DNA from: a virus
Lineage: Duplodnaviria > Caudoviricetes
Strand: one strand, 5' to 3'
Virus record (IMG/VR): IMGVR_UViG_3300025875_000034
Coordinates: 1-53,645 of that record
Length of the DNA stretch: 53,645 nt
Of the stretch, positions 1 through 53,645 are shown piece by piece. The translations under genes were made by a program, and so were the position numbers. How positions within the stretch are numbered: position 1 is the first letter of the stretch; each line of letters begins with the position of its first letter. Under the pieces are notes generated by a model, which did not search any database, had not been told where the DNA came from, and saw nothing but the letters and a program-made list of their open reading frames with translations.

Positions 1-127
1 ACGTACAAAAGCTTTTTAACGCCTAAGTCTCGCAGCATCTTATCAACGTAGCTCTTGGCTTTATTTCTTGCGTTTTCAATATCAAAACCAAGATTTTTGT
101 TGTAGCTGAAAGCGGTAATCAATCCGC
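1..127. repeat. Terminal direct repeat, left copy (assembly circularisation overlap)
   Basis: 1-127 is identical to 53519-53645 and lies inside a gene. Confidence 0.95.
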
Positions 128-248
128 CTGCGTTCATGTTAGCCCGAACCTGCATCATTGCCGTTCCGTTGCCGACTGTTTCAACTCTTTTGATTAAATA
201 CCCTTTATAAAGGGACGGTTCAAATTCGACTATTTCAACAGATTTCAT
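1..248 (-). CDS. 5' part of 137-aa hypothetical protein spanning the circular junction (continues 53518 to 53353)
   Basis: AAAAGCCGCAAGC-ATG at 248; MKSVEIVEFEPSLYKGYLIKR...GGLITAFSYNKNLG runs in frame into the 53353..53640 ORF. Confidence 0.85.
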   Translation of the reverse strand, partial: MKSVEIVEFEPSLYKGYLIKRVETVGNGTAMMQVRANMNAGGLITAFSYNKNLGFDIENARNKAKSYVDKMLRDLGVKKLLY

Positions 249-298
249 GCTTGCGGCTTTTCTGTTTGCAACTAGGTAAATATACGCATTTTTAAGCA

Positions 299-333
299 GA
301 AAACCTTGTTCACAGACTGCAAACAAGGTTTTC
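299..333. terminator. Stem-loop, possible terminator
   Basis: GAAAACCTTGTT-N11-AACAAGGTTTTC, intergenic downstream of 385..612. Confidence 0.5.
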
Positions 334-384
334 ACTTTCGGACCTTTGAATATTTTATTATTGATTTATTCAAAGACGTTTGAT

Positions 385-612
385 TTATTCTGATAGATTT
401 ATTCCAAGGTTTTTATCCTTTTCTTCATCTATCCTGCATTGGCAAAGCCCGTCATAGGCAGTAACCAAGCAGTTCCCGTCAGTTATACACGTATAGGGGC
501 AAGGTTGCCTTCCTTCGCGGTTCATTGGCTGTTCTAACAGGAAGTTTTGACAGCAATTGATGCCAAGCGCCACAACGGGGCAAAGCTTGTCGTTTTCGTG
601 CGGGCAATTCAT
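385..612 (-). CDS. Cys-rich hypothetical protein (75 aa)
   Basis: ORF with start motif AAAGCCGCAAGCATG; many Cys residues. Confidence 0.7.
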   Translation of the reverse strand: MNCPHENDKLCPVVALGINCCQNFLLEQPMNREGRQPCPYTCITDGNCLVTAYDGLCQCRIDEEKDKNLGINLSE

Positions 613-622
613 GCTTGCGGCT

Positions 623-1078
623 TTAATTAACTATTGTACGGTAAAGCTCGACAAGCTTTGCAAACTCCTTTTCAAAGTGCTGTTCATTCAGGAACCAAAT
701 AGAACGGTCAATTCTGGTTTTTCCGACAAACTGAACAAGGAAGTAGAACCGGCAAGTCTTGCGGTTTATCGAAACAAAGTATTGCGAATGAATCCCAACA
801 TGAAGCAAGTAATGTTCTTGCGCATCAATACCAATCGGAACATCTGCAACCGGCATCAAGCCCCAATTCAATAATTCCTCAACTTCCGGAACGTATGCTT
901 TGGGGCTTTCCGGGTGTTGTTGATACTCATTTTGGAAGTTGCGAATTCGCGGGAAATCGTTTTGCAGCGCCTTACTTGCTGCGCCCAACTCTCGCAGGCT
1001 CCGCACCATTTCTTTGCGGTTCTCGCCTTGAAACCATTCCTGCGGCCCGTTTATGATTGGCGTGTTGTCATCACTCAT
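623..1078 (-). CDS. Hypothetical protein (151 aa, start re-called to MSDDNTP)
   Basis: ATG overlaps stop region of upstream gene; removes long overlap. Confidence 0.7.
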   Translation of the reverse strand: MSDDNTPIINGPQEWFQGENRKEMVRSLRELGAASKALQNDFPRIRNFQNEYQQHPESPKAYVPEVEELLNWGLMPVADVPIGIDAQEHYLLHVGIHSQYFVSINRKTCRFYFLVQFVGKTRIDRSIWFLNEQHFEKEFAKLVELYRTIVN

Positions 1079-1292
1079 AAACAAACCCTTCCATTGCCTT
1101 GCGCAAGTGCAAAACAATCTTGTTCGCATCTTCCTGCGAGTAGTGAACAGAGAACAATGAAACCTGAATTTCAAGATTGCCTTTCGGCGCTTCAACACCT
1201 ACTGTTGCAACCTTTTTCAGCTTCACTTTTGGCGGTTCATTCCGCATCTGCTTGCGGATTGACTTAATCTGCTTTCCGGTTTCGTCTTTCAT
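1071..1292 (-). CDS. Hypothetical protein (73 aa, MKDETGKQ)
   Basis: AAAGCCGCA-ATG start motif. Confidence 0.75.
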   Translation of the reverse strand: MKDETGKQIKSIRKQMRNEPPKVKLKKVATVGVEAPKGNLEIQVSLFSVHYSQEDANKIVLHLRKAMEGFVYE

Positions 1293-1299
1293 TGCGGCT

Positions 1300-1479
1300 T
1301 TATTTTTGGGGAATCGTTTTAAGATGCGCGGTTGCAATCCGCAATTTCTCTTGCGCCGTTTTTACGGCTTTCGTCAGGCGAACAACAATCTGAACTTGCT
1401 TGTCAAACTCTGACACTGCTTTTTTCTTCGTTTTCTTGCCCGCTGCGCTACTCTTTGCGGCTGTTGCTGTCTTTGCCAT
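1300..1479 (-). CDS. Small basic protein (59 aa, MAKTATAAKSSAAGKKTKKKA...), not in ORF track
   Basis: Translated by hand; fills the gap, TAA abuts next start motif. Confidence 0.7.
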   Translation of the reverse strand: MAKTATAAKSSAAGKKTKKKAVSEFDKQVQIVVRLTKAVKTAQEKLRIATAHLKTIPQK

Positions 1480-1540
1480 TGTGAAGGGATTTGCGGCGCT
1501 CCTGTGCGCGAAGGATTAGAAAAATAATGAGTCCCATTGT

Positions 1541-1723
1541 TTACGGAAGTTCGGGTTTGATGATTGGATTAAAGAGCCGCCAAGTACGCATACTTTTTAT
1601 ATTAAACAACCTGTATGCACCTAGTTTCTTCTCATATACTGCACTGTTGAAGAAACAGTTATACAAATTCATATACATGAACTTGTTTGTCTCAAGGCTT
1701 TCTGCATCATCAATTGAAAACAT
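1541..1723 (-). CDS. Hypothetical protein (60 aa)
   Basis: AAACCGCA-ATG start motif. Confidence 0.6.
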   Translation of the reverse strand: MFSIDDAESLETNKFMYMNLYNCFFNSAVYEKKLGAYRLFNIKSMRTWRLFNPIIKPELP

Positions 1724-2333
1724 TGCGGTTTACAACATCAAGGTTGAAATGAAAGTTTTTCATCATAGCTGCAACACTTGCAGCCGACTTGCCAGCCATC
1801 AACAAGGCTTCACCATACCTTTCAATTGCGCTATATTTTGGCTTGCTCTGTATTCGCAATTCCCGTTCCCGGATGCGCAGCCGGGCTTTCGCACCTTCAA
1901 CTGACAAGCCAATCTTGCGGGTTGCATTTGCGGCCCCGTTGTTGACAACCTGCTTGACTTCTGACATTGCCTTTTTCGTCATCAAGTCGAGCCAATCTGA
2001 ATCGGGCCAACCGTCATACACTATGCCGAAAGCCTTTTCGAGTTGCGCGGCTGTCATTTCAGCAATCAGAGTTGCAACGGCTGCAACCTGCACTGATTCT
2101 TGTTCTAATTCAATCAGGCGCTTTTTGAATTCGCCCCGATTTTCTGCGCGGTTTAGCTCAAGTATTGCTTTCGCAACTTCGCCGGTTTCCTCTGACAGCA
2201 CAGTTGATAGAACAAAGAAGTCGTTTTCATTGCCCCAATTCCTTTCTATGCGCAGGCGCTCTTGACGAATTCGCTCTTGCTTGACAAATGCAAGCGCATC
2301 ATCAATTCTTTGTAGTTGTGTTGGCTTTTTCAT
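1710..2333 (-). CDS. MazG-like NTP pyrophosphohydrolase domain protein with C-terminal extension (207 aa)
   Basis: VLSEETGEVAKAIL...LEQESVQVAAVA resembles the all-alpha NTP-PPase ExxE motifs; start AAAGCCGCAAG-ATG. Confidence 0.7.
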   Translation of the reverse strand: MKKPTQLQRIDDALAFVKQERIRQERLRIERNWGNENDFFVLSTVLSEETGEVAKAILELNRAENRGEFKKRLIELEQESVQVAAVATLIAEMTAAQLEKAFGIVYDGWPDSDWLDLMTKKAMSEVKQVVNNGAANATRKIGLSVEGAKARLRIRERELRIQSKPKYSAIERYGEALLMAGKSAASVAAMMKNFHFNLDVVNRNVFN

Positions 2334-2565
2334 CTTGCGGCTTTCTTCTGGCAATTATGAAGTCAATAATTATGTCCGGGCTTTCAACTTGGTTCAGCTT
2401 GTGCAATGCTTTTGAAATCTTTCTAAGAGCTTTTTGAACTTTGTTTGATTCAAGAATTCCTAGCCTGTTTCTGAAAGCAACCTGCGCTTCCGAATTGAAA
2501 GCCATTGATGCAGTAAACATCAAAGCCGCCTGCATTGCTTCTTCATCTGTTAGCTTGATTTTCAT
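2302..2565 (-). CDS. Hypothetical protein (87 aa)
   Basis: ORF with TAAGCCGCA-ATG. Confidence 0.75.
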   Translation of the reverse strand: MKIKLTDEEAMQAALMFTASMAFNSEAQVAFRNRLGILESNKVQKALRKISKALHKLNQVESPDIIIDFIIARRKPQDEKANTTTKN

Positions 2566-2571
2566 TGCGGC

Positions 2572-2805
2572 TTATTTCAGTTCTCGAATTGCTTTGTCTA
2601 ATTCGGCCCGGCTTTTTTGAAGCCTTACCCATTGCTCTGCGGCTTCCTTTTCACGCCTGCAATCCCTTAATTCCTCTTGAAAATACCAAGCTTGATGTTT
2701 ATACAAAGTATAGTCATCAATATGCTGTCTTATTGCGCCCACTATTAGCGCAATGATGATTCCCGCAATAAAGCAGAGAGCCTTTTGTTTCGTTTCATTT
2801 TTCAT
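2572..2805 (-). CDS. Membrane-anchored coiled-coil protein (77 aa, MKNETKQ)
   Basis: N-terminal hydrophobic helix; start motif. Confidence 0.75.
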   Translation of the reverse strand: MKNETKQKALCFIAGIIIALIVGAIRQHIDDYTLYKHQAWYFQEELRDCRREKEAAEQWVRLQKSRAELDKAIRELK

Positions 2806-2936
2806 TGCGGCTTTTGTGTCAGATGAATTGTAATAAGAAAACAGGGAACCGGGCAAATGTAAATCTTGCTTTTCTTGGCATCAATGAACGCCCCAATCCA
2901 TAAGTCATACCAAGCAAATGAGAAGCTGACTTTCAT
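2802..2936 (-). CDS. Small hydrophobic protein (44 aa, MKVSFSFAWYDLWIGAF...), not in ORF track
   Basis: ATGA overlaps at both ends; translated by hand. Confidence 0.65.
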   Translation of the reverse strand: MKVSFSFAWYDLWIGAFIDAKKSKIYICPVPCFLITIHLTQKPQ

Positions 2937-3373
2937 TTGTACTTGCGGCGTGAACTCATAAAACCTTTGAACGGAACCGGCTTTTCTTTGGGCTGTTGCG
3001 GAGCCTTCATTGCAAGCAACGGCGCAGGGTCAAACACTGCTTGAGACTCGTTGATTATGCGTTTCAACCGTTCATCAAAGCGCTCCCAAAACGCCCGGAA
3101 TTCGCCGCCAACCTCAATACTGCATTCAACTTCAACCGTACCTCCTAAATACGGGCCGTGCGGCATTGGCTCGATTTCAGGCGCGAAAGGAATTGAACAT
3201 TGTGCAATTTCTTCTCGCAAGCTGTCTGCGTGTTCATCAAGCTTGCGAATGCAGTAATCATCTGCAAGCTTGTCAAGAATTTTCACGCCTGCCTGCAACA
3301 ACCTCTCTGTAACAAAGAAGCCCGAACCCGGACCAAGAATGAGAATGATTTGCTTTTTCTGTTCCTCTTTCAT
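2933..3373 (-). CDS. Hypothetical protein (146 aa, MKEEQKK)
   Basis: AAAGCCGCAAACTGAA-ATG start. Confidence 0.7.
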   Translation of the reverse strand: MKEEQKKQIILILGPGSGFFVTERLLQAGVKILDKLADDYCIRKLDEHADSLREEIAQCSIPFAPEIEPMPHGPYLGGTVEVECSIEVGGEFRAFWERFDERLKRIINESQAVFDPAPLLAMKAPQQPKEKPVPFKGFMSSRRKYK

Positions 3374-3405
3374 TTCAGTTTGCGGCTTTAAATGATAATG
3401 TCGTT

Positions 3406-3771
3406 TTATGCCTGTTTTCTTGCCGCTGTTGGCATCTTCCAACCATAACGGACAAGTACGGCTTCAAATAGCTGAAACGTTGTCACAGAGGTTCGCAGCG
3501 GTGCAACCGGGCCGTATTGTTCGGGTGAAGCATTCAGCCAAGGTTTCGAGTGAATAACGAATATTTCCCCGTATTTGGGCAAGAGCGAAACTGTTATATG
3601 CCAACGTTCCTCCTTTGTTGGCCCGTCATGCAACCAACTCCAAACGTTTATACCTTTCAGCCTGAAACCCGCTGATTCCATCTGTTGCGGCGTAGGATGC
3701 CAAAAGGAAGCAACAGCGGGCGCATTTGCCGCTGTTGCCGTTGTTGAGCCTTTCCCTTTTGACGTTGCCAT
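3406..3771 (-). CDS. Hypothetical protein (121 aa)
   Basis: ORF tiling, TAAAGCA-ATG. Confidence 0.75.
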   Translation of the reverse strand: MATSKGKGSTTATAANAPAVASFWHPTPQQMESAGFRLKGINVWSWLHDGPTKEERWHITVSLLPKYGEIFVIHSKPWLNASPEQYGPVAPLRTSVTTFQLFEAVLVRYGWKMPTAARKQA

Positions 3772-3779
3772 TGCTTTAT

Positions 3780-5057
3780 TTAAACCGGCTCAACAAGCCT
3801 GCAAGCGTTCATTGCCCGCTGCATTATGGTGAACGATTCGTTGTAGTTGATTTTCACAAAGTATGCCTTGCAAAGCCGGAATACTTCAAACGCAGGCTTT
3901 GCCGACATATTTTCAGTGCTCATTACTGCATCTTGTTTCAGGTATTCGAGTGCGGCTGCAAGTTCGCTGTTTTCTTCCTGCACAAGAACCCATTTCGCAG
4001 AGTTGATTGCAACCGTTTTCAATTCTGCGTTGGTATAGATTGCAGTGAATTCGCTTGCGGAGAAATCAACGTTGCGGCCTTCAATCAGGAGTGAAACGCC
4101 GCCGTTGCTAAAGTTTTGGTCAATATCGAATTTTTGGCCGTTGTAGCGGGAATATGCTGATTCCGGATGAACGTTCACAATTGCTTGCATCTTCTTTGTA
4201 GGCGCAGGCTTTGCCATTGATTCAAGCTGCGCAGCCAAAGGAGCAACAACCGCAACATCTTCCGCAGTCACTACAACGGGCGGGAAATCCGGCAACCAAT
4301 CGGCTTTGTAATACAAGGCGGCGTTTCCCTTGCCTTCCGTTTTGCCTTTCTCCAAATAGCCAAGCCGAACAAGCTTTTCGCAAGACTCGATTGCGGTTGA
4401 ACTCATAACGTGCGAAGATATGCCAGCAACAGACGCAACAACATCTTCATAAACTTCAATCATTTCAGCCGTAGGCGCGTTTGCTGCGTCATAAGCCGCT
4501 GCAAGAATATCAATGTAAGAGTCAATGAAAACCATCTTGTGCAGCCGTGCGCCGCCAAACGGGCCGTTGTAAGTCACTGTCTTTTCACCTACTGCGGAAA
4601 TTGTCAGAGTGCGGCCCGTATTGTCAACAAACGAGAACCCGCGAACCGTCATCTTCTCTGCCTTTTCATATTTGTTCTTTGGCGCTTCAACCTCTGCAAC
4701 CAAAGTTGACAAGAGCAACTGCGCTTCATTGTCATCAATGAACAAATTCTTTTTGATGCGAACCGTAAAGCCGCCCAATTCAGGGAACATTGCGTTTTTC
4801 AAAAGGCGCTTCACAGTTACCGTCTTTGGGCCAACAGAAACAACCGTATCTGTGCAATCTTCCCAAACTTCATAACCCTTTTTTACTTGATGCTGACTTG
4901 TGAATTGCATTCCGGGCTTGATGCTTTCTGCGGCAACGTTGCGGCGTTCTGCGCCCGTCAGGCTGTCAAACTTACGCATTGGAGAATTTACGTATTCGGC
5001 GTAAGCACTAGGATTGCGCTGTTTCAGTGTTTCGAGTTGTGCGGCTGACATTGACAT
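3780..5057 (-). CDS. Multidomain hypothetical protein (425 aa) with repeated beta-barrel-like segments and a possible winged helix
   Basis: TVVSVGPKTVTV and TISAVGEKTVTY repeats; ESCEKLVRLGYLEK; first gene behind a conserved promoter. Confidence 0.75.
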   Translation of the reverse strand: MSMSAAQLETLKQRNPSAYAEYVNSPMRKFDSLTGAERRNVAAESIKPGMQFTSQHQVKKGYEVWEDCTDTVVSVGPKTVTVKRLLKNAMFPELGGFTVRIKKNLFIDDNEAQLLLSTLVAEVEAPKNKYEKAEKMTVRGFSFVDNTGRTLTISAVGEKTVTYNGPFGGARLHKMVFIDSYIDILAAAYDAANAPTAEMIEVYEDVVASVAGISSHVMSSTAIESCEKLVRLGYLEKGKTEGKGNAALYYKADWLPDFPPVVVTAEDVAVVAPLAAQLESMAKPAPTKKMQAIVNVHPESAYSRYNGQKFDIDQNFSNGGVSLLIEGRNVDFSASEFTAIYTNAELKTVAINSAKWVLVQEENSELAAALEYLKQDAVMSTENMSAKPAFEVFRLCKAYFVKINYNESFTIMQRAMNACRLVEPV

Positions 5058-5086
5058 AGCTTGCGGCTTTTCGTTTTTGGTATACC

Positions 5087-5140
5087 CAAAGGTAGGTAAA
5101 AAATAATACGCAAGTCAAGCTTTCCTGAAATTATTTTTCA
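5087..5140 (-). promoter_or_regulatory. Conserved phage promoter cassette (palindrome + TTG-N21-TACCTTTG)
   Basis: Minus strand TGAAAAATAATTTCA-GGAAAGC-TTGACTTGCG...TACCTTTG matches Bacteroidota -33/-7 consensus; near copy at 42336-42389. Confidence 0.8.
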
Positions 5141-5386
5141 AGGCAATCTTTTCAGCCAATTCAAACCGCCTCGCAAGAGTCGCATTGATGCGAAGTCGGC
5201 AACAGTCTTTTGCGGAGTGGTTAGAATGCCGCAATAGGTTGCGAACGTATGAACAAAGCTGTCTGCCTTGTTGGCCTTCACCCGCTGCAAGTACCGCTTG
5301 TTCAACTCGACTTCAACAAGATTCTTGCGCAGTTGGCGCAGTTCGTGTTTTGACAGCCAATGACAGTATTGTTTTTTCTTTTGCAT
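5138..5386 (-). CDS. Hypothetical protein (82 aa)
   Basis: Start motif AAAAGCCGCA-ATG. Confidence 0.7.
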   Translation of the reverse strand: MQKKKQYCHWLSKHELRQLRKNLVEVELNKRYLQRVKANKADSFVHTFATYCGILTTPQKTVADFASMRLLRGGLNWLKRLP

Positions 5387-5394
5387 TGCGGCTT

Positions 5395-5910
5395 TTAATA
5401 CGGGGCTTTGGGAAAATTCGGGCTTTCACCGCTTACTGCATAGTAAAAGACTGACTTGCCTTCATCTGCTTTTGCTTCATCTTCGCTTGCGTATTGACCT
5501 AACCTGCGGCGCTCTGCAAGCTCCCAATCATACGCCTTCCGCTTGGCTCTGCGTTCGTTTTCCTTGCGAACGTTGTCTGAATTTTCCAGCGGTTGAAGGT
5601 TGTCTATAACATACCCTTTTTCGTTTTCCTTGCGGTCAATGTGAAGGCTTGTTGCGTACCTTCCGCGCTTGTCGAGCAAATCAACGGGCCGCGCAAATTC
5701 CTTGAATTGCTCAAGCGTAATTTCAAATTTATATTCATGCTTGCGGCTTTCGGGCGCTTTCGCCTGCCTTGCGGCAACACTGTTGCGCCACTGACGAAAG
5801 GCGGTTTCATACGGGCGAACCTGCTTTTCGTGCCTGTAATCACAAGAAGAACACCGCACCTTGCGCGGCGCGGCGTTCTTTTCGCAATCCTTACACTTTT
5901 TCGCCTGCAT
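5395..5910 (-). CDS. HNH-like (His-Me finger) endonuclease with N-terminal Zn finger (171 aa)
   Basis: CKDC...CSSC; FEITLEQF; SLHIDRKENEKGYVIDNLQPL...N. Confidence 0.65.
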   Translation of the reverse strand: MQAKKCKDCEKNAAPRKVRCSSCDYRHEKQVRPYETAFRQWRNSVAARQAKAPESRKHEYKFEITLEQFKEFARPVDLLDKRGRYATSLHIDRKENEKGYVIDNLQPLENSDNVRKENERRAKRKAYDWELAERRRLGQYASEDEAKADEGKSVFYYAVSGESPNFPKAPY

Positions 5911-6587
5911 TAATCTTGCGGCAACCCGTCCTTTGGAAGCGTCAATTCATAACCTTCCGCAGCAACTCGCAGCTTTACAAAGTCAGCAAGTGTTGCAACG
6001 TCACTCGTTTTCCAAAATAGCCAATCCAAGCCCGAAAGCGTAGCAACGTAAGATTCAATTGGATTCAAGAACGGCTTCCGGTCATCATTCGAGAAACCAA
6101 GAGCGCAGGCGCTCAATTGGGCGCATTCCTCCTGAACAGAGTGCAGCTTGTCTTTGCCGTACAAACGGCGCATCTTCTCGCAAGATGCTTCAATGTTTTC
6201 GCCAAAGCCAATCAAACCCTGAAATTCAGGAACGCCCGCCTGAAACACGAACTGCAACCCGATATTCTGAAAAATAGACATTGCCGCAGTTGCAACGGCA
6301 TCTTCATAAGTCCCTTCAACAGAAGCCCGGAAGGTTTGCAGAAACAGTTGGTTTGCCTCTGCATCTTCACCTTTGGTCAAAGCTAAATCAAGTAATGACT
6401 TGACGGTTGCTTTGTCATTCTTGCGGCTGTTCTGTTGCCACGTCTGCGAAATTCCAAACAGGAAATGCAGAGTACGCAGGCGCAACGATGAATCAGCTTG
6501 CGGCTTGTTATTGTCTTTGTGCGTCTGCTTTTCCGGCAACAGTCGAGTTGCGGAAGTAATTAGAGACATTGCGGTTTCCTTTTTCAT
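5910..6587 (-). CDS. Hypothetical protein (225 aa)
   Basis: ORF with TAAGCCGCA-ATG. Confidence 0.75.
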   Translation of the reverse strand: MKKETAMSLITSATRLLPEKQTHKDNNKPQADSSLRLRTLHFLFGISQTWQQNSRKNDKATVKSLLDLALTKGEDAEANQLFLQTFRASVEGTYEDAVATAAMSIFQNIGLQFVFQAGVPEFQGLIGFGENIEASCEKMRRLYGKDKLHSVQEECAQLSACALGFSNDDRKPFLNPIESYVATLSGLDWLFWKTSDVATLADFVKLRVAAEGYELTLPKDGLPQD

Positions 6588-6593
6588 TGCGGC

Positions 6594-7049
6594 TTAATAA
6601 TTAAACGGGTTTGACAAATCCTGCGGCTTTTCGCCAAAGATACACACAGGAGCAAGCGGGCTGTTGTTGTGTGAAACCGCAAGCCAAACTTGCCCGAATT
6701 CGCTTGCATATCTAACTTCTGTTTCAGTCAGCTTTCTACGGAAAATAGAATGCCGATAATCAGAATAAATATACAAGCAGGCACTTTCGGAATCCGAACT
6801 AAAATCTGTATTGCTGTTGAGCTTTTCAGCAAAGATGCGCGGAACCGCAAGCACTGCATGACAATGAAGAACAACAAGCCAAACTTCACCTTTCTCGACA
6901 ACAGCCGCCAATTCTTGCGGGTTGAAGTCCCAAAGGGAAATTGCGTGTTTGTCATCAATGTAAACCGGCAAAGTCCCAACTCTGCCTTCATCACCTTTTG
7001 CGGGTTTCAAATAGGTGTTTGCTTCCGGGAAATCAGACCAACTTGCCAT
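6594..7049 (-). CDS. Hypothetical protein with internal domain duplication (151 aa)
   Basis: LPVYIDDKHAISLWDFNPQEL...GEVWLVV vs LYIYSDYRHSIFRRKLTETEV...GQVWLAV. Confidence 0.75.
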   Translation of the reverse strand: MASWSDFPEANTYLKPAKGDEGRVGTLPVYIDDKHAISLWDFNPQELAAVVEKGEVWLVVLHCHAVLAVPRIFAEKLNSNTDFSSDSESACLYIYSDYRHSIFRRKLTETEVRYASEFGQVWLAVSHNNSPLAPVCIFGEKPQDLSNPFNY

Positions 7050-7052
7050 TGC

Positions 7053-7820
7053 TTAGAATTTTTTGCCGCCGTGCAACACGCCGCGCAAGCTGTTATTATG
7101 AATAGTCAGTTCAATGATTGATTCAATATCAATGTTCATGCGCTCTGCAATAAGCAGCGCGAATGCTGCGCCGTAAATCAACGAATGAAAGAAATCAAGC
7201 GGGTTCATATACGTTCCCGTTTCGGCCCCATCTTCGCGGCGCTGGCTGCGCTGCACAAATCCCAACGCAAGCAATTGACCGTAGTTGATTCGATTAAAAA
7301 TCAAGTCTCCTGACTTTTCTTGCGGCAACGTGAAATCTTCAAGCCCGTCCGGAAGATGCCGTTCAATATGCGCCTTGATTTTCAACATTCGCTCCGCAAT
7401 GGCTTTTGCGCTCCAAGCATCATTTGCTTGCCCGGTTTCCCGAATGCCTATGAACATACCTGCAAGAGAGTCAAAGCAGCGAATCAGCACGTCAGCAAGT
7501 TCGCATTCAACCGTATCTTTCACGGCTGTTCTGAACAAGTCTCGCCAAGCGTCAGGCGTTGATGAATTCGTTGTTGCTAGGTCTTGCAGCCATTTCAGAG
7601 CATCAGAAACAGCGCGGGCGGAATCTTCTGCTTCTGTGTAGCCCGTCCGAATGACAAGCGTTTGATTGTTCCTGAAAGCTTCCATCATTTCAGTCCATTC
7701 AGACGAAATCAGAGCCTTAATCATTGGAATGCTGCGGTTCACGCCTTCCGACCAAAACCCGTTGGCTTTGTTTACTTGATAAGCTGAAACCATAAGTTCA
7801 GCAATTGCGGCTTTTTTCAT
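7053..7820 (-). CDS. MazG-like NTP pyrophosphohydrolase (255 aa, MKKAAIAE)
   Basis: NKANGFW...ALISSEWTEMMEAFR...ECELADVLIRCFD...NNSLRGVLHGGKKF typical of phage MazG-like family. Confidence 0.8.
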   Translation of the reverse strand: MKKAAIAELMVSAYQVNKANGFWSEGVNRSIPMIKALISSEWTEMMEAFRNNQTLVIRTGYTEAEDSARAVSDALKWLQDLATTNSSTPDAWRDLFRTAVKDTVECELADVLIRCFDSLAGMFIGIRETGQANDAWSAKAIAERMLKIKAHIERHLPDGLEDFTLPQEKSGDLIFNRINYGQLLALGFVQRSQRREDGAETGTYMNPLDFFHSLIYGAAFALLIAERMNIDIESIIELTIHNNSLRGVLHGGKKF

Positions 7821-7821
7821 T

Positions 7822-8151
7822 TTACTGTTTTTGTTGGTGAATGTGTTTGATTGAATTGAGGTAAGCAGAGTATGATGAAAAGGCAAGTAGTTCAGGCATT
7901 GATGCCTTGATTATGTCTGTGATTTCCTCGATTAAAACGTTGAAATCCGCAGTGTCATACGTTTCGAGTTGGCGCAGGTACTCAAAAAGGATTTCGCAAG
8001 TTGTGGTGTTGGTCTCTCGCAAAAACTTGATTTCAGCTTGCAGTGCGCAAAGTGTCATTGCGTCTTGAAGAATTGCAATAGACATTTCCCGATTGAAATT
8101 CTGTAAGTCGCTGATTTTCTGCAACAACTCTTTTTCCCGTTCGTCAGTCAT
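7822..8151 (-). CDS. Coiled-coil hypothetical protein (about 109 aa; alternative GTG start at 8253)
   Basis: ORF tiling; start uncertain. Confidence 0.6.
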   Translation of the reverse strand: MTDEREKELLQKISDLQNFNREMSIAILQDAMTLCALQAEIKFLRETNTTTCEILFEYLRQLETYDTADFNVLIEEITDIIKASMPELLAFSSYSAYLNSIKHIHQQKQ

Positions 8152-8263
8152 TGTCGTTTTGTCTTTTACTTGCGTATATTTGCCCGTTGCCGAATCGTAT
8201 TTGCGTTGCGGCTTTTTATGATTCGGCCAAACTTGCGGTTTTAGGCTTTTCACCGCAAGTTCA

Positions 8264-8297
8264 TTCGGGCGCTCCCTTCATAGGTTGAGCGCCCGAA
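8264..8297. terminator. GC-rich stem-loop after 8303..8587
   Basis: TTCGGGCGCTC-N12-GAGCGCCCGAA; second hairpin AACTTGCGGT/ACCGCAAGTT adjacent at 8230-8261. Confidence 0.5.
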
Positions 8298-8302
8298 CTG
8301 TT

Positions 8303-8587
8303 TTATTTACTTCTGTTCTTGCTGATTTCGAGTTGCAGCGCATAAGCCTCTTGCGTCACTTTCAGCGCTAAACCTCTTGACTTGCGGAAAGCAAGCCTGC
8401 GTTCTACTTGCCGCAATCCGTTTTCCCGGTCCTTTTTTTCTTTGACATACCTTGCGCGTTCTGTGCCAACGTGCCAAACCGCAAGCTGTTGTTCTAAGTC
8501 CTTGTCTGACATAACAGCAAGCGCGGCTCTTGTCGGCTCGATTCGGAAGGCGTACTTGTCCTGATAACTCCTGTATGCAAAACCCAT
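8303..8587 (-). CDS. Basic hypothetical protein (94 aa)
   Basis: AAAGCCGCAAGCA-ATG. Confidence 0.75.
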   Translation of the reverse strand: MGFAYRSYQDKYAFRIEPTRAALAVMSDKDLEQQLAVWHVGTERARYVKEKKDRENGLRQVERRLAFRKSRGLALKVTQEAYALQLEISKNRSK

Positions 8588-8598
8588 TGCTTGCGGCT

Positions 8599-8718
8599 TT
8601 AAAAAAGTGAGACATTGTTGAATTCCCTGCGCTTGGCTATTAAGTAGCAGTAGAACTCCCGTAAACGGTAGTACGCATTGCTGCGCCCGTTGTGGCTTTT
8701 ATGAAGTCTGTGTTTCAT
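8599..8718 (-). CDS. Small protein (39 aa, MKHRLHKSHNGRSNAYYRLREF...), not in ORF track
   Basis: Directly after conserved promoter, AAAGCCGCAAGCA-ATG, TAA abuts next start motif. Confidence 0.6.
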   Translation of the reverse strand: MKHRLHKSHNGRSNAYYRLREFYCYLIAKRREFNNVSLF

Positions 8719-8740
8719 TGCTTGCGGCTTTATGATGTTT

Positions 8741-8794
8741 CAAATGTCGCAAGAAAAACCGTAAAGTCAAGCATTCCTGAAAATATTTTTCAGG
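8741..8794 (-). promoter_or_regulatory. Conserved phage promoter cassette (palindrome + TTG-N19-GACATTTG)
   Basis: CCTGAAAA-TAT-TTTTCAGG inverted repeat at 8776-8794; same layout as 18782-18834. Confidence 0.75.
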
Positions 8795-9530
8795 ATGCTT
8801 CACCGCCTGCGGCCCTACGCGCATTCTCGACAATCATTGCAGCCTTCATCAACTCCTGCAAATCTTCTGCACTCATTCCCGCCAACGGGCGTTGCGGCTT
8901 AGGAATAACGCTTTCCCCGTCTGACTTCAAATCAATATGCTGAATTGATTTCCAGCTTGCCGGGTCTTGGTTTTGCAGGAAGTATTCAATACTGCGTTGG
9001 TTGGGCGCATATTGCTTTTCAGTCTCCTTTTCAATGATTGACCCTTGATAGGCGAAAAACTTTGTTTCAGGATGCGAAAAGCCGATTGCGGATTTGAACA
9101 GCGCAGCAACAACCGCCGCAACAGCGTTTTGCTTGCCGCCTTTCAACGCATCTTCAATTTCCGGGTATTCTTCATACCAACCTTCAAGCGCGTCTCTCTT
9201 AACGCCTAAAATGTCCGCAATTTCTGCGTTCGTCAGACCCTTTTCTTTCATGCGCCGCAACAGTGTCAATGACTCCTGTATTGGTTCGCCTTTCTCATTA
9301 TAAAAGTATTCTTGCGCCTTGCTCTTTATGCTTGCGGTTTCATACGCCTCTTTTAGCGCAGGAACCGTTGTAAGCCAATTAAAAAGAGTTTTCGGGGAAA
9401 TACCGTAATGCGCAGCAATCTTCGCTTGCGTCCCTAATTCCCGGCAAACCTTGCGGAAATTCTGTAATTCATACGGGTCAAGATTCCCGTCCGCTTCATC
9501 AAAGAAGTCAGATAATTTTGTAGTTGCCAT
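8790..9530 (-). CDS. terS: Terminase small subunit (246 aa, tandem HTH)
   Basis: Two HTH units (QAKIAAHYGISPKTLFNW; NAEIADILGVKRDALEGW) then VVAALFKSAIG...APNQRSIEYFLQNQDPASWK. Confidence 0.8.
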   Translation of the reverse strand: MATTKLSDFFDEADGNLDPYELQNFRKVCRELGTQAKIAAHYGISPKTLFNWLTTVPALKEAYETASIKSKAQEYFYNEKGEPIQESLTLLRRMKEKGLTNAEIADILGVKRDALEGWYEEYPEIEDALKGGKQNAVAAVVAALFKSAIGFSHPETKFFAYQGSIIEKETEKQYAPNQRSIEYFLQNQDPASWKSIQHIDLKSDGESVIPKPQRPLAGMSAEDLQELMKAAMIVENARRAAGGEAS

Positions 9531-9532
9531 AA

Positions 9533-9592
9533 AAGAAAAATCAACGTCACTGTTGAGAACTCGAAAGTACTCAATTGACGTTGATTTTTCTT
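9533..9592 (-). terminator. Long hairpin directly upstream of the terS start
   Basis: 17-bp perfect arms AAGAAAAATCAACGTCA/TGACGTTGATTTTTCTT plus inner TTGAG/CTCAA stem. Confidence 0.6.
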
Positions 9593-9615
9593 ATTTGGTT
9601 CTTGCGGCTGTCAGC

Positions 9616-10083
9616 TTACATCAACAACAAATAAAATGCTGACTCAAGAATTAGACAGCCGATAACTTTTGCGGCTGCATACGCCTTGCCGGGAATTTTG
9701 AATTTGCCGAATATTTTATTCGCAAACTTGTCTGCGTTTGCCGTTGCCGGGTCTTGCCCTATGTAATGCCATAACAGATTGCGGCGTTTGTTCAGGCGAA
9801 TATCAAACCATAAGCCGAACCAAACCGCAAGCAGAGCCGCCAAAACGGCAACTGAAACAATTCTTGCGGCAACCGCAAGCGCAGTCAATTCCAACAGTTC
9901 CGGGCGGTATGCAGTCGGACCCAAAACGAAACCCGCAAGCGCAGTCATTCTTTCGCGCTTTCCTAGCAAGTGAGTGACCTTGTAGTTGCGCTTGATTGCG
10001 TCTGCATCTGACTGTGCTTCAACGTCTGCGTATATGTACGTCAGGAGTTTCGCCGCCTGTACTGATAGGATTAGTTTCAACAT
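9616..10083 (-). CDS. Membrane protein (155 aa)
   Basis: Several hydrophobic segments. Confidence 0.7.
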   Translation of the reverse strand: MLKLILSVQAAKLLTYIYADVEAQSDADAIKRNYKVTHLLGKRERMTALAGFVLGPTAYRPELLELTALAVAARIVSVAVLAALLAVWFGLWFDIRLNKRRNLLWHYIGQDPATANADKFANKIFGKFKIPGKAYAAAKVIGCLILESAFYLLLM

Positions 10084-10324
10084 TGGGAATATCTTCAAAA
10101 AAGTACAGGTTCACATTTGGCGGCAAACTTTCCCCGTCAACCTTCATAATGTGAAGGAACGTTGCAAGCGGGCAATACAAGCCCGCTGTTGCATTATCGG
10201 CTACTTGAAAGCCTTCCGGGTTCGGAAGGGTCTTTGCGTGTTGCTCAAGCGCCTGCGGAGTGTCGAATTTAGCAGATGCAGGTTCACCCGTTGCTGCATC
10301 TGTCAGCCAAAATTGATTATCCAT
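10019..10324 (-). CDS. Hypothetical protein (101 aa)
   Basis: ORF tiling. Confidence 0.65.
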   Translation of the reverse strand: MDNQFWLTDAATGEPASAKFDTPQALEQHAKTLPNPEGFQVADNATAGLYCPLATFLHIMKVDGESLPPNVNLYFFEDIPNVETNPISTGGETPDVHIRRR

Positions 10325-10550
10325 TTTTTGCGTCTCCTTTCATCTTTTCTTCTGCAATGCGTTTGTTGGCGCTGCGAATATCCGCTGCAACCATTCCGCC
10401 CGCAATCACAACGAAAACGACTGCAACAATGGCTTCCGTTGTAACGGGCCGTTCCCTTTTGATTTCATGCCGAATGTAGAAACCAAGCCCGATTGAAATT
10501 GCGACAAAAAAAGCCGCAGCAAGAATTGTTTTTAATCCTAGCTTTTTCAT
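10317..10550 (-). CDS. Two-TM membrane protein (77 aa)
   Basis: Two hydrophobic helices. Confidence 0.75.
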   Translation of the reverse strand: MKKLGLKTILAAAFFVAISIGLGFYIRHEIKRERPVTTEAIVAVVFVVIAGGMVAADIRSANKRIAEEKMKGDAKNG

Positions 10551-10551
10551 T

Positions 10552-11304
10552 TTATTGTTTGTTTGGGTAAAGAAGATTGAAAAGAATGCTTTTTGTTCTC
10601 ATTGGGAAATTGCCTTTTAAAATCCATTCCCCAAATCCAACGTCAGACAATACCGGCTTGCCTTTTGCCTTTCCGATATTATAAATTATTTCGCCGTTTT
10701 TATTTTTGGCGAGAACTCCTGCGAAATCAACCCGTTCTGATTGGCCCAACATTTCCGACAATTCAAAAACATTGTCAGGCAAATCAGAATATCTTTCGAG
10801 TTGGCCCGCGAATACTTTAATTGTTGCGGCAACGTCTGCATCTGAACTATGCGCGTTTTCCAATTCGTCTATTCCGCAATAAAACTTGAGCGCGGCTGCG
10901 AGTGTGCGCGGCTCTTTCATTGTGAAGATTCGCAATGTGTCAACAATGCGAGTGTCTGCGGTTGGAAACTCGATACCACAACGGGCGAATTCCTCTGCAA
11001 GAATCGGAACATCAAACTTTTCTATGTTGTGTCCGCACAAGTCGCAATCTGCCAGGAATTGATGCAGACCGTTTGCGAGTTTTTTAAACGTTGGTTGGTC
11101 CGCAACCATTTCGTTTGTGATGCCGTGAACTGCGGTTGTGTCCGCAGGAATAGGAAAGCCCGGATTTATCAACCGGGTCTTTGTCTCAACATCAAAATCA
11201 GGCTTCATCTTGGAAAAGGTTGCCTGTACTATTCGGGCGGTTGCAGTGTCCTTTGATGTGGTTTCCAAATCAAAGATGACAAGCGGACGCAAAAGTTCAA
11301 TCAT
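10552..11304 (-). CDS. DEDDh 3'-5' exonuclease (DnaQ/Pol III epsilon-like, 250 aa)
   Basis: IFDLETT, VHGIT, GHNIEKFD, AHSSDAD motifs. Confidence 0.92.
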   Translation of the reverse strand: MIELLRPLVIFDLETTSKDTATARIVQATFSKMKPDFDVETKTRLINPGFPIPADTTAVHGITNEMVADQPTFKKLANGLHQFLADCDLCGHNIEKFDVPILAEEFARCGIEFPTADTRIVDTLRIFTMKEPRTLAAALKFYCGIDELENAHSSDADVAATIKVFAGQLERYSDLPDNVFELSEMLGQSERVDFAGVLAKNKNGEIIYNIGKAKGKPVLSDVGFGEWILKGNFPMRTKSILFNLLYPNKQ

Positions 11305-11340
11305 TGCTTGCGGCTTTATGTTTATGTAAATGTACTGATT

Positions 11341-11616
11341 TTAGTTTGCACAGAGTAGCGGCCAATTAAAATGCAACTCTTGCTTTTCAAGACTCCAATT
11401 TGTTCCCCAAACACTAAACTTGATTTTGTAGGGACTCCAAACGGGAACGAATAAGCACAAGCCGCCTATTCTGTCATTGAAATATGTTTGCATTTCTGCT
11501 TGCGGATTCAAGCCGAACTCCTGAACCCTTACGCCTACGGCAACAAGCTTGTCTCTGAATTCCTGTGTTGGGCAAAAAGCGCAACTCAAATCCATTTGCG
11601 GCATTTCGTAATTCAT
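11341..11616 (-). CDS. Hypothetical protein (91 aa)
   Basis: ORF tiling, TTCGCA-ATG. Confidence 0.7.
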   Translation of the reverse strand: MNYEMPQMDLSCAFCPTQEFRDKLVAVGVRVQEFGLNPQAEMQTYFNDRIGGLCLFVPVWSPYKIKFSVWGTNWSLEKQELHFNWPLLCAN

Positions 11617-11622
11617 TGCGAA

Positions 11623-11814
11623 TTATATTTTCAAGGGTTCAATTCCGGATGCAATGCAAATAATGTCAATTCCGCGCTTGAAGCACTCAAGCCGCCTTTC
11701 AGCTTCATCCTTTTTTATCCTGCCTTCATTCAGTTGAAATTCAAACCGCTTTTTGCAAGTCGCAAGTTGCTGCATCAACTCAACTATTATTTCGCCGGGT
11801 GTTGGGTTTTTCAT
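11623..11814 (-). CDS. Hypothetical protein (63 aa, MKNPTPG)
   Basis: TTCCGCA-ATG start. Confidence 0.7.
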   Translation of the reverse strand: MKNPTPGEIIVELMQQLATCKKRFEFQLNEGRIKKDEAERRLECFKRGIDIICIASGIEPLKI

Positions 11815-12322
11815 TGCGGAATAAATCAGGATAATTGTTTTTGAATTGTTGGAAGTATTGCGGCTCCAACCTTTCCATAATTTCCATTTTAAGCGCCCAA
11901 CTTTCGGGGTGAATCCGGCATGAGGTCCGCTTGTCATGTTCCCATATATAATGGCAATCTTGACATTCAAGCAATATGTTTTCCGGGTTCGCTCTGTGCT
12001 TTTCGTGCTGCTTTTCTGTCAGTACGTGCGAATGCGTCAAGCAGTTAGGTTCGCCGCAGCTTACGCACCAATGTTCATTTGTTGCATCTACTACTGCATA
12101 AGCCGCAGCCTTTTGCGCATTCTTTACCGCTTGCTTGCTGCTTACTTGTCGAATCGGCTTGCGGCTTTGCGGTAATCCGTTCCGGGCGGGCTTGCTTTCT
12201 TTCGGATTTTCTGACTTGATTCTTGCCTTGTTGTGTGTTGCGCATAAACAGAATTCTTTGTTCTCGATTTTATTTGAATTGCAGGGTTCGCCGGTTTCGA
12301 GTTCCCAAACACAGAGCTTCAT
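11780..12322 (-). CDS. HNH endonuclease, NinG/Rap-like position (180 aa)
   Basis: CVSC...THSHVL...ENILLECQDCH; follows NinB-like gene. Confidence 0.75.
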   Translation of the reverse strand: MKLCVWELETGEPCNSNKIENKEFCLCATHNKARIKSENPKESKPARNGLPQSRKPIRQVSSKQAVKNAQKAAAYAVVDATNEHWCVSCGEPNCLTHSHVLTEKQHEKHRANPENILLECQDCHYIWEHDKRTSCRIHPESWALKMEIMERLEPQYFQQFKNNYPDLFRNEKPNTRRNNS

Positions 12323-12774
12323 ATTTTATTATCCGAGTGCAACTGAACATATATTTCATCCGGAATTGATTTTGCATCCGGAATTTCAATACCTCTTTCT
12401 GCGCCCCAACGAATTACACTGTCAAGATAAGTCATCATTTCTTCCTTGGTGAACTTACTTGTTGAAAGCGGGTATTCAATCACTTCGCCGCCAAAATCAA
12501 AGCGGGTTCGCAATCCGAATTTTAATTTAAATATTTCATGCAACTCGCCTATTTCAAATCCGGTTGCATCTGAAAGCGTTTTATACACAACGCCCCAAAG
12601 GTATTTATTTTGCTGATTGCTGCGCAGCGCCGAATCTTTACCGTCAGTTAAATATATTTTGTATTCCGTTCCTGTGTCGAGCTTTTTACCTGACACTACG
12701 GTTCCCAACAATGCGAAGAATTTATTGAATTCGCCTTTTGTCAGATTATTCAGTTTTGCTTTTAAAAGAATCAT
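12319..12774 (-). CDS. ninB: NinB/Orf-family recombination mediator (151 aa)
   Basis: RSNQQNKYLWG...STSKFTKEEMMTYLDSV...GIEIP. Confidence 0.8.
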   Translation of the reverse strand: MILLKAKLNNLTKGEFNKFFALLGTVVSGKKLDTGTEYKIYLTDGKDSALRSNQQNKYLWGVVYKTLSDATGFEIGELHEIFKLKFGLRTRFDFGGEVIEYPLSTSKFTKEEMMTYLDSVIRWGAERGIEIPDAKSIPDEIYVQLHSDNKI

Positions 12775-12786
12775 TGCTTGCGGCTT

Positions 12787-13698
12787 TTATAGGGTTTCAA
12801 AATCAGTTTCAGTTGAAATGCGCTTGCCCGTTATCGGGTTGTAATCTTCAATGAAAGCTTGCCTGCGTTTTGTATATGCCGCAATCGTTGCTTCCTCTGT
12901 TTTGTTGAGCGCAGTTGATGTTGCGAATTTGCCAAGTGCGGCCCGTTCGCGGTCTGTGACGGTTGGCACAAATTCGCGCTTCAAGTATTCCTCAAGCTTA
13001 TTGCGGTTGTCTGCGCTGAACTGAATCTGCATTGACATAAGCTTTCGCCGGTTGTTCTCGTTTCGCTTTTCTTCTTCGCGCTTTATTTGTTCCGCAAGAA
13101 CCTTTTGTTCGCGCTCCTGCGGAGTCCCATACAACCGCAGGCGTTCGGCTTGCAGGAATTGGTGAAGTTCTTCCGGGTCTTTGGGCAATCCCTTTTGGTC
13201 TTGCGGCAAAACGCTTTTATGCGCAGAGTTGGTTTGCTCCCAAATCAAAGACCGTTCTTCAAGCTTTTCATATTTTTCAAACCAAGACAGTATTGTTGGC
13301 CCGTCCAATCTGTTATAGTACAGTTCTCCGAACTTTCCCATCTTTCCATATTTCAGGACAACCGCAATTTCCTCGAAACGCATTGCCCGGCTGCGCTCTG
13401 CAACCAAAGCCGCAATTTCTTTTATTTGGTCTTGGTTTGGCTTGTCAACACTCTTGCCGAAAAAGTTGACAGTTGCTTTTATCATTGTCGCAACAAGCGC
13501 AAAAAGTTCGCCTCTGTTTTCTCGCAGCAACGGTCCTACTTCCGTTCCCTTTTCTATTGCTTCGCGCAATGAAACCCGGTTTACTAATTTCGCAAGTTCA
13601 CCGTTCTTCCAATCTTCTTGTTGCGAGTTTGGATGCTGACTAATAGCCGCTAAAGTCGTTAGCGCTAAACCCGGATTGTATTTCTGTAAATCGTTCAT
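12787..13698 (-). CDS. Putative helicase loader / replication accessory protein (303 aa)
   Basis: Directly after initiator gene (lambda O-P layout); helical GKFGELYYNRLDGPTILSWF segment; function inferred from position. Confidence 0.5.
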   Translation of the reverse strand: MNDLQKYNPGLALTTLAAISQHPNSQQEDWKNGELAKLVNRVSLREAIEKGTEVGPLLRENRGELFALVATMIKATVNFFGKSVDKPNQDQIKEIAALVAERSRAMRFEEIAVVLKYGKMGKFGELYYNRLDGPTILSWFEKYEKLEERSLIWEQTNSAHKSVLPQDQKGLPKDPEELHQFLQAERLRLYGTPQEREQKVLAEQIKREEEKRNENNRRKLMSMQIQFSADNRNKLEEYLKREFVPTVTDRERAALGKFATSTALNKTEEATIAAYTKRRQAFIEDYNPITGKRISTETDFETL

Positions 13699-14674
13699 TG
13701 TGTTTTCTGATTTCAGGAATTATTGTTGTCATCTGATTTGAAAGAATTTTGATGTTCATTTTCGTTTCAAACCATTCCGGAAGCAAATGCCAACCGGCAA
13801 GGATTCCTTCAAACAACTCAAGTGCATCTGTGTAACTCTGTGCAGTTGTGATGCCTTTCAGGTAATCGAGTATTGATTTTAACAATTTACCGTCTGCGGC
13901 ATCAAATTTCGGCGCAACATTATATTTCGCCTTGTATGCCTGAAAGTAAATACCAATTGCGTCTTTGTAAACGGGCGGCGCGTCACTTTTCTTTCTTCCG
14001 GGTGCGGCTCCCTTAATTCGCCCGCCCGTATTTTTTTTTGAGTCAAGCTGCGAGCCTTGCGAGTCAGCAAAGTAATCTTCTGCCTTAGTCTCTGTTAAGT
14101 CTCTTGTATTAGTCTCTGTTAAGGGTTCTGAAATTTTTAAAGGACCGGAACTGAAATTATTTCGGTTCTGGTTCTGAAAATTTTCAAGGACCGGAACTGA
14201 AATTATTTCAGGACCGGAACCCGGTTCTTGAATTTTTTCAGAACCGCGCTGTTTGCGTTGTTTCGCTATTCCGTAAACCTCTGAATACTTCTCGAAACCC
14301 GTTTTTCGCTTTGATAGGAAGTCAACAAAGGATTCAATGAATGCTTCTCGCAGCATCCGGAAATGAACCGTTGCAAAGCCGTTGAAGCGCTTCACAGTCG
14401 TTTCAAGAATCTTTCTGTCATCTTCCAAGAGCTTTGCGGCTCTGCGCACCAAGTATTCAGAAAGGCGAATTTCGGCGTACCAATCTTTGTATTCCTTGGC
14501 AATCCAACCGCCCGGAATCTTTGTCTTGTCAGACCAATAAATTAGTTGCGACAATAAAAGCGCGGTTTCGTGATGACCGTCACAATAATCAACGAACGCA
14601 GTTGAATACGCAAGTTGGTTGTTGTGTCCTGTTAGCTGGCTAATCAGTCCGAAAACCTCTGCTTGTCTTATCAT
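13640..14674 (-). CDS. Replication initiator protein (344 aa, MIRQAEV)
   Basis: N-terminal winged helix (ALLLSQLIYWSDK...WYAEIRLSEYLVRRAAKLL), central repeats encoded by iterons; ATGA overlap with upstream gene. Confidence 0.8.
   Translation of the reverse strand: MIRQAEVFGLISQLTGHNNQLAYSTAFVDYCDGHHETALLLSQLIYWSDKTKIPGGWIAKEYKDWYAEIRLSEYLVRRAAKLLEDDRKILETTVKRFNGFATVHFRMLREAFIESFVDFLSKRKTGFEKYSEVYGIAKQRKQRGSEKIQEPGSGPEIISVPVLENFQNQNRNNFSSGPLKISEPLTETNTRDLTETKAEDYFADSQGSQLDSKKNTGGRIKGAAPGRKKSDAPPVYKDAIGIYFQAYKAKYNVAPKFDAADGKLLKSILDYLKGITTAQSYTDALELFEGILAGWHLLPEWFETKMNIKILSNQMTTIIPEIRKHNERFTEIQSGFSANDFSGY
14085..14241. repeat. Iteron cluster, probable replication origin inside initiator gene
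   Basis: AAGGACCGGAACTGAAATTATTTC at 14140-14163 and 14186-14209 (46-bp period), third GGACCGGAAC at 14211; TTAGTCTCTGTTAAG at 14085 and 14109. Confidence 0.8.
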
Positions 14675-15087
14675 ACAATTTGAACTCCTAAGATTTCCGC
14701 GAATTGGCGAATTTTGGGCGTAAGGCGTTGCCCGGAACCGTTTAGGAAGGCAGAAACCCAACTGACACTGAACCCGTCATTCGCATCTGTGAAGTCCGCA
14801 AGGGTTGTGAATTTGCGCTTGAAGGCAATCTTCATTTCTTGCCGTTTGGCTTCCGGCAAATTCACGCCCGCAATAGGCTTGTTTTCAGTCCCTCTTGCGA
14901 CTTCCTGCATTCGGCGCAGGTTATCTTGATTTGAAACGTAGATGCCGCGCAGAGACTTGGTTGCGGTTGTGTAGTTGAAGCCCGTCAGCATACAAAACCG
15001 GGAAAGGCTATTAAACTTATTCTCGATTGCGGAACGCAGTTCGCCGGGCGTTACTTGCTCAAATGGTTTTTCAAGTACCTGTGTCAT
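14671..15087 (-). CDS. Tandem Cro/XRE-like HTH regulator (138 aa)
   Basis: KFNSLSRFCMLTGFNYTTATKSLRG and KFTTLADFTDANDGFSVSWVSAFLNG. Confidence 0.65.
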   Translation of the reverse strand: MTQVLEKPFEQVTPGELRSAIENKFNSLSRFCMLTGFNYTTATKSLRGIYVSNQDNLRRMQEVARGTENKPIAGVNLPEAKRQEMKIAFKRKFTTLADFTDANDGFSVSWVSAFLNGSGQRLTPKIRQFAEILGVQIV

Positions 15088-15830
15088 TAGTTTTGCTCTT
15101 TTAACTGTAAAATCCTTTCTTCATTCAACAAGCCCGTCTTGCTGATTGGGTTCCCGGAATCCAAGTAATTCCGGACAATTGCAATGTTATCTTCTGATAT
15201 ATTGGGAACTAGCTGCACAACCGGGAAATTGCGGATTTGGCCCGGCTTTTGGCTTTTGACTTTCTTCACCGTCAAATCAAAAGGAATGTTGATGACGGTC
15301 TTTGCTTGCTCCTGAACCCGGTCAAAGGTTTCCCGGATTTGTTCAATGCTTGACTTTTCACCGTGCGTTGTGAACTCGAAAACGCCTGCAAGCCCGCGAA
15401 TCTTTGGAATGATGAACCGCAACGTCAGTGCGGCCTTCCATTTACCTGCGGCTTTTAGCGCCGCCTTGCCTTCATCTGTGCCGTTATCAACTGCAAGGTA
15501 ATCATCCTTGTCTGCGTTGTATAGAAGCCAAGTTTCCCCGTCTCCTTTGCCCGTCAGCTTTCCGGCTGAATCCCTGCATTCGTATTCTTCCTTGCAAGAG
15601 TAGTTTATATCATCTGAAATGAAAACTACCTGAATAACGTCCGGTTTTTGTTGATGCGCCTTTTCAAAATAACTTGCGTATTTCCCGGAACAAAGGAAGT
15701 AATCAAGGCTTTCCGGCCTTCCGGTTGCGGTCTTTTGACCCACCTTGATTTTGCCGATTAGGGGCAAGCCCGGCTTTTCAACCGGGCTTGCGACTTCATT
15801 TTTTTTCTTGATGCGTCCTGACAAAGCCAT
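15087..15830 (-). CDS. Gp3-like (recombination directionality factor-like) protein, probable annealase partner of adjacent exonuclease (247 aa)
   Basis: GKIKVGQK...PESLDYF; LTLRFIIP...GVFEFTTHGEKS; adjacent to exonuclease. Confidence 0.6.
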   Translation of the reverse strand: MALSGRIKKKNEVASPVEKPGLPLIGKIKVGQKTATGRPESLDYFLCSGKYASYFEKAHQQKPDVIQVVFISDDINYSCKEEYECRDSAGKLTGKGDGETWLLYNADKDDYLAVDNGTDEGKAALKAAGKWKAALTLRFIIPKIRGLAGVFEFTTHGEKSSIEQIRETFDRVQEQAKTVINIPFDLTVKKVKSQKPGQIRNFPVVQLVPNISEDNIAIVRNYLDSGNPISKTGLLNEERILQLKEQN

Positions 15831-16822
15831 TATTTCGAGCGCTTAGAGGTAACAAAATTTTCCAACGTCACAACCTGAACACAATCCGCAAGAAAGTTTC
15901 TGTCAAGATTCACAACGCCTGAATACGTTGTTACAGTATCACTCCGCTTTGCAGCTTGGATGCGCCCCAACTCGACAAGGAACGGAAGCTTTTTGCGGTT
16001 CGGGCTTTCGGTTTGGTCCTTCAACTTGTATGTTGGGGTTGTTCCCCTCCATTCGTTCGGAGCAAAGTTGTATAGCCTGTCAATCTTCAAGTCGGGAAAG
16101 TTTTCTTCAACAAGCAGGCGGTATGCCTCAAGCTGAATTTCATGTTCCTCATAAAAGCCTTTCTTGCCTGACTTGAAATCAACGATTGCGACTATTTCAA
16201 CCGGAACCTTGCATTCCTTGGATTGACCTTTGCGCGGCCCGCTTGCGTAAACCTCTGTTGCGCTGAATCCGGGAACCTCGATTGTCATTCTACAAACCAA
16301 GTCAAGAGCGCCTGCAAAGCCATATTGCGAACTCGCAAGCATCAATTCAATGCCAAGCGGAACAACGTTGAAATCCTGCATGAACTGCGCAAACGCAAGT
16401 GCATCTTTCTTCAATTCCGGCTCCCATTTTTCAGCATAGAATGCAGGAAGGCGTTCTTCCTCTAAATATGCCGCAATCTGTTCGCGCATCAAATCCAAGT
16501 TCAACGTCCGGGTAATCAACAGTTCTTCAAAGAACTTGTGCATCATTGTCCCATAACCCGCCCGTTCAAACTTGATTTCGTCTGCGCCTTCACTTCCGTT
16601 CTTGGCAATCCAAGCAATAAGCGCCGCAGGAGTCGGCATTGTGGCTTTTATCAGGTTGGTTACTGATATAAAGAACTCTGCGCCTTGCTTGCCGAATGTG
16701 TAGTAATAGCGCCCGGCTGAACCCGCTGCGAGACGGTAAAGCGGGCGCGGCGTAATGCGCAGCGCGTCTTGGTCAAAGTACAGTGCTGTTACTTCCTGAA
16801 CGGTCAATTCTGATACTTCCAT
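15830..16822 (-). CDS. PD-(D/E)XK exonuclease (330 aa)
   Basis: ISVTNLI, GTMMH, FAGALDLVC, IVDFKSG, QLEAY. Confidence 0.85.
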   Translation of the reverse strand: MEVSELTVQEVTALYFDQDALRITPRPLYRLAAGSAGRYYYTFGKQGAEFFISVTNLIKATMPTPAALIAWIAKNGSEGADEIKFERAGYGTMMHKFFEELLITRTLNLDLMREQIAAYLEEERLPAFYAEKWEPELKKDALAFAQFMQDFNVVPLGIELMLASSQYGFAGALDLVCRMTIEVPGFSATEVYASGPRKGQSKECKVPVEIVAIVDFKSGKKGFYEEHEIQLEAYRLLVEENFPDLKIDRLYNFAPNEWRGTTPTYKLKDQTESPNRKKLPFLVELGRIQAAKRSDTVTTYSGVVNLDRNFLADCVQVVTLENFVTSKRSK

Positions 16823-16850
16823 TTTCTTGCGGCTTTAAATTAGTGATGAA

Positions 16851-16881
16851 CAAATGTAAACAACTTTCTTGAATCTGCAAA
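16851..16881 (-). promoter_or_regulatory. Bacteroidota sigma-A promoter for recombination/replication operon
   Basis: TTTG-N19-TACATTTG on minus strand. Confidence 0.75.
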
Positions 16882-16902
16882 CTTTTTCAGGAATTGCGAG
16901 AC

Positions 16903-16934
16903 AAAAGAAAACCGCCCGAAAGCGGTTCCTTTTT
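16903..16934 (-). terminator. Rho-independent terminator
   Basis: AACCGC-N6-GCGGTT with flanking A and T tracts. Confidence 0.6.
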
Positions 16935-16947
16935 GAGTATGCAGGAG

Positions 16948-18168
16948 CTATTCTGATATATCAACCTGCAACCCTTGTGCGTCTCTGCTTACGATTTCAA
17001 TGAACAGTTGAACGCCTGCTTTTTCGGCCCAATCTTCAACAACCTTCAAGTTGTCATTGTCGAGCAATGAACCGTCAAAGCGGGCAATCTTCACATCTTT
17101 ATGAAGTGCGCTGCAAATCTGCAAACCCGCAATGATTTGGCTTGCGGTATTAATCTGCGCAGACTCGAAAGGCAAGCCGTTCAACAGCAATGAACCCGAT
17201 TCTGAAAACGTCATGCCTTCAACCGGCATCTTTGCCGCCTTTATCATTGCGGCTTTTTCGTTGGCAATATCAGCAAGTGAGGCATTCAGCTTGCCTTGTT
17301 CCTCTTTTGCCGAATCGAATTCCGCAAGCTTGCGTTTGTTGGCTTCTACCGTCTGAACCCGAACGTTGATTTCAGAAGCTTCCGCAAGCTGCTTTTCAAG
17401 GCTCTGAACATCTGTAACCTTGTTTTGCTTGAGGAAAGTTGCGGCTTGTTTATCCATACCGTCAAGCTCCCTTTTTTCGTCTTTTAGAACCTGAATCTGC
17501 TTTGTAAGCTTTTCAATTTCAGTGTCAATTGAAGTTCTCCGATTCTTGCGGGTTTCAATCCTTGTTTGAACGCCTTCAATTGCGCTGTTCTGAACCCTAG
17601 CAACTCGCAGGCTTTCGTGAACCGCAGCCGTATCAACCGGCTTCACATCTGCAACGTCTAAACCTTCGCTCTGCGCCTCAAGTTCTTTGACTTTGCGGTT
17701 GATGTAGGTTCTTTCATTGAACGCCGCAGTATAGCGTGAATCAACATCTGCGAAGTCAAGCCCGCAAATGCGCTGAATCTGTTCTGACTTCTTAGCAGGA
17801 GCAAGCGCCAAAAATTCAGCAATGTTGAAGTCAACAACCCCCAACTTTTCATTCAGCATCTTGCGCGGGCTGCTAAACTTTGCGCCGTTGGGCGTACTGA
17901 CTTGCAGGTTCATTTTTTGGTTCTCCGCAGTATAGGTTGCGCGAACAATGATTTCTCCAAGGTCAACTTCAATTTCGCCTTTTTCCTCACCTTGCCGCAG
18001 CGGTTCAACCGGCAAGTCTTGGCCCGTCAGGATGCCGAAAACGCCGCCAATGAAACTCGTTTTGCCTGCGCCGTTTTTCCCGACAACGTAAACGTTTTTA
18101 CCTTGCGGATTTACTTCAAGGTTCTCGATTGCCTTGAAGTTTACAATTTTGATGTTTTCAACTTTCAT
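16948..18168 (-). CDS. Rad50/SbcC-like coiled-coil ATPase (406 aa)
   Basis: IKIVNFKAI, Walker A GKNGAGKTS, long coiled coil, C-terminal FDGSLLD. Confidence 0.85.
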   Translation of the reverse strand: MKVENIKIVNFKAIENLEVNPQGKNVYVVGKNGAGKTSFIGGVFGILTGQDLPVEPLRQGEEKGEIEVDLGEIIVRATYTAENQKMNLQVSTPNGAKFSSPRKMLNEKLGVVDFNIAEFLALAPAKKSEQIQRICGLDFADVDSRYTAAFNERTYINRKVKELEAQSEGLDVADVKPVDTAAVHESLRVARVQNSAIEGVQTRIETRKNRRTSIDTEIEKLTKQIQVLKDEKRELDGMDKQAATFLKQNKVTDVQSLEKQLAEASEINVRVQTVEANKRKLAEFDSAKEEQGKLNASLADIANEKAAMIKAAKMPVEGMTFSESGSLLLNGLPFESAQINTASQIIAGLQICSALHKDVKIARFDGSLLDNDNLKVVEDWAEKAGVQLFIEIVSRDAQGLQVDISE

Positions 18169-18179
18169 GTTGCGGCTTT

Positions 18180-18527
18180 TTAAGGTTTGATGAATGGATT
18201 GATTGCGGTTCTTATACTGTTGATGTACTCCAAATTTTCAGTCAGGAGAAAGGCTTTTACTTGCTCAAGTTCTTGCAAGGCTCTGTTGCGGGCAATTCGC
18301 AAACGAACTTCGCTGCGGTCTGATTCATCTGTTAATTGGTAATCAACAGCATTCCAACTTGTTTCACCAACTACTGACAATGCGCCTTTCGGCCCTACTT
18401 TTATTTGCAGCCTTGTTCCGTCCGGCAAAATAGCCTGCGTTTTCGTTGTGCGCTCAACCTTATGAATTGAAAAGGCTTTGCCATTGTGGAACTTGGTTAC
18501 TTCCGTTCCTTGTGCTAATTCCTGCAT
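18180..18527 (-). CDS. Hypothetical protein (115 aa)
   Basis: Start motif; KVERTTKTQAIL beta-barrel-like segment. Confidence 0.75.
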   Translation of the reverse strand: MQELAQGTEVTKFHNGKAFSIHKVERTTKTQAILPDGTRLQIKVGPKGALSVVGETSWNAVDYQLTDESDRSEVRLRIARNRALQELEQVKAFLLTENLEYINSIRTAINPFIKP

Positions 18528-18538
18528 TGCTTGCGGCT

Positions 18539-18754
18539 TTAAAGGGTTTTGCGTTCGTTCTGTCTGTCATCTGCAATCAAGGCAATTCGATTCGCCCGAA
18601 TGCGTACTGCGTGAAATGCTGTTACCTCGCCACTTCCGCCGCAAGTCTCGCATTCAAAAGGTTCTTCACCAAGAAACCCGTATGCAGATTTAATTGCGCC
18701 GTATCCGTTGCAGTCCGGGCAAATTACAGGCTCTTTTTCAGTAGGTTCAAACAT
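18539..18754 (-). CDS. DnaJ-type zinc-finger small protein (71 aa, MFEPTEK)
   Basis: CPDCNGYG...CETCGGSG; AAAGCCGCAAGCT-ATG. Confidence 0.75.
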   Translation of the reverse strand: MFEPTEKEPVICPDCNGYGAIKSAYGFLGEEPFECETCGGSGEVTAFHAVRIRANRIALIADDRQNERKTL

Positions 18755-18781
18755 AGCTTGCGGCTTTATTGGTTGGTGTTT

Positions 18782-18834
18782 CAAATGTCGCAAGAATATA
18801 TTGACAAGTCAAGTGTTCCTGAAATTATTTTTCA
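18782..18834 (-). promoter_or_regulatory. Conserved phage promoter cassette (palindrome + TTG-N20-GACATTTG)
   Basis: TGAAAAATAATTTCAGGAACAC-TTGACTT...TTCTTGCGACATTTGAAACA, near copy of 8741-8794. Confidence 0.78.
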
Positions 18835-18843
18835 CGAAAGAGC

Positions 18844-18876
18844 AAAAACAAGCCCGCCAATGATGACGGGCTTGTT
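18844..18876 (-). terminator. Rho-independent terminator
   Basis: AACAAGCCCG-N10-CGGGCTTGTT with minus-strand T tract. Confidence 0.75.
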
Positions 18877-18883
18877 CCTCTTG

Positions 18884-20905
18884 CTACTCCGCTTTTTCGC
18901 TTGCGGCTTTCTTGTTTGCCTCAAGCCGTTTCACGTCCCGCCCGTTTGCCACATCAAAGACATACCCGATTTCACAACCAACTGCGGCTGCAATTTCGCG
19001 GGCTTGCTCCTTTGAAAGCTTTTCGCCTTCCGCAAGCTTTGGCAACAGTTCCTTGATACGTGCGTTGCGCGGCGCAGCGCCTTTTTCCTTGCCCGTTGCG
19101 TACTCCTTTTTGCCTCTGTCAGTCAGAGTAACAACGCCTTTATCATCAACCGCTGCAAAGCCTGAATTGATGACTTTGAAGATTGCGTTGTGTAGCTGTT
19201 GCCGCTGCATTTCGTGCGTCTCGACAAAGTAATTTGTCAGGCTTGCTTTCGTGACGGTGAAGCCGCCTTTTTCCTCTTGCTGCAAGTATTCAACAATTTC
19301 CTTGCGAATGTTGCCGGTTCGTGGAACTGCGGTATTTTCCCGCAAGACAATGTTGCCTTCATTGCGCGAAATCTTTTCCATTGTAACCAACCTATCAAGC
19401 GCCTCTTTCGCGGCTTCTGCGGTTGTTCCGTGCGGCATAATGGTTTCATCAAGCAGGCGGCTTTCAACAACTGTGTTGCCCGCTGCAAGGTGTTCTGTGA
19501 TGACTCCTAAAAGATGCCTGCGCAGAGTCAGTTGCGAAGGAAGCGCAGCAACTTCAACTTTCTCTTTTTTCTCCTTTTTGGGCTTCTCGACTTTGGGCGC
19601 TTTTTCCTTTTTTGGCTTTGGCTCTTTCTTGGCTTTTGGCTCCTTTTTGGCTTTCTCCTTTTTGGGTTTGGCTTCCGGGTCAAAGTCTCTCGGAACGGGT
19701 TTCAACTCAAGCTTTTTGTTTGACTTCGCGGGCTTTGGGTTGTTCTTGCGGAACTCTCTGATAAGCGCTGCGCCTATACCCGTAAGCGTTCCAACGAAAG
19801 CGGGCGTTGCGTCTCCCTGCAACTCGAATTCTCCATTGACCGCCTGCGGAAAGTTGCGTTGCAGCAATACAAGCGCATTCGCATTCCGCAAGCCTTTCGC
19901 CTTTCCGTTGCCGTTTATATCCTGCAAGCTTTCCATTGCGGAAATGATGATTTCCGTAATAGCAAACGCCTCTTGCGCCTCTTGTGCGGGTTCAGCGTAT
20001 GGTGCGGGCGTTAGTTGGAAAAGCGGTGCATCTGCTTGCGGCTCTGCCTTTTCTTCTGGCTTCTCGTATTCGTGGTAACTCACTGCATCAAAAGGCGTGT
20101 TGATTTGACGAACAACGCCTTCAAGCCCGGATTCCGCAAGCGCTTTGTCATTCTTTTCAGACCAATGCTGAATAATTTCTTTGCGAGTCTGCGGCCCGTC
20201 AGGCGTTTCAATAACTTTCATTTCGTATGTCTCATTTCCGCTGTTTGGCGAAACCTCAACGTCAGTGCGGACAACGAACCCGCCTGTTTCGTTGGAATGC
20301 TGCAAGGCAAACGGTTCGCCGGGCGTATCTGCATAACCATACTGCAACCCGGCTTCCGTTGCCTTGACAAGCCCGTTGCCCGTCTCAATCAAGCCGCGCT
20401 TTTTGAGCGAAGTGAAACAGCCGACAACTTTTGCTTTCGAGTCTTGCAGCGCATCAACAACTTGGTCGGGCGTTGCGCCCGCTTCACCGTCAAGACCTTT
20501 TGCGTGTTCCTGCAAGTACATCAATATACCGCCCGCCAACAAAGACAACGGCGCTTGTTTTGGAGCCTCTGACGGGCTTTCAGCCGTTGCGGCAACCGCA
20601 GCATCAACAGCGGCAACGAACGGCGCAACAGCGGCTTCCTGAATGCCTAATTCCTTGGCTACTTCTGCAACCTCTTGCGGCTTTGCTTTTGCGGCTTTCA
20701 GGTTTGCGGTTGCGGTTTTGCAGACCTCCGCAACAGTGCCTTCATAATCACTGTAATTCAGATTGTGAAATACCTTGCCCGCCTTTACTCGAATGCCTGT
20801 TTCAGTTTTGGTGCGCAGCTCTGCGGCAACCTGTTTCCCATCAACCCGAACGTAAATTTGCGTTCCGGCTTCAACGTTCTCAATTGGAGTGATTTTGCTT
20901 TTCAT
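18884..20905 (-). CDS. Large multi-winged-helix DNA-binding protein with Lys/Glu/Pro H1-like tract (673 aa)
   Basis: Three wHTH-like units (FTSLKKRGLIE; ALDRLVTMEKISR; AIFKVINSGFAAV...LTDRG), C-terminal HTH, KPKKEKAKKEPKAKKEPKPKKEK tract. Confidence 0.65.
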   Translation of the reverse strand: MKSKITPIENVEAGTQIYVRVDGKQVAAELRTKTETGIRVKAGKVFHNLNYSDYEGTVAEVCKTATANLKAAKAKPQEVAEVAKELGIQEAAVAPFVAAVDAAVAATAESPSEAPKQAPLSLLAGGILMYLQEHAKGLDGEAGATPDQVVDALQDSKAKVVGCFTSLKKRGLIETGNGLVKATEAGLQYGYADTPGEPFALQHSNETGGFVVRTDVEVSPNSGNETYEMKVIETPDGPQTRKEIIQHWSEKNDKALAESGLEGVVRQINTPFDAVSYHEYEKPEEKAEPQADAPLFQLTPAPYAEPAQEAQEAFAITEIIISAMESLQDINGNGKAKGLRNANALVLLQRNFPQAVNGEFELQGDATPAFVGTLTGIGAALIREFRKNNPKPAKSNKKLELKPVPRDFDPEAKPKKEKAKKEPKAKKEPKPKKEKAPKVEKPKKEKKEKVEVAALPSQLTLRRHLLGVITEHLAAGNTVVESRLLDETIMPHGTTAEAAKEALDRLVTMEKISRNEGNIVLRENTAVPRTGNIRKEIVEYLQQEEKGGFTVTKASLTNYFVETHEMQRQQLHNAIFKVINSGFAAVDDKGVVTLTDRGKKEYATGKEKGAAPRNARIKELLPKLAEGEKLSKEQAREIAAAVGCEIGYVFDVANGRDVKRLEANKKAASEKAE

Positions 20906-20931
20906 GTTGGCTTTCTTTGAAATGGAAATTG

Positions 20932-20994
20932 CTTGCGGTGAATTCGTATGCAATTATACGAAAGCCGCAAGCAAAGTTCCAAGAAAGCCGCAAG
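20932..20994 (-). promoter_or_regulatory. Putative promoter overlapped by tandem GAAAGCCGCAAG sites
   Basis: TTG-N21-TATAATTG on minus strand (one mismatch to -7 box); 12-bp direct repeats at 20960-20971 and 20983-20994. Confidence 0.55.
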
Positions 20995-21010
20995 AAATAT
21001 TTATTTCAAT

Positions 21011-22135
21011 CTATACCGCAGGCTCGACAACGCCTGCGTTGTTTATGCGCCAAGCTGCGCCGTTGGGCGAACGAATAGTTGTGACGGGCGCAACGTAGGG
21101 AATGACGGTAACAGGATAAGGTGCGGCGTTTGCAGGCCAAACCGGATTGGGATTCGCTGCGGTTCCGTACAACGTCACTCCGATTCCATCATTGGGCGCA
21201 ACCGTCTCGAATCCATCTGCACAGGTTACAACCGTTCCGTATAGATTTATGCCTTGTCCGCCGCCGCCTTGAATGCGAACGTTGTTCAGGGAGCCGCCGT
21301 TATACGTCCGGTTTACTGTGCCGTAAAGGGACAAAAAACCGTTTGATAAGTGCAAGTCATAAATTGCAGAGTCCCTTGCGAAATCAAGGCTGAACCCATT
21401 CATTGCAACAGAGTTGTTGTTGCCTTGAATCGAATTGCCGTAACGCAGGCTAGTTGAACCGTTCATTGTACCGTGACCCATCACAGTAACCCGGCCCAAA
21501 TAGTTAGGTAGAACCCCAACAACCCCGTTCAGGAATTCAGCACTGTAAATATTACCCGTTGCGCTTGAGCCGTAAAAGCGCGGAACCTTGCCCGGAAGGT
21601 TGTCAACTTTTGTATTGAGCGCATCAACTCTTGCTGACAGTTTCTTTAAAGCCGCAAGAGTTGCAACGTCAAGTTCCTCGAAAAACTCACCTACAACCGG
21701 GTAATTCGGATACACAAGTTGAACGTCTTTGATGCAGCGCAGAAAGCCCGCTTCCAAGTCATCAACAATTGCGTCTTTGGGAACATTTATAGGAATCCAA
21801 TTACCCTCTGAATCTTTCTCAAATGATTCAACATAGATGTAATTGAACCCGCCTAATTTGTACGCCTCAACTTCAAACGTGTTTGCAGTTGACGCAATCT
21901 GCAACTTGCGGGTTAAATAACTGTTGCCAATAATTCCGAAACTAACAAGCCCGGAACCGTCAACAGCTTCTTTGCCGAATGGATAAACAGGGGTCCAAAT
22001 AGGCGCTTTTGTCTTGCGGCGAAAAACAGCCATATACAAGGAAGGGTCAAAGCCGGGAATTGTAAATTCGCGGGCTTCCTCGTTTACCTCTGTTTCAGGC
22101 GGCAATGCAAGCCAAGTATCAAGTTCGTATGACAT
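21011..22135 (-). CDS. Putative tail fibre / receptor-binding protein (374 aa)
   Basis: End of tail operon; short coiled coil then Gly/Asn-rich beta region. Confidence 0.55.
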   Translation of the reverse strand: MSYELDTWLALPPETEVNEEAREFTIPGFDPSLYMAVFRRKTKAPIWTPVYPFGKEAVDGSGLVSFGIIGNSYLTRKLQIASTANTFEVEAYKLGGFNYIYVESFEKDSEGNWIPINVPKDAIVDDLEAGFLRCIKDVQLVYPNYPVVGEFFEELDVATLAALKKLSARVDALNTKVDNLPGKVPRFYGSSATGNIYSAEFLNGVVGVLPNYLGRVTVMGHGTMNGSTSLRYGNSIQGNNNSVAMNGFSLDFARDSAIYDLHLSNGFLSLYGTVNRTYNGGSLNNVRIQGGGGQGINLYGTVVTCADGFETVAPNDGIGVTLYGTAANPNPVWPANAAPYPVTVIPYVAPVTTIRSPNGAAWRINNAGVVEPAV

Positions 22136-22141
22136 TGCGGT

Positions 22142-22486
22142 TTATTTAATTGCGGGTTTATTTTTCATTTCCGCAAGCGGTACTCTCTCAAGGCAGAAAA
22201 ACCAAACAGCGCCTTTTATTGCCCCAATTACGCCCGTTTTTTCTTGCTCTGTAATATTTGGCTTTAAATAGAAATCAATACTTGCGGCATCTGCAACACT
22301 GAATTTCCCTTTCAGCCAATCCAAATCGGGCAAGCGGTCAAATGACTCGATTAGTTTTCTTTTCTGCGCAAGCTGCATATTCTCGCAATCGAGAGTAAGA
22401 ACGCCCGGTTTTTCCGGGCGTTCTGTTAACTCGATTTTGAGCGCAACTTGTCCGTTTTCGTCGTATGCCGGAAGTCTATTGCTCAT
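22142..22486 (-). CDS. Hypothetical protein (114 aa)
   Basis: ORF tiling in tail operon. Confidence 0.7.
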   Translation of the reverse strand: MSNRLPAYDENGQVALKIELTERPEKPGVLTLDCENMQLAQKRKLIESFDRLPDLDWLKGKFSVADAASIDFYLKPNITEQEKTGVIGAIKGAVWFFCLERVPLAEMKNKPAIK

Positions 22487-22494
22487 GTTCGTAT

Positions 22495-25400
22495 TTAAAT
22501 GAATTCGACAAATTGCGGTTCTTCTTTTGCTTTCACTGTAACCTTGCCATTTGAAACAACAAGCGGCGTTGAATCCAAGGTTTCAGTTCCGGGTGTATAG
22601 CGGTCAATATACACATCAACCCCGTCTTGCGGGTCGTGGTAATAGAATTCCCGGTTCATTGGCCCAATGTTGAAGGTTTTCAAAACCGCCTGTTTTCCGG
22701 CTGGAACGTCAAGCTGAATATCAAGCTCCATATCTTGCCCGTGCGTAATCATGTTGAATTCAACAACAGCATTCGCACCCGATTTCGAGAAGTACCGAAC
22801 ATGAAACAACGGGCTTGTTCTGTCAGTTCTTGTCTTGCGGTATCCGAACAAGAAAGCTTTGTATTGCTGCACTGCATCTGAAATCGGATACAAGCCAATT
22901 GTTCCGTTGATTTCGGCAAAGAAAATGCCGTTCATCAAGTCCCAATTCAGCCAGCGGTGCGGGTAATAGATTCCGGCCCCGTCATTGTAGCCTTGATACT
23001 TGCAGTTAAAGGACAAGCCAGCATCAAGCCCGACAAAATCAGAGCGAATGCCCCAATTTAGATGTGTTCTGAATATGTCATAACCGGGCGTTGGAACCGC
23101 AATCTGTTCCGGGTTCGTTGGTCTGTTGAGGGAATCGGAAGGCAATGCGTGACTGTACCCGATTTCTGTAATTCCGCAACGTATTTCCTTTTCAGGCGTT
23201 GAAAATTCCATTTGTGTGCGGTACATAGCACGGCGAACGCGCATAGCGTTCTTATACATATAATCTTCTTTTTCCGGCTCAACGCCAACGGGAGAACCGC
23301 CCCCATTTTGCCCGCCTAAATTGGCGTTGATGTATTGATGATATGCAACATCATCAAATACAAGATGATTGTTGTTGAACAGCTTGCAATACCAAGCAAG
23401 AGCAAGGAACGTTCCCGGCTTATCAGACGGGTTGCCCAACGATACAACACGCATATCAGGATTATCCCGCTTCACAAAGTCATAACAGGCTTTATGCTGC
23501 AAGAAAACCTCATAGTGCGTCATATTGCCTTCAAGGTTGGTTTGCTCTGCAATGTTGGCTTTATCTTTCCACCAACGTACTTGTTCGTTGCTAATCTGAA
23601 CAGCGGGCAAAATACCCATTCCGATTTTAACAACGTTTGACGTTGGGCCAAAGCCCGGACGGGTATCAACCAAGACTTTCGCCGGGTCAACATTGGTGTT
23701 GTTGCCGTACCTGATTTCAATTTGCTCGACAAGGCGCGGAAACATTGGGTGCCCGTCCATGCCTTTAGGGCAAAGAATGACATAAATTCCAATGTCGTAA
23801 AAGTGTTGCAGGATTCTATCAAGCGGCCAAGCGCCGCCAACCATCGGGTCAAACGTGAACTTGCCCGTTTCTGCAACATAGCAGTTTCCAAAGTCGCAAT
23901 ACAAGCGGACAACGTGAAACCCTTTTGCCGCAAGTTGTAATTTGACAAAATCTAAACCCTCGCCACTAGCTTTTGCGAAGTCATAAACGTAATCAACTGA
24001 ACCCGCTGCAAATTGAACTTCGGGGTTTACTTCCGGCAATTCGTAATCAACAATTCCGGGAATGTACCAACCCCAAAATTCGAGTTCAGTTGGCATTGGG
24101 TAAGTGAACTGAAAAATAAAGTCATCAAACCTTTTGGGTTCGGGGAAATTATTTACAGTGAATACGCCGTTTCCGTTTTTCCCGTCAAAATCAAATGCAG
24201 GAATTTCCTGCAATGTGTCCGGGTCTAAATACCAACTGTGCATTGGTTCCCCGCTTGCGTCATGTTGGCCGTTGCCGAATTTAACAACGTCAACTTCCGC
24301 TTTCAAGCGCGGGTCTAACTGCGCAACAATTTTGCAGCGCTTTTGCCACCAATAATCACCAATCTGTAATTCAACGTTGTTCGCAATATTACCGTCAGTG
24401 AATTGCTCGGTTCGCTGCGTTGATGCAGAATCCATAAAGATGCGCTCTGCATCCAACGGAATTTTGCCGTAAACCTTTTGAACAGTGCCAAGCGAAACAG
24501 TTTTTTCCGCCTTGCCAACAGTTTTATATGTTACAAGCCGGTTGTTCTCGAAATTAATATTTGCTTTTTGAACGCCTTTAATTGTCGCACTTGTAATTGT
24601 TCCTTGCGGCAAATTTAAATAAAGCGCCAATTCAGCAACGTTCGGCCCGGTTCCTTCGTGGTTGATGACGTATTTAATTTTATTCCCCGTCACAGTTTTT
24701 TCAACTGTTGACAAAGCCTTATTATTTAAATGGTCAGTCACTCGACTTGCCTTCATCCAAGCCATACGCCCGGCAACCGGATGCGCCTGCGTGTACTCGA
24801 CAAAGCTTTTGAATTGCGGTATTTCTACGCCGTGCGAAAAATACGGCAAAGCCGCAATACGGTTTTGTTCGTTTACCTGCGTTATTTTATTGTTCAACCA
24901 AGTCCGCAGCGCGGGTTGATTTTCAATAAACATATTATCAGCATTCAGCCGGGTTACTAGGGAGAACAGCGGATTGTTTGCCGCAACGCCCAAGTCCCAA
25001 AGTTCAGACCAAAAGACCGGCAACCCCTCTGCGTTTACGCCGCCCGACCCGAATCCCTCTGAAAAGTATGCTGCATCCCCTCTGTTTTTGGAAGGAATTA
25101 CGCCGCCTCTTTCGCCGCCCGGCTCCGTTGTTGTTGACATCCTGAAACCGTCAACATTATTCTTGACAGCATCAAAATTTGTCTGCAACTGGTATGCTGC
25201 ATTTGTAAACGTGTGTTGAAAGGTATGATTTGATAAATCAATTGTACCTGAACCTGCATACTTGCGCAGTTGCGCTCTTGTTAAGTATGTATTGTTGCTG
25301 TCAATACTACTGTAACAAATTGCAAAATTGAATTCAAGCGGAGTTTCGTTGCCTGTACCGTCATCAAAGGTGAAACCCGAATGAATAGCGCCTGACGTAT

Positions 25401-25629
25401 CAACGCCACCATTCAGGACCGCAACAATGTCATTTCCGATTGCGCCGTTGTCATCATTGATGCCAATAATGAATTCATCCTTGAAAAATGGACTGACACT
25501 GTGCGTAAAGTCGGTATTATCCGGCAATACCTCATAGGTCAATTCAATTTCAGTGCGCCTTGTCGAAATAAGCGCGGGCGGCGTAATAACGCCACCCGCA
25601 ATATTTAATAATTTCCGGTTGATTCTCAT
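22495..25629 (-). CDS. Putative tailspike: polysaccharide-deacetylase-like + beta-sandwich + clan GH-A glycoside hydrolase-like domains (1044 aa)
   Basis: INDDNG and SNHTFQH (NodB-like); VVRLY, ISNEQ, VAYHQY, GITEIGY (GH-A catalytic Glu pair). Confidence 0.65.
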   Translation of the reverse strand: MRINRKLLNIAGGVITPPALISTRRTEIELTYEVLPDNTDFTHSVSPFFKDEFIIGINDDNGAIGNDIVAVLNGGVDTSGAIHSGFTFDDGTGNETPLEFNFAICYSSIDSNNTYLTRAQLRKYAGSGTIDLSNHTFQHTFTNAAYQLQTNFDAVKNNVDGFRMSTTTEPGGERGGVIPSKNRGDAAYFSEGFGSGGVNAEGLPVFWSELWDLGVAANNPLFSLVTRLNADNMFIENQPALRTWLNNKITQVNEQNRIAALPYFSHGVEIPQFKSFVEYTQAHPVAGRMAWMKASRVTDHLNNKALSTVEKTVTGNKIKYVINHEGTGPNVAELALYLNLPQGTITSATIKGVQKANINFENNRLVTYKTVGKAEKTVSLGTVQKVYGKIPLDAERIFMDSASTQRTEQFTDGNIANNVELQIGDYWWQKRCKIVAQLDPRLKAEVDVVKFGNGQHDASGEPMHSWYLDPDTLQEIPAFDFDGKNGNGVFTVNNFPEPKRFDDFIFQFTYPMPTELEFWGWYIPGIVDYELPEVNPEVQFAAGSVDYVYDFAKASGEGLDFVKLQLAAKGFHVVRLYCDFGNCYVAETGKFTFDPMVGGAWPLDRILQHFYDIGIYVILCPKGMDGHPMFPRLVEQIEIRYGNNTNVDPAKVLVDTRPGFGPTSNVVKIGMGILPAVQISNEQVRWWKDKANIAEQTNLEGNMTHYEVFLQHKACYDFVKRDNPDMRVVSLGNPSDKPGTFLALAWYCKLFNNNHLVFDDVAYHQYINANLGGQNGGGSPVGVEPEKEDYMYKNAMRVRRAMYRTQMEFSTPEKEIRCGITEIGYSHALPSDSLNRPTNPEQIAVPTPGYDIFRTHLNWGIRSDFVGLDAGLSFNCKYQGYNDGAGIYYPHRWLNWDLMNGIFFAEINGTIGLYPISDAVQQYKAFLFGYRKTRTDRTSPLFHVRYFSKSGANAVVEFNMITHGQDMELDIQLDVPAGKQAVLKTFNIGPMNREFYYHDPQDGVDVYIDRYTPGTETLDSTPLVVSNGKVTVKAKEEPQFVEFI

Positions 25630-26898
25630 TTACAGAGCCGTTGTATTGTGTCCCATCAAATTGCGGATACCGTAGTTCTCTGCGTCTCCGAATGCGCGAA
25701 CGTAAATGTCGCCAACGGGCGCAGGTCCGGTTGTAATTGGGTTGAGCGTAACGCCTGCATCTTCCGACCAAAAACCCGAAAAAGTATTTGTGTCGCGGTC
25801 AACAAGAATATACACTTCAAGTTCTTCGCTTGGTGTAAAAGGAGGAATGTTCAAATGATTCGGGAATGTCCCAAAATATTTGTTTCCTTCGTTTGTGTGG
25901 TTGATGATATGGCCGTTTGAATTTAGCCACATAGCCATATGTTCCGGTTCGTTGCTATAACCGTTATTGTCATTGCTGGCTGACGCAACGAGTACGCCAA
26001 GCGCAAGGCGGCTCAACGTCATTTTAAAGCCACCTGACACGCCTGCGGCCAACTTCTGCGAACCCATTGCACCCGCTGCACCGTCAGGAGCAAGGGTTGT
26101 CCAATCGGCATTATTGGCGTTGATTGCCGTATTGCCCCTATTGCGCTCAAAGTTGATAGGGGCGTATGCACCCGAAACAGGCGGCGTTGCAGCCTTTACA
26201 ACAAGGCTATATGCACTTGTTACCTCTGCACCCAATGCTGCGCCCGTAAGCGCAGCGGGCGAACCTTTCCAATAGAATTTTTTACCAATTTCGGCTTCCG
26301 TTAACGGGCCGTATTGGTTGCCCGTCTTGCCGTTTAGCATTGTTGGGTTTGTCCCGTCTGCGTTGGCATTATACCACTGAATAGGGCTTGAGCCTTCCAA
26401 GTCATTCTGCGCATCCGTAAAGGTCCGGGCCGCAGTGAAATATGTCCCAACCTCACCATTGCCCGCAACAGTCGCATTTGTGAAGGTTGGCGGCGTGTTG
26501 ACCGTTCCGCCGCCCGTTCCGCCGTTGGAATCAACAACCGCAAGAATATAGGCATTCATTGCAACTGTATTCAAGCCGAATTTTTGGTTTGGCGTGTTTT
26601 CTCCTGTAACCTCAAGCGGACTGATAACGCCTGCGGGCGGCAAGTCATTATAGGAAATCAAGCCCGTAACACTGTCTTTTTTGACCGCTGCGGCAACTTG
26701 AGCAATCAAGCCTATCAAGTTCAGTATTTCGCCTGTGCCTGCGACTGTGCCGGGCGTAATCAAGCCAGATGCAACGGCAACGTCATACATCTTTTGGCCG
26801 AAATCAATTGCGTCTTTATGCGCGGGAATACTGCCGGGCGTTTGTCCTGCAACGATATTTGCAGGAAGGCTTGCGGGTCTTTTTGGAATTGTACTCAT
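25630..26898 (-). CDS. Tail fibre-like protein with Ig-like domain (422 aa)
   Basis: NTPPTFTNATVAGNGEVG...FTDAQNDLEGSSPIQWY Ig-like unit; lectin-like C terminus. Confidence 0.6.
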   Translation of the reverse strand: MSTIPKRPASLPANIVAGQTPGSIPAHKDAIDFGQKMYDVAVASGLITPGTVAGTGEILNLIGLIAQVAAAVKKDSVTGLISYNDLPPAGVISPLEVTGENTPNQKFGLNTVAMNAYILAVVDSNGGTGGGTVNTPPTFTNATVAGNGEVGTYFTAARTFTDAQNDLEGSSPIQWYNANADGTNPTMLNGKTGNQYGPLTEAEIGKKFYWKGSPAALTGAALGAEVTSAYSLVVKAATPPVSGAYAPINFERNRGNTAINANNADWTTLAPDGAAGAMGSQKLAAGVSGGFKMTLSRLALGVLVASASNDNNGYSNEPEHMAMWLNSNGHIINHTNEGNKYFGTFPNHLNIPPFTPSEELEVYILVDRDTNTFSGFWSEDAGVTLNPITTGPAPVGDIYVRAFGDAENYGIRNLMGHNTTAL

Positions 26899-27513
26899 TT
26901 AAAAAGTTTCTGAAAAAGTGATTTGAAAAGTTCCTGCTTCAACTACGTTTTTGGTTGGTCTGCTTACAATTCGCATTTCATATTCTTCCGGGTCTAAAGG
27001 TGAGTCAGTTGAAACCAACAATTTAATTGCGTCATCTACAACGCCAAAAAATGCGAGTGCAGGACCGCCGCCGCCTTGAAATGCTGATTCCATGTCAGTA
27101 AGCAAATTATATTGAATTGTCGAAACCGAACCGTCAGAATTTATGCGACTCGCAAGCGAACCTATTTTATCAGGCTCTAATTCAGAAACCGCAATTTCAG
27201 GACCGTTGCCCGGCCTGTTTGTGATTATTGAAACCCGCCCGGTTTGATAGTTTCCGGAATCCGCAATAAAGTCTTGGTAATTTATTTTTCTTGTCACTCT
27301 CGCAGCAATTGCGCTTGCGACAATTGGCAACTTGTCAATTGTTGTGCGAAACGTTTTGTTTGCCCCAACGCCGCCGTTCGGATTGTAAATAGGAACCAAC
27401 CAATTCCCGCCAATTGGCAAATTCGCCGGAACCGGGTCAAGCTGCGGAATCCTGCGGTTGCCTTTTTTATCTGTTCCGGGAAACAGAATTGAAATGCTGT
27501 CTATTCGTGTCAT
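26899..27513 (-). CDS. Tail-associated hypothetical protein (204 aa)
   Basis: Tail operon position. Confidence 0.65.
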   Translation of the reverse strand: MTRIDSISILFPGTDKKGNRRIPQLDPVPANLPIGGNWLVPIYNPNGGVGANKTFRTTIDKLPIVASAIAARVTRKINYQDFIADSGNYQTGRVSIITNRPGNGPEIAVSELEPDKIGSLASRINSDGSVSTIQYNLLTDMESAFQGGGGPALAFFGVVDDAIKLLVSTDSPLDPEEYEMRIVSRPTKNVVEAGTFQITFSETF

Positions 27514-27515
27514 TT

Positions 27516-29957
27516 TTAGTATTGTAAGAAGCCAGTATTCACAATGATAAAACCGCCTTCCTCAAGTAGCGGGTCCGCAAGTTCAGCATCATTCAATGAT
27601 GTAAACGGCGCAACTTGCTCTAAAACAACACTGCTTTTCGCAAGCGCATATTTCTTGCTATAATTCGGAACATCATAGTTTTCTTCCGAAATATATTCAA
27701 CGCCGTTGATTGTCAAAAAGTCGCAATCATTAAATATGACTGCAAGCTTTTCATGCAGATAAGGCGGCAACTCGAAGGTTTCAAACAAAACCTTTCTTGC
27801 CGGCCTTCCGACTGTTTTAATTAGTGAGTTGTTGGGCTGTCTTTGGTTTTTATGTTCGCCGCCCGGTTGCCGTTCAAAAAACTCACTTTCAACCCGGATG
27901 CCGCAAAGTATTCCGGTTGAAAAATCAATATCAAATGCGTTGTCAGAATTGCGGAATGTAATCAGGTTTGTACGTTCGTGCGAAACCCGCAAGGCAATAG
28001 GTTCTGACACAAATTCAACATCTGCAAACGTTGGGTTCGGGTCCGTTGCAGTCAGTATGACTTGGTAGGCAGTATCAGTCGGCAAATCCGCCAAAGGAAG
28101 CCGGAATTCATACACGTCATACAACTGCGCATCATAAGTTGAGGAAAGGTTGCAGTTCAAGCGGGCGTTGCCTGTGAACGCCTTGTTTATGACTAGAAAA
28201 GGAATCTGTTCAAATTCGTCAAGCTCAACTGACTCGATTGTGTAACGTCCGGACATTGGCCCGGCATTCAGAACTTCAATCAAGTCATCTTCAACAAAGT
28301 TGATAGGCAACTTTGCCTTGTTGAAATAGATGCGAGTTTTGCCAAGAACAAGAATGTTGTCAACTGTATGCGCGGCAAGCCAACCCATATATTGACGCTT
28401 TAACCCTCTGTTCTGCACTTTCTTGACAGGCGCAAATGATGACGCAAGCGAACCGTCAAACCAACTGACAACCTTCACCAAATGCTGCGTATAGTTGCTG
28501 CGGAATTGAGTTACTATATTATCAACCTGACAAACCTTTTGCGCATAACCCGGATTTGCGCGTTCTGAATTGCGGGTTTCGTTACAGAACAAAACATTGT
28601 CGAGAGTTTGCAGTATATCGGCCCCGTTCGGCTCAACTGGCGAAACAAGCCGCAAGCTGTTCATTAAAGGAACGGCGAAATACGGCTTTATCACTTCCGG
28701 CGCATACTCGCAAGAACCGTCATCTTCTGTTGCGTCCGGGTCATAGTTGGTTGCGGTTCTGTCTGTGCAGCCGGGAACGGGAACGTCTGTGATGAAAAAC
28801 ACATACTCAAGTTCCTGAACAATTCCCCCGTCATCAAGAATTGACCGGATATAAGCAGTGTATTCGCCCGCTGCTAGGTCTGTATAGGTATGGTCACGTT
28901 GATACGCAGGTTGGCCCGCAACGGGCTGCATATCTACGCGCTGAAAGTCTCCCAAATGAACCTGCACTGCAACGCCCGGACTCATTGCCGAAATCAGGTT
29001 TTGCGCTGCAACAACTAACCTTGCAGTTCCGCTTGCGGTTTTTGCCGGGTTTGCCTGCGTAACAAATGCGTCACGAACCGCAATAGGAACGTAGGTTGTG
29101 ACACTTGGAACGCCGCCAATTGAGGTATTCACAATCTGTTCACAAAGACCGTCATCTTGCACTGTAACCCGATAATTGCCGGGCGGAACGCCTTCAATTT
29201 CCTGCCTTCCGGGCGCAAGCCCGCCTTCATTGTAGAACGCAAGCTGCGTTGCCAGATTCAATACAATTACTCGAATAGGCGGGCGGCTTGTCGAAAGGTC
29301 AAACGCAATCGTTCCGGTTGGGTATAGCGCCGTTGGATTCGTGACAAGCAAGTTCGTCAGTTGGTTGTTACAGGCGGGCGGGTCATTCACAATGATTGTT
29401 TCTGTGAACAACCCCGAACCTTTATCTGTAACCCGCAAAATCATTGTTCCCGGATTCACAAACGAGAATTCAAGAGCGCCTTGCGCAATGAATTGGCCGA
29501 AATTGATTGCGGCAACGTCAACGCCTTGAAGATTGCGCATTACGGCTTTTACCTCGCCACCCGTTGCGCCTGAAACGTTGAAGCTGACAACCCCGTTCGC
29601 CCGTTGGTAATTGGGCTGCGAGACAACAATATTAGAAACCGCAAGCTGACTTGCGGGCGGCGCATTACACGCAACAACAACGCCTCTTTGCTGCGCTACT
29701 TGGCCCCGTTGGTCTTGCACCCGGACTGTATAAGTGCCGTTAGGAATGTCAGGACATTGAAAAAGCTGATTGTTGATTGTTGCGTGTTGGTAGCCCGCAC
29801 CATATACTGAACTCCCGTCAGCTTCATTGATTATGTTCAGACTCAACAAATAGCCGGGTCCGCTTATCGGAGCCTCACTTGTTGATGCAACTGCGTAAAT
29901 CATACCGTGAAAGGTAGGATTGCAGACAACTTGCACTTGCGAAAGATTAGCAGGCAT
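27516..29957 (-). CDS. Tail tip protein with N-terminal SprB-like repeats (813 aa)
   Basis: NGTYTVRVQD, PGNYRVTVQDDGLC, AGEYTAYIR repeats; GCTDRTATNYDPDATEDDGSCEY motif. Confidence 0.6.
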   Translation of the reverse strand: MPANLSQVQVVCNPTFHGMIYAVASTSEAPISGPGYLLSLNIINEADGSSVYGAGYQHATINNQLFQCPDIPNGTYTVRVQDQRGQVAQQRGVVVACNAPPASQLAVSNIVVSQPNYQRANGVVSFNVSGATGGEVKAVMRNLQGVDVAAINFGQFIAQGALEFSFVNPGTMILRVTDKGSGLFTETIIVNDPPACNNQLTNLLVTNPTALYPTGTIAFDLSTSRPPIRVIVLNLATQLAFYNEGGLAPGRQEIEGVPPGNYRVTVQDDGLCEQIVNTSIGGVPSVTTYVPIAVRDAFVTQANPAKTASGTARLVVAAQNLISAMSPGVAVQVHLGDFQRVDMQPVAGQPAYQRDHTYTDLAAGEYTAYIRSILDDGGIVQELEYVFFITDVPVPGCTDRTATNYDPDATEDDGSCEYAPEVIKPYFAVPLMNSLRLVSPVEPNGADILQTLDNVLFCNETRNSERANPGYAQKVCQVDNIVTQFRSNYTQHLVKVVSWFDGSLASSFAPVKKVQNRGLKRQYMGWLAAHTVDNILVLGKTRIYFNKAKLPINFVEDDLIEVLNAGPMSGRYTIESVELDEFEQIPFLVINKAFTGNARLNCNLSSTYDAQLYDVYEFRLPLADLPTDTAYQVILTATDPNPTFADVEFVSEPIALRVSHERTNLITFRNSDNAFDIDFSTGILCGIRVESEFFERQPGGEHKNQRQPNNSLIKTVGRPARKVLFETFELPPYLHEKLAVIFNDCDFLTINGVEYISEENYDVPNYSKKYALAKSSVVLEQVAPFTSLNDAELADPLLEEGGFIIVNTGFLQY

Positions 29958-29960
29958 ATT

Positions 29961-32093
29961 TTAGTAGTTAGAACGCAGGAGCTTTATTGTTGCATCTTGG
30001 TCATACGGCTTATACTCGACACTGACAATAAAGCCGCTGCAAATTGTGCCTTTCTGATTTATAAAGGTAATAATTCCGTAAGGGTTTGCCTGTAATAATT
30101 TCCACTGAAAAGCCGCAAGCGTAGTATCAAATTCATAATACTCCGCAGTAAATATTGGCGGCTCCAAATCTGAAATCAGAATGCTTTCATCTTCTGCGGT
30201 TTCAACGGTTTCGCTTGCGAACTTTGATGCAAACGTATAGTTCGCTTGCCCTTCCTGAAATTTAAAGTATTCGTCTGTGTGATGCTTCAAGCCCGCCCGC
30301 AAGAAATAACCCCAACGTTTCAGATTGCGAGTTGGGGAAATAGCAATGTTGTATGCAGTTCCGGGAGAAATAATATTGCGGGTTTCAATTCCTTCATTTC
30401 GCTGCGGCTTGTATCCGCCGCCTTGCCGCAGCAAGCAAATAATGAAGTTGTCTTTGTCGGCTGAATCTTCCTTTGTTGATGTGTCTTTGTATTCCAACCG
30501 TCTCGACTGTTCTATTGAATAGCCGGAACCTGTGAATTCGGAGGTTCTTGCGAATTTATTTTTTGAAGAAATGGTTGGAAGAACCCTTGTGTTTTTCGTG
30601 TTGAATTCATCAAGGCTGTTATCTTCATTGGTTTGCCATTTCTTAAAACCAAATTCAACTTGCGTGTAATTATATTCTATTGCAGGAGAAATACGCAGGT
30701 TGCGCACTTCACCTAATTCAAGAATTATTTCATTGCGGTAAAAGTGCGACTTCTTTTCAACTCGCAAGTATTCTTCACCGTCATCTGTAAATTCAGAGCC
30801 AATACCTATGTTGTCATAAGTGTCAAGGCTTTCAAACGCCTTTTTGAAGCTTCCGAAAATCGGGCGTTCCGCAATTGGAAATTGCCGGATTTGTGCGCCG
30901 TTTGTGATGCAGCGCAATGCGCCTTCACCGTCCGCTGCATACGAAACCGGCTGCGAGTCAGTGCGCCCGTAAAGCTCCGAATACAACGGAACCGGCTTAC
31001 CTGTTAAGCTCTGACAGATGCGCGAAAGGTATTCATGCGCAAGCATTACTCTTGCGGGTGTTGAATTGGTTGTTGTCTCTGCAAACACATTTATTGAGCA
31101 AGACGGGTCCGCATCAACTCTCCATTCAAACTCATAATTCCCGAACACGTTTCCGCTTACGTCACTGATTTCAACTGTGCCGTAGAAATAAAGCTTGTCT
31201 CCAATATTGACGTTGTAATTGCGAGTTCCGCTGCACTGTATTCTGCGGCTGAATGTTCCGTTGACCCTTCCGCCCGGATTGCTGTCATACGCAAAAATCC
31301 GTTCGTCTTGCCCGTTGATGCCAATGTAAAAGCTTAAATAAGCCTTGTCAAAGTCTCCAACATGACGCAAGCATTGAACCAATACATCAACGTTGTAAGT
31401 AACAGTAATTGGCCCGCGTTCAACGAACTCGATTGTTTCAATTCTGTCATCATTAATCAACAATCCGGTTGCGTAAGTGTACGCATTCAGTTCATTAATT
31501 ATAACGTCATCAAATCCAATATACAGGGTTGCTTTTTTCTCCGAATTATTTGACAGCGGACGAAATTGAAATATTGGCTGCGTTGCCGTTGGCTTTGCTC
31601 TGTACTTCTTGATAATTGCTTTTGAGTGAAGTTGTATTTCCTGTAATTCATTATCAAATTCCTGAATCACTTCACCCTGCAAACTTTCGAGACTCTGCAA
31701 ATTAACTTCAACGTCATCAAGGTTTATGATATTTCGCATAAACCCTGACTCTGTTGCCGCAATCTTTATCTTGTATTCGCCTGCGTCCTGAACTTCTAAA
31801 TATTTAGAAAAGTTGAATTTTCCTGCATAAATAATTGTATCGTATGAATTTGTTTCGGGCGTAAAAGAATAAACGATTAAATGCGCAACAGCTTCAACCC
31901 CGTATGACTCATAAATACTTTTTAGAAAAAAATACCCATCAAACGAAAATGTAAATTCGTTTGTATAGCTATTCCCTACGCCGTGATATATTTTGTCTCT
32001 TTCGAGTGTTAGTATTATTTCTTGCCATTCAGGCGGCGCAACCTTTAAGATTGCGGAACCTAATACTTGATGTGCAACAGCGAATTTGAACAT
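29961..32093 (-). CDS. Tail hub / distal tail protein (710 aa)
   Basis: Directly after tape measure, beta-rich. Confidence 0.65.
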   Translation of the reverse strand: MFKFAVAHQVLGSAILKVAPPEWQEIILTLERDKIYHGVGNSYTNEFTFSFDGYFFLKSIYESYGVEAVAHLIVYSFTPETNSYDTIIYAGKFNFSKYLEVQDAGEYKIKIAATESGFMRNIINLDDVEVNLQSLESLQGEVIQEFDNELQEIQLHSKAIIKKYRAKPTATQPIFQFRPLSNNSEKKATLYIGFDDVIINELNAYTYATGLLINDDRIETIEFVERGPITVTYNVDVLVQCLRHVGDFDKAYLSFYIGINGQDERIFAYDSNPGGRVNGTFSRRIQCSGTRNYNVNIGDKLYFYGTVEISDVSGNVFGNYEFEWRVDADPSCSINVFAETTTNSTPARVMLAHEYLSRICQSLTGKPVPLYSELYGRTDSQPVSYAADGEGALRCITNGAQIRQFPIAERPIFGSFKKAFESLDTYDNIGIGSEFTDDGEEYLRVEKKSHFYRNEIILELGEVRNLRISPAIEYNYTQVEFGFKKWQTNEDNSLDEFNTKNTRVLPTISSKNKFARTSEFTGSGYSIEQSRRLEYKDTSTKEDSADKDNFIICLLRQGGGYKPQRNEGIETRNIISPGTAYNIAISPTRNLKRWGYFLRAGLKHHTDEYFKFQEGQANYTFASKFASETVETAEDESILISDLEPPIFTAEYYEFDTTLAAFQWKLLQANPYGIITFINQKGTICSGFIVSVEYKPYDQDATIKLLRSNY

Positions 32094-32094
32094 A

Positions 32095-35000
32095 TTAACG
32101 GCGCGTGAAATACTTTTTCAATTCTTGATTGCGGCTTTCTTGCCCGCCCGAAATTCTTGCGGTGAATTCTTTCTTCTTTATGATTTGCCCTAAGTTCTCG
32201 AATTCCGGCCCCAAATAAGAAGCCATTGCAGCCGCAATGCCTTTCGAGTTGATTTGCGCTTGCGTCTCGACAATCATCCGTTCGCCTCTCTGATAGCTTT
32301 CCGCCAATGAACGAGTTGTGCTGCTTGCCTCGAATTGCTTGACTTTTCGCTTGGTTTCCTCTGCGGTATAGACCTTTGAGCCTCTTTGCAGGTAAACAAC
32401 TGACGGGCGTTCAACAATGCTAACACGCCCGTTCTTTTCAATCATTTCCGGGCCGCGCTCCGCAACCTGTGCCAAGCCTTCCGGCGAACTTTCAGTTCCT
32501 TTGAAAAATTGCGGCAACGGCTTTGCCAGCACAAGCCCGGCTTGAATCAGACCGTTTGCGAGTGCGAAAGCAGACCAAGGCAAGCCGAACGTCAAAGGAC
32601 TTTCAGCAACAGCTTTTGAAACCGCAATGCCTGTGTTTATGGCTATTTCAAACAGCGCTGCGGCCCGTTGCTGAATTGCCTGTTTGCGCCGCAGCTTAGC
32701 TTGACGGGCTTCAAAGTCGGCTTCAATCTTTGACCGTGCCTTGTCGTTGTCTCCTACAACCGCAAGTTCGCTTTCTTTCTGCCTTGTGAGTGCGTCAAGT
32801 TCGTTTTGCGTTCGTTGGGCCGCAATATCAAATAAACCTGCGCCAACTTGCCCGGCTAAATCAAGCCCGGCTTCAAGTATTTCTTGCCGTTTCTGCGCTG
32901 CGTTTTTATCTGATTCAATCTTTTCGTCATTTATCTTTTTGTAATACGCAAGTTCTTCATCAAGACCTTGCTTCAAAGTATCCTTGTCAAGTTTCAGGTT
33001 CTCGAAACGTTGTTTCAAATACTTGTTTTCAACGTCCCTCTTGCCTTGTTCATATTGCTCTTGGTCGAATATTCCAAGCGCTAAGAAGTCCGCCCGCTGC
33101 GACTCTAAACCCATATCTTGCCCGCGCTTTTCTTGCCCTAACGCATCATTTGCTTGTGTGGCATCAAATGATTTTGTCCGCAATTCAATCTGCGCCAATT
33201 CTTCCGAAAGCTTATCATACGCAAGCTTTATTTTCTCTGTGCTTCCTTGTGCGCCGCGAACCTCTGCATCATACGCCAAAGACGCAAGCAGTACTTGATT
33301 CTTTGCAAGTTGCTCTGCGGCTTGCCGCCTATCAGAATAATTAATTAACTCGTTTTCATATATGCGCTGCAACGCATTGTTTTCTGTTTCGAGTCGGAAT
33401 TTATCAACTTCCGCAAGTGCGTTTGCGGTTTGGTTGTGAATTTCAAGTTCCTCTTTTGATAAGTCCCTTTCAATTTCTTTGATACGCGCTGCGTATTGCT
33501 CCGAAATTAATTGCCGATTAACAGCAAGTATGCTGTCTCCATTAATTAAATCTTTCGCATTCTCCTGCGCTCTGCGGATATTTTCATTCTGTTCTAAATC
33601 CGCAATCAGTCTGCGTTGGTCTGCGGCTTTCTGCGCAGCCTGCGTTCTAAATTCTTCATCATTGGCAACGTTGCCCGCCTGACGTTCAAAGGTTTTTTCT
33701 TTGTTTTCGGCCCGGAATTTATTCAACTCGAATTGCGACTGCGCAAGTTCTGATTGCGACTTTGCAAGTTCTTTTGCTGCGGCTGCGGCTTCCTTCGCGG
33801 CTTTGGCTTGCTCCTTTAATGTATTAGCGTCATCAAGGTTTGCTTCAACGTTGTCTTTGGTTGATTCAACTAACAGTTCGTTAACTCGATTTTGGTCAAA
33901 GCCAGCAATTGAAAGATTTTCAAGAATTCGCTTGCGGGTTGCTTCTGCCTCGCCTGCTTTCTTGTTGGCCGCAGCTATTTTTGACAGCGCATCATTCCGC
34001 GCATCAACCAAATTGCGACTTCCTGACAGCGCATCAAGTTGCGTATCAGAAACCTTTGGATTGCGTGTTGCAATTCGCCCGCCTACAATTCTATTTTGTG
34101 AACCGCCGTTGTCCGCAATGGCTTTCCGCAGCTTCAATTCGTTCTCAAGCTGTTTCAGGTTCGCAGGGTCAATGCCTTTTGCTTTCAACAAGCGCTCCTG
34201 CGCCGCAAGTTGGTCTTTTAGTGCAGTTTCAAGCGCTCTGCTTGAATCAATTTCCGTTGTAAGGCTCTGCACCCGCTTTGCAAGCGTTCGTGCGCTCTGT
34301 TGCGCGTCTGCGCGTTTTTTAGATATGTTCTTTTCAATGCTTGCGGTGTTTACGTCATACTGCTTTGTTTCAGCATTCAACGTCACTGCACTTTCACCAA
34401 CCTTCAACCGCAATTCAGCTATTGCCTCTTGCAACTTGGCTTGCTCCGCAGCGGTTGGCTTTGCAATGTCTCGCAAGCGAACATACTTGGCATAAAGCCT
34501 TTCTGTTTCCTGTGCAGCATACTTCATTGACAGAGCCGTTGAAGCTATGCTTTCGCCGTAATCATCAACGGGTTTTTTATCCGCAATCTTGGTATCAACG
34601 CCTAGCAACTCACCATACAGGAGCCGCCGACCTTCAATCAACTCCCTTGTTCCGTCAATGATGCGCTTGAAGAAATTGCCGGTTGCGCCGCCCGTCAAAG
34701 CATTCGAGACAGAGTTTTTCAACTTGTCCCAACTTGCACCAAGCGTATTATTTTTTAGCTCCGCTTCCGCTGCAAGGCTTGTTCCCTCTCGCAACTGCTT
34801 ATTCGCAATTTCCTGACTCTGCGCAACAAGCTGCGTATTCTTCGCAAGTGCTGTCAGTGCGTTTACTGCGCCGCCTGATTTCAGCCCCAATGATTGCACC
34901 AATACGGCGAAATCTGTTGTTGCTGCGCCGCCGTTGTTCAACCCTGTTAAAAAGAGCTTGAGCGCCTTGCTTACATCGTTGTTAATCAGACCTTTGAATT

Positions 35001-36651
35001 CCTTCAAGGTTAGGTTCGCATCTGCGAGTTTCGCAATTGCGAAGAACTTACTTGAGTTTCCCGCAAGCCCGCCAAGCAAGCGGTTCGTTGCCGTGCCTGC
35101 TACTTCTGCGGAAAATCCTAGTTCCTCGAATGCTGCGCCAAGACCAAGAACCTTGTCAAGTCCTAATCCTGCATTGCTTGCCGCTTGCCCTACGCGCTGC
35201 GCGAAATCCGTAATAAACGGCGCTGTTGCTACTCCTGCGGCCCCTAACTCGTTAACAGCGGAGCCAATGTTTAGAATTGATTGTTCAATTCCTATTTCTT
35301 TTGAGTTTTTGAAGATAGCATTGATTTTTCCTATTTCGGTTGCAATCTGCTCTGCGCCGCCCGAAAAGTCATCTGAAAGCGCTACACTCGCAACGTCCAA
35401 AGCGCGGGTGAATCCCTCAATATCTTCTTTCGCAATACCCAATTGACCGCCAACCCGCGCAAGGTCAACAAGTGCTTTGAAGTCTGTTCTTGTGTCGAGC
35501 TTTTTTAAATTATCCGCAAGATTTTCAATTTCATCTGCGGTGAACCCGGTTGTTTTCCGAACGCTTGCGAGTTGGTCTGAATATTCTGCATTCGCCGTGA
35601 ATACCTTGCTAAAACCGGCAACCAATGCAGCTATTCCAAAAGTCGCAATTGCCATTGTTGCGGCAAATGATTTCAGGGAATTGCCAGCTTGCGCGAAACT
35701 TGCCTTTACTTGTTGGCCCGTTGTGGCTGCGCCTTGCCCGTATTTCGCAAGTGAAGTGTTGACTTCTGATAGTTTGCTGCGCGTCTCTGTCAACTCTGCC
35801 TGCAATTTATCCTGCAAGGCAATGTCTCCTTTGACCGCTGCTTGTTGGCGCTTCAATGCCGCCTCTTGCTGCACAAGCGCGGCTTTCTGACTGTTCAGCG
35901 CATTAACAGCTTGAATGATGCTGTCAGCATAGTTGCCAACGTTCCGGAAGTGTTGATTCAACTGCGCATCATAGCTTTTCAACTGCGCCGTATTGGCGGC
36001 AATGCGCTTTTTTAGCTCTGTTTCGCGGGCAATGCTTTCTTGCGTTCGTTGGCCGTTTTCAAGCTGCGTTCCCGCAAGGTTTTTCAACTCAAGCGAAAGT
36101 TTGCGGTTTTCAGTTGTCAGTGCGTTGTATGAACCTTTGGCTGCGGTGAAAATGCTGTTTACGCCTCTTGTTGCGTTTTCTAGCTGTTCGGCGCGAATGC
36201 GTGTTTCGTTTATCTGAACCGCAAGCGCTCTAAGCTTTGCCGGGTCTGCGGATTCGCTTAATGCCGTAAATTCCGCCCGCTGTTCTTTGAGCTTCTGACG
36301 CAAGCTGTTCAATGAACCCTCAACAGATTTGTTGCTAGCTTCAACGCCTTTTTGCGCAGTCCGCAAGCCGCGAAATGATGCCGCCTGTTTATCAACGTCA
36401 GAAGCTACTTTCTTAGCTGCGCTTTGCCCGGCTTCCGTTGCAGTGTTGATGCCGCGAATTACTTTTTCGTATGCCTGAAACTCCTGCACTGCCTTTCTTT
36501 GAGCAATGCCAATTCTTGCGGCTTCCTGTATTAAGTTTTTGGAAAGTTGCGAATACTGTTTTTCAAAAGCATCTATTGCAACCCGGCCTTTTTCAAGCTC
36601 CGATTCGTCAGAGAAATCAAAAATATCGGAGTACAGGAGTTTATCAGACAT
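32095..36651 (-). CDS. Tail tape measure protein, TP901-like core (1518 aa)
   Basis: Long Ala/Lys/Gln-rich helical protein; SVRKTTG...GGQLGI core; C-terminal FFKGT...VAERGPE. Confidence 0.93.
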   Translation of the reverse strand: MSDKLLYSDIFDFSDESELEKGRVAIDAFEKQYSQLSKNLIQEAARIGIAQRKAVQEFQAYEKVIRGINTATEAGQSAAKKVASDVDKQAASFRGLRTAQKGVEASNKSVEGSLNSLRQKLKEQRAEFTALSESADPAKLRALAVQINETRIRAEQLENATRGVNSIFTAAKGSYNALTTENRKLSLELKNLAGTQLENGQRTQESIARETELKKRIAANTAQLKSYDAQLNQHFRNVGNYADSIIQAVNALNSQKAALVQQEAALKRQQAAVKGDIALQDKLQAELTETRSKLSEVNTSLAKYGQGAATTGQQVKASFAQAGNSLKSFAATMAIATFGIAALVAGFSKVFTANAEYSDQLASVRKTTGFTADEIENLADNLKKLDTRTDFKALVDLARVGGQLGIAKEDIEGFTRALDVASVALSDDFSGGAEQIATEIGKINAIFKNSKEIGIEQSILNIGSAVNELGAAGVATAPFITDFAQRVGQAASNAGLGLDKVLGLGAAFEELGFSAEVAGTATNRLLGGLAGNSSKFFAIAKLADANLTLKEFKGLINNDVSKALKLFLTGLNNGGAATTDFAVLVQSLGLKSGGAVNALTALAKNTQLVAQSQEIANKQLREGTSLAAEAELKNNTLGASWDKLKNSVSNALTGGATGNFFKRIIDGTRELIEGRRLLYGELLGVDTKIADKKPVDDYGESIASTALSMKYAAQETERLYAKYVRLRDIAKPTAAEQAKLQEAIAELRLKVGESAVTLNAETKQYDVNTASIEKNISKKRADAQQSARTLAKRVQSLTTEIDSSRALETALKDQLAAQERLLKAKGIDPANLKQLENELKLRKAIADNGGSQNRIVGGRIATRNPKVSDTQLDALSGSRNLVDARNDALSKIAAANKKAGEAEATRKRILENLSIAGFDQNRVNELLVESTKDNVEANLDDANTLKEQAKAAKEAAAAAKELAKSQSELAQSQFELNKFRAENKEKTFERQAGNVANDEEFRTQAAQKAADQRRLIADLEQNENIRRAQENAKDLINGDSILAVNRQLISEQYAARIKEIERDLSKEELEIHNQTANALAEVDKFRLETENNALQRIYENELINYSDRRQAAEQLAKNQVLLASLAYDAEVRGAQGSTEKIKLAYDKLSEELAQIELRTKSFDATQANDALGQEKRGQDMGLESQRADFLALGIFDQEQYEQGKRDVENKYLKQRFENLKLDKDTLKQGLDEELAYYKKINDEKIESDKNAAQKRQEILEAGLDLAGQVGAGLFDIAAQRTQNELDALTRQKESELAVVGDNDKARSKIEADFEARQAKLRRKQAIQQRAAALFEIAINTGIAVSKAVAESPLTFGLPWSAFALANGLIQAGLVLAKPLPQFFKGTESSPEGLAQVAERGPEMIEKNGRVSIVERPSVVYLQRGSKVYTAEETKRKVKQFEASSTTRSLAESYQRGERMIVETQAQINSKGIAAAMASYLGPEFENLGQIIKKKEFTARISGGQESRNQELKKYFTRR

Positions 36652-36658
36652 TGCGAAA

Positions 36659-37120
36659 TTATTTCTTGATTTTACTTATAAGTTTAGCGCCAACGTAAAC
36701 GCCTGCGGTAAATCCAACCGGACCCCAAACAATAGGCTTTTCAAACCATTTGGGCCGCTGCTTGACTATTTCTTTTTGCACGTCAACAAATGCTGTTGCG
36801 GCTGTTTCCTTTGCTTCCTGACAGCTTTTTAATTGCTGAATCCGGGTTGCAATGTCAACACTATCTTCCTTGATGCGCTTGTTCTTCAACAAGATTGTAT
36901 TGCGGTTTTGCTGAATTTCTTCCTGCTTTCCCGCTGCAAGGTTTTTCAGTGTTTTGATTTGTGCTGACTCTGCTTTGTATGTGTCAACATCAATCAGCAT
37001 TCCCATATAGGGCGCTTTGTCTCCTTTCGCAAGTCGAGTGTATTGCGCTTGAGCGCTAAAAATCGGGCCGAATGCCAAGCCGACGATTAAGAGAATCAAC
37101 CTGTTTTTCAAGTGCTTCAT
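36659..37120 (-). CDS. Spanin-like lysis protein with signal peptide and C-terminal hydrophobic anchor (153 aa)
   Basis: MKHLKNRLILLIVGLAFGPIFSAQA signal, coiled coil, VWGPVGFTAGVYVGA tail; overlaps upstream gene. Confidence 0.5.
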   Translation of the reverse strand: MKHLKNRLILLIVGLAFGPIFSAQAQYTRLAKGDKAPYMGMLIDVDTYKAESAQIKTLKNLAAGKQEEIQQNRNTILLKNKRIKEDSVDIATRIQQLKSCQEAKETAATAFVDVQKEIVKQRPKWFEKPIVWGPVGFTAGVYVGAKLISKIKK

Positions 37121-37385
37121 TGTTCTTGCGGGTTTTATATGTTTCGTATGCCTGTTTCTGAATTGCGGCATCAATTGCTTTTCGCCTCTCTGCGAGTCCT
37201 ACAAGCTCCGCAGACAAGAGCGCCTGAACTGCGGAGTCTTTTGCAAGCGCGGTGTTCACCTTGCCCGCCAATTGCGCAACAATCACATCTGATTTGTTGC
37301 GCCTGTTAGCTTGGTATATGTTGGCCGCAACTAACAGCAAAACGGCAACCAAAGCCGCAAGCAACATCTTATTTGAATTCGTCAT
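37056..37385 (-). CDS. Inner-membrane spanin-like protein (109 aa)
   Basis: N-terminal TM then coiled coil, directly after endolysin. Confidence 0.55.
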   Translation of the reverse strand: MTNSNKMLLAALVAVLLLVAANIYQANRRNKSDVIVAQLAGKVNTALAKDSAVQALLSAELVGLAERRKAIDAAIQKQAYETYKTRKNNEALEKQVDSLNRRLGIRPDF

Positions 37386-37945
37386 ATTCCAATGAAATTA
37401 GCCGCAGCATAAACACTGCGTTTTGTTCTCCGCTTCCTATAAACCCCGTCTCCATTCCGCCCACCATCTTCTGCGGTGTTCCCCTCGATTGTCAGCAAGC
37501 CATTTGAACCGTCCTGACGTTCAACAATGGCAATGTGACCTATGCGCCCTAGATTGTTATAGTAGAAGCCTACAACGTCTCCTGTTTGCGAGAAATCAAG
37601 GCTTCCTGACTTGCCCCGTACAAAGTAGGTTTTGTTTGTTGCGAAGAACGAACGTGCGGCCCCGTTTTGAGCGCCTGACGTTTTTATTCCGCAAGTATTA
37701 TAAACCCATTTGACGAAAGCTGCGCACCAATAATACCCGCCCGGCAAGCCTACGGTCTTTAGATACTTGTTGACTTCTTTGCCGCCGTTTGCATATTCTT
37801 CTTTTACTCCGATTTGAGAAATCGCGGTATTTAAAACGCATTTCCTCTGCGGACTTATGCCACCATAACACCCGCCAACAGACAGACCGCAGCAAATGAC
37901 AAGTGTGATAAGAGTATTAAAAACGAAATTATAATTCTTTGCCAT
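37382..37945 (-). CDS. CHAP-domain endolysin with N-terminal hydrophobic/signal segment (187 aa)
   Basis: YYWCAAFVKW, GHIAIV, TIEGNT. Confidence 0.88.
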   Translation of the reverse strand: MAKNYNFVFNTLITLVICCGLSVGGCYGGISPQRKCVLNTAISQIGVKEEYANGGKEVNKYLKTVGLPGGYYWCAAFVKWVYNTCGIKTSGAQNGAARSFFATNKTYFVRGKSGSLDFSQTGDVVGFYYNNLGRIGHIAIVERQDGSNGLLTIEGNTAEDGGRNGDGVYRKRRTKRSVYAAANFIGI

Positions 37946-38280
37946 GACGTAATTTTTTTAAATGCGTCCGAAAAACTTTCTGAACCTTCCTCTGTGCCTT
38001 CATAGAAATTGAATACTTGCGGAAAGTTGAATTTCAATCCAACCCAAACAAACCCGTAAAGTATTGCGAATGCAAGCATTGCGAAATAGACACTATGCAA
38101 AACACCCGCGTCAAGCGGTCCTGCGGTCGGGTCTAATACTCGCAATATGAATTGACTGACGGGCCAAAGCAGAAAAAGCGCTATACCTAACCAGAATTCA
38201 TTCCATTGCAGGAGAATTGATTTTGCGGAATTTCCGCATTCGGAAATTCCTGTTTTACATTTTTTTAGCCAAGTTCTCAT
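37855..38280 (-). CDS. Putative holin (141 aa)
   Basis: Three hydrophobic segments, directly before endolysin. Confidence 0.6.
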   Translation of the reverse strand: MRTWLKKCKTGISECGNSAKSILLQWNEFWLGIALFLLWPVSQFILRVLDPTAGPLDAGVLHSVYFAMLAFAILYGFVWVGLKFNFPQVFNFYEGTEEGSESFSDAFKKITSWQRIIISFLILLSHLSFAAVCLLAGVMVA

Positions 38281-38282
38281 TT

Positions 38283-38645
38283 TCAGTGTGCATTAGGTTT
38301 GTTTAAAGATTTAAGGTGTTGAACTACTGCGTAAAAGTCAAAAGCAGGCAATTCGCCGGGCTTGTTTATTCCCCTCATTTCGAGCGCGGCGCATAACTGT
38401 TTAAACTGTTTCTCTTGGTGAATTATGGTGTTTTCGGGGTTCTCGAAATCAAAGATTGCGGGTTTAGCTTTATCAAGAAACCATTTATCAATTTTCGCAA
38501 TCAACTCTGAATTATCAACATCTTGTGTTGCTTCCTCGCAGAGCAACAGCGCCCGTCTCATTATTTCCGAATAGAACTGCATCTTGTCCGGGCTTGTGAA
38601 TAGGTCCGGAAAGGCAACTTCTAATTCGGCATCAATTTTTTTTTT
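38283..38645 (-). CDS. Tail assembly chaperone GT extension reached by -1 frameshift
   Basis: -1 frame from A10 run reads KKKIDAELEVAFPDLFTSPDK into the 38283..38582 ORF. Confidence 0.8.
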   Translation of the reverse strand, partial: KKKIDAELEVAFPDLFTSPDKMQFYSEIMRRALLLCEEATQDVDNSELIAKIDKWFLDKAKPAIFDFENPENTIIHQEKQFKQLCAALEMRGINKPGELPAFDFYAVVQHLKSLNKPNAH

Positions 38646-39046
38646 ACAGATTCCGCAATTTCTTCTGCGTTTGCGAATGTTACGCGCTCCGCAATAACGC
38701 CCGAAATCAAGATGCAGGCTGAATCAGAAAAATCAGTTTGAACAACCCCGTCAATTGAGTGAACCAAGTCTGCAAGCGCCCGGCCTTTCGTGCTGATTCC
38801 GCTGAATAGCATGAACAAGCCAAAGTTTGAATTTTCACGTTCGCGCATTGCCTCTGCAAGCTTGCCTGCGCTCAAGAACGCATCAAGGTTTTGAAAGCGT
38901 AGGTCTAAATCAGTTAGGGTTGAACCCATACCTGCATCTTGCAGCAAGTGCAGTTCAAATTTATTCAGTCTCGCAATAGTGAGTTCCTGAATATCATCTT
39001 GAAATTCGATTGTTTGCCCGGCATTTGGGCCTTCAACTTTTATCAT
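38621..39046 (-). CDS. Tail assembly chaperone G (141 aa, MIKVEGP)
   Basis: AAAGCCGCA-ATG; ends VKKKLMPN over slippery run at 38636-38645. Confidence 0.8.
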   Translation of the reverse strand: MIKVEGPNAGQTIEFQDDIQELTIARLNKFELHLLQDAGMGSTLTDLDLRFQNLDAFLSAGKLAEAMRERENSNFGLFMLFSGISTKGRALADLVHSIDGVVQTDFSDSACILISGVIAERVTFANAEEIAESVKKKLMPN

Positions 39047-39053
39047 TGCGGCT

Positions 39054-39401
39054 TTATCTTTTTTGTCCGGGCGCAACCTGTTTCGGGCGCTCCGCAGACG
39101 GTTGGGGTTGATATAAAAACATGACCAAGGAAGGCACAAGAAACGGAACGAATATCAACGGCCAATTTCCGGGAATGAATGCAGCCATAAGCGCCGCAGA
39201 TAGCCACAACGGCCAACACAGGAGACAACGTTGCGGCATGAAACGCTTGCGGTTCGTATCATACCACTCAAAGAAGTTGTGCTTTGACATTGCGTGAAAT
39301 AAAGACGCAATCAAAAAAGCACAAAACCCTGCATTCATAAGGATGCAGGGTAAAGCGGTTTGAAATTCCGCAAGCAGTGTTTTAATTACCTCTGTTGTCA
39401 T
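39054..39401 (-). CDS. Membrane protein with CxxCW motif, DUF1360-like (115 aa)
   Basis: RCLLCWPLWLS and hydrophobic segments. Confidence 0.6.
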   Translation of the reverse strand: MTTEVIKTLLAEFQTALPCILMNAGFCAFLIASLFHAMSKHNFFEWYDTNRKRFMPQRCLLCWPLWLSAALMAAFIPGNWPLIFVPFLVPSLVMFLYQPQPSAERPKQVAPGQKR

Positions 39402-39726
39402 TTCTCACAACGTTTTTTTCAAGTTCGGAAATTCTACCTTGATTCGAGTCGGCAATTTTGCGCAGTGTTTCAATTTTGTCATCAAGTCGCAAGAATCTTC
39501 CGTTGTATTCAATCAGAGTCCCATTGATTGCGGTTTGTTGTTTTCTTGATTCAATCAGTTCGTCTCTTATTTCTTTCAACAATACCTGCGTCTGCGCACC
39601 GTCCTTTGTATAAATATAGACAAGCAAAACGCCAATCAACCCGACTAACGGGGAAAGCTTATTATAGAGCTTAACAGCCCCGTCAAAAAAGTTGTCGGTT
39701 TCTTCGCGGTTTGGATTGGTATTCAT
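39382..39726 (-). CDS. Single-TM coiled-coil protein (114 aa)
   Basis: LVGLIGVLLVYIY then heptads. Confidence 0.7.
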   Translation of the reverse strand: MNTNPNREETDNFFDGAVKLYNKLSPLVGLIGVLLVYIYTKDGAQTQVLLKEIRDELIESRKQQTAINGTLIEYNGRFLRLDDKIETLRKIADSNQGRISELEKNVVRNDNRGN

Positions 39727-39747
39727 ACGTTTTAGTTGATGCCTGTT

Positions 39748-40386
39748 TTAGAATGTTTCCCTGAACTCTAATTGAAAGTAATCAAGGCGTACTGTTGGCG
39801 GCGTTGGTTTTGTCGGAATACAAATGTCATCAAAAGTCAACACTCCTGAAAACTTGTAACCCGCTTCCGGATGCCTAAAAGTTTGGTATTTGGTATGGTC
39901 ATAAGAATACCCGCGAAAAACGTCTTGCGGGTTTTCGCTTATGTTGCTGATTGCGAATTGCGGAAAGAAACGCAACGCATCAAGAATTTCGTTTTTGAGT
40001 ATTTCTGTGAACCTGTAATTGTAATTATATCCGCTTTCTTTCTTTATTGTTTCAAGGTTGCAGATAACAACCAAACCAATAGGGTATTGCCAAGTACGCC
40101 GCGCTGCAAGTGAATAGTTCATTGGCTTTCCCGGTCCCTCTAATTGCACGTATGACTGCGCAGCAAGAAAGTTGTTCGGGGTTAGTCTCAAGTAATCATT
40201 TGTTCCTTGATACACTTCCGGAAATATTTCTTCCGAACCCGCAATTGTTTCTTGCCCTATTGTTGCCCGCCCGTAAGCACAGGTAAGCCAAGGTAAAGAC
40301 GAAAGCAAGTTTTGAATTCTCGCAATCGGCGCGTCAATGCCAACGGGCGCGTCAATTATTAAAGGATTGGGGTTTGCGTAACTCAT
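39748..40386 (-). CDS. Putative tail terminator / neck protein (212 aa)
   Basis: Position among neck genes. Confidence 0.55.
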   Translation of the reverse strand: MSYANPNPLIIDAPVGIDAPIARIQNLLSSLPWLTCAYGRATIGQETIAGSEEIFPEVYQGTNDYLRLTPNNFLAAQSYVQLEGPGKPMNYSLAARRTWQYPIGLVVICNLETIKKESGYNYNYRFTEILKNEILDALRFFPQFAISNISENPQDVFRGYSYDHTKYQTFRHPEAGYKFSGVLTFDDICIPTKPTPPTVRLDYFQLEFRETF

Positions 40387-40820
40387 TTTCTAAAGTGACT
40401 CTTTAAGTTTGTTTGTATTCGTGGTAGCAGGATTTGTCTTTGCAATTTAACGACACTTGCGGGCGAAAGTCCCACAACTTCACCGTATTTGAATAACAAT
40501 CTAGTTGATTTCACGTCATTCGCCTCGAATTGAATTCCGACTGACGAAACGCCAACATCAATACCCTTTTGGAAGTCTCCTTTGTTTTTCAAATCGGGTG
40601 TTCCAAGTCCGGGCTTTGGGTTGCTTGCGAATTTCTTTTTCGCATATTGATTGTTTCTGTATTTGGGTGTTATCTTCTCACCATCTGCGCCGAAACCCTT
40701 ATTTAATTGCTCCCGGTTTAAATCCGCAATTTTATCTGCGGAATCCCTTGCGGCATCTTCAATGAAGTTGCGCACAGGAACTCTTTCAAGTTTTTTCAGG
40801 AGTTTTTGTATTGCGTTCAT
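40383..40820 (-). CDS. Putative tail completion / neck protein (145 aa)
   Basis: Basic; PDLKNKGDFQKGI...KYGEVVGL. Confidence 0.6.
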   Translation of the reverse strand: MNAIQKLLKKLERVPVRNFIEDAARDSADKIADLNREQLNKGFGADGEKITPKYRNNQYAKKKFASNPKPGLGTPDLKNKGDFQKGIDVGVSSVGIQFEANDVKSTRLLFKYGEVVGLSPASVVKLQRQILLPRIQTNLKSHFRK

Positions 40821-40835
40821 ATTGTCTTATGTTTG
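40805..40835 (+). promoter_or_regulatory. Bacteroidota sigma-A promoter for plus-strand RNA locus
   Basis: TTTG(40805)-N19-TATGTTTG(40828-40835). Confidence 0.7.
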
Positions 40836-40876
40836 CAAGGCAGGCGAATAAATGTTTCCATCATTTCCCGTCTCAA

Positions 40877-40954
40877 GAGCAAGGATGCTGTTGGTTTGGC
40901 GCTTGGGCCACCATATCCCAAGACCTCAAGGGTTCGACTCCCTTACTTGCTCCA
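40877..40954 (+). tRNA. Atypical tRNA-like gene, initiator-like, 9-nt anticodon loop
   Basis: GAGCAAG/CTTGCTC acceptor, GCTG-TTGGTT-TGGC D arm, CTTGGG-CCACCATAT-CCCAAG anticodon arm, AAGGG-TTCGACT-CCCTT T arm. Confidence 0.75.
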
Positions 40955-40964
40955 ACCTCGACTT

Positions 40965-41046
40965 CCTAGCTAGGACCGGCTGAAAGCACTATGATTGCAG
41001 CCTATGAACTAGCAGGTTTAGCGGGTTCGCCGTTCGGGCAATAAAC
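40965..41046 (+). ncRNA. Structured RNA domain downstream of the tRNA-like element
   Basis: Nested stems CCT/AGG, GCTAG/CTAGC, GGCT/AGCC, GCA/TGC; then GTTTA/TAAAC enclosing GCGG-GTTCG-CCGT. Confidence 0.4.
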
Positions 41047-41051
41047 GACTT

Positions 41052-41088
41052 AAAAGCCCGGCTCTTGGGAAAGGAAGCCGGGCTTTTT
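41052..41088. terminator. Bidirectional rho-independent terminator
   Basis: AAAAGCCCGGCT-N12-AGCCGGGCTTTTT between convergent units. Confidence 0.85.
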
Positions 41089-41093
41089 CGTGC

Positions 41094-42299
41094 CTACAAT
41101 ACGCCTGTTTCGATTCGCTGCGGCGTGTAGCTTGGTTCAGGCAAACAAGGCGAGTCAACATCATTGAAGTCAATGTTGATTGCGGCAATGTCCTTTTCGA
41201 GTTGCCGCGCAAGTCCGCTTGTGTAGAACTCCCGATTGTCAAGCAGGTAATTCGACATTTCCCGCGCTTTCTGCGCCTGTGCGTTGCCTTCCTGATTATG
41301 CGCAAACATTGTCAAAATGGAAACCGCAATTTGCTTTTGCAGTGCAGCGGCAAATGCGTTTTTATTTCGCAAGATGAATTGCGTATAATCACAATTCACA
41401 GACAAGCTTAAATTAAGCCCGTTGTTCGTGTTATAGGCGTAATCATTGTATGATGTATCCCAAAGCCTGCGTTCGTCTTGTAGGCGGGCGGAATCAACGC
41501 AAAAAGGATGAATCTTGACGAACCGGCTCCAAGCATGAAACATCTTGTTCGTCTCTGTGTCGCAGGTTCCGCAGGCAATGGTGAAATCTTTTTCCCTGCG
41601 TACTACTTGGCCCGCAATGTCATCTTCATAATATCCGAAATAATACGAACCCGCAAGCGCCGTATCTGCGCCCGCTGTTGCCTTGCTGTCAAATGCGAGT
41701 TCGGCTGCATTCAATTCAGCCCAATCGAAAGAACCCGTTGATACGGTAGGCGCATCAAATATCTTGATTGGCTCTGCGGCTGAGGAATGATACAGGTAGT
41801 ATTTCAATTGCGGGTTCGGCGCAGTTGTTTGCAGTCCGACTCGATTAATTACCGCAAGAATGTCTCTGTATGGCAATAACTCGATTTCAACGCCTCTGAA
41901 CCGGCCTTGCTTAATCAGTCTGTCATTGATGTTGCCTGCGCCTCTGTAAAGATGAATGTCTTGCAGGATGCTTTTTGCGCCACCGTCAGACAGCTTGCGA
42001 GTAACAACAACAGCATTCACTACTTGAGCAACTGCGCCTTCAATGGTGTTCTTTAGGTACTCATTGAATACGCGCTTCACCGCTTGCTGCGGCGTTTCAT
42101 CTTGCGAAAGCTTGAATTGCTTAGGCATACATGAAACAATGTTTTCAGCGCTAATCAGTGACGGTGAAACGTCAGTGACATACAAGCCGGTTTTGCTTGC
42201 GGCTAATTCGGGCAACACGTCAGGAAAATCCGGGTGCGTGTTCTGCCTGAACCCAACCAAACCGGCGAAACCTAAGACAACAGCGGGCAAACGGTACAT
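41094..42299 (-). CDS. Putative head-tail adaptor / head completion protein (401 aa)
   Basis: First minus-strand gene after major capsid; function from synteny. Confidence 0.55.
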   Translation of the reverse strand: MYRLPAVVLGFAGLVGFRQNTHPDFPDVLPELAASKTGLYVTDVSPSLISAENIVSCMPKQFKLSQDETPQQAVKRVFNEYLKNTIEGAVAQVVNAVVVTRKLSDGGAKSILQDIHLYRGAGNINDRLIKQGRFRGVEIELLPYRDILAVINRVGLQTTAPNPQLKYYLYHSSAAEPIKIFDAPTVSTGSFDWAELNAAELAFDSKATAGADTALAGSYYFGYYEDDIAGQVVRREKDFTIACGTCDTETNKMFHAWSRFVKIHPFCVDSARLQDERRLWDTSYNDYAYNTNNGLNLSLSVNCDYTQFILRNKNAFAAALQKQIAVSILTMFAHNQEGNAQAQKAREMSNYLLDNREFYTSGLARQLEKDIAAINIDFNDVDSPCLPEPSYTPQRIETGVL

Positions 42300-42335
42300 A
42301 TATTTTGTGGCTTTATTGCCCGCAATCGGGCTTTG

Positions 42336-42389
42336 TGAAAAATATTTTCAGGAACTCTTGACTTGCGTGTTTTTATTTCTGTACCTTTG
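42336..42389 (+). promoter_or_regulatory. Conserved phage promoter cassette driving inverted moron
   Basis: TGAAAAATATTTTCA-GGAACTC-TTGACTTGCG...TACCTTTG; near copy of 5087-5140. Confidence 0.8.
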
Positions 42390-42419
42390 GGCATACCAAA
42401 ACGGAAAAAGCCCAACACT

Positions 42420-42731
42420 ATGACTTCTTACATCAAAATGCCTGCCGCCTGCTTTTCATCTTTTGAAGCCGCAAACATTCTCGCAAGCTTCAACATCAAG
42501 CCGGAAGTTCAGTATTCCAAAAACTACGCAGTCAAAATTTCTGACAGTGTGACTCTAAGCGTGTTCATTGGTGAAAGCTACATGACTATCACTGCGCAGC
42601 GCGGTACTTGGGAAATGATAAAGTCATACATTACCAAGACAAGCGAAGTTGAAACCGCAATAAACCAAATCAACAAGCGCTGCGCTATGTTTGTAGAAGG
42701 CTTTCAACCAATAGAAAGCAATGCCTTATAA
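42420..42731 (+). CDS. Hypothetical protein, moron gene 1 (103 aa, MTSYIKMP)
   Basis: ATG 30 nt after the -7 box. Confidence 0.8.
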   Translation: MTSYIKMPAACFSSFEAANILASFNIKPEVQYSKNYAVKISDSVTLSVFIGESYMTITAQRGTWEMIKSYITKTSEVETAINQINKRCAMFVEGFQPIESNAL

Positions 42732-43083
42732 GCCAACTTTCAAGATGCAGGATAAGCGCAACGGTGGGGGTTTTCCCTACCGGGGCCACCGCATAGTAAA
42801 AAAGCACGGCTTGGTAAGTTGGCATCATACAACGTACTATCACCCGGACCTAGAAGCCTACGAGGGAGACACAGTTGAAGTCAACTTTGACGGTAGCTGC
42901 GTTTGGTCGGACGGTATCACAGTTTATGAGGCTCAAAGGAATTGGGTTAAAATATGCAGCATCAAAGACAGTCTTGAGGGACGCGCAGCAACAATCAAGC
43001 AGGAGTTAGAAGATAAACGGCTTGCGGCTATACAAGAGGCGCAATATAGACTTGACAACCCAAAGGAAAGCCCGCCTGAATGA
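42721..43083 (+). CDS. Moron gene 2, stand-alone Mu-transposase C-terminal-like domain (120 aa)
   Basis: RIVKKHGLVSWHHTTYYHPDLEAYEGDTVEVNFD...ITVY resembles the Mu-transpos_C pattern. Confidence 0.55.
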   Translation: MPYKPTFKMQDKRNGGGFPYRGHRIVKKHGLVSWHHTTYYHPDLEAYEGDTVEVNFDGSCVWSDGITVYEAQRNWVKICSIKDSLEGRAATIKQELEDKRLAAIQEAQYRLDNPKESPPE

Positions 43084-43106
43084 ATCCGGGCGGGCTTTCG
43101 TTTTTA
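43066..43106. terminator. Bidirectional rho-independent terminator
   Basis: GAAAGCCCGCC...GGCGGGCTTTC-GTTTTT between convergent genes. Confidence 0.85.
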
Positions 43107-43125
43107 ATGCCGCAAGGCGCTCTGC

Positions 43126-44184
43126 TTATGCGTTGGCAAACTCTGCCTTGATGATAGGGCCAAAGTTGTTTGCGCGGTCCTTGTTGTAGCTAGTAATGGC
43201 TACTACGTCAGTCGAGAAAGCAAAGCCTTCCATCTTGGTTGCAGTCATGCCGGGTGAAGCGGGTCCGGCAATCGTAACGGTTGCGTCTGCGCAATCTTCG
43301 ATATAGTACGAACCCATCAACAAATCTACAATCGGAACTTGCACTTGGTCCCACTTTTTCAGGCCGTTGCCAACGGAAGAACCCATAATTGAGTCCCAAT
43401 CGTTGCGGTTTTCAAAAGCGCATTGGCCTTTGCCGACTGCATAAACCGTGCTTTCCATACCAGCCGCAACCGGCATCCGGTTTGTAAACTTCCAATCATA
43501 CGGGTTGAATTGGAAGTTCTCGTTTTCATCATTGCCTGCGCCTTGTGCGCGGGTCCGGCGAAGAAACGGTTGGTGCATTGTGTTTGCGAGAACATCAACG
43601 TCTCCGTAGAAGTCCATCAATTCAAACATTGACTGCAACTGATTATAGTAATCGAGTTGGCCGCTTTTCGGAACCTGCAAAGCGTTTGCAACCTGTGCAT
43701 ACGTAGCTGTCAGACCGTCCCATTTCTGATTGCGGTCAATGTTCAGCCGGTTGATGCAAAGCGTGTCGAATTGGGCCGCAAGCTTGCGCAAGTAGCGCTC
43801 CATCTTAACCTGAAAGTCCCGTTCGTAGCCGATTTGGTTCGTCTTATACATTGCGGGGAACATTGTGAACCCGAAAGCATAAGTTGTGAACGAAAGGGTC
43901 ACAAGCTTTGACGTATTCTCGAAAAGAGGGATTGTGCAAGAGCGCTGATTGCTGATAGTAATATCAGCGTCATCAGCATCATTCAGAACGGGAATCTGAA
44001 CAACGTTGCCGAAACTTTCCTTGATAGTCTTGCGAACATCAGGAGTCAGGATGCCGGTTGCGTCTTTGGTTTGTTCGCGGAACAAATCATAAGCGCCGTA
44101 ACGACTTGCGCGGCGTTCGTTTTTGTCGAGAGAGCCAGCGTATTTTTGCCGTAATGGCTGAATGAGAGTGTCAACTAATGACAT
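43126..44184 (-). CDS. Major capsid protein (352 aa)
   Basis: Size, position after scaffold, terminator downstream; N terminus resembles my recollection of Bacteroides siphovirus capsids. Confidence 0.8.
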   Translation of the reverse strand: MSLVDTLIQPLRQKYAGSLDKNERRASRYGAYDLFREQTKDATGILTPDVRKTIKESFGNVVQIPVLNDADDADITISNQRSCTIPLFENTSKLVTLSFTTYAFGFTMFPAMYKTNQIGYERDFQVKMERYLRKLAAQFDTLCINRLNIDRNQKWDGLTATYAQVANALQVPKSGQLDYYNQLQSMFELMDFYGDVDVLANTMHQPFLRRTRAQGAGNDENENFQFNPYDWKFTNRMPVAAGMESTVYAVGKGQCAFENRNDWDSIMGSSVGNGLKKWDQVQVPIVDLLMGSYYIEDCADATVTIAGPASPGMTATKMEGFAFSTDVVAITSYNKDRANNFGPIIKAEFANA

Positions 44185-44306
44185 TGCAGTTTAAAAAATT
44201 AAGTGAATTGTTTGATTTTATTATTCCGCAATTCTCTGCGGCCTTTACGAATTCGCCGGATTGGCTCTTACCTGCGAATAATACAAAGTAAGTGAATTAT
44301 TTTTAA

Positions 44307-45233
44307 TTACCGCAAAGGTAAATCTTTGCCGTATTTCTCGAATAATTCATTGTACGCTTTGGTTCCTGCAACAACGCCTGACGCACGTAAAAAGTCAGTC
44401 AGTTGAACTTTCGTTTTCACGTCTGCGCCCGGAACAACTGTTGCCGGGTCAACTTCACCGTTGGCCGCAGGCTTTGGTGCGGGTGAAGGGTTCTGCGAGT
44501 TTGCACCCGTTGCGGGCGGCTTTACCTCAAGCAAGTCTTTGAAGTGTTCAGCATACAAAACCGCAAGAGTTTGCGGCTTATAGTTTGCGTCAAGCTGTTC
44601 AATTTCCTTGTCATCAACCTTTTTCGAGAATACAAGATTCCCGTCTTTGTCGAGCTTGCGGGTAAATACTTGGTCAAACGAGTTTAGACGAATCTTCAAC
44701 ACATCTTCCAAGTATGCAGGGTCAATCTTTTTCAGATTGGCTTTCACGCCCGTCAATGCAAGCTTCTGTTCAGCACGAAACTCTGCATCAACAACACGCT
44801 TGTCGGCTTCCTGCTTGGCTGTCAATACTTCTGCATCCTTTCCCTTCAAGGTATCTTCAAGGGTCTGAATGCGCTGCAAATCTTCCGGCTTGCCTGTACC
44901 GTTCTTTTTCAAGTCGGCAAGTTCGTTTTTCATTGCGGTATTTTTCGCGGTGAAATCTTCACCGTATGCGCGTTTCATGTAGGCTGTTGTTTTCTCGCCT
45001 GAATTGCGCTTGATGCCGGTTTCTTTTTCAACCTCACCATCAACGACACTATATGCGTCATTGTCATGCGCGGCAATTACTTGCGTCTTGTAATTGGTTT
45101 TAAATTCTTCCTCCTGATAAGGAGCGCGGAAAGTAATACCCAAATCCGCAAGCGGTTTCAGATGTTGCGGCAATTCTGCTTTGCCTTCAATTGCGGTTTT
45201 AAATTCGGCAATTTCTGCGTCTGTTAATGGCAT
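44307..45233 (-). CDS. Capsid scaffolding protein (308 aa)
   Basis: Charged helical protein with Pro-rich C-terminal linker, just before MCP. Confidence 0.7.
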   Translation of the reverse strand: MPLTDAEIAEFKTAIEGKAELPQHLKPLADLGITFRAPYQEEEFKTNYKTQVIAAHDNDAYSVVDGEVEKETGIKRNSGEKTTAYMKRAYGEDFTAKNTAMKNELADLKKNGTGKPEDLQRIQTLEDTLKGKDAEVLTAKQEADKRVVDAEFRAEQKLALTGVKANLKKIDPAYLEDVLKIRLNSFDQVFTRKLDKDGNLVFSKKVDDKEIEQLDANYKPQTLAVLYAEHFKDLLEVKPPATGANSQNPSPAPKPAANGEVDPATVVPGADVKTKVQLTDFLRASGVVAGTKAYNELFEKYGKDLPLR

Positions 45234-45299
45234 TTTGTTTGTTGCACGTCACTGTGCGTTTTGTGAAAAGAAAAATCGGGGTTCTTTAGAGACTTTAAA

Positions 45300-45326
45300 C
45301 AGCCGCAGTCGAATCAACTGCGGCTG
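45300..45326. other. Intergenic hairpin containing the GCCGCA motif in its stem
   Basis: CAGCCGCAGT-N7-ACTGCGGCTG. Confidence 0.5.
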
Positions 45327-45347
45327 CTTGAGCTATGATGCTTCTAA

Positions 45348-46262
45348 CTATTCGCGCTTGCCACCAAGCAGCGCTTTTGCGGCATTGGCTTCATCAATTG
45401 CAGTGCGCAGGGTTTCAGCCTTGCGGTTGCCGGGCTTGTCTCCTGTTACCGTCTCGAATTCTTCGCGCAGCTTGGCAAGCTGTTCGTCAGCTTCCGGTGT
45501 TCCGGGCGCAGGCTGCTTTGCACCTTCACCGCTTTCGCCGGTTTCCTTGCGGCTTGAGTCGAGTGCGCCGCCTTCCGGGTTGCCTTCACCTTGCCCGCCT
45601 GCATCCGCAATGGCTTTTGCAACGGGTGAATGAGGGTTGTTGTCAGTTGTGATTGGCGTTTGTTCGCCTGCCTGCGTTGCGAGTTCGTCTGCTTTCTGCA
45701 AAAGCTCTTGCGGGTCTGCGTTTTTGTTTTCCGGCTGCGACTGCAAACGGGCAAGACCGCCTTCCGCAGCCATAACAGCGCCGTTTGCTTGAGCAAGGCT
45801 GAAATGCGCGGGCAATTCCTTGCCTGTAATGCCGAAATACTTGCCTTGTAGCAAGCCAAGCTCTGATTCACCGTCAATCTTGTCGGGAATGGTTGTAGGT
45901 TCAACAGCGGCATCCGGAATGACGTTGTTCGGCGTTACGGTTGAACCGTCCGGCTTGTGCATAACCTTCACTTCCATACCTGCGAAAGCGCGGCTTTTTT
46001 CAGCGGCGTTGAATTCCGAAAGCGTAAACGACTGATAAAAGGGTTGCGACTTCCGAACGCCTGTGCGCTTGTCAAAGTCAACATCTTCAATCGAAAGGTG
46101 AATTAAATGCGCCTCGATTTTCGGAATCTGATACCCGTTGGCTTCTTTGCCGTTGGCATCAATCATTTCCGGTTTCAGGCCCGCCGTTTGGCTTTGCCGC
46201 AGTTCCTCCAATTGGGAGCCGGTCAAATTGTGCGCTTGCACTTTCTCTGTCTGTGTTGACAT
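45348..46262 (-). CDS. Head-associated protein with disordered acidic region and C-terminal HeH/LEM-like motif (304 aa)
   Basis: LAKLREEFETVTGDKPGNRKAETLRTAIDE. Confidence 0.6.
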   Translation of the reverse strand: MSTQTEKVQAHNLTGSQLEELRQSQTAGLKPEMIDANGKEANGYQIPKIEAHLIHLSIEDVDFDKRTGVRKSQPFYQSFTLSEFNAAEKSRAFAGMEVKVMHKPDGSTVTPNNVIPDAAVEPTTIPDKIDGESELGLLQGKYFGITGKELPAHFSLAQANGAVMAAEGGLARLQSQPENKNADPQELLQKADELATQAGEQTPITTDNNPHSPVAKAIADAGGQGEGNPEGGALDSSRKETGESGEGAKQPAPGTPEADEQLAKLREEFETVTGDKPGNRKAETLRTAIDEANAAKALLGGKRE

Positions 46263-48036
46263 AACCTAAAAGAGTTTTTTGAATGATGGAAATTTTGTTT
46301 TCGTATGCAAGCAGGTTTCCCCATTGAACAACCGGGCCGTTCTCCCGTTCAAATTTAAGAATGTAATTATAAAAATTGCTTTTTAGCATTACACTATCAA
46401 AGGGGAACATTCGCAAGAAAATCGAATCAGGCGTTAATGCAGAAATTGTTGATGCGTCAATTGTTACGTCAGGAAACGGTTCTAATTCAGAAAGGATGCG
46501 TTGCCGCAATTTCATATCCTCGTTAGTCCTGTATTTCGTTTCGTCTCGCAACCTGCGAGTTGAAGCCAGAACATATTGCGGCATTCCGCTTTTCTTCTGA
46601 CGTTCATATATTTCATCTAATTCTTGCGCAGACTGTAAATAAAATTCGTCTCCGTAAAATACGGTTGAACCAATAAAATCTGCGCCGAACATTAATTTGC
46701 ACAGAGTATCAAGAATCCATTTGTCTGCGGCTTCAAAATTACTCTTGTAAGCAATGACATAATTCTTGCGACTCTCGAAAGCCGAACGAACCTGTTTTTC
46801 GTTTTTAGCTGCATCATTGCCCGGTTCGCCTGCAAAGCCTGTGATATTCCTGTGAATTTCTTCTTTGCGCTCTGTCAGGCGTTTTGAAGCGTGTTCTAAG
46901 GAAGTAACAGGGGTTTCGATAATACCAAGCGGTTCCCGCAAGTCTGCATCTGTGCTGTTGTTCGGAGCGCTTACACGCTTCACTGAACCCGGCCCGATAT
47001 ACTTTGACTTGATACATTCGCCGCAAGGCGTTGTATAGGTCTGAATGAACTCCTTTTTCCCGCTTGGAACGGTAAGGTCCGGAACAACTACAATGTTGGT
47101 ATGAACGAACTTGCCTGACTGACAAGCTTCACCCTTTTCGTTTAGGTGTTTCGGGTCTTTATCAAAGTACTCCCAATAGATAGGGTAAATGCCGGTTGCC
47201 TCGAAATTAATCAAGCCGGTTTCCCAAAATAGCAGAGAGTCAAGCTTGCCCAATGAACCCGTCAAAGGAGCCTTGCGCTGAATCTTGTCAGTCTTAGTCA
47301 GTCGAGTTGACCAAAACGTTCTTGCCGGGCAATACCCTAAACCCGCAATCAGTTCTCCGCTTTCAGTGCGCAGTGAGTGCGCAACCTCTGACGTTAGAAC
47401 ATAGGGTGAATCAACGTCCGGGCGCGTTAAAACACGAAAGTATGTGTCATCAAAAACACACACTTTGTTTCTTGCGGCATCTTGCCGAAATATGATGTAT
47501 TCTGCAACGTTGTCCGGCTTAACATCAACGTCAATGACGTGTTCAATGTCGAGTAGGTAGAAATAAGGCTGCGCCCGTTCACCAATAGTTTCTTGCGGCA
47601 AGTCAACAATCAAGAATGAGTTGATTGCGTTCTTGGATGCCTCAAATGCTTCTTTGCGCCAAAACGACTCGCAGCCAATCTTTACCTTGTATTCCTCAAA
47701 TTCGTCTGCGAATTCGGGCGTATAGAATTCATGCTTGAAGTACCTGTTTTCGGCATACAAGCCGCGCTCAAGCTCTGAAAAGATGCTTGCGGTAAATTCA
47801 ACAGTCGGAAGCGGAAATTCAAGAGCCTGTTTGAACTGCTTGAATTTCTCCGCAGGAAGCCGGGCTTCAATCCCATCCAAGACGGTCTTATAAGCCGGGC
47901 TTACTTCCTTTTCATCTTGTGCTGCATCAACATGAAGCCGCAAGCGTTCATTGTGCTTGCGGCTTCTTTCTATTGATGCACCGTTATTCGGACGTTCTAG
48001 CAGGTTTAGGACTTCCGGAAGGGACAAGTTTGCCAT
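46159..48036 (-). CDS. Portal protein (625 aa)
   Basis: Size and position between TerL and scaffold/MCP; contains CQSG...CGEC insertion. Confidence 0.75.
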   Translation of the reverse strand: MANLSLPEVLNLLERPNNGASIERSRKHNERLRLHVDAAQDEKEVSPAYKTVLDGIEARLPAEKFKQFKQALEFPLPTVEFTASIFSELERGLYAENRYFKHEFYTPEFADEFEEYKVKIGCESFWRKEAFEASKNAINSFLIVDLPQETIGERAQPYFYLLDIEHVIDVDVKPDNVAEYIIFRQDAARNKVCVFDDTYFRVLTRPDVDSPYVLTSEVAHSLRTESGELIAGLGYCPARTFWSTRLTKTDKIQRKAPLTGSLGKLDSLLFWETGLINFEATGIYPIYWEYFDKDPKHLNEKGEACQSGKFVHTNIVVVPDLTVPSGKKEFIQTYTTPCGECIKSKYIGPGSVKRVSAPNNSTDADLREPLGIIETPVTSLEHASKRLTERKEEIHRNITGFAGEPGNDAAKNEKQVRSAFESRKNYVIAYKSNFEAADKWILDTLCKLMFGADFIGSTVFYGDEFYLQSAQELDEIYERQKKSGMPQYVLASTRRLRDETKYRTNEDMKLRQRILSELEPFPDVTIDASTISALTPDSIFLRMFPFDSVMLKSNFYNYILKFERENGPVVQWGNLLAYENKISIIQKTLLGYVNTDRESASAQFDRLPIGGTAAKPNGGPETGND

Positions 48037-48208
48037 CTTCGAGCGCGTAGGGGGATTTGTCAGGAAGTGTGAAGATACCGTTATTCAACGGGCTTGTCAG
48101 CAAGGCTTGCGCGTGTTCACCGTCATACGGCATTGCAACGGGCTTTTCGCCTTTCTTCTTACTTACCTGAACTAGCAGTTCAACTTTCGTTCCTTTCTTG
48201 AGTGACAT
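47984..48208 (-). CDS. Small structural-region protein (74 aa)
   Basis: ORF tiling. Confidence 0.7.
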   Translation of the reverse strand: MSLKKGTKVELLVQVSKKKGEKPVAMPYDGEHAQALLTSPLNNGIFTLPDKSPYALEDGKLVPSGSPKPARTSE

Positions 48209-48248
48209 TGTATTTTACAGTTATGCTTGCGAATAACAAAACCGCTAC

Positions 48249-48911
48249 TTATGCAGCGGCTTGCAGTTCAACAAACGGGTTAAAATCAAGGTCAACAAGT
48301 GCAACACGTTCGTCCCAATCCGCAGGCAGATAGAAGGAAATGACGTTTTTGTTGTCTTGGTTCAGACCTTCCGAACTCGTTCCGCCAACGTGGAAGTTGT
48401 AAAGCGGAATACCTTCATACGTGTCTGCAACTTCCTCGCCTTCCTCGAATACCTTTTGCAGCAAGGCTTGGTTGTTCACGTTGAACAGACCAATCGTAAG
48501 AGAGAAGCCGCCAAACGTAGGCAACGACATTTCTTCATACGAACGCAGAACAACCAACTGTTCAGTCGAGAGGTTGGCGCAGGTTAGCTCAACAAGGATT
48601 GCAGAGCGCCCCAAAGCGCGGGGAATACCTTTGAACGTGCTGTTGTCGTTGCCGCCTTCCTCCTGACGTTCTGACGGGGGAATTACAAGCCCGGCAAACA
48701 CAGGAGTCAGAACCATTTTCGCAGCGCCTAGTGCAGCCATTGCGGAAACCCAAGATGCTTTAGCATTCGCGGGCAAAGCAGGCGTGAACGGGCGGCTTGC
48801 GGACGGTTGAACCAACTGCAACGCACCCATTGCAAATTGGTCGAATTTCATGCCGCAAACACTTGCGGGCATTACTTTTAGCGCTGTTGGGCGCGGGCAA
48901 TTGAATTTCAT
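48249..48911 (-). CDS. Probable major tail tube protein (220 aa, MKFNCPRP)
   Basis: AAAACCGCA-ATG; beta-rich; own promoter; no other tube candidate near the tail genes. Confidence 0.5.
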   Translation of the reverse strand: MKFNCPRPTALKVMPASVCGMKFDQFAMGALQLVQPSASRPFTPALPANAKASWVSAMAALGAAKMVLTPVFAGLVIPPSERQEEGGNDNSTFKGIPRALGRSAILVELTCANLSTEQLVVLRSYEEMSLPTFGGFSLTIGLFNVNNQALLQKVFEEGEEVADTYEGIPLYNFHVGGTSSEGLNQDNKNVISFYLPADWDERVALVDLDFNPFVELQAAA

Positions 48912-48960
48912 TGCGGTTTTGTTTGGGTGAAGTATAAAATGCAAAATTGCAAAACGAATC

Positions 48961-48990
48961 CAAATATAATTTTTTAATTCTCGGTTTCAA
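48961..48990 (-). promoter_or_regulatory. Bacteroidota sigma-A-like promoter for head operon
   Basis: TTG-N19-TATATTTG on minus strand. Confidence 0.6.
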
Positions 48991-50503
48991 TCCGCTTGCG
49001 TTCTTCTGTAAAGAAATTTTGCAAAGTGTCCTGAACCAACAAGTCAACTTCATCATCATGCTTTGAAGCCGGGAAACCTGCGTACTGTTTAATTGTGACG
49101 GGAATCCAAGGATTTGATGAATCTTCTTCAACAAGAACAACTCGACTAGATAACCAAGTAGGAATGCAAGCCATTGCCCTAGTCACTTTGTCTTTGTCAT
49201 ACATAGTTGTTCCCATAATTTTGGGATACTCGTATTTCATCACATTTAATTTTGTCCGCAAGTAAATACTTTGAACAATCGAAATGCCGTTTGCTTTCGG
49301 TTCTACTTCAATAATTGAATTATGGTTGTAGCCGTAACGCATAACGAATTGCGGTATATACTCAAGCAACCGTTCGTAATTCATATACACTGACTCCGAA
49401 CGCCTGACGTATTGAATATTATCTACAAAACAGCTTGCGTATAGTGCGGTTGGGTCATTGCTGTCAGCATCTTCCGTAAATGCACCGTCAATCTTGAATT
49501 TCCAAGCAACGAATTTGTTTTTCGTTCGCCGCAAGAATTCCTCCCAATTAATACGGGGGAATCTATCAGTTGGAATAATATTACCCGCAAGCGGTTGCGG
49601 ATTCTGTTGATACAGGCTGTTAAAGGTTCGTTCTCCGCTTATGCGCTTTTTATCAAGCAGGAGTTGAACTGAATGACGTTCGGGCCAAAGCGCCTCGCCT
49701 ATTTGGCGCGGGTCGAGTGCAGTTGGCGGTTCTTCCTTGATTGCGGGATATTTTATAATTGTCCATTCAGGCTCTAAACCGTCTCTGATACGCTTTGCAT
49801 CTTCCGCTTCAAGCCTTCCTCCAAGGTCATCTTCGTGCCAACGGGTTTGCAGCAAGAGTTCTTGTGAACCGTTGTGCAATCGAGTCTTGAAAACGTCTGT
49901 GTACCAATTCCAAACGTTGTCACGCATCCTTTCTGACTCCGCTTCAATCCGGTCCTTTAGCGGGTCATCAATAATGCCAATATCAACGGGCGTTCCCGTC
50001 AGTGCAGTACCTATGCCGACATTCTTGAAGAAACCCTTGCGGTTTACAATTTCAAATATGTCAGAGTTCTTGAGGTACGTTGGCCTGCCTGCCTTATGGT
50101 TGGCCCAAACTTCGCGCCCGTTCAATCTTGTTCCGGGAAATAGCTGCAAGTATTCCGGGCTTTCAATGATGCGCTGACAAGCTCTGTTGAAGCCAGAAGA
50201 AAGGGAATCGGAGTATGAACAAACCGCAATCTTTAAATCCGGGTTGATGCCTAACGCATAAGCAGGAAACAGGATTGATGACAACTGACTTTTGCCGTGC
50301 TGCGGTGGAATATATATTGCGAGTTTTTTTATTATTCCCTTTAAAAACAGGTCTAACGCCGTGCAAACCGCTATATGATGAATTGCGGCTTCGTAATTCG
50401 GCATTACAAACTTTGCAAACGACAACATACCTCGCCGCGCAAGTTCCTCTCTTATTTGCTCAAGAGTAGGTAAGTTTTCAATAAGCTTGTCTAATTCTCG
50501 CAT
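48974..50503 (-). CDS. terL: Terminase large subunit (509 aa)
   Basis: IPPQHGKSQ Walker A, GIIDDP Walker B, QTRWHEDDL, LYQQNP, FPASKHDDEVD. Confidence 0.95.
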   Translation of the reverse strand: MRELDKLIENLPTLEQIREELARRGMLSFAKFVMPNYEAAIHHIAVCTALDLFLKGIIKKLAIYIPPQHGKSQLSSILFPAYALGINPDLKIAVCSYSDSLSSGFNRACQRIIESPEYLQLFPGTRLNGREVWANHKAGRPTYLKNSDIFEIVNRKGFFKNVGIGTALTGTPVDIGIIDDPLKDRIEAESERMRDNVWNWYTDVFKTRLHNGSQELLLQTRWHEDDLGGRLEAEDAKRIRDGLEPEWTIIKYPAIKEEPPTALDPRQIGEALWPERHSVQLLLDKKRISGERTFNSLYQQNPQPLAGNIIPTDRFPRINWEEFLRRTKNKFVAWKFKIDGAFTEDADSNDPTALYASCFVDNIQYVRRSESVYMNYERLLEYIPQFVMRYGYNHNSIIEVEPKANGISIVQSIYLRTKLNVMKYEYPKIMGTTMYDKDKVTRAMACIPTWLSSRVVLVEEDSSNPWIPVTIKQYAGFPASKHDDEVDLLVQDTLQNFFTEERKRIETEN

Positions 50504-50510
50504 TCCGCAA

Positions 50511-50744
50511 TTACTTCTTTATTTCGCCTGCATATACTCGTTTGCAGTACTTAATTATTTGAATGCACTGTTCGCAATCAATTTTGTCAACTGTTGTTTC
50601 GCAATCAAGTATTCCCGACACTTCGCAAACACCTTCATTCAGTCCGCACAAGCTAGAATCATTTATTGTTCCCGCAAGGCACACTTTCGTTTCAGGCTGG
50701 CTTTCGTCATTGGTTGGTGCAAAGGTGAATCTAAGATGCTTCAT
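50511..50744 (-). CDS. Cys-rich small protein (77 aa, MKHLRF)
   Basis: SLCG...IDCEQC; start motif. Confidence 0.75.
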   Translation of the reverse strand: MKHLRFTFAPTNDESQPETKVCLAGTINDSSLCGLNEGVCEVSGILDCETTVDKIDCEQCIQIIKYCKRVYAGEIKK

Positions 50745-50751
50745 TGCGGCT

Positions 50752-50964
50752 TTATTTATTCGTGACAAACCAAGTTGAAAACTTTGCGGCTTTCCTGATT
50801 TCAACTATTGCGTCTTGGTCTAAGTCTTTAAGCGTTTCTTCAAACTCCTTTTTCGTTACTCGCATATATCCGAAAGGTGTTTTGACATTCACCCAATCAG
50901 CACGTTGCTTGATTATCATTCGGGCTTCTTTTACTGTGACGTGATTCCATTCAGTGTAATTCAT
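50752..50964 (-). CDS. Hypothetical protein (70 aa)
   Basis: Start motif. Confidence 0.75.
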   Translation of the reverse strand: MNYTEWNHVTVKEARMIIKQRADWVNVKTPFGYMRVTKKEFEETLKDLDQDAIVEIRKAAKFSTWFVTNK

Positions 50965-50986
50965 TGCGGCTTTTTTAAATGAACAA

Positions 50987-51014
50987 CCCGCACTCCTGTT
51001 TATTGAAGTGCGGG
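50987..51014. terminator. Intergenic stem-loop
   Basis: CCCGCACT-N12-AGTGCGGG. Confidence 0.45.
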
Positions 51015-51026
51015 CGCTCTGTTGTG

Positions 51027-51506
51027 TTATTGCGGTTTTATCAACTCTTGCTTTGGGTAATCAATAAACCCGTTTGAATCAGTCGGCTTGTATTTGCTTG
51101 CATCCCAAACTGTACCGTCATCATCCCTTAACAGGTTCAAAGCTTCCGCCTCTGTCATGTTGAACGGGTCTTTGTAAACGTATTGCGGATTTTCGTTTGT
51201 GACTTTCAAATTGTCGCAAGACATTCCGGAAGGGAATTCGGGTTTCGTCATCAACCCGGCTGTCAAGTCTCCTATGCGCTGAACAAGTTCCGCAGGTAGA
51301 TTCGCAGGAGTCTTATTGCCTTGCGGGTGCGGTTCCGGGTCCGGGTAAAGGTCTTTGCCGTATTTGCGCTGCTTGACAACGTAGCGTTCCGGGTCATAAA
51401 AGAGAACGCCCGGTTCGCCCGTCTCTTTATGCGTTGGCCCGTAATCCTTGATGAAGTCAAGTTGAATTTCTGATTCCTCTGCGGTTGTGAAGCTGGCTTT
51501 TCTCAT
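51027..51506 (-). CDS. Hypothetical protein (159 aa)
   Basis: AAAACCGCA-ATG. Confidence 0.75.
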   Translation of the reverse strand: MRKASFTTAEESEIQLDFIKDYGPTHKETGEPGVLFYDPERYVVKQRKYGKDLYPDPEPHPQGNKTPANLPAELVQRIGDLTAGLMTKPEFPSGMSCDNLKVTNENPQYVYKDPFNMTEAEALNLLRDDDGTVWDASKYKPTDSNGFIDYPKQELIKPQ

Positions 51507-51513
51507 TGCGGTT

Positions 51514-51687
51514 TTATCTTATTCCTCCTTTACGTGTAGGCCAATTGATTTCTGACGTTGTAGGTAAGCGCAAGTGCGGGTAAGCGTCTCCAAGATGATA
51601 GTTGAACAGCGCATTCCCTGCATTCCGCAAGGCTGCAAGCTCCTGTTTCAATCTTTCGTTTTCGGCTTCAAGTTGGCGCTTTGTCAT
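51514..51687 (-). CDS. Small coiled-coil protein (57 aa, MTKRQLEAENERLKQEL...), not in ORF track
   Basis: AAACCGCA-ATG; translated by hand; fills the gap. Confidence 0.7.
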   Translation of the reverse strand: MTKRQLEAENERLKQELAALRNAGNALFNYHLGDAYPHLRLPTTSEINWPTRKGGIR

Positions 51688-51693
51688 TGCGGT

Positions 51694-51972
51694 TTAATAA
51701 TACAGGTTCTCGATTGCGTCAAGCTTGTTCTTGAAGTATTCAAGGCAGTTGACTTGATTCAGATAAACGCCTGAATCCTTTGAAACCTGCGCATCTTCCA
51801 AGAGCCTGATACTGTCTTTGATGCCTTCAACCTTTTCCTTGTAGTGCTGAACCCGTTCTTCTCTTTCGCTGCGGATTTGCTTCAATTGGTTCAGCATATT
51901 GTGCTGACGAATCCAAAGAATTATTGAGGCGCAAAGCAAGACAACAACTGCGGCAATTAATGCTTTTTCCAT
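51694..51972 (-). CDS. Membrane-anchored coiled-coil protein (92 aa, MEKALIAA)
   Basis: N-terminal TM; ACCGCA-ATG. Confidence 0.75.
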   Translation of the reverse strand: MEKALIAAVVVLLCASIILWIRQHNMLNQLKQIRSEREERVQHYKEKVEGIKDSIRLLEDAQVSKDSGVYLNQVNCLEYFKNKLDAIENLYY

Positions 51973-51980
51973 TGCGGTAT

Positions 51981-52196
51981 TTAGCTTTTGTTGATGTGCA
52001 TTTGATACCACAAATAAGGCCAAAGCACGAATGAAAAGAGAATGATGAAAAGCTTTGTGAATTGCGGGTTGAAAAATCTTATTGAAAAATCTTCCTCGAT
52101 TTCATCATTGAATTCATCAACTAATTCTTGATTGCGGGTTTCGTACATGACGAAAAGCATTCCAAAGACAATATGAATTAAAAAGGCTGTCAGCAT
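51981..52196 (-). CDS. Two-TM membrane protein (71 aa)
   Basis: Two hydrophobic segments. Confidence 0.7.
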   Translation of the reverse strand: MLTAFLIHIVFGMLFVMYETRNQELVDEFNDEIEEDFSIRFFNPQFTKLFIILFSFVLWPYLWYQMHINKS

Positions 52197-52202
52197 TGTG
52201 TT

Positions 52203-52628
52203 TTAAGCTCTGTATGATTGCGGATAAATTTGCTCTAAGTGCTGCGCGGCTTGCCGGGAAATGATGCAGCCGTTCCACTCGAAAGACAAGCCGTAATGCG
52301 TCATCTTTGTAATGTCGCAAGTGAAGGCGTTGTTGCGCTGAACGCCTCTGTATAGCCTTTCTTCACCATTTACTGACAAGTGAACGCCTCTTTCGTCATT
52401 GGCTAAATACTTATACTCAACATACTCTTGCGGCTTTCCAACTTCATCTTGCGGCTTTTCTTCGCTTACTTCAAACGACTTCACCAACGCCTGCGCATAT
52501 TGGGTTTGGCTTCCTCTTGCGGCAATCGAAACGCCGCCTTGAAATTCCCAATTGTCATTCTTGTGTTCAGCAACAGCCTTTTCAAACAAGTCAAGGTCTG
52601 TTGATTCAATTACTTTGTAAGTTGTCAT
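52203..52628 (-). CDS. DUF1737-like domain protein (141 aa, MTTYKV)
   Basis: YKVIES...FEKAVAEH...WEFQGGVSI...YAQALVK; start motif. Confidence 0.65.
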   Translation of the reverse strand: MTTYKVIESTDLDLFEKAVAEHKNDNWEFQGGVSIAARGSQTQYAQALVKSFEVSEEKPQDEVGKPQEYVEYKYLANDERGVHLSVNGEERLYRGVQRNNAFTCDITKMTHYGLSFEWNGCIISRQAAQHLEQIYPQSYRA

Positions 52629-52636
52629 TGCGGCTT

Positions 52637-52894
52637 TTAATATGGTGAGTTGTTTCCTTTTTTGCTGTTGCCGTATCTGCGTTGCAGTACGCATTGCATA
52701 TACAAAGAAATGTAGCGGTATTTCTTTGCGACTTCCTTCCGCAGCTTGGTTTGCGTTTCAAGATGCTTGCCCCGTTCCTCTCGCAGCTTCTTTTCAAGGC
52801 TGTTGCGTTGCGTTTCCGCAAGTATGACTGCGCCTAAAAGCATAAGGTCAACAAAGACTGAAAACACAAGTGCGGCTATTTCTGGCTTTTCCAT
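52637..52894 (-). CDS. Membrane-anchored protein (85 aa)
   Basis: N-terminal TM. Confidence 0.7.
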   Translation of the reverse strand: MEKPEIAALVFSVFVDLMLLGAVILAETQRNSLEKKLREERGKHLETQTKLRKEVAKKYRYISLYMQCVLQRRYGNSKKGNNSPY

Positions 52895-53341
52895 TTATGC
52901 AGAGTAAAACGAACTTTTAGGCATCTGATTGAAGGCGGCGCAGCAAGGACAATTGAACCCGTCAACCTCGTATTCCTCCTGCTTTATATCGAAAGCTTTG
53001 CCGCGCTCTGTGATTGCCGCAAGCGTAACTTCAAGTTCAGATTTGCAGGTTGTGCAGATGCGCCGAACGCTTGCAATGAAGGTGTTCTTCAATACTCTGA
53101 TTGCGGGTTGCGACCCTTTCAGCCTTTCAGCGAACGTTGGCTTTGGCCGTTCGCCGGGCGTTGTTTCAAGTACGCTTTCCTCAATAAAAAGAGAAAGCCG
53201 CAAGAGTCCGGCTTGCGCCTTTTCAAGCGTTTCAGGAGTTGATGCGCTCCTTTCAACATCTTCTGCAATTCCGGCAATCCAACCTTTGCCGCGCTCTGCG
53301 GCTTTGAATAATATGTGAAGGCTTTCTTCTGTGCTTTTCAT
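52895..53341 (-). CDS. Zinc-ribbon protein (148 aa)
   Basis: CTTC...CPCC; AAAAGCCGCAATT-ATG. Confidence 0.75.
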   Translation of the reverse strand: MKSTEESLHILFKAAERGKGWIAGIAEDVERSASTPETLEKAQAGLLRLSLFIEESVLETTPGERPKPTFAERLKGSQPAIRVLKNTFIASVRRICTTCKSELEVTLAAITERGKAFDIKQEEYEVDGFNCPCCAAFNQMPKSSFYSA

Positions 53342-53352
53342 AATTGCGGCTT

Positions 53353-53645
53353 TTATTCGGTGAATGTTTGACCAATTGAAACTGTTCCTTGTTGCGACTT
53401 TACAAATTCAATCAACTCCTTTGCGCTTTGCCCTACTCGATTCCTCAAGTAAGGCGGCGCGTCCGTAATGATGTTGTCTGAATCAACTATTACGCCGCAA
53501 GTGAATTTCTCTGTTGAGACGTACAAAAGCTTTTTAACGCCTAAGTCTCGCAGCATCTTATCAACGTAGCTCTTGGCTTTATTTCTTGCGTTTTCAATAT
53601 CAAAACCAAGATTTTTGTTGTAGCTGAAAGCGGTAATCAATCCGC
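53353..53645 (-). CDS. 3' part of the junction-spanning 137-aa protein starting at 248
   Basis: Frame is continuous across the terminal repeat. Confidence 0.85.
   Translation of the reverse strand, partial: GLITAFSYNKNLGFDIENARNKAKSYVDKMLRDLGVKKLLYVSTEKFTCGVIVDSDNIITDAPPYLRNRVGQSAKELIEFVKSQQGTVSIGQTFTE
53519..53645. repeat. Terminal direct repeat, right copy
   Basis: Identical to 1-127. Confidence 0.95.

Follow-up and report, generated by a model that had tools for sequence, protein, structure and literature searches.

Among iterated words of cellular genomes, HIP1 of cyanobacteria is a palindrome, while the USS and DUS of Pasteurellaceae and Neisseriaceae are 9–12 bp long and occur about once per kb; all belong to the cellular genome, from which phages may inherit them. 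Stoperators are 13 bp long, number ~25–35 copies, are oriented with transcription and have a known repressor. According to the portion of PMC3203893 drawn on here they are carried by cluster A mycobacteriophages, and the same source describes the start-associated sequences (SAS) of cluster K mycobacteriophages, a 13-mer with an AGGAG Shine-Dalgarno (SD) core that is present at ~10–20 copies per genome and is thought to serve translation initiation or factor binding. In the part of PMC12315714 that deals with Chi content, Chi is the most frequent octamer of phages LLS (23 sites) and P1 (50 sites), and Chi-rich lambdoid phages are described there as being without a recombination module.

The window analysed here, a 53.6-kb stretch (53,645 nucleotides), is the complete record of an uncultured tailed phage of siphovirus type with a 127-bp terminal repeat. 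SD sequences are absent (an SD-like tetramer lies upstream of only 3 of 58 genes), the promoter boxes are Bacteroidota-like, and we infer a host within the phylum Bacteroidota. In the window, CCGCAA/TTGCGG outnumbers every other hexamer pair. Its main features are:

1-53645, both strands: iterated word (C)CGCAA(G/T) with an A/T-rich 5′ flank (WWN-CCGCAA-K), 307 exact hexamers
1-127, repeated at 53519-53645, no strand: terminal direct repeat, exact, 127 bp, zero copies of CCGCAA/TTGCGG
248-22150, minus strand: non-structural block A, 22 of the 31 word-preceded ORF starts, hexamer 94 times on the coding and 42 times on the template strand
22201-50510, minus strand: structural block (tail, tape measure, head, portal and large terminase genes)
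50511-53645, minus strand: non-structural block B, 7 start-associated copies, hexamer 18 times on the coding and 6 times on the template strand

Like HIP1 and USS/DUS this is a dense short word, genic and intergenic, in all frames and independent of translation, but it is non-palindromic and denser, and no such enrichment is seen in 401 Bacteroidota genomes. With stoperators it shares many asymmetric sites near gene boundaries and inside genes; those sites are read by one phage regulator, the known repressor, whereas no binding protein, RNA or modification enzyme for the word was identified in this phage. The form of the word found at gene junctions resembles the SAS as far as PMC3203893 portrays them, both being short, asymmetric, phage-private repeats in one orientation a few bases from an ATG, limited to the non-structural genes and seldom if ever present in host-type genomes. 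The core here is AGCCGCA, however, with no AGGAG or other SD element, and unlike the SAS of that account the junction form often abuts the ATG directly, after a TAA stop, while the hexamer has ~270 further copies on both strands inside genes. The SAS are also conserved across related phages there, whereas our pattern is read from one genome without a close relative, and the two relatives compared, L009 and L010 (portal 42% identical), have A/T-rich leaders without the word and 9 and 14 hexamer copies. As with LLS and P1 in the pertinent part of PMC12315714, the top k-mer of this phage runs against codon-usage expectation, and there it is a functional DNA signal; the Chi of LLS and P1 is nevertheless an octamer of the host that occurs once per 1.9 kb, strongly oriented and clustered, in phages presented there as without recombination genes, whereas the word here has six letters and a frequency of ~1 per 175 bp (both strands counted), and is uniform, unoriented in the structural block, accompanied by recombination-type genes, and not found at such a density in the host-type genomes searched.

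Abundance of the word and its survival in shuffled genes

On the plus strand CCGCAA occurs 122 times and TTGCGG 185 times, 307 in total against 21.6 expected from base composition (14.2x), which bears out the ~10-fold over-representation inside genes and in both orientations that the original prediction had called by eye, along with its local estimates of at least 18 copies in 1-3000 (exactly 2 + 16 = 18) and at least 14 in 30001-33000 (exactly 9 + 7 = 16). The 10-bp degenerate form WWN-CCGCAA-K is fitted by 172 copies (3.2 per kb). As a measure of anomaly, a figure of 10-14x is nonetheless overstated, because in an equal-GC Bacteroidota genome (G068) CCGCAA is already enriched 3x over base composition (CGGCAA 4.8x), and the two related phages' own top words reach ~10x their base-composition expectation (2.3-2.7x over a synonymous null), an excess that is strand-symmetric and without a junction motif. 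A milder form of such skew may be generic among phages. The tetranucleotide frequencies of the phage and this Bacteroidota genome correlate at r 0.79, and a GC-matched Bacteroidota sample predicts 67 copies where the phage has 307 (4.6x), with the word still the top hexamer; about one fifth of the raw excess can be put down to ordinary background.

Markov expectations for orders 0 to 4 are 9.4, 27.4, 48.0, 72.9 and 93.3 for CCGCAA and 12.2, 26.8, 63.5, 120.5 and 140.3 for TTGCGG. Under the 4th-order model, which had been named as a refuting test, the excess shrinks to ~1.3x; the test is uninformative here, as the model uses pentamers filled by the motif itself and cannot separate motif from chance. 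Spacing of the hexamer is Poisson-like (1-kb bins, mean 5.7, variance 5.9), and 50-67 copies fall in every one of five 10-kb chunks, compared with at most 35 per 10 kb for the most abundant word in 84 other viral loci.

Disappearance under a codon-preserving shuffle had also been named as refuting, and the enrichment persists in every frame and orientation. The 58 minus-strand ORFs (47,475 bp) contain 150 sense and 106 antisense copies, compared with 44.3 ± 5.6 and 39.6 ± 5.5 in synonymous-codon shuffles (n = 300) and 23.4 and 23.7 in codon-order shuffles; all six frame and orientation classes are enriched, 2.1-6.4x over the former and 4.5-9.8x over the latter. CCGCAA, at z 22, and CGCAAG, which overlaps it, at z 23.5, stand at the top of all hexamers under the synonymous null, for which the 99th percentile is z 9.2. 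Stricter shuffles, in which creation of the phage's avoided words was barred, yielded 48-64 sense and 34-53 antisense copies in six runs and 48-63 plus 56-72 copies in four runs, leaving an excess of ~2x. Null totals climb stepwise (22, 67, 84, about 120), and part of the excess is generic given the 3x background, codon and protein choice, and word avoidance. The excess is beyond what composition, codon use or the level in the comparison genomes provides.

A/T at –3 and –2 and G/T at +1 are preferred alike around sense and antisense copies. Since the enrichment is independent of orientation and frame, survives codon shuffling and has the same flanks on both strands, a DNA-level component exists. 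Ten copies in the portal gene are made by codon choice at conserved LR/P/C/G residues, and copies in this gene also draw on phage-specific residues at variable columns. The site is fuzzy, as most one-mismatch neighbours (xxGCAA, CCGCAG, CCGGAA) are enriched too, which disfavours the mutational sink like HIP1 that had been suggested. CCGCAA is not its own reverse complement, and the palindromic form TTGC-N-GCAA has only 26 sites.

Start-associated copies and hairpins

The junction form, TAA-(A)(G/A)CCGCA(AGCA)-ATG, is strand-specific and precedes 31 mostly non-structural genes. An ATG follows within 0-9 nt at 63 of the 185 coding-strand copies but at 15 of the 122 on the other strand, and first-ATG ORF starts are marked by 31 coding-strand versus 3 template-strand copies. 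At these 31 starts the word ends 0-6 nt before the ATG or overlaps its A; 18 of them lie 6-12 nt past a TAA stop, and 29 lie in the non-structural blocks, those of the early and replication genes (248-22135 or 50744-53341). One such junction and its gene are:

11305-11320, minus strand: junction form ATAAAGCCGCAAGCA, directly ahead of the ATG that starts the DnaQ-like exonuclease gene
10552-11304, minus strand: DnaQ-like exonuclease gene, its ATG preceded by the junction form

Word-preceded ATGs of block A include 612, 1292, 2565, 5057, 5386, 6587, 8587, 12774, 16822, 18168, 18527 and 22135, and those of block B are 50744, 50964, 51506, 51687, 51972 and 53341, with 52628 probably the true start of the seventh word-preceded gene in that block. 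The structural block has only two start-associated copies (ATG 39046 and 48911), at a word density as high as elsewhere (5.2 per kb, strands 73 versus 74). The 16-mer of the junction listed above, AAAGCCGCAAGCAATG, occurs five times, on the coding strand every time, and AAGCCGCAA is distributed 43 versus 11 by strand, the bare hexamer being less one-sided (185 versus 122). The surplus of WWN-CCGCAA-K beyond the junctions is strand-symmetric and extends across the whole genome. The proposal of a DNA-level role separate from translation is thus partly supported: the DNA-level component stands, but the separation from translation is incomplete, as about a third of its coding-strand copies lie near an ATG and 31 mark a first ATG.

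Two hairpins had been pointed out at 8230-8261 and, with GCCGCA, at 45300-45326. Both fold, although the second stem contains GCCGCAG and not the hexamer:

8233-8258, minus strand: intergenic hairpin with TTGCGG and CCGCAA in its stem, 12-bp stem and 12-nt loop, –17.9 kcal/mol (z –4.7)
45300-45326, minus strand: 15-bp hairpin followed by UUU, terminator-like, –25.1 kcal/mol (z –6.6), stem GCCGCAG/CUGCGGC, a one-mismatch neighbour of the word

Competing accounts of the excess

We tentatively favour, at a probability of roughly 0.35, that the word is a phage-private recognition sequence kept by selection over a Bacteroidota-type oligonucleotide background. A possible but somewhat doubtful account is that it is a by-product of composition, in which Bacteroidota-type oligonucleotides, codon and amino-acid usage and the avoidance of restriction words leave a small 'safe' vocabulary, CCGCAA/CGCAAG is no more than its peak, and only the junction copies are functional. 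Restriction pressure has left a clear imprint on the genome, and its vocabulary is extremely skewed: GATC is absent (414 expected, both strands counted), CCAG/CTGG occurs 31 times against 352 expected, CCAC 48, CTAG 62 and CATG 88 times, GAAGAC, CAGCAG, GCTGCC, TTCGAA and CGGCCG are at 0 and GCCGGC at 2, and 334 of the 4096 hexamers are absent. In turn GCAA/TTGC (3.4x), CGCA (3.2x) and the whole xxGCAA family (3-6x) are enriched, avoidance lifts the null total from 84 to ~120, and the likeness to Bacteroidota tetranucleotides, the top words of the relatives and the 1.3x left by the order-4 model all fit. Against it, the vocabulary-preserving shuffle reaches ~120 copies where coding DNA has 256, the z of the word family and its copies per 10 kb lie above the 99th percentile of hexamers and the top words of all 84 comparison loci, respectively, and avoidance alone predicts neither a flank preference on both strands nor the non-synonymous use of variable positions.

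The uniform, Poisson-like, frame- and strand-independent pattern is also how host-wide iterated motifs look, and the word could be the imprint of a motif hyper-abundant throughout a host lineage (of the HIP1, uptake-sequence or repair-driven kind) outside the genomes searched. The only sequencing run listed with the phage is labelled as a groundwater metagenome, a habitat rich in unsampled lineages, and five Bacteroidales genomes have WWNCCGCAAK at 2-3.5x its reversed control. Such an origin is unlikely, since the same five genomes carry the 10-bp form at 0.06-0.23 per kb as opposed to 3.2 in the phage, and the 10-mer AAGCCGCAAG, with 29 copies in the phage's 53.6 kb, peaks at 57 copies in any one of 401 Bacteroidota genomes drawn evenly, where ~2000 would be needed to equal the phage density. 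Among the matches listed, loci picked by the motif peak at 4.3 hexamers per kb among genome loci (n = 120; one 4.2-kb locus) and 2.05 among metagenome loci (n = 115), so that a phage-like density was not found in the 401 genomes, in 10 further genomes or in these loci; the 89 IMG/VR loci matching the 16-mer have a single match in each.

Chi sequences of Firmicutes contain GCGG, as the word does, and the density range of short Chi words includes its 1 per 290-440 bp per orientation. A Chi-like signal would attenuate an AddAB/RecBCD-type or phage helicase-nuclease and thereby protect or recombine linear phage DNA, and phages with Chi as top octamer are documented, in the portion of PMC12315714 used here. 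The original prediction had listed this role, and it is now very improbable: polarity is absent (74:73 in the structural block, 122:185 overall), the distribution is uniform, 400 kb sampled along the G068 chromosome have no replichore skew of the word, and unlike the Chi-rich lambdoid phages of that account this phage encodes recombination-type genes (a PD-(D/E)XK exonuclease, an SbcC-like ATPase, NinB and an endonuclease VII-like protein). Least probable is that the word is a target of methylation or hypermodification, or that modification-coupled repair drives the sequence towards it. The restriction pressure noted above would suit this, and iterated palindromes of cyanobacteria are linked to methyltransferases, but the word is non-palindromic, and TCGCAA, CTGCAA and CCGCAG, which differ from it by one transition, are enriched, unlike the depleted precursors of very-short-patch type sinks. 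In agreement with the earlier failure to recognise a methyltransferase gene, Pfam and PHROGs searches of 52 ORFs of at least 90 aa revealed no methyltransferase or base-modifying enzyme; the enzyme could be the host's.

Proposed roles of the word

If the word is indeed a recognition sequence of the phage's own, it would be read by one putative nucleic-acid-binding factor, either phage-encoded or a hijacked host protein. At the junctions this factor might control early cistrons through translational coupling, repression or RNA processing, a role proposed by parallel with the mycobacteriophage start-associated sequences or with the targets of T4 RegA/RegB. Another 150-200 copies of WWN-CCGCAA-K are dispersed, Poisson-like, on both strands and in all reading frames, and are written in synonymous sites and in variable residues of otherwise conserved proteins; on these double-stranded copies the same factor might coat, mark or organise the phage DNA.

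A more specific version, in which the junction core pairs with 16S rRNA and the dispersed copies are a self-mark, is a long shot. The 7-nt core AGCCGCA complements UGCGGCU, the 3′ strand of the last 16S helix, 8 nt before the anti-SD, seen in two of the three Bacteroidota 16S genes read. Such pairing would keep terminating ribosomes in place to re-initiate, in a host with ribosomes that disregard Shine-Dalgarno sequences, as a bacterial counterpart of viral termination-reinitiation signals, and a phage protein would read the dispersed copies and coat or protect phage DNA while the host DNA, devoid of the word, is attacked.

If the excess is a by-product, the genome still exemplifies how restriction avoidance narrows the vocabulary of a phage, with no GATC and hundreds of hexamers missing. 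If the word is functional, it would act as a signal at starts or junctions of phage genes in a lineage with ribosomes that do without Shine-Dalgarno pairing, as the relevant parts of PMC7797042 and PMC6847099 describe, and little is known about translation programming by phages of such hosts. The word would, in addition, be a highly iterated one owned by a virus and not by its host, which would set the biology of 'iterated motifs' apart from the maintenance of host genomes and indicate that a dedicated protein reads it.

Excess of CCGCAA over chance and coding nulls

The excess of CCGCAA is confirmed, and no other oligonucleotide stands out as strongly in the phage genome. The plus strand carries 122 copies of CCGCAA and 185 of TTGCGG, a sum of 307 against the 21.6 expected from base composition, making this the commonest hexamer pair in the window. 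The original prediction had put the excess at about 10-fold, and while the excess itself stands, a good part of the raw figure is ordinary background. The two dense sub-windows it had picked out hold 18 and 16 copies on exact counting, and both hairpins it had named fold well. A hairpin origin of the word was rejected, as only 10 forward-reverse and 8 reverse-forward pairs lie within 24 nt of each other.

A or T is favoured in the third and second positions before the word and G or T directly after it, extending it to WWN-CCGCAA-K, with 109 coding-strand and 63 template-strand copies. Spacing between copies of the hexamer is near exponential (mean 174, median 129), and 1-kb bins hold 5.7 copies on average with a variance of 5.9. 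In the spacing spectrum across the window the codon period has a power of 9.2, a period of 10 appears weakly (6.5, uncorrected) and nothing is seen at 10.5 or 11; a search for dyads or spaced half-sites returned nothing beyond TTGC-N1-GCAA (26 sites).

Markov expectations climb with model order, reaching 93 CCGCAA and 140 TTGCGG at order 4; because such a model borrows the motif's own pentamers it is unable to refute a real motif, and the coding-aware nulls are more informative.

Copies of the word in coding DNA, observed and under coding-aware nulls
Observed: 150 sense, 106 antisense
Synonymous shuffle: 44 sense, 40 antisense
Codon-order shuffle: 23 sense, 24 antisense
Null without new copies of nine avoided tetramers: ~55 sense, ~45 antisense
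Null without creation of absent or near-absent hexamers: ~60 sense, ~60 antisense

Enrichment is present in all six frame/orientation classes. Under the synonymous null CCGCAA reaches z 22 and the overlapping CGCAAG z 23.5, against a 99th percentile of 9.2 for all hexamers and 16.8 for CGCCCG, the next independent hexamer family. CGCCCG/CGGGCG is a second over-represented, strand-symmetric family in its own right (93 vs 22 in coding DNA under the synonymous null), with AACCCG and CCGGGC, and part of it makes up intergenic terminator-like hairpins of the form AAAGCCCGcc...ggCGGGCTTT. The portal gene alone has 10 copies of CCGCAA, which use conserved Leu-Arg, Pro, Cys and Gly residues via codon choice and also fill variable columns with residues found in this phage only.

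Gene content and likely host

The 53,645-bp record spans the entire window, has a GC content of 46% and ends on both sides in an exact 127-bp direct repeat. The minus strand carries 58 of the 68 ORFs (greedy ORF set), and 88% of the sequence is covered.

Gene products identified with PHROGs and Pfam searches
Portal, large terminase and head proteins
Tape measure (1517 aa) and tail proteins
CHAP lysin
Replication/recombination block: DnaD/O-like initiator, DnaQ-like exonuclease, PD-(D/E)XK exonuclease (15830-16822), SbcC-like ATPase (16948-18168)
Further members of this block: NinB, Gp3-like protein, endonuclease VII-like protein
MazG-like pyrophosphatase
HTH protein (8790-9527), scored as small terminase

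Two unknown proteins (424 aa, and 688 aa at 18884-20950) had no usable match in the protein atlas (TM ≤0.24), and no tRNA genes were found in the phage genome. Phage records in GenBank contained nothing matching 7.5 kb of the window by blastn, and the portal as a single-protein query recovered no relative from IMG/VR; an 8-sequence portal alignment recovered two related phages, with portals 42% identical. The sole sizeable stretch of plus-strand ORFs lies at 42294-43131 (ORFs 42363-42731 and 42721-43083, the latter matching the Mu transposase C-terminal domain at E 1.5e-7). Here the plus strand has 4 CCGCAA vs 1 TTGCGG, so that the word is flipped and, with respect to the genes of this stretch, once more favours the sense orientation.

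Several intergenic regions contain TTGAC...TAnnTTTG-like boxes, which we take to be of the Bacteroidota promoter type, behind a common inverted repeat. Four of these are probably regulated promoters of that type:
8610-8795, minus strand: shared inverted repeat (cctgaaaaataatttcagg-like), then TTGAC and a TAnnTTTG-like box
5052-5143, minus strand: same arrangement
18788-18889, minus strand: same arrangement
16817-16953, minus strand: same arrangement

An SD-like tetramer precedes only 3 of 58 phage genes, and absence of SD use is documented for Bacteroidetes in two reports (PMC7797042, PMC6847099). Tetranucleotide frequencies of the phage correlate with those of a Bacteroidota genome at r 0.79. 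Given the few SD tetramers, the promoter-type boxes and this correlation, the host is probably a member of the Bacteroidota. A single sequencing run is listed with the phage sequence: a DNA run, stored as contigs, that bears the label groundwater metagenome and is possibly its source. No RNA run is among those listed.

Gene-start copies and the dispersed layer

An ATG follows within 0-9 nt of 63 of the 185 coding-strand copies, compared with 15 of the 122 template-strand copies. For ORFs of ≥40 aa, the word marks the first ATG 31 times on the coding strand and 3 times on the other. All but two of these 31 fall in the non-structural blocks (29/31), and 18 sit 6-12 nt past the TAA stop of the upstream ORF, producing the junction TAA-(A)(G/A)CCGCA(AGCA)-ATG. 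The 16-mer AAAGCCGCAAGCAATG occurs 5 times, on the coding strand every time. At three genes, taking the earliest possible start codon (a TTG, or an ATG further upstream) has probably mis-set the start, and an ATG directly after the word is the better candidate:
38621-39139: candidate ATG at 39046
48249-48944: candidate ATG at 48911
52203-52694: candidate ATG at 52628

TGCGGCT, the exact complement of the junction core AGCCGCA, lies 8 nt before the CCTCC anti-SD at the 16S 3′ end in two of three Bacteroidota genes (L273 and L274, last 30 nt), and the third (L272) has TGTGGCT at the same place. We give pairing with 16S low odds as the junction mechanism, since this stretch forms the 3′ side of the terminal helix and is already paired once the subunit is mature; such pairing is also unable to explain the antisense copies.

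Within the structural block the word is divided evenly between the strands (73 vs 74), and its flanks are identical in both orientations. The strand-even copies and orientation-independent flanks therefore point to action on double-stranded DNA, or on both single strands, for the dispersed surplus. The DNA-level reading originally proposed is partly right, but gene starts account for one-tenth of the copies.

Other genomes and the origin of the word

The excess is less unusual than a 14-fold figure suggests, yet still unusual. In a Bacteroidota genome of similar GC (46.6%), 400 kb sampled along the chromosome has the word 3.0-fold enriched (rank 48 of 2080), with no replichore skew in that sample; against this background the phage has 307 copies vs 67 expected, and the word remains its top hexamer. 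The two related phages contain only 9 and 14 copies, and have GC-rich words of their own at ~10-fold the base-composition expectation, the top ones 2.3-2.7-fold over the synonymous null (maximum z 6.1 and 7.8). Among 84 other viral loci (first 10 kb each), whose retrieval by motif patterns carries a mild bias, the top word has ≤35 copies and z ≤11.7, while five 10-kb chunks of the phage have 50-67 copies each (z 11.6-17.6). Five unrelated-looking IMG/VR loci (L355, L293, L323, L288, L295) share GTAAAC/GTTTAC as top hexamer, at 21-26 per 10 kb vs ~3.3 expected, and may represent a further group of phages in which a word is iterated.

The word was not found at phage density in host-type genomes among those searched. 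The 10-mer AAGCCGCAAG, with 29 copies in the phage, reaches ≤57 per genome and mostly <20 in 401 evenly drawn Bacteroidota genomes, near the reversed control; the 10-bp degenerate form WWN-CCGCAA-K has 294-654 copies in five Bacteroidales genomes (2-3.5-fold the reversed control). Scans of IMG/VR (two 9-mers within 30 nt; at least 120 loci, mostly chance) and of genome contigs (two 10-mers; at least 120 loci), an IMG/VR 16-mer scan (89 loci, all single matches) and a metagenome 17-mer scan (at least 115 loci; among the matches listed, one with 2 copies and a top density of 2.05 per kb) gave essentially single, chance-level matches. Among the matches listed, every locus ≥3 kb stayed below the 5.7 per kb of the phage, with a maximum of 4.3 per kb in a 4.2-kb genome locus. 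Seven of the 120 genome matches listed come from two uncultured Oscillochloris sp. MAGs, which therefore probably carry a dispersed repeat containing AAGCCGCAAG; in their 5.4-5.5 Mb the 10-mer is present 101 and 70 times and its reversed control 12 and 10 times. A literature search, confined to the articles themselves, found no description of the word.

That the word is a by-product of a narrowed vocabulary is a tentative but close second among the explanations. It draws real support from the avoided words: counted on both strands of the whole window, GATC is absent (414 expected) and CCAG/CTGG occurs 31 times vs 352 (11-fold depletion), CCAC/GTGG (48), CTAG (62), CATG (88) and ATCG/CGAT (108) are also strongly depleted, and 334 of 4096 hexamers are missing, with many restriction-type words at zero; among hexamers, GAAGAC, CAGCAG, GCTGCC, TTCGAA and CGGCCG are at 0 and GCCGGC at 2. 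These gaps suggest that the phage avoids restriction sites over an unusually wide range. The related phages also avoid GATC (36/127 and 8/168 expected) and CTAG, and are enriched 3.5-3.9-fold for CCGG-type words, which the present phage does not favour. In shuffle tests, however, the by-product explains no more than roughly half of the copies in coding DNA. A simple mutational sink, one of the roles originally suggested, is unlikely because most one-mismatch neighbours are enriched, with only CCGCAT (4), CCACAA (11) and CCGCTA (10) depleted. The suggested Chi-like signal would fit the idea that the commonest k-mer of a genome has a function, which PMC12315714 describes for phages LLS and P1, but it conflicts with the word's lack of polarity and with the phage's own recombination genes. 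A modification target lacks its enzyme: no modifying enzyme was found among the 52 phage ORFs searched with PHROGs/Pfam, and no methyltransferase was seen even at E 0.5.

None of the known families fits the CCGCAA word. Its dispersed form comes closest to host-type iterated motifs and its junction form to start-associated sequences, resembling those described for cluster K mycobacteriophages in PMC3203893, but without the SD core they have there. We rank first, at a probability of roughly 0.35, that CCGCAA is a phage-private recognition word under selection. A putative factor, with the HTH protein, the unknown 688-aa protein and products of small early ORFs as foremost candidates, would then read the word across the phage genome, and the same factor may act at the early-gene junctions.

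Follow-up and report, generated by a model that had tools for sequence, protein, structure and literature searches.

The motif and its placement

What is a GC-rich sequence doing directly in front of the start codons of almost half of the genes of a phage, mainly the early ones? The window, the whole stretch of 53,645 nt analyzed here, is a complete 53.6-kb phage genome and the source of this motif. Genes were taken from our own crude, ATG-only calls, which give 73 starts, and a start was scored as carrying the motif when CCGCA ended 0-7 nt 5' of the ATG. The 32 minus-strand starts listed in an initial annotation all consist of [A/G/C/T]CCGCA, 0-7 nt and ATG; the ORFs behind them span 39-425 aa where closed, and the ORF at 248 reaches the end of the window. 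A further start at 2936 brings the total to 33/73. Three of these (52628, 37120 and 8587) were picked because of the motif, and excluding them leaves 30/73.

All 33 copies lie on the minus strand and are given here as the interval of motif plus ATG, with the gene in brackets. The full 16-mer AAAGCCGCAAGCAATG occurs in five identical copies, where Markov models expect ≤0.01: at 8585..8600 (8587..8307), 8716..8731 (ORF 8718..8599, 39 aa, the first past copy 2 of a promoter-like repeat), 11302..11317 (11304..10552, a DnaQ/RNase T-like exonuclease), 12772..12787 (12774..12319, NinB/Orf-like) and 18525..18540 (18527..18180). AAAGCCGCAAGCT-ATG opens the first genes past copies 1 and 3 of the same repeat, at 5055..5070 (5057..3780) and 18752..18767 (18754..18539). 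Three other forms each recur once: AAAGCCGCAAGC-ATG at 246..260 (248..3) and 610..624 (612..385); AAAGCCGCA-ATG at 1290..1301 (1292..1071) and, in an overlapping junction, 2803..2814 (2805..2572); and TAAGCCGCA-ATG at 2563..2574 (2565..2302) and 6585..6596 (6587..5910), the latter with a second in-frame ACCGCA-ATG 18 nt downstream. AAAGCCGCAAG-ATG at 2331..2344 (2333..1710) sits within the end of the upstream ORF, AAAGCCGCAAC-ATG at 18166..18179 precedes an AAA/SbcC-like ATPase (18168..16948), and AAAGCCGCAATT-ATG is found at 53339..53353 (53341..52895). The motif and ATG also occur at 5384..5395 (5386..5138), 39044..39055 (39046..38621, a virion structural protein), 50742..50753 (50744..50511), 50962..50973 (50964..50752) and 52626..52637 (52628..52203, which has an earlier in-frame ATG at 52694). 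Spacers of 7 nt and 5 nt separate motif and ATG at 3371..3389 (3373..2933) and 16820..16836 (16822..15830, an exonuclease), respectively.

The remaining starts carry variants. TAAACCGCA-ATG is present at 1721..1732 (1723..1541), 22133..22144 (22135..21011, with another ACCCGCAA 15 nt upstream) and 51685..51696 (51687..51514), and AAAACCGCA-ATG at 48909..48920 (48911..48249, a head protein family) and 51504..51515 (51506..51027). GTTGCCGCAAGATTA-ATG at 5908..5925 (5910..5395) lies within the end of the upstream gene; AAACCCGCAAGAACA-ATG and AATACCGCA-ATG are at 37118..37135 (37120..36659) and 51970..51981 (51972..51694). The weak variants are CACGCCGCAAGTACAA-ATG at 2934..2952 (ORF 2936..2802, 44 aa), the copy missing from the initial list, and TATTCCGCA-ATG at 11812..11823 (ORF 11814..11623).

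When tested against the genome background, as the initial annotation had proposed, the 33/73 starts compare with 2.9 expected from the 267 CCGCA copies on the 53,645-nt sense strand (binomial p 8e-27). Among other sense-strand ATGs, CCGCA lies 0-7 nt upstream in 40/730 (Fisher p 1e-18), and AAGCCGCA precedes 23/73 starts versus 10/730 other ATGs. The 10-mer AAAGCCGCAA has 33 sense-strand copies, whereas Markov models of order 1, 2, 3 and 4 expect 0.4, 0.8, 3.6 and 7.9; 21 of the 33 are at starts, 11 copies fall within coding sequence, and there are 8 antisense copies. The consensus across the motif starts is A-A-A-G-CCGCA-A, 9-10 nt in length. Flanking the CCGCA core, A is found at -3 in 32/33, A at -2 in 29/33, G at -1 in 25/33 (with a G-to-A variant in 6/33) and A at +1 in 33/33, bases that played no part in defining the motif. 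Spacing to the ATG ranges from 0 to 7 nt and is 0 or 4 nt in 23/33: the ATG follows directly in 16 cases and after AGCA or AGCT in 7, with other short spacers in the rest.

As had been claimed, the motif accompanies start codons and is sense-oriented there; the full motif was found in antisense at none of the 73 starts. The terL start at 50503 does have the inverted core TTGCGG 5' of its ATG and is the sole start so marked; by our own estimate about 1.3 such cases are expected by chance (122 sense-strand TTGCGG, 73 starts, 8 positions). Placement of the motif at starts is not compositional, although its raw material is, since the motif is made of words preferred throughout the genome.

Gene class, junctions and initiation context

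The virion block had been described as motif-poor, and we found the motif at 3/23 starts of the virion and packaging block versus 30/50 non-structural starts (Fisher p 2.8e-4). Sorted by junction, it occurs at 16/28 gaps of 1-15 nt, 7/19 overlaps and 8/21 gaps >60 nt. At the 7 overlapping junctions it sits within upstream coding sequence, and it is present in the leaders downstream of the three promoter-like repeats. The motif follows the start codon rather than the junction type. A separate palindrome, TGAAAAATAWTTTCA, is located at the three repeats and, as a candidate DNA operator, is more conventional than the motif.

Motif starts and other starts form two classes of initiation region. Position -3 relative to the ATG is G in 24/33 motif starts and A in 21/40 other starts, and AAA is the second codon in 13/33 versus 3/40; A at -12 and -13 is retained in both classes. 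In Flavobacterium johnsoniae, A at -3, -6, -12 and -13 is a positive initiation context and an A-3G change lowered a reporter by 70%, according to excerpts of the published study (PMC6847099). Motif starts depart from this Bacteroidia rule of A at -3, in keeping with the initial view that a GC-rich leader is unexpected for Bacteroidota. Predicted accessibility at -5..-1 is no better at motif starts (0.52 unpaired) than at other starts (0.64).

Relatives and host-phylum genomes

The motif is specific to this phage, being absent from 82 TerL-relative loci and from two complete relatives, G699 and G700. The nearest TerL relative has 55% identity, and no close relative was found. In G699 and G700 the leaders of the orthologues of 48911, 39046 and 37120 are A/T-rich: those of the first two are without the motif in both relatives, and the G700 leader of the third is A-rich. 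It follows that the motif arose in place, at junctions that are conserved. The possibility that the same leader is normal in host genes was also addressed. Each of 301 Bacteroidales genomes has 0-10 copies of an 11-mer that includes the ATG, and a 12-mer is present ≤7 times per genome in 400/401 Bacteroidota genomes; in the one outlier, G615, it lies within a multicopy repeat. Among the 701 Bacteroidota genomes sampled the motif is rare and is not a host habit.

Genome-wide use of the core

Across the whole genome CCGCAA outnumbers every other hexamer on both strands, with 307 copies (185 sense, 122 antisense) versus 55.4 ± 7.1 in dinucleotide shuffles. Within coding sequence there are 141 sense copies versus 41.5 expected and 102 antisense copies versus 35.8. 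Inside genes it is the top hexamer on both strands and in all frames, at approximately three times the synonymous-shuffle expectation, and of the 12 hexamers with the greatest excess over such shuffles, 10 are words of the motif or of its reverse complement. This enrichment would not be expected of a signal for translation alone. The genome also avoids short words: GATC has 0 copies versus 207 expected, CCAG/CTGG, CCAC/GTGG, CTAG and CATG have O/E ratios of 0.09-0.21, and 40/64 six-base palindromes are absent. Constrained synonymous swaps lift the CCGCAA expectation from ~40 to 64-78, so that avoidance accounts for only part of the 141 observed. Both features had been overlooked in the initial annotation; they raise the background and leave room for a DNA-level reading.

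Such a reading, which we consider unlikely, would make the motif a site bound or recognized in either orientation by a DNA-acting protein, be it a stoperator-like repressor site, a site for a nucleoid or packaging protein, or a Chi-like nuclease-modulating signal, with the start copies as its best-placed subset. The excess left over after avoidance is consistent with this, as is the enrichment of core plus flanks (AA-N-CCGCAA-G/T) on both strands and in all three reading frames within genes; copy numbers of AGCCGCAAG are 34 in the 53.6 kb here and 3-106 per genome across 251 whole Bacteroidota genomes. However, a DNA site has no need to track start codons in a constant orientation and at preferred spacings, and the palindrome at the three repeats already offers an operator candidate. 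None of the 251 genomes is enriched for AGCCGCAAG, and this speaks against its being a Chi or uptake signal of those hosts. No Chi or uptake sequence is known to come near the core density seen here, one per 175 bp.

It is also rather improbable that the motif has no dedicated function and that restriction-type word avoidance left a small vocabulary in which it is the likeliest A-rich-then-GC path, spread among leaders by drift or small-scale copying. Each 4-mer of the motif is indeed a preferred word, the avoidance does raise the expected core count, and the top three CCGCAA densities among relatives (2.0-2.1 per kb) occur in loci also without GATC. The Markov models above, however, already contain this vocabulary and fall short of both the 10-mers and the 16-mers, and neither the concentration of sense-strand 10-mers at starts nor the keeping of the motif within upstream coding sequence fits this account. 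Sequence beyond the motif is dissimilar among copies, making recent copying unlikely.

Possible pairing and cleavage of the mRNA

Two mechanisms that would act on the mRNA were weighed. Pairing with 16S rRNA outside the anti-SD, of AGCCGCA with UGCGGCU (helix 45, 3' strand, 9 nt ahead of the anti-SD), would bring phage early mRNAs onto ribosomes with a sequestered anti-SD; we regard it as very unlikely. Sequestration of the anti-SD in Bacteroidia, described in portions of two reports (PMC7797042, PMC9976891), counts in its favor. The 16S 3' ends in two Muribaculaceae genomes (L193, L194) are ...GTAGCCGTACCGGAAGGTGCGGCTGGAACACCTCCTTTCT, and TGCGGCT is the one 7-nt stretch of that 16S perfectly complementary to the motif; for random 7-mers, a complement turns up within the last 36 nt in 0.16% of trials and somewhere in the whole 16S in 8.9%. 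The variable spacing to the ATG is also like that of pairing signals. The target, however, is itself base-paired, within a conserved helix whose own 5' strand, AGCCGTA, matches the motif at 6/7 positions. The best-conserved flanks of the core, A at +1 and A at -3, face G in the rRNA and are unable to pair, the G-to-A variant at -1 disrupts a G-C pair, and two other 16S sites, with bulges, give equal or better duplex energy. For the 'downstream box', which likewise complements a helical stretch of 16S, later work showed that pairing is not the mode of action.

A comparably small chance attaches to an RNA-processing site, at which a sequence-specific phage or host endoribonuclease would either inactivate early mRNAs later, in the manner of RegB, or process polycistronic RNA into cistrons with short leaders or none. 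It is at the initiation regions of early and non-structural genes that the motif is found, and seldom at late genes, a gene-class bias shared by T4 RegB targets. Where it adjoins the ATG, a cut at its 3' edge would yield a leaderless mRNA. However, sense copies within long genes, including late ones, would be cut as well, and no known RNA-cleaving nuclease family is among 25 of the 27 Pfam families hit by 54 proteins; a weak RNase_E_G_Thio match (E 0.0019) is not a catalytic domain.

The initial suggestion of a cassette junction, with the motif as microhomology for swapping small accessory genes between phages, is hardly credible: the motif often forms the entire stop-to-start spacer (in 23/33 a TAA precedes CCGCA by 4-6 nt), many small ORFs of unknown function are flanked by it, and the phage has recombination genes (an exonuclease, a NinB/Orf-like gene and one that weakly matches HNH and NinG/Rap endonuclease families, E about 5e-4), but recombination needs no fixed ATG spacing, the motif also precedes conserved structural genes whose orthologues lack it, overlapping junctions and promoter-proximal leaders carry it too, and no relative with the motif, and hence no exchange partner, was found in the collections searched.

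A proposed start-associated sequence acting in mRNA

The initial annotation thus stands as to a start-linked, phage-specific motif biased toward non-structural genes, and is weakened as to the cassette junction. Position, orientation, spacing and gene-class bias, together with absence from relatives and sampled host-phylum genomes, are observed directly. What we tentatively propose, with somewhat less than even confidence, is that the motif serves this phage lineage as a start-associated sequence of its own, one that would act in mRNA for shared translational control. We infer that the motif is read as RNA, that it controls translation and that a trans-acting factor reads it instead of SD-like pairing. 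In the 33 genes it would make up the final portion of the translation-initiation region, acting in mRNA and not in DNA. Its reader might be a sequence-specific phage or host factor (an activator, repressor or nuclease), or the contact might be made directly by the ribosome. Pfam searches of the 54 small or early proteins returned no RNA-binding, S21, RegA-like or RegB-like family among the 25 of 27 hit families. The analogy drawn initially with the start-associated sequences (SAS) of cluster K mycobacteriophages is apt, and these are the closest analogue of the motif, as far as the excerpted account describes them (PMC3203893). In this reading the motif probably serves as a common tag that sets early and non-structural cistrons under one translational control.

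A fixed GC-rich motif precedes start codons

Gene calls for the window were crude and restricted to ATG. A greedy choice of open reading frames gave 72 calls; with three starts shifted to motif-supported ATGs and one ORF added, the final set comprised 73 starts. At the 32 starts where the initial annotation had reported a CCGCAA-containing motif, the sequence reads NCCGCA, 0-7 nt and then ATG in every case (32/32). Across the whole set, CCGCA ends 0-7 nt before the ATG at 33 of the 73 starts, where its sense (minus) strand density predicts 2.9, and it is placed likewise at 40 of 730 other sense ATGs (Fisher p 1e-18). These two references, the actual sense density and the other ATGs, were used because the core has a raised background throughout the genome, and the excess at starts stands above that background. 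The word AAGCCGCA is found at 23/73 starts and at 10/730 other sense ATGs.

The 33 start-linked copies share the consensus AAAGCCGCAA, which does not include GGAG. For this 10-mer, Markov models of orders 1-4 predict 0.4-7.9 sense-strand copies and 33 are present; an identical 16-mer has five copies against at most 0.01 under the same models. Alignment of the motif starts on CCGCA revealed A at positions -4 (25/33), -3 (32/33) and -2 (29/33), G at -1 (25/33) and A at +1 (33/33); none of these flanking positions had played a part in the motif definition. CCGCA directly abuts the ATG in 16 cases and is otherwise separated from it by 2 nt (2 cases), 3 (3), 4 (7), 5 (1), 6 (2) or 7 nt (2). The +1 A is the A of the ATG in the 16 abutting cases and elsewhere the first spacer base, the spacer most often being AGCA/AGCT (7). 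In 23/33 cases, CCGCA is preceded by a TAA triplet at a distance of 4-6 nt. All 33 start copies are in the sense orientation, while the genome as a whole holds 33 sense and 8 antisense copies of the 10-mer and 185 sense and 122 antisense copies of the CCGCAA core. No convincing GTG or TTG start was seen after the motif, with a caller that itself took ATG alone.

Full copies of the motif also occur at 8215 (minus strand), in the spacer ahead of gene 8151 (genes are named by their start coordinate), where a TAA triplet precedes the copy and no ATG follows it, and at 7814 (minus strand), just past the ATG of gene 7820 and followed by ATT. Combinations of motif and ATG are present inside called genes at 17247, 5738, 6569 and in the 52445 region, all on the minus strand. 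The combination at 17247 is in frame within a 406-aa ATPase and has a 99-aa product, that at 5738 is off frame within gene 5910 and opens a 44-aa ORF, and gene 6587 has a second motif and ATG in frame, 18 nt in. Such gene-internal combinations may mark internal starts or small genes that overlap the called ones.

The motif tracks start codons outside the virion and packaging block

Motif starts account for 23/41 starts in 1-22,500, 7/9 beyond terL and 3/23 in the virion and packaging block. The difference between the starts outside this block (30/50) and inside it (3/23) is significant (p 2.8e-4) and bears out the initial remark that most virion genes lack the motif. Sorted by junction, the motif is found at 16/28 gaps of 1-15 nt, 2/4 of 16-60 nt and 8/21 of more than 60 nt. 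It is also found at 7/19 overlapping or abutting junctions, and in the overlapping ones it lies within the upstream coding sequence.

A promoter-like repeat is present in three minus-strand copies, at 5058-5140, 8719-8792 and 18755-18834, ahead of the starts at 5057, 8718 and 18754. Its elements follow in the order palindrome TGAAAAATAWTTTCA (TGAAAAATA(A/T)TTTCA), CTTGACTT, a TAnnTTTG-like box that we take to resemble the Bacteroidota -7 element, the motif leader and the ATG. Behind all three repeats, the short stretch up to the ATG consists largely of the motif and AGCA/AGCT. The repeats are probably early promoters with a common operator. A Bacteroidota promoter consensus had 3 matches in the window against 3.0 expected and was therefore uninformative. 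Because the motif occurs across all junction types and in promoter leaders, it is the start codon that it tracks; a stop codon, a spacer or an intergenic position is not needed. Motif and non-motif starts showed no clear difference in the predicted accessibility of their leaders.

The reverse complement of the motif (TGCGGCTT, read on the sense strand), considered as a trace of antisense regulation, is found mostly within genes, with two copies in the 20906-21010 spacer (minus strand). There, two CTTGCGGCTTTC copies are accompanied by a 7-bp hairpin, TTCGTAT/ATACGAA; a downstream ACCGCAAGCAA is able to pair with the second of them, and a T-rich run comes next. The spacer may thus form a compound, terminator-like stem of motif words. 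Hairpin formation as a general source of the core was rejected, as CCGCAA...TTGCGG pairs 10-20 nt apart (8 against 3.9 expected) are too few for the core enrichment.

Motif and motif-free leaders form two classes in a phage of a probable Bacteroidota-type host

The 53,645-base virus record is flanked by direct terminal repeats of 127 nt (1-127 and 53519-53645, the two ends being identical), in agreement with the class of the record, and every long ORF is on the minus strand. The portal, large terminase and virion proteins have tailed-phage family matches. Products of the early region are an exonuclease, a NinB/Orf-like protein, an initiator of the DnaD/O-like type, a DnaQ-like exonuclease and a protein that weakly matches HNH or NinG/Rap-like families. 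The gene for the DnaD/O-like replication initiator (14674..13640) contains four tandem 23-nt repeats (14124-14232), which resemble the origin iterons of lambdoid phages. The 25 rows listed for a portal tblastn search are phages of Bacteroides, Parabacteroides, Flavobacterium, Croceibacter, Alistipes and Elizabethkingia at roughly 28-33% identity, and the leaders of the window's gene calls are almost devoid of Shine-Dalgarno (SD)-like words. Since the portal matches are to phages of such hosts and SD-like words are nearly missing from leaders, the host is probably of Bacteroidota type. Among further host clues looked for in the window, no tRNA and no Rfam family was found. The sole run listed as a possible source of the phage DNA, DNA run X1, is labelled groundwater metagenome; the listing shows no RNA run.

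Initiation in Flavobacterium johnsoniae is favoured by A at -3, -6, -12 and -13, and in reporters an A-to-G change lowered output by 70% at -3 and by 40% at -6 (Baez et al. 2019, PMC6847099). The phage shares with this Kozak-like context of Bacteroidia the lack of SD and the A at -12 and -13, which is kept in both start classes. The 40 motif-free starts also agree with it at -3 (A in 21/40), whereas the motif starts have G there in 24/33 and, at -6, G or C in 22/33. The GC-rich fixed leader does depart, as first proposed, from the A-rich norm of Bacteroidota. The second codon is AAA in 13/33 motif starts against 3/40 others (p 0.0015). Judged by host rules, the motif starts should have a poor context directly before the ATG, yet they are the conserved class and carry an expression-friendly second codon.

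The motif is specific to this phage

The TerL of the nearest relative is 55% identical. When 24 kb of the window was compared with GenBank phages by megablast, there was no match; TerL searches of IMG/VR and metagenome contigs returned one relative at 52% identity, and the loci retrieved with a TerL profile, 80 of them viral and 80 genomic, are at 32-52%. For the AAA ATPase, no relative was seen in IMG/VR or in G699 and G700, the two records most similar to the phage. The motif was not found in 82 loci around TerL relatives, in G699 or G700, or in three orthologous leaders, all of them distant (TerL at most 55%). CCGCAA density in the 82 loci is 0-2.1 per kb against 5.72 in the window, and the commonest words before their starts are mostly A/T-rich, SD-like in few and never motif words. 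G699 (99% complete by estimate) and G700 (88%) have the structural module in common with the window at 27-52% protein identity. They contain 53 and 25 CCGCAA cores on both strands, and their composition is unremarkable save for few GATC in G699 (7). Their orthologues of 48911 (a head protein family member), 39046 (a virion structural protein) and 37120 have A/T-rich leaders; at these orthologous junctions the motif appears to have arisen in place.

In genomes of the host phylum, a sample that may leave out the real host, the 11-mer AAGCCGCAATG has 0-10 copies per genome (301 Bacteroidales genomes) and the 12-mer AAAGCCGCAATG at most 7 (400 of 401 Bacteroidota genomes). AGCCGCAAG has 3-106 copies per genome in 251 Bacteroidota genomes, about as many as a reversed-word control, and 34 copies in the 53.6-kb phage. 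Enrichment of the words of AAAGCCGCAAGC was seen in no sampled Bacteroidota genome. The motif is real, strongly non-random and specific to the phage.

Two apparent matches were rejected. The Bacteroidota genome G615, with 19 copies of the 12-mer, was considered as a host, but 10 of 12 fetched 11-mer copies lie within one multicopy repeat. This AAGCCGCAATG-bearing repeat (loci L228-L239) is often at contig ends and is unrelated to phage gene starts. An exact 17-mer scan of IMG/VR gave 29 loci with one match each, none CCGCAA-dense, and these were taken as chance.

The core is enriched on both strands in a genome with strong word avoidance

Counted over both strands, CCGCAA is the commonest hexamer in the genome, with 307 copies against 55.4 +/- 7.1 in shuffles. 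Within coding sequences it was observed 141 times in sense against a synonymous-shuffle expectation of 41.5 +/- 4.9, and 102 times in antisense against 35.8 +/- 5.8; these counts are from 50 coding sequences of at least 100 codons, and all three frames contribute. Against synonymous shuffles it ranks first among hexamers (z 18.7), and an observed/expected ratio (O/E) of at least 3 is reached by just 6/897 well-populated hexamers. AAAGCCGCAAGC, its CGCAAT variant and the reverse complements of both supply ten of the top twelve enriched hexamers. On either strand, internal copies have the flanks of the start copies in a weaker form, AA-N-CCGCAA-G/T; coding sequences contain 11 copies of the 10-mer and 143 sense copies of the core.

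GATC is absent from the window (0 against 207 expected). Other avoided words are CCAG/CTGG (O/E 0.09), CCAC/GTGG (0.14), CTAG (0.15), CATG (0.21) and TA (0.53). Of the 64 six-base palindromes 40 are missing, and TGCGCA, AAGCTT, CAATTG, TTGCAA and GAATTC are over-represented 3-5 times. G699, a syntenic relative, matches the window in GC content, yet is without most of this avoidance. In seven other loci (L155, L125, L148, L169, L111, L038 and L067), both GATC and CTAG are missing over 6-21 kb. These loci, which lie around TerL relatives, come from Muribaculaceae or Prevotella genomes or from IMG/VR, and their CGCAA and CCGCAA densities are the next-highest after the window among all loci.

An avoidance null, built from synonymous swaps that never raise 38 rare 4-mers or the 40 missing palindromes, lifts the CCGCAA expectation from about 40 to 64-78, against 141 observed, and it overshot, leaving about 600 avoided words against 1,946 observed. 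As the swaps reach half of the observed count, word avoidance accounts for part of the CCGCAA background, and an about two-fold excess within genes remains. The both-strand enrichment and the strong word avoidance go beyond what the initial annotation had claimed and are only partly explained.

Comparison with known systems

Cluster K mycobacteriophages carry start-associated sequences (SAS), asymmetric elements of 13 bp, with 11-19 copies located 3-7 bp before mostly ATG starts in the non-structural half of the genome, nearly all in one orientation and virtually missing from host genomes (Pope et al. 2011, PMC3203893). According to that report they have no known function and are thought to be tied to translation initiation, and a 2025 survey still asks for their experimental verification (PMC12699233). 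By analogy SAS is the closest described system, and the motif is not a member of it. The likeness suggested at the outset holds for placement, orientation at starts, class bias and rarity in sampled host-phylum genomes (the real host may be outside the sample): both are short asymmetric repeats in many copies, a few nt before ATG, in a single orientation at starts and concentrated at non-structural genes, often with the upstream stop codon within or beside the repeat. In contrast to the motif, which is unrelated in sequence and has no SD core, SAS carries an AGGAG SD core and matches GGGATAGGAGCCC; the motif phage belongs to a probable Bacteroidota-type host, where SD is unused. The motif has 33 copies against 11-19, at a spacing of 0-7 nt against 3-7. 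In PMC3203893, 6/125 SAS lie within ORFs, partner inverted repeats (ESAS) are described and SAS is conserved across subclusters, whereas the motif core is strongly enriched in ORFs on both strands, no such partner repeats were seen and the motif is in no known relative. A whole-word literature search with four motif strings, with supplementary files outside its scope, returned three papers, all unrelated, and none on the motif.

Stoperators act in DNA through a repressor and are not known to keep a fixed distance to a start codon. They resemble the motif in their many short asymmetric copies, their orientation with transcription and their position in short intergenic spaces; the stoperators of cluster A mycobacteriophages are named in PMC3203893. 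The tight ATG spacing of the motif and the separate palindromic operator candidate speak against membership. In the T4 RegB/RegA systems, one short sequence recurs at many early-gene initiation regions and a single phage factor switches the class off; their targets are SD (GGAG) or AU-rich operators. The motif is likewise a short common sequence in the initiation regions of early genes, but is neither of these. Neither a RegA/RegB homologue nor a candidate reader protein for the motif was found among the 25 of 27 Pfam families listed for 54 proteins, a scan in which most of the small proteins had no match. Phage leader elements that complement 16S rRNA outside the anti-SD include the epsilon of T7 gene 10 and the downstream box; the downstream box target is also helical, and its pairing was reportedly disproved later. 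The motif is similar in that it complements 16S rRNA outside the anti-SD, namely at the 3' strand of helix 45.

Possible functions of the motif

Our preferred, if tentative, reading is that the motif acts in mRNA as a start-associated element. It would tag early and non-structural cistrons, which would then fall under common translational control. We favour this reading because the motif is sense-only at starts, is tightly spaced from the ATG, spans all junction types, is biased towards one gene class and appears to have originated in place. The translation signal first proposed is thus the best supported by orientation, spacing and class bias, with a mechanism that is suggested from the sequence.

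A role in DNA would fit the enrichment of the same words on both strands within genes. It leaves the ATG spacing unexplained, and a conventional palindromic operator candidate already exists at the promoter-like repeats; we consider such a role unlikely. That the motif is purely compositional in origin is rather improbable, as this fails against the Markov counts of the 10-mer and 16-mer and the positional excess at starts. RNA processing at the motif, which the initial annotation had placed beside translation, seems to us quite improbable.

We equally doubt that the motif pairs with 16S rRNA outside the anti-SD. AGCCGCA is perfectly complementary to TGCGGCT in the helix 45 3' strand, 9 nt before the anti-SD, in Muribaculaceae 16S genes. 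TGCGGCT is the sole 7-nt complement in that 16S, and the chance of one within the last 36 nt is 0.16%. However, this strand is already paired, the motif being a near copy of its partner strand, and the best-conserved flank bases of the motif are unable to pair. The motif does not belong with Shine-Dalgarno sequences, as its 7-nt complement lies in the paired helix 45 strand, outside the single-stranded 16S tail. Given that the motif copies the 5' strand of helix 45 and complements the 3' strand, beside the sequestered anti-SD, early mRNAs might conceivably make a contact unused in host mRNAs, either with ribosomes of Bacteroidota type or with a factor recognising helix 45; we regard this as very unlikely. 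If true, it would be a non-SD, phage-only initiation route that may also sense ribosome maturation or state. Mimicry of initiator tRNA was set aside: a Muribaculaceae initiator-type tRNA ends ...CTCCCGCAAC and has CCGCAA, likely a coincidence for a 6-mer. A cassette-junction site, the other initial proposal, is weakened to the point of being highly implausible by the motif-free, A/T-rich leaders of the orthologues of 48911, 39046 and 37120 and by the motif's presence at every junction type.

To our knowledge, how start codons are chosen without SD pairing in Bacteroidota is an open question, for which general A-rich features alone are known. Here, nearly half of the genes of a phage have a fixed GC-rich leader at odds with the A(-3)/A(-6) rule and the late genes do not, so that two leader classes in one genome provide a clean natural contrast. 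The genome-wide word enrichment is a puzzle apart from the start motif; together with the lack of GATC and of 40/64 palindromes, it bears on how far defence avoidance reaches into phage vocabulary. Should the motif act as a start-associated element that a factor reads, the start-associated sequence idea, of unknown function since 2011, would gain a second, independent case.

Follow-up and report, generated by a model that had tools for sequence, protein, structure and literature searches.

Why should a phage gene whose protein has no detectable relatives carry, just upstream of its start, two reversed copies of a sequence that the same phage places directly before many of its other gene starts? 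The window analysed here, the whole 53,645-nucleotide stretch of a virus of the Caudoviricetes, contains such a gene on its minus strand, encoding a product of 673 residues (counted from the ATG of ORF 20905..18884 (-)) that we refer to as P0001. Our analyses lead us to propose, with a probability of about 0.4, that P0001 is an orphan nucleic-acid-binding protein whose translation start may be gated by a palindrome of ~95 nt. The coordinates of the locus are collected in Table 1.

Table 1. Features in and around the P0001 gene, ordered by position in the window
Feature	Coordinates	Strand	Basis or remark
Conserved promoter-like 20-mer	18806..18825	minus	one of four copies; opens the next transcription unit right after the terminator
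Intrinsic terminator-like hairpin	18844..18879	minus	16-pair stem then T run, directly 3' of the stop codon
CDS of orphan protein P0001 (stop codon included)	18884..20905	minus	ORF and translation, highest-class coding score
C-terminal helix-turn-helix-like segment, residues 629-673	18887..19021	minus	sequence pattern only
Winged helix-turn-helix (wHTH)-like segment 3, residues about 548-625	19031..19264	minus	sub-threshold Mrr_N and DUF4364 matches
wHTH-like segment 2, residues about 481-546	19268..19465	minus	pattern by eye only, no family match
Tandem 17-18-nt repeats encoding the KPKKEK/AKKEPK tract, residues about 413-446	19568..19669	minus	
wHTH-like segment 1, residues about 119-190	20336..20551	minus	sub-threshold MarR_2 and phrog_2440 matches
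Densest CCGCAA cluster of the genome	20675..20733		5 copies in 60 bp, 5' coding part of P0001
Predicted RNA hairpin, ~95-nt imperfect palindrome	20900..20997	minus	covers promoter-like site, leader, start region and AUG
Degenerate start element GAAAGCCAAC	20906..20915	minus	directly before the ATG of P0001
Sense motif copy CCGCAAGCAA in leader	20929..20938	minus	perfect 10-nt inverted repeat with 20965-20974
Promoter-like site TTGGAA-18-TATAAT	20953..20982	minus	consensus match only
Antisense motif copy 2, GAAAGCCGCAAG	20960..20971	plus	exact match
Antisense motif copy 1, GAAAGCCGCAAG	20983..20994	plus	exact match

The premise of the original prediction, that the hexamer CCGCAA is over-represented in this phage, is borne out: it occurs 307 times where 55.4 copies are expected (5.5-fold, with none of 100 shuffles reaching 307), exceeds 14-fold what base composition predicts and, whichever strand or reading frame is considered, stands out more than any other hexamer. 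The excess persists under synonymous shuffling, with 155 sense copies against 46 and 112 antisense copies against 42, and 45 of the 57 Pro-Gln pairs are written CCGCAA where 27% would be expected. The motif acts at the DNA or RNA level and not through codon usage. In a maximal-order Markov analysis the excess of the hexamer is accounted for by words of fewer letters (CGCA, CAA and CCG among them), so that a discrete 6-bp site is not established. Copies are Poisson-dispersed, lacking clustering, periodicity or helical phasing, and vary little in density from module to module (5.1-7.8 per kb). The P0001 gene as a whole holds 14 copies and is not enriched (p 0.27); the densest cluster of the genome falls within it and is only suggestive, since ~0.135 such clusters are expected genome-wide. 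Searched as an 11-mer in 401 sampled Bacteroidota genomes, the motif showed no enrichment (no genome had more than 20 copies, close to what controls gave). As a 16-mer it gave 89 single matches in IMG/VR, none motif-rich, and at least 120 single matches in genome contigs, none motif-rich among the matches listed. Neither P0001 nor enrichment of the motif was found in any other record examined. Because the motif is real, acts on DNA or RNA and is not enriched in the 401 Bacteroidota genomes, some phage-specific reader or process for it is plausible.

The same motif is associated with gene starts. CCGCA ends 0-8 nt before the start in 27 of 47 non-structural genes, as against 3 of 25 structural genes and 15 of 214 control internal ATGs, an association that is somewhat inflated because some gene starts were chosen with the motif in view. 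A spacing of 0 nt was counted 16 times and one of 4 nt 6 times. The 11-mer is present in 23 copies, 17 of them sense, and 19 of 33 sense 10-mers abut curated gene starts. The resulting element, AAAGCCGCAA(G), is 10-11 nt long, asymmetric and free of a Shine-Dalgarno (SD) core, and it often overlaps the ATG by one base. An SD core precedes only 3 of the 72 genes of this phage, and Bacteroidota ribosomes ignore SD sequences, according to two studies (PMC7797042, PMC13000453). The start-associated sequences (SAS) of Cluster K mycobacteriophages (PMC3203893) are similar: they too are short and asymmetric, lie a few nucleotides before start codons, are confined to non-structural genes, keep the same orientation apart from rare exceptions, do not occur in the host, and have no known reader. 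SAS differ in that they are 13 bp long and include an SD core, and that study does not describe for them what we see here, namely over-representation of the 6-nt core throughout coding DNA on both strands. The P0001 gene itself lacks the full CCGCA element. Since the sense motif is start-associated, an antisense copy upstream of a gene is what an anti-start sequence would look like.

Upstream of P0001 we recovered the features on which the original prediction had drawn: two exact copies of GAAAGCCGCAAG, at 20960 and 20983, reversed with respect to the start-associated copies, 23 bp apart and straddling the TTGGAA hexamer of a putative -33 box, together with an inverted copy near 20932, which extends to a perfect 10-nt inverted repeat. 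This 12-mer occurs seven times in the genome, three times on the plus strand, and the chance that two of those three fall within 25 bp is 0.0028. The inverted repeats are nested, with one of 10 nt that is perfect, one of 13 nt that is 92% complementary and one of 22 nt that is 82% complementary, and a perfect 7-nt repeat surrounds the -10 box; the reversed motif copies make up the left arms of the ~95-nt imperfect palindrome. RNA spanning 21015..20895 is predicted to fold with a minimum free energy of -41.4 kcal/mol (z -6.4), a stability that none of 200 shuffles attained, and the hairpin ranks fourth among 2677 folding windows after adjustment for GC content. In the predicted fold, the partner of antisense copy 1 is AGAAAGCC..CA.G in the start region, with the A and G of the AUG among the paired bases; antisense copy 2 and three flanking bases pair with the sense copy in the leader, and TATAAT occupies the tip of the hairpin, partly in the apical stem and partly in its loop. 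For a leader that begins at the putative internal start (20946..20876), the predicted energy is only -1.4 kcal/mol, equalled or bettered by 193 of 200 shuffles. Rfam returned no family at gathering scores.

These predictions suggest a model in which the origin of the transcript would decide whether P0001 is translated. Transcripts reading through from the tail genes would form the -41 kcal/mol hairpin and bury the translation start, antisense copy 1 pairing with the gene's own degenerate start element and AUG and antisense copy 2 with the leader copy CCGCAAGCAA, while the apical stem would carry TATAAT. Transcripts from the internal promoter-like site would lack the left arms and present an open, unstructured start region, and P0001 would be made only from its own promoter. 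Nucleic-acid binding, use of an internal promoter, read-through and gating are all steps that we infer. Since the reversed copies form the arms predicted to hide the start region, the model would explain them at the RNA level without a protein reader. All stem pairs are Watson-Crick, however, and the palindrome could therefore equally be a symmetric DNA operator, the pairing being the same for RNA and DNA. Antisense-then-sense motif pairs at short distance are not enriched in the genome, and hairpin gating by antisense copies is thus not a general device of this phage.

The transposase of IS10 offers a natural parallel, as fold-back of read-through transcripts inhibits its translation and only transcripts from its own promoter are translated. 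The sequence that pairs with the start region, by prediction in the case of P0001, lies upstream in both and is confined to transcripts initiated outside the unit. In the predicted hairpin of the P0001 leader, the arms differ from those of IS10 in being copies of a genome-wide phage motif, the stem has ~40 pairs and the -10 hexamer sits at the apex.

How the gene is transcribed bears directly on this model. The locus had been described as a stand-alone unit with its own promoter and terminator, and the terminator half of that description stands: the P0001 gene is the last ORF upstream of a terminator that closes a long structural gene block. The promoter half fares less well. The site TTGGAA-18-TATAAT is a consensus match at chance level, given that the 3-kb region contains two such sites against 1.8 expected, and no minus-strand terminator was found between the P0001 gene and the tail-fibre-like gene that precedes it. 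None of the four conserved promoter-like repeats of the phage contains a full motif copy, and the promoter-like 19-mer gave 12 matches in IMG/VR, all unrelated. A single sequencing run, of DNA from a groundwater metagenome and possibly the origin of the sequence, contains the stretch, and no RNA run is listed.

Judged from its sequence, P0001 is most likely a nucleic-acid-binding protein that uses three winged-helix-like units plus a helix-turn-helix at its C terminus, connected by a disordered Lys/Glu/Pro repeat linker. The weak family matches to the wHTH-like segments all fall in winged-helix DNA-binding families, at phrog_2440 (E 0.0014, sub-threshold), Mrr_N (E 0.012-0.022; 16.1 bits vs a cut-off of 29.5), DUF4364 (E 0.043; 14.1 bits vs 26.9) and MarR_2 (E 0.079; 13.6 bits vs 27). 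The language-model neighbours of P0001 segments (ESM Atlas, 0.79-0.83) are also winged-helix proteins, at the level of leads. The KPKKEK repeats noted in the original prediction are real, rich in Lys, Pro and Glu, encoded by tandem 17-18-nt units and set within a Lys-rich stretch at residues about 405-455. An NCBIfam match over this Lys/Glu tract (TIGR04526, 21.8 bits vs a cut-off of 150) was rejected as compositional, and a single-sequence AlphaFold2 model of the protein was unusable (mean pLDDT 37.4, pTM 0.20).

Searches for relatives of P0001 were uniformly negative. None emerged from word-indexed searches, either with the whole protein among proteins of similar length or with residues 479-673 among shorter proteins, from an exhaustive phmmer search of 1.84 billion representatives, from IMG/VR and metagenome contigs, or from tblastn against GenBank phages; PDB sequences gave nothing at E<=10. 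The exact sequence is absent from a 15-billion-protein collection and present in the ESM Atlas. As for the phage itself, its capsid relatives are all Bacteroidota phages. Its portal protein has relatives at three IMG/VR loci (23-30% identity), none of them motif-rich and none with a neighbouring ATPase; the ATPase has no close relative in IMG/VR and one metagenome locus at 26% identity. Cellulophaga phage phi12:1 has no comparable large gene before its ATPase. The genome also contains a transposase-like ORF on the plus strand and a tRNA-like element at 40877-40952.

The strongest competitor to hairpin gating, which we nonetheless consider rather doubtful, is that P0001 recognises AAAGCCGCAA(G), in DNA or in mRNA, as a site-specific regulator and controls its own gene through a symmetric operator, in the manner of a stoperator-type repressor or of a translational repressor of early genes. 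The sense bias of the 11-mer and the abutment of sense 10-mers on curated starts would suit such a protein. So would the position of the only intergenic antisense copies, which form their 23-bp direct repeat at the P0001 promoter-like site (P 0.0028-0.014), in a palindrome that overlaps both the -35 and the -10 hexamer. The lack of enrichment in the 401 Bacteroidota genomes makes a phage-encoded reader plausible, and P0001 has several putative DNA-reading heads. Cluster A mycobacteriophages provide a precedent in repressors of the L5 gp71 type, whose targets are more than 20 asymmetric 13-mers that are oriented with transcription and lie in short intergenic spaces and at a promoter (PMC9283540), showing that many scattered sites can be served by a single phage protein. 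Those repressors, by the same account, are ~180-aa monomers of temperate phages with a helix-turn-helix and a second domain; P0001 is a 673-aa orphan candidate, its promoter copies are reversed, and PHROGs, Pfam, NCBIfam, PDB and phage records yielded no gp71 homologue or other homologue of it. No integrase was found among the proteins scanned, a subset of the ORFs. The phage has other candidates for DNA binding, in a TerS-like helix-turn-helix protein (8790-9530), a second helix-turn-helix protein (14671-15087) and a Zn-ribbon Q-like protein (18539-18754), and the conserved promoter-like repeats are without the full motif. Finally, the hairpin accounts for the antisense copies without invoking a protein.

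It is unlikely that P0001 has nothing to do with the motif and is a late or accessory protein (one that associates with the virion, binds DNA ends or counters defences, say), with the palindrome serving as an element of RNA processing or stability. Its gene follows the tail-fibre-like gene with no terminator between and is followed by the terminator of the block, and a lack of relatives, as seen for P0001, is common among fast-evolving accessory genes. Long stems are typical RNA processing sites, and that of the leader palindrome would fit one. Against this, the weak matches and language-model neighbours of the wHTH-like segments all point to winged-helix DNA-binding proteins, and the precision with which the predicted hairpin takes in the start codon region speaks for translation control rather than for processing alone.

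We think it decidedly unlikely that the motif is a private word (core CCGCAA, full form AAAGCCGCAAG) recurring every ~175 bp and doubling as a non-SD start signal, with P0001 as a putative phage-encoded reader by which the phage labels its DNA or mRNA as self, autoregulated through a palindromic array of that word at its promoter. Least probable among the readings of the motif is the one originally put forward, an abundant H1-like chromatin protein that coats the genome in a sequence-directed way through its ~300 CCGCAA sites for protection or organisation. The even, strand- and frame-independent excess of the hexamer beyond synonymous shuffling, its use in Pro-Gln pairs and the Lys-rich repeat tract are what such a coat would call for, and P0001 does share with linker histone H1 and bacterial H1-like Lys-repeat proteins the combination of winged-helix-like units and a Lys/Pro-rich repeat tract. 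The histone-like identity found no support, however. The Pfam Linker_histone profile matched neither the whole protein (E<=1) nor any of its segments (E<=5); among nucleoid-protein families there was only, when segments were scanned, a weak match to Bac_DNA_binding (E 0.082) at residues about 618-643, just upstream of the C-terminal helix-turn-helix-like segment. The protein is neutral (pI 7.2; 98 Lys and Arg, 98 Asp and Glu), two of its three wHTH-like segments are acidic, and its Lys tract is internal, ~50 residues long and rich in Glu. A length of 673 residues would be unusually great for a protein that coats DNA stoichiometrically; the motif copies lack phasing and are not enriched in the P0001 gene, and the Markov analysis assigns the hexamer excess to shorter words. 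Phage architectural proteins that bind the genome, such as phi29 p6 and SPO1 TF1, are small, abundant and basic. P0001 resembles them in being phage-encoded and a proposed organiser of its own DNA, and differs in being large, neutral and multi-domain. Altogether, P0001 looks like a phage regulator rather than a histone-like coat. A role as replication initiator acting on iterons was rejected because another gene of the phage, at 13640-14674, encodes an O-like/DnaD-like initiator (phrog_9773 E 4e-15, phrog_6493 E 7e-16).

If P0001 does read the motif, it would represent a new family of phage genome readers, one with no relatives in ~1.8 billion protein clusters. Either way the motif system, enriched in no other record examined, is the more remarkable feature, and P0001 is only one candidate component of it. 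If hairpin gating is correct, this phage would have turned its gene-start element around and put it to use as an anti-start sequence. Gating would then also provide indirect evidence that the start element acts on mRNA in a host lineage that ignores SD sequences and in which the selection of start sites is still poorly understood.

We favor, at a probability of roughly 0.4, a model in which the orphan gene is a separately controlled regulator gene gated by a leader hairpin that would hide its translation start in read-through transcripts. The open reading frame, the tandem antisense motif copies upstream of it and the inverted copy between them and the gene are all present as originally described. 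The original prediction also gave the gene its own terminator and promoter. The former holds: a hairpin with a T run lies directly 3' of the stop codon, and a promoter-like 20-mer starts twenty bases past it. This conserved element (ATTTCAGGAAnnCTTGACTT, extended by TTCTTGCGACATTTGAAACA at two of its sites) occurs four times, and its copies probably represent a single class of promoters read by the host. The hairpin and this next promoter-like copy make the orphan gene the last ORF of the packaging/structural block, and no terminator was found between the tail genes and the orphan gene. The promoter is less secure. The 105-nt spacer upstream of the ATG contains a TTGGAA-18-TATAAT match, which differs from the four-copy element, and the number of such matches in the region is at chance level. 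The TTGGAA hexamer is flanked by two exact copies of GAAAGCCGCAAG (20960 and 20983), both in antisense orientation relative to the gene. This 12-mer has only seven copies in the genome, and the chance that two of its three plus-strand copies would lie 25 bp or less apart is 0.0028 (0.014 for the 11-mer). A second close pair of 11-mers, 21 bp apart and in sense orientation, lies in a coding region at 52427-52458 (-), both copies being translated as Lys-Pro-Gln.

Nested inverted repeats make the spacer an imperfect palindrome. As RNA (21015..20895) it is predicted to fold at -41.4 kcal/mol, compared with -20.2 +/- 3.3 for shuffled sequences (z -6.4; 0 of 200 as stable), and the GC-adjusted stability of the region ranks fourth among 2677 windows. 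In the predicted fold the start region contributes AGAAAGCC, CA and G(AAA), two bases of the AUG among them, to a pairing with the antisense copy farther from the gene; the sense leader copy is base-paired to the nearer antisense copy, and TATAAT sits at the apex of the hairpin. RNA beginning just past TATAAT (20946..20876), by comparison, is near-unstructured (-1.4 kcal/mol; 193 of 200 shuffled sequences are at least as stable). The predicted hairpin, the unstructured internal-start RNA and the lack of an intervening terminator together form the layout expected under gating. We envision a scenario in which the hairpin keeps the orphan start untranslated in read-through transcripts from the tail genes, such that translation would occur only from transcripts made at the gene's own promoter-like site. 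The masked sequence would consist of copies of the element that this phage places before gene starts, one full and one degenerate, and reversed motif copies would be needed because these are the copies to be masked. The IS10 transposase gene follows the same logic, its read-through RNA being silent and its own-promoter RNA translated. The palindrome could also be a symmetric DNA operator, a reading that is in keeping with the exclusively Watson-Crick pairs of the stem and compatible with an RNA hairpin. The key argument for autoregulation by a motif-binding protein, drawn from the promoter copies, now faces a protein-free rival.

Coordinates of features at the orphan locus, of motif and promoter-like elements, and of domain matches in the orphan protein
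Feature	Position	Strand	Detail
Orphan ORF	20905..18884	-	673 aa counted from ATG
Hairpin and T run	18879..18844	-	16 pairs; directly 3' of orphan stop
Promoter-like 20-mer, copies 1-3	5112-5131, 8764-8783, 18806-18825	-	0.06 expected by chance (four copies)
Promoter-like 20-mer, copy 4	42345-42364	+	
Sense motif copy in orphan leader	20938..20929	-	
Inverted repeat, 10 nt	20929-20938 vs 20965-20974		perfect
Inverted repeat, 13 nt	20909-20921 vs 20977-20989		92% complementarity
Inverted repeat, 22 nt	20917-20938 vs 20988-21009		82%
Inverted repeat, 7 nt	around TATAAT		perfect
Start element, examples	18527-18540, 12774-12787, 11304-11317, 8587-8600, 5057-5070		
phrog_2440 'transcriptional regulator'	residues 127-190		E 0.0014, sub-threshold
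Other winged-helix matches			MarR_2 E 0.079; DUF4364 E 0.043; Mrr_N E 0.012-0.022; all sub-threshold

The gene is a true orphan: its protein had no relative in a word-indexed search, in an exhaustive phmmer search of 1.84 billion cluster representatives, or in IMG/VR, metagenome contigs, GenBank phages and PDB sequences. Family scans returned sub-threshold matches only, those in the putative domains all being to winged-helix families, and ESM Atlas neighbours of residues 479-673 belong to DUF1627, DsrD, TrmB, MarR and IclR-type clusters, at scores (0.79-0.83) that the tool itself grades as leads only. The three wHTH units and C-terminal HTH first proposed are plausible from the sequence pattern and the consistency of these weak matches, although none passed the cut-off and AlphaFold2, run without an alignment, gave a pLDDT of 37; nucleic-acid-binding domains are probable. 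A fair rival by analogy is that the protein is a stoperator-type regulator. In the part of the literature available on that system, one phage repressor acts at more than 20 asymmetric sites oriented with transcription (PMC9283540), and the pattern of motif sites in our phage matches it; however, a matching protein, a temperate lifestyle and site binding are lacking or putative here. That the protein reads the 10-11-mer is possible but doubtful. The predicted Lys/Pro repeat tract is real, its Lys/Pro/Glu stretch being made of tandem 17-18-nt units. The H1-like label finds no support: the scans gave no Linker_histone match and the protein, at pI 7.2 and with 98 K+R and 98 D+E, is neutral; two of its three wHTH-like segments are acidic and its Lys tract is rich in Glu. 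The protein falls outside the H1 family and bears little resemblance to a stoichiometric basic coat.

CCGCAA is the top hexamer outlier of the genome, with 307 copies where 55 would be expected; the plus strand carries 122 of them and the minus strand 185. Its excess within genes over synonymous-codon shuffles, in sense (155 vs 46) and antisense (112 vs 42) orientation and in all three frames, and the spelling of 45 of 57 Pro-Gln pairs as CCGCAA (27% expected) place the excess at the level of nucleic acid rather than protein sequence. Under a maximal-order Markov model the count is explained by shorter over-represented words, for example CGCA, CAA and CCG, so a discrete 6-bp site is only putative. 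Copies are evenly dense (5.1-7.8 per kb by module) with Poisson spacing, and no helical phasing was found among them. The densest cluster of the genome, five copies in 60 bp, is in the 5' part of the orphan gene, which is only suggestive given 0.135 such clusters expected; across the whole gene there was no enrichment (p 0.27). Nor was the motif enriched in three distant relatives of the phage or among the 16-mer matches listed (89 in IMG/VR and at least 120 in genomes), and none of 401 evenly drawn Bacteroidota genomes had more than 20 copies of it, a number close to the control count. A genome coat over the CCGCAA sites, as first proposed, appears very unlikely. A role as replication initiator is unlikely because a separate O-like/DnaD-like protein is encoded at 13640-14674 (-). 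That initiator gene has one CCGCAA in 1035 nt versus ~6 expected, and a predicted fold inside it (14126-14245) is the genome's third strongest; these features make it, and especially the fold, a candidate replication origin.

The phage record is complete at 53,645 bp, with direct terminal repeats (an exact 127 bp common to both ends), and its convincing genes are all on the minus strand. Genes for a large terminase, portal, capsid proteins, a 1518-aa tape measure and tail proteins give it the look of a siphovirus. A capsid protein search matched 76 phage records at 33-35% identity, and the named relatives all infect Bacteroidota (Flavobacterium, Bacteroides, Parabacteroides, Croceibacter, Elizabethkingia and Alistipes). 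A groundwater metagenome, the sole public sequencing run containing this DNA, may be its source. When genes are compared with their synonymous shuffles, several words prove strongly avoided (CTGG 18 vs 158, CCAG 12 vs 112, CGAT 43 vs 169, TTAA 129 vs 288, GTTAA 21 vs 73, CGACG 1 vs 54, CGATG 2 vs 51), in what looks like restriction-site avoidance. A small-terminase-like protein with extra HTH motifs (phrog_309, E 1e-34) is encoded at 8790-9530 (-), in the non-structural region ~40 kb away from the large terminase gene (48974-50503). The only plausible plus-strand cassette (42043-43083), within an 826-nt gap separating minus-strand genes, has three ORFs of 120-126 aa, one weakly transposase-like (phrog_310, E 1e-5), and has the plus-strand promoter-like copy in front of it. 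A gap of 273 nt contains a tRNA-like element at 40877-40952 (+) that scores 31 bits, below the Rfam gathering score, and drew no ARAGORN call; its acceptor stem and T arm are complete and its anticodon loop odd, and it may be what remains of a tRNA or of an attachment site.

Of 72 genes, only 3 are preceded by a Shine-Dalgarno core. This rarity is in line with a Bacteroidia host: according to the parts of two reports available, the ribosomes of such bacteria leave these sites unused (PMC7797042, PMC13000453). The extended motif AAAGCCGCAA(G) shows a strong association with gene starts, where 19 of 33 sense 10-mers are located. At 27 of 47 non-structural starts CCGCA lies upstream with its end 0-8 nt away, versus 3 of 25 structural starts and 15 of 214 control internal ATGs; some of the starts were chosen with the motif in view. 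At most non-structural starts either AAAGCCGCA adjoins the ATG or 2-5 nt separate the ATG from an upstream AAAGCCGCAAG(C)(A/T); the CCGCA-bearing element frequently shares one base with the ATG and often occupies the entire interval from the upstream stop (TAA) to the start. It looks like a phage-private, non-SD start signal. Its AGCCGCA core is complementary, with one G-U pair, to UGUGGCU in the 3' region of the 16S rRNA from one Draconibacterium genome (locus L223), a stretch a few bases 5' of the anti-SD that we take to be the 3' strand of helix 45; the chance of such a 7-nt match close to the 3' end is around a few percent and Draconibacterium may not be the host, so we treat it as a lead only. 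Among described elements, the start-associated sequence found in Cluster K mycobacteriophages comes closest (PMC3203893). As far as the available part of that account goes, both elements are confined to non-structural genes, just before start codons and in a single orientation. The motif system itself merits separate study.
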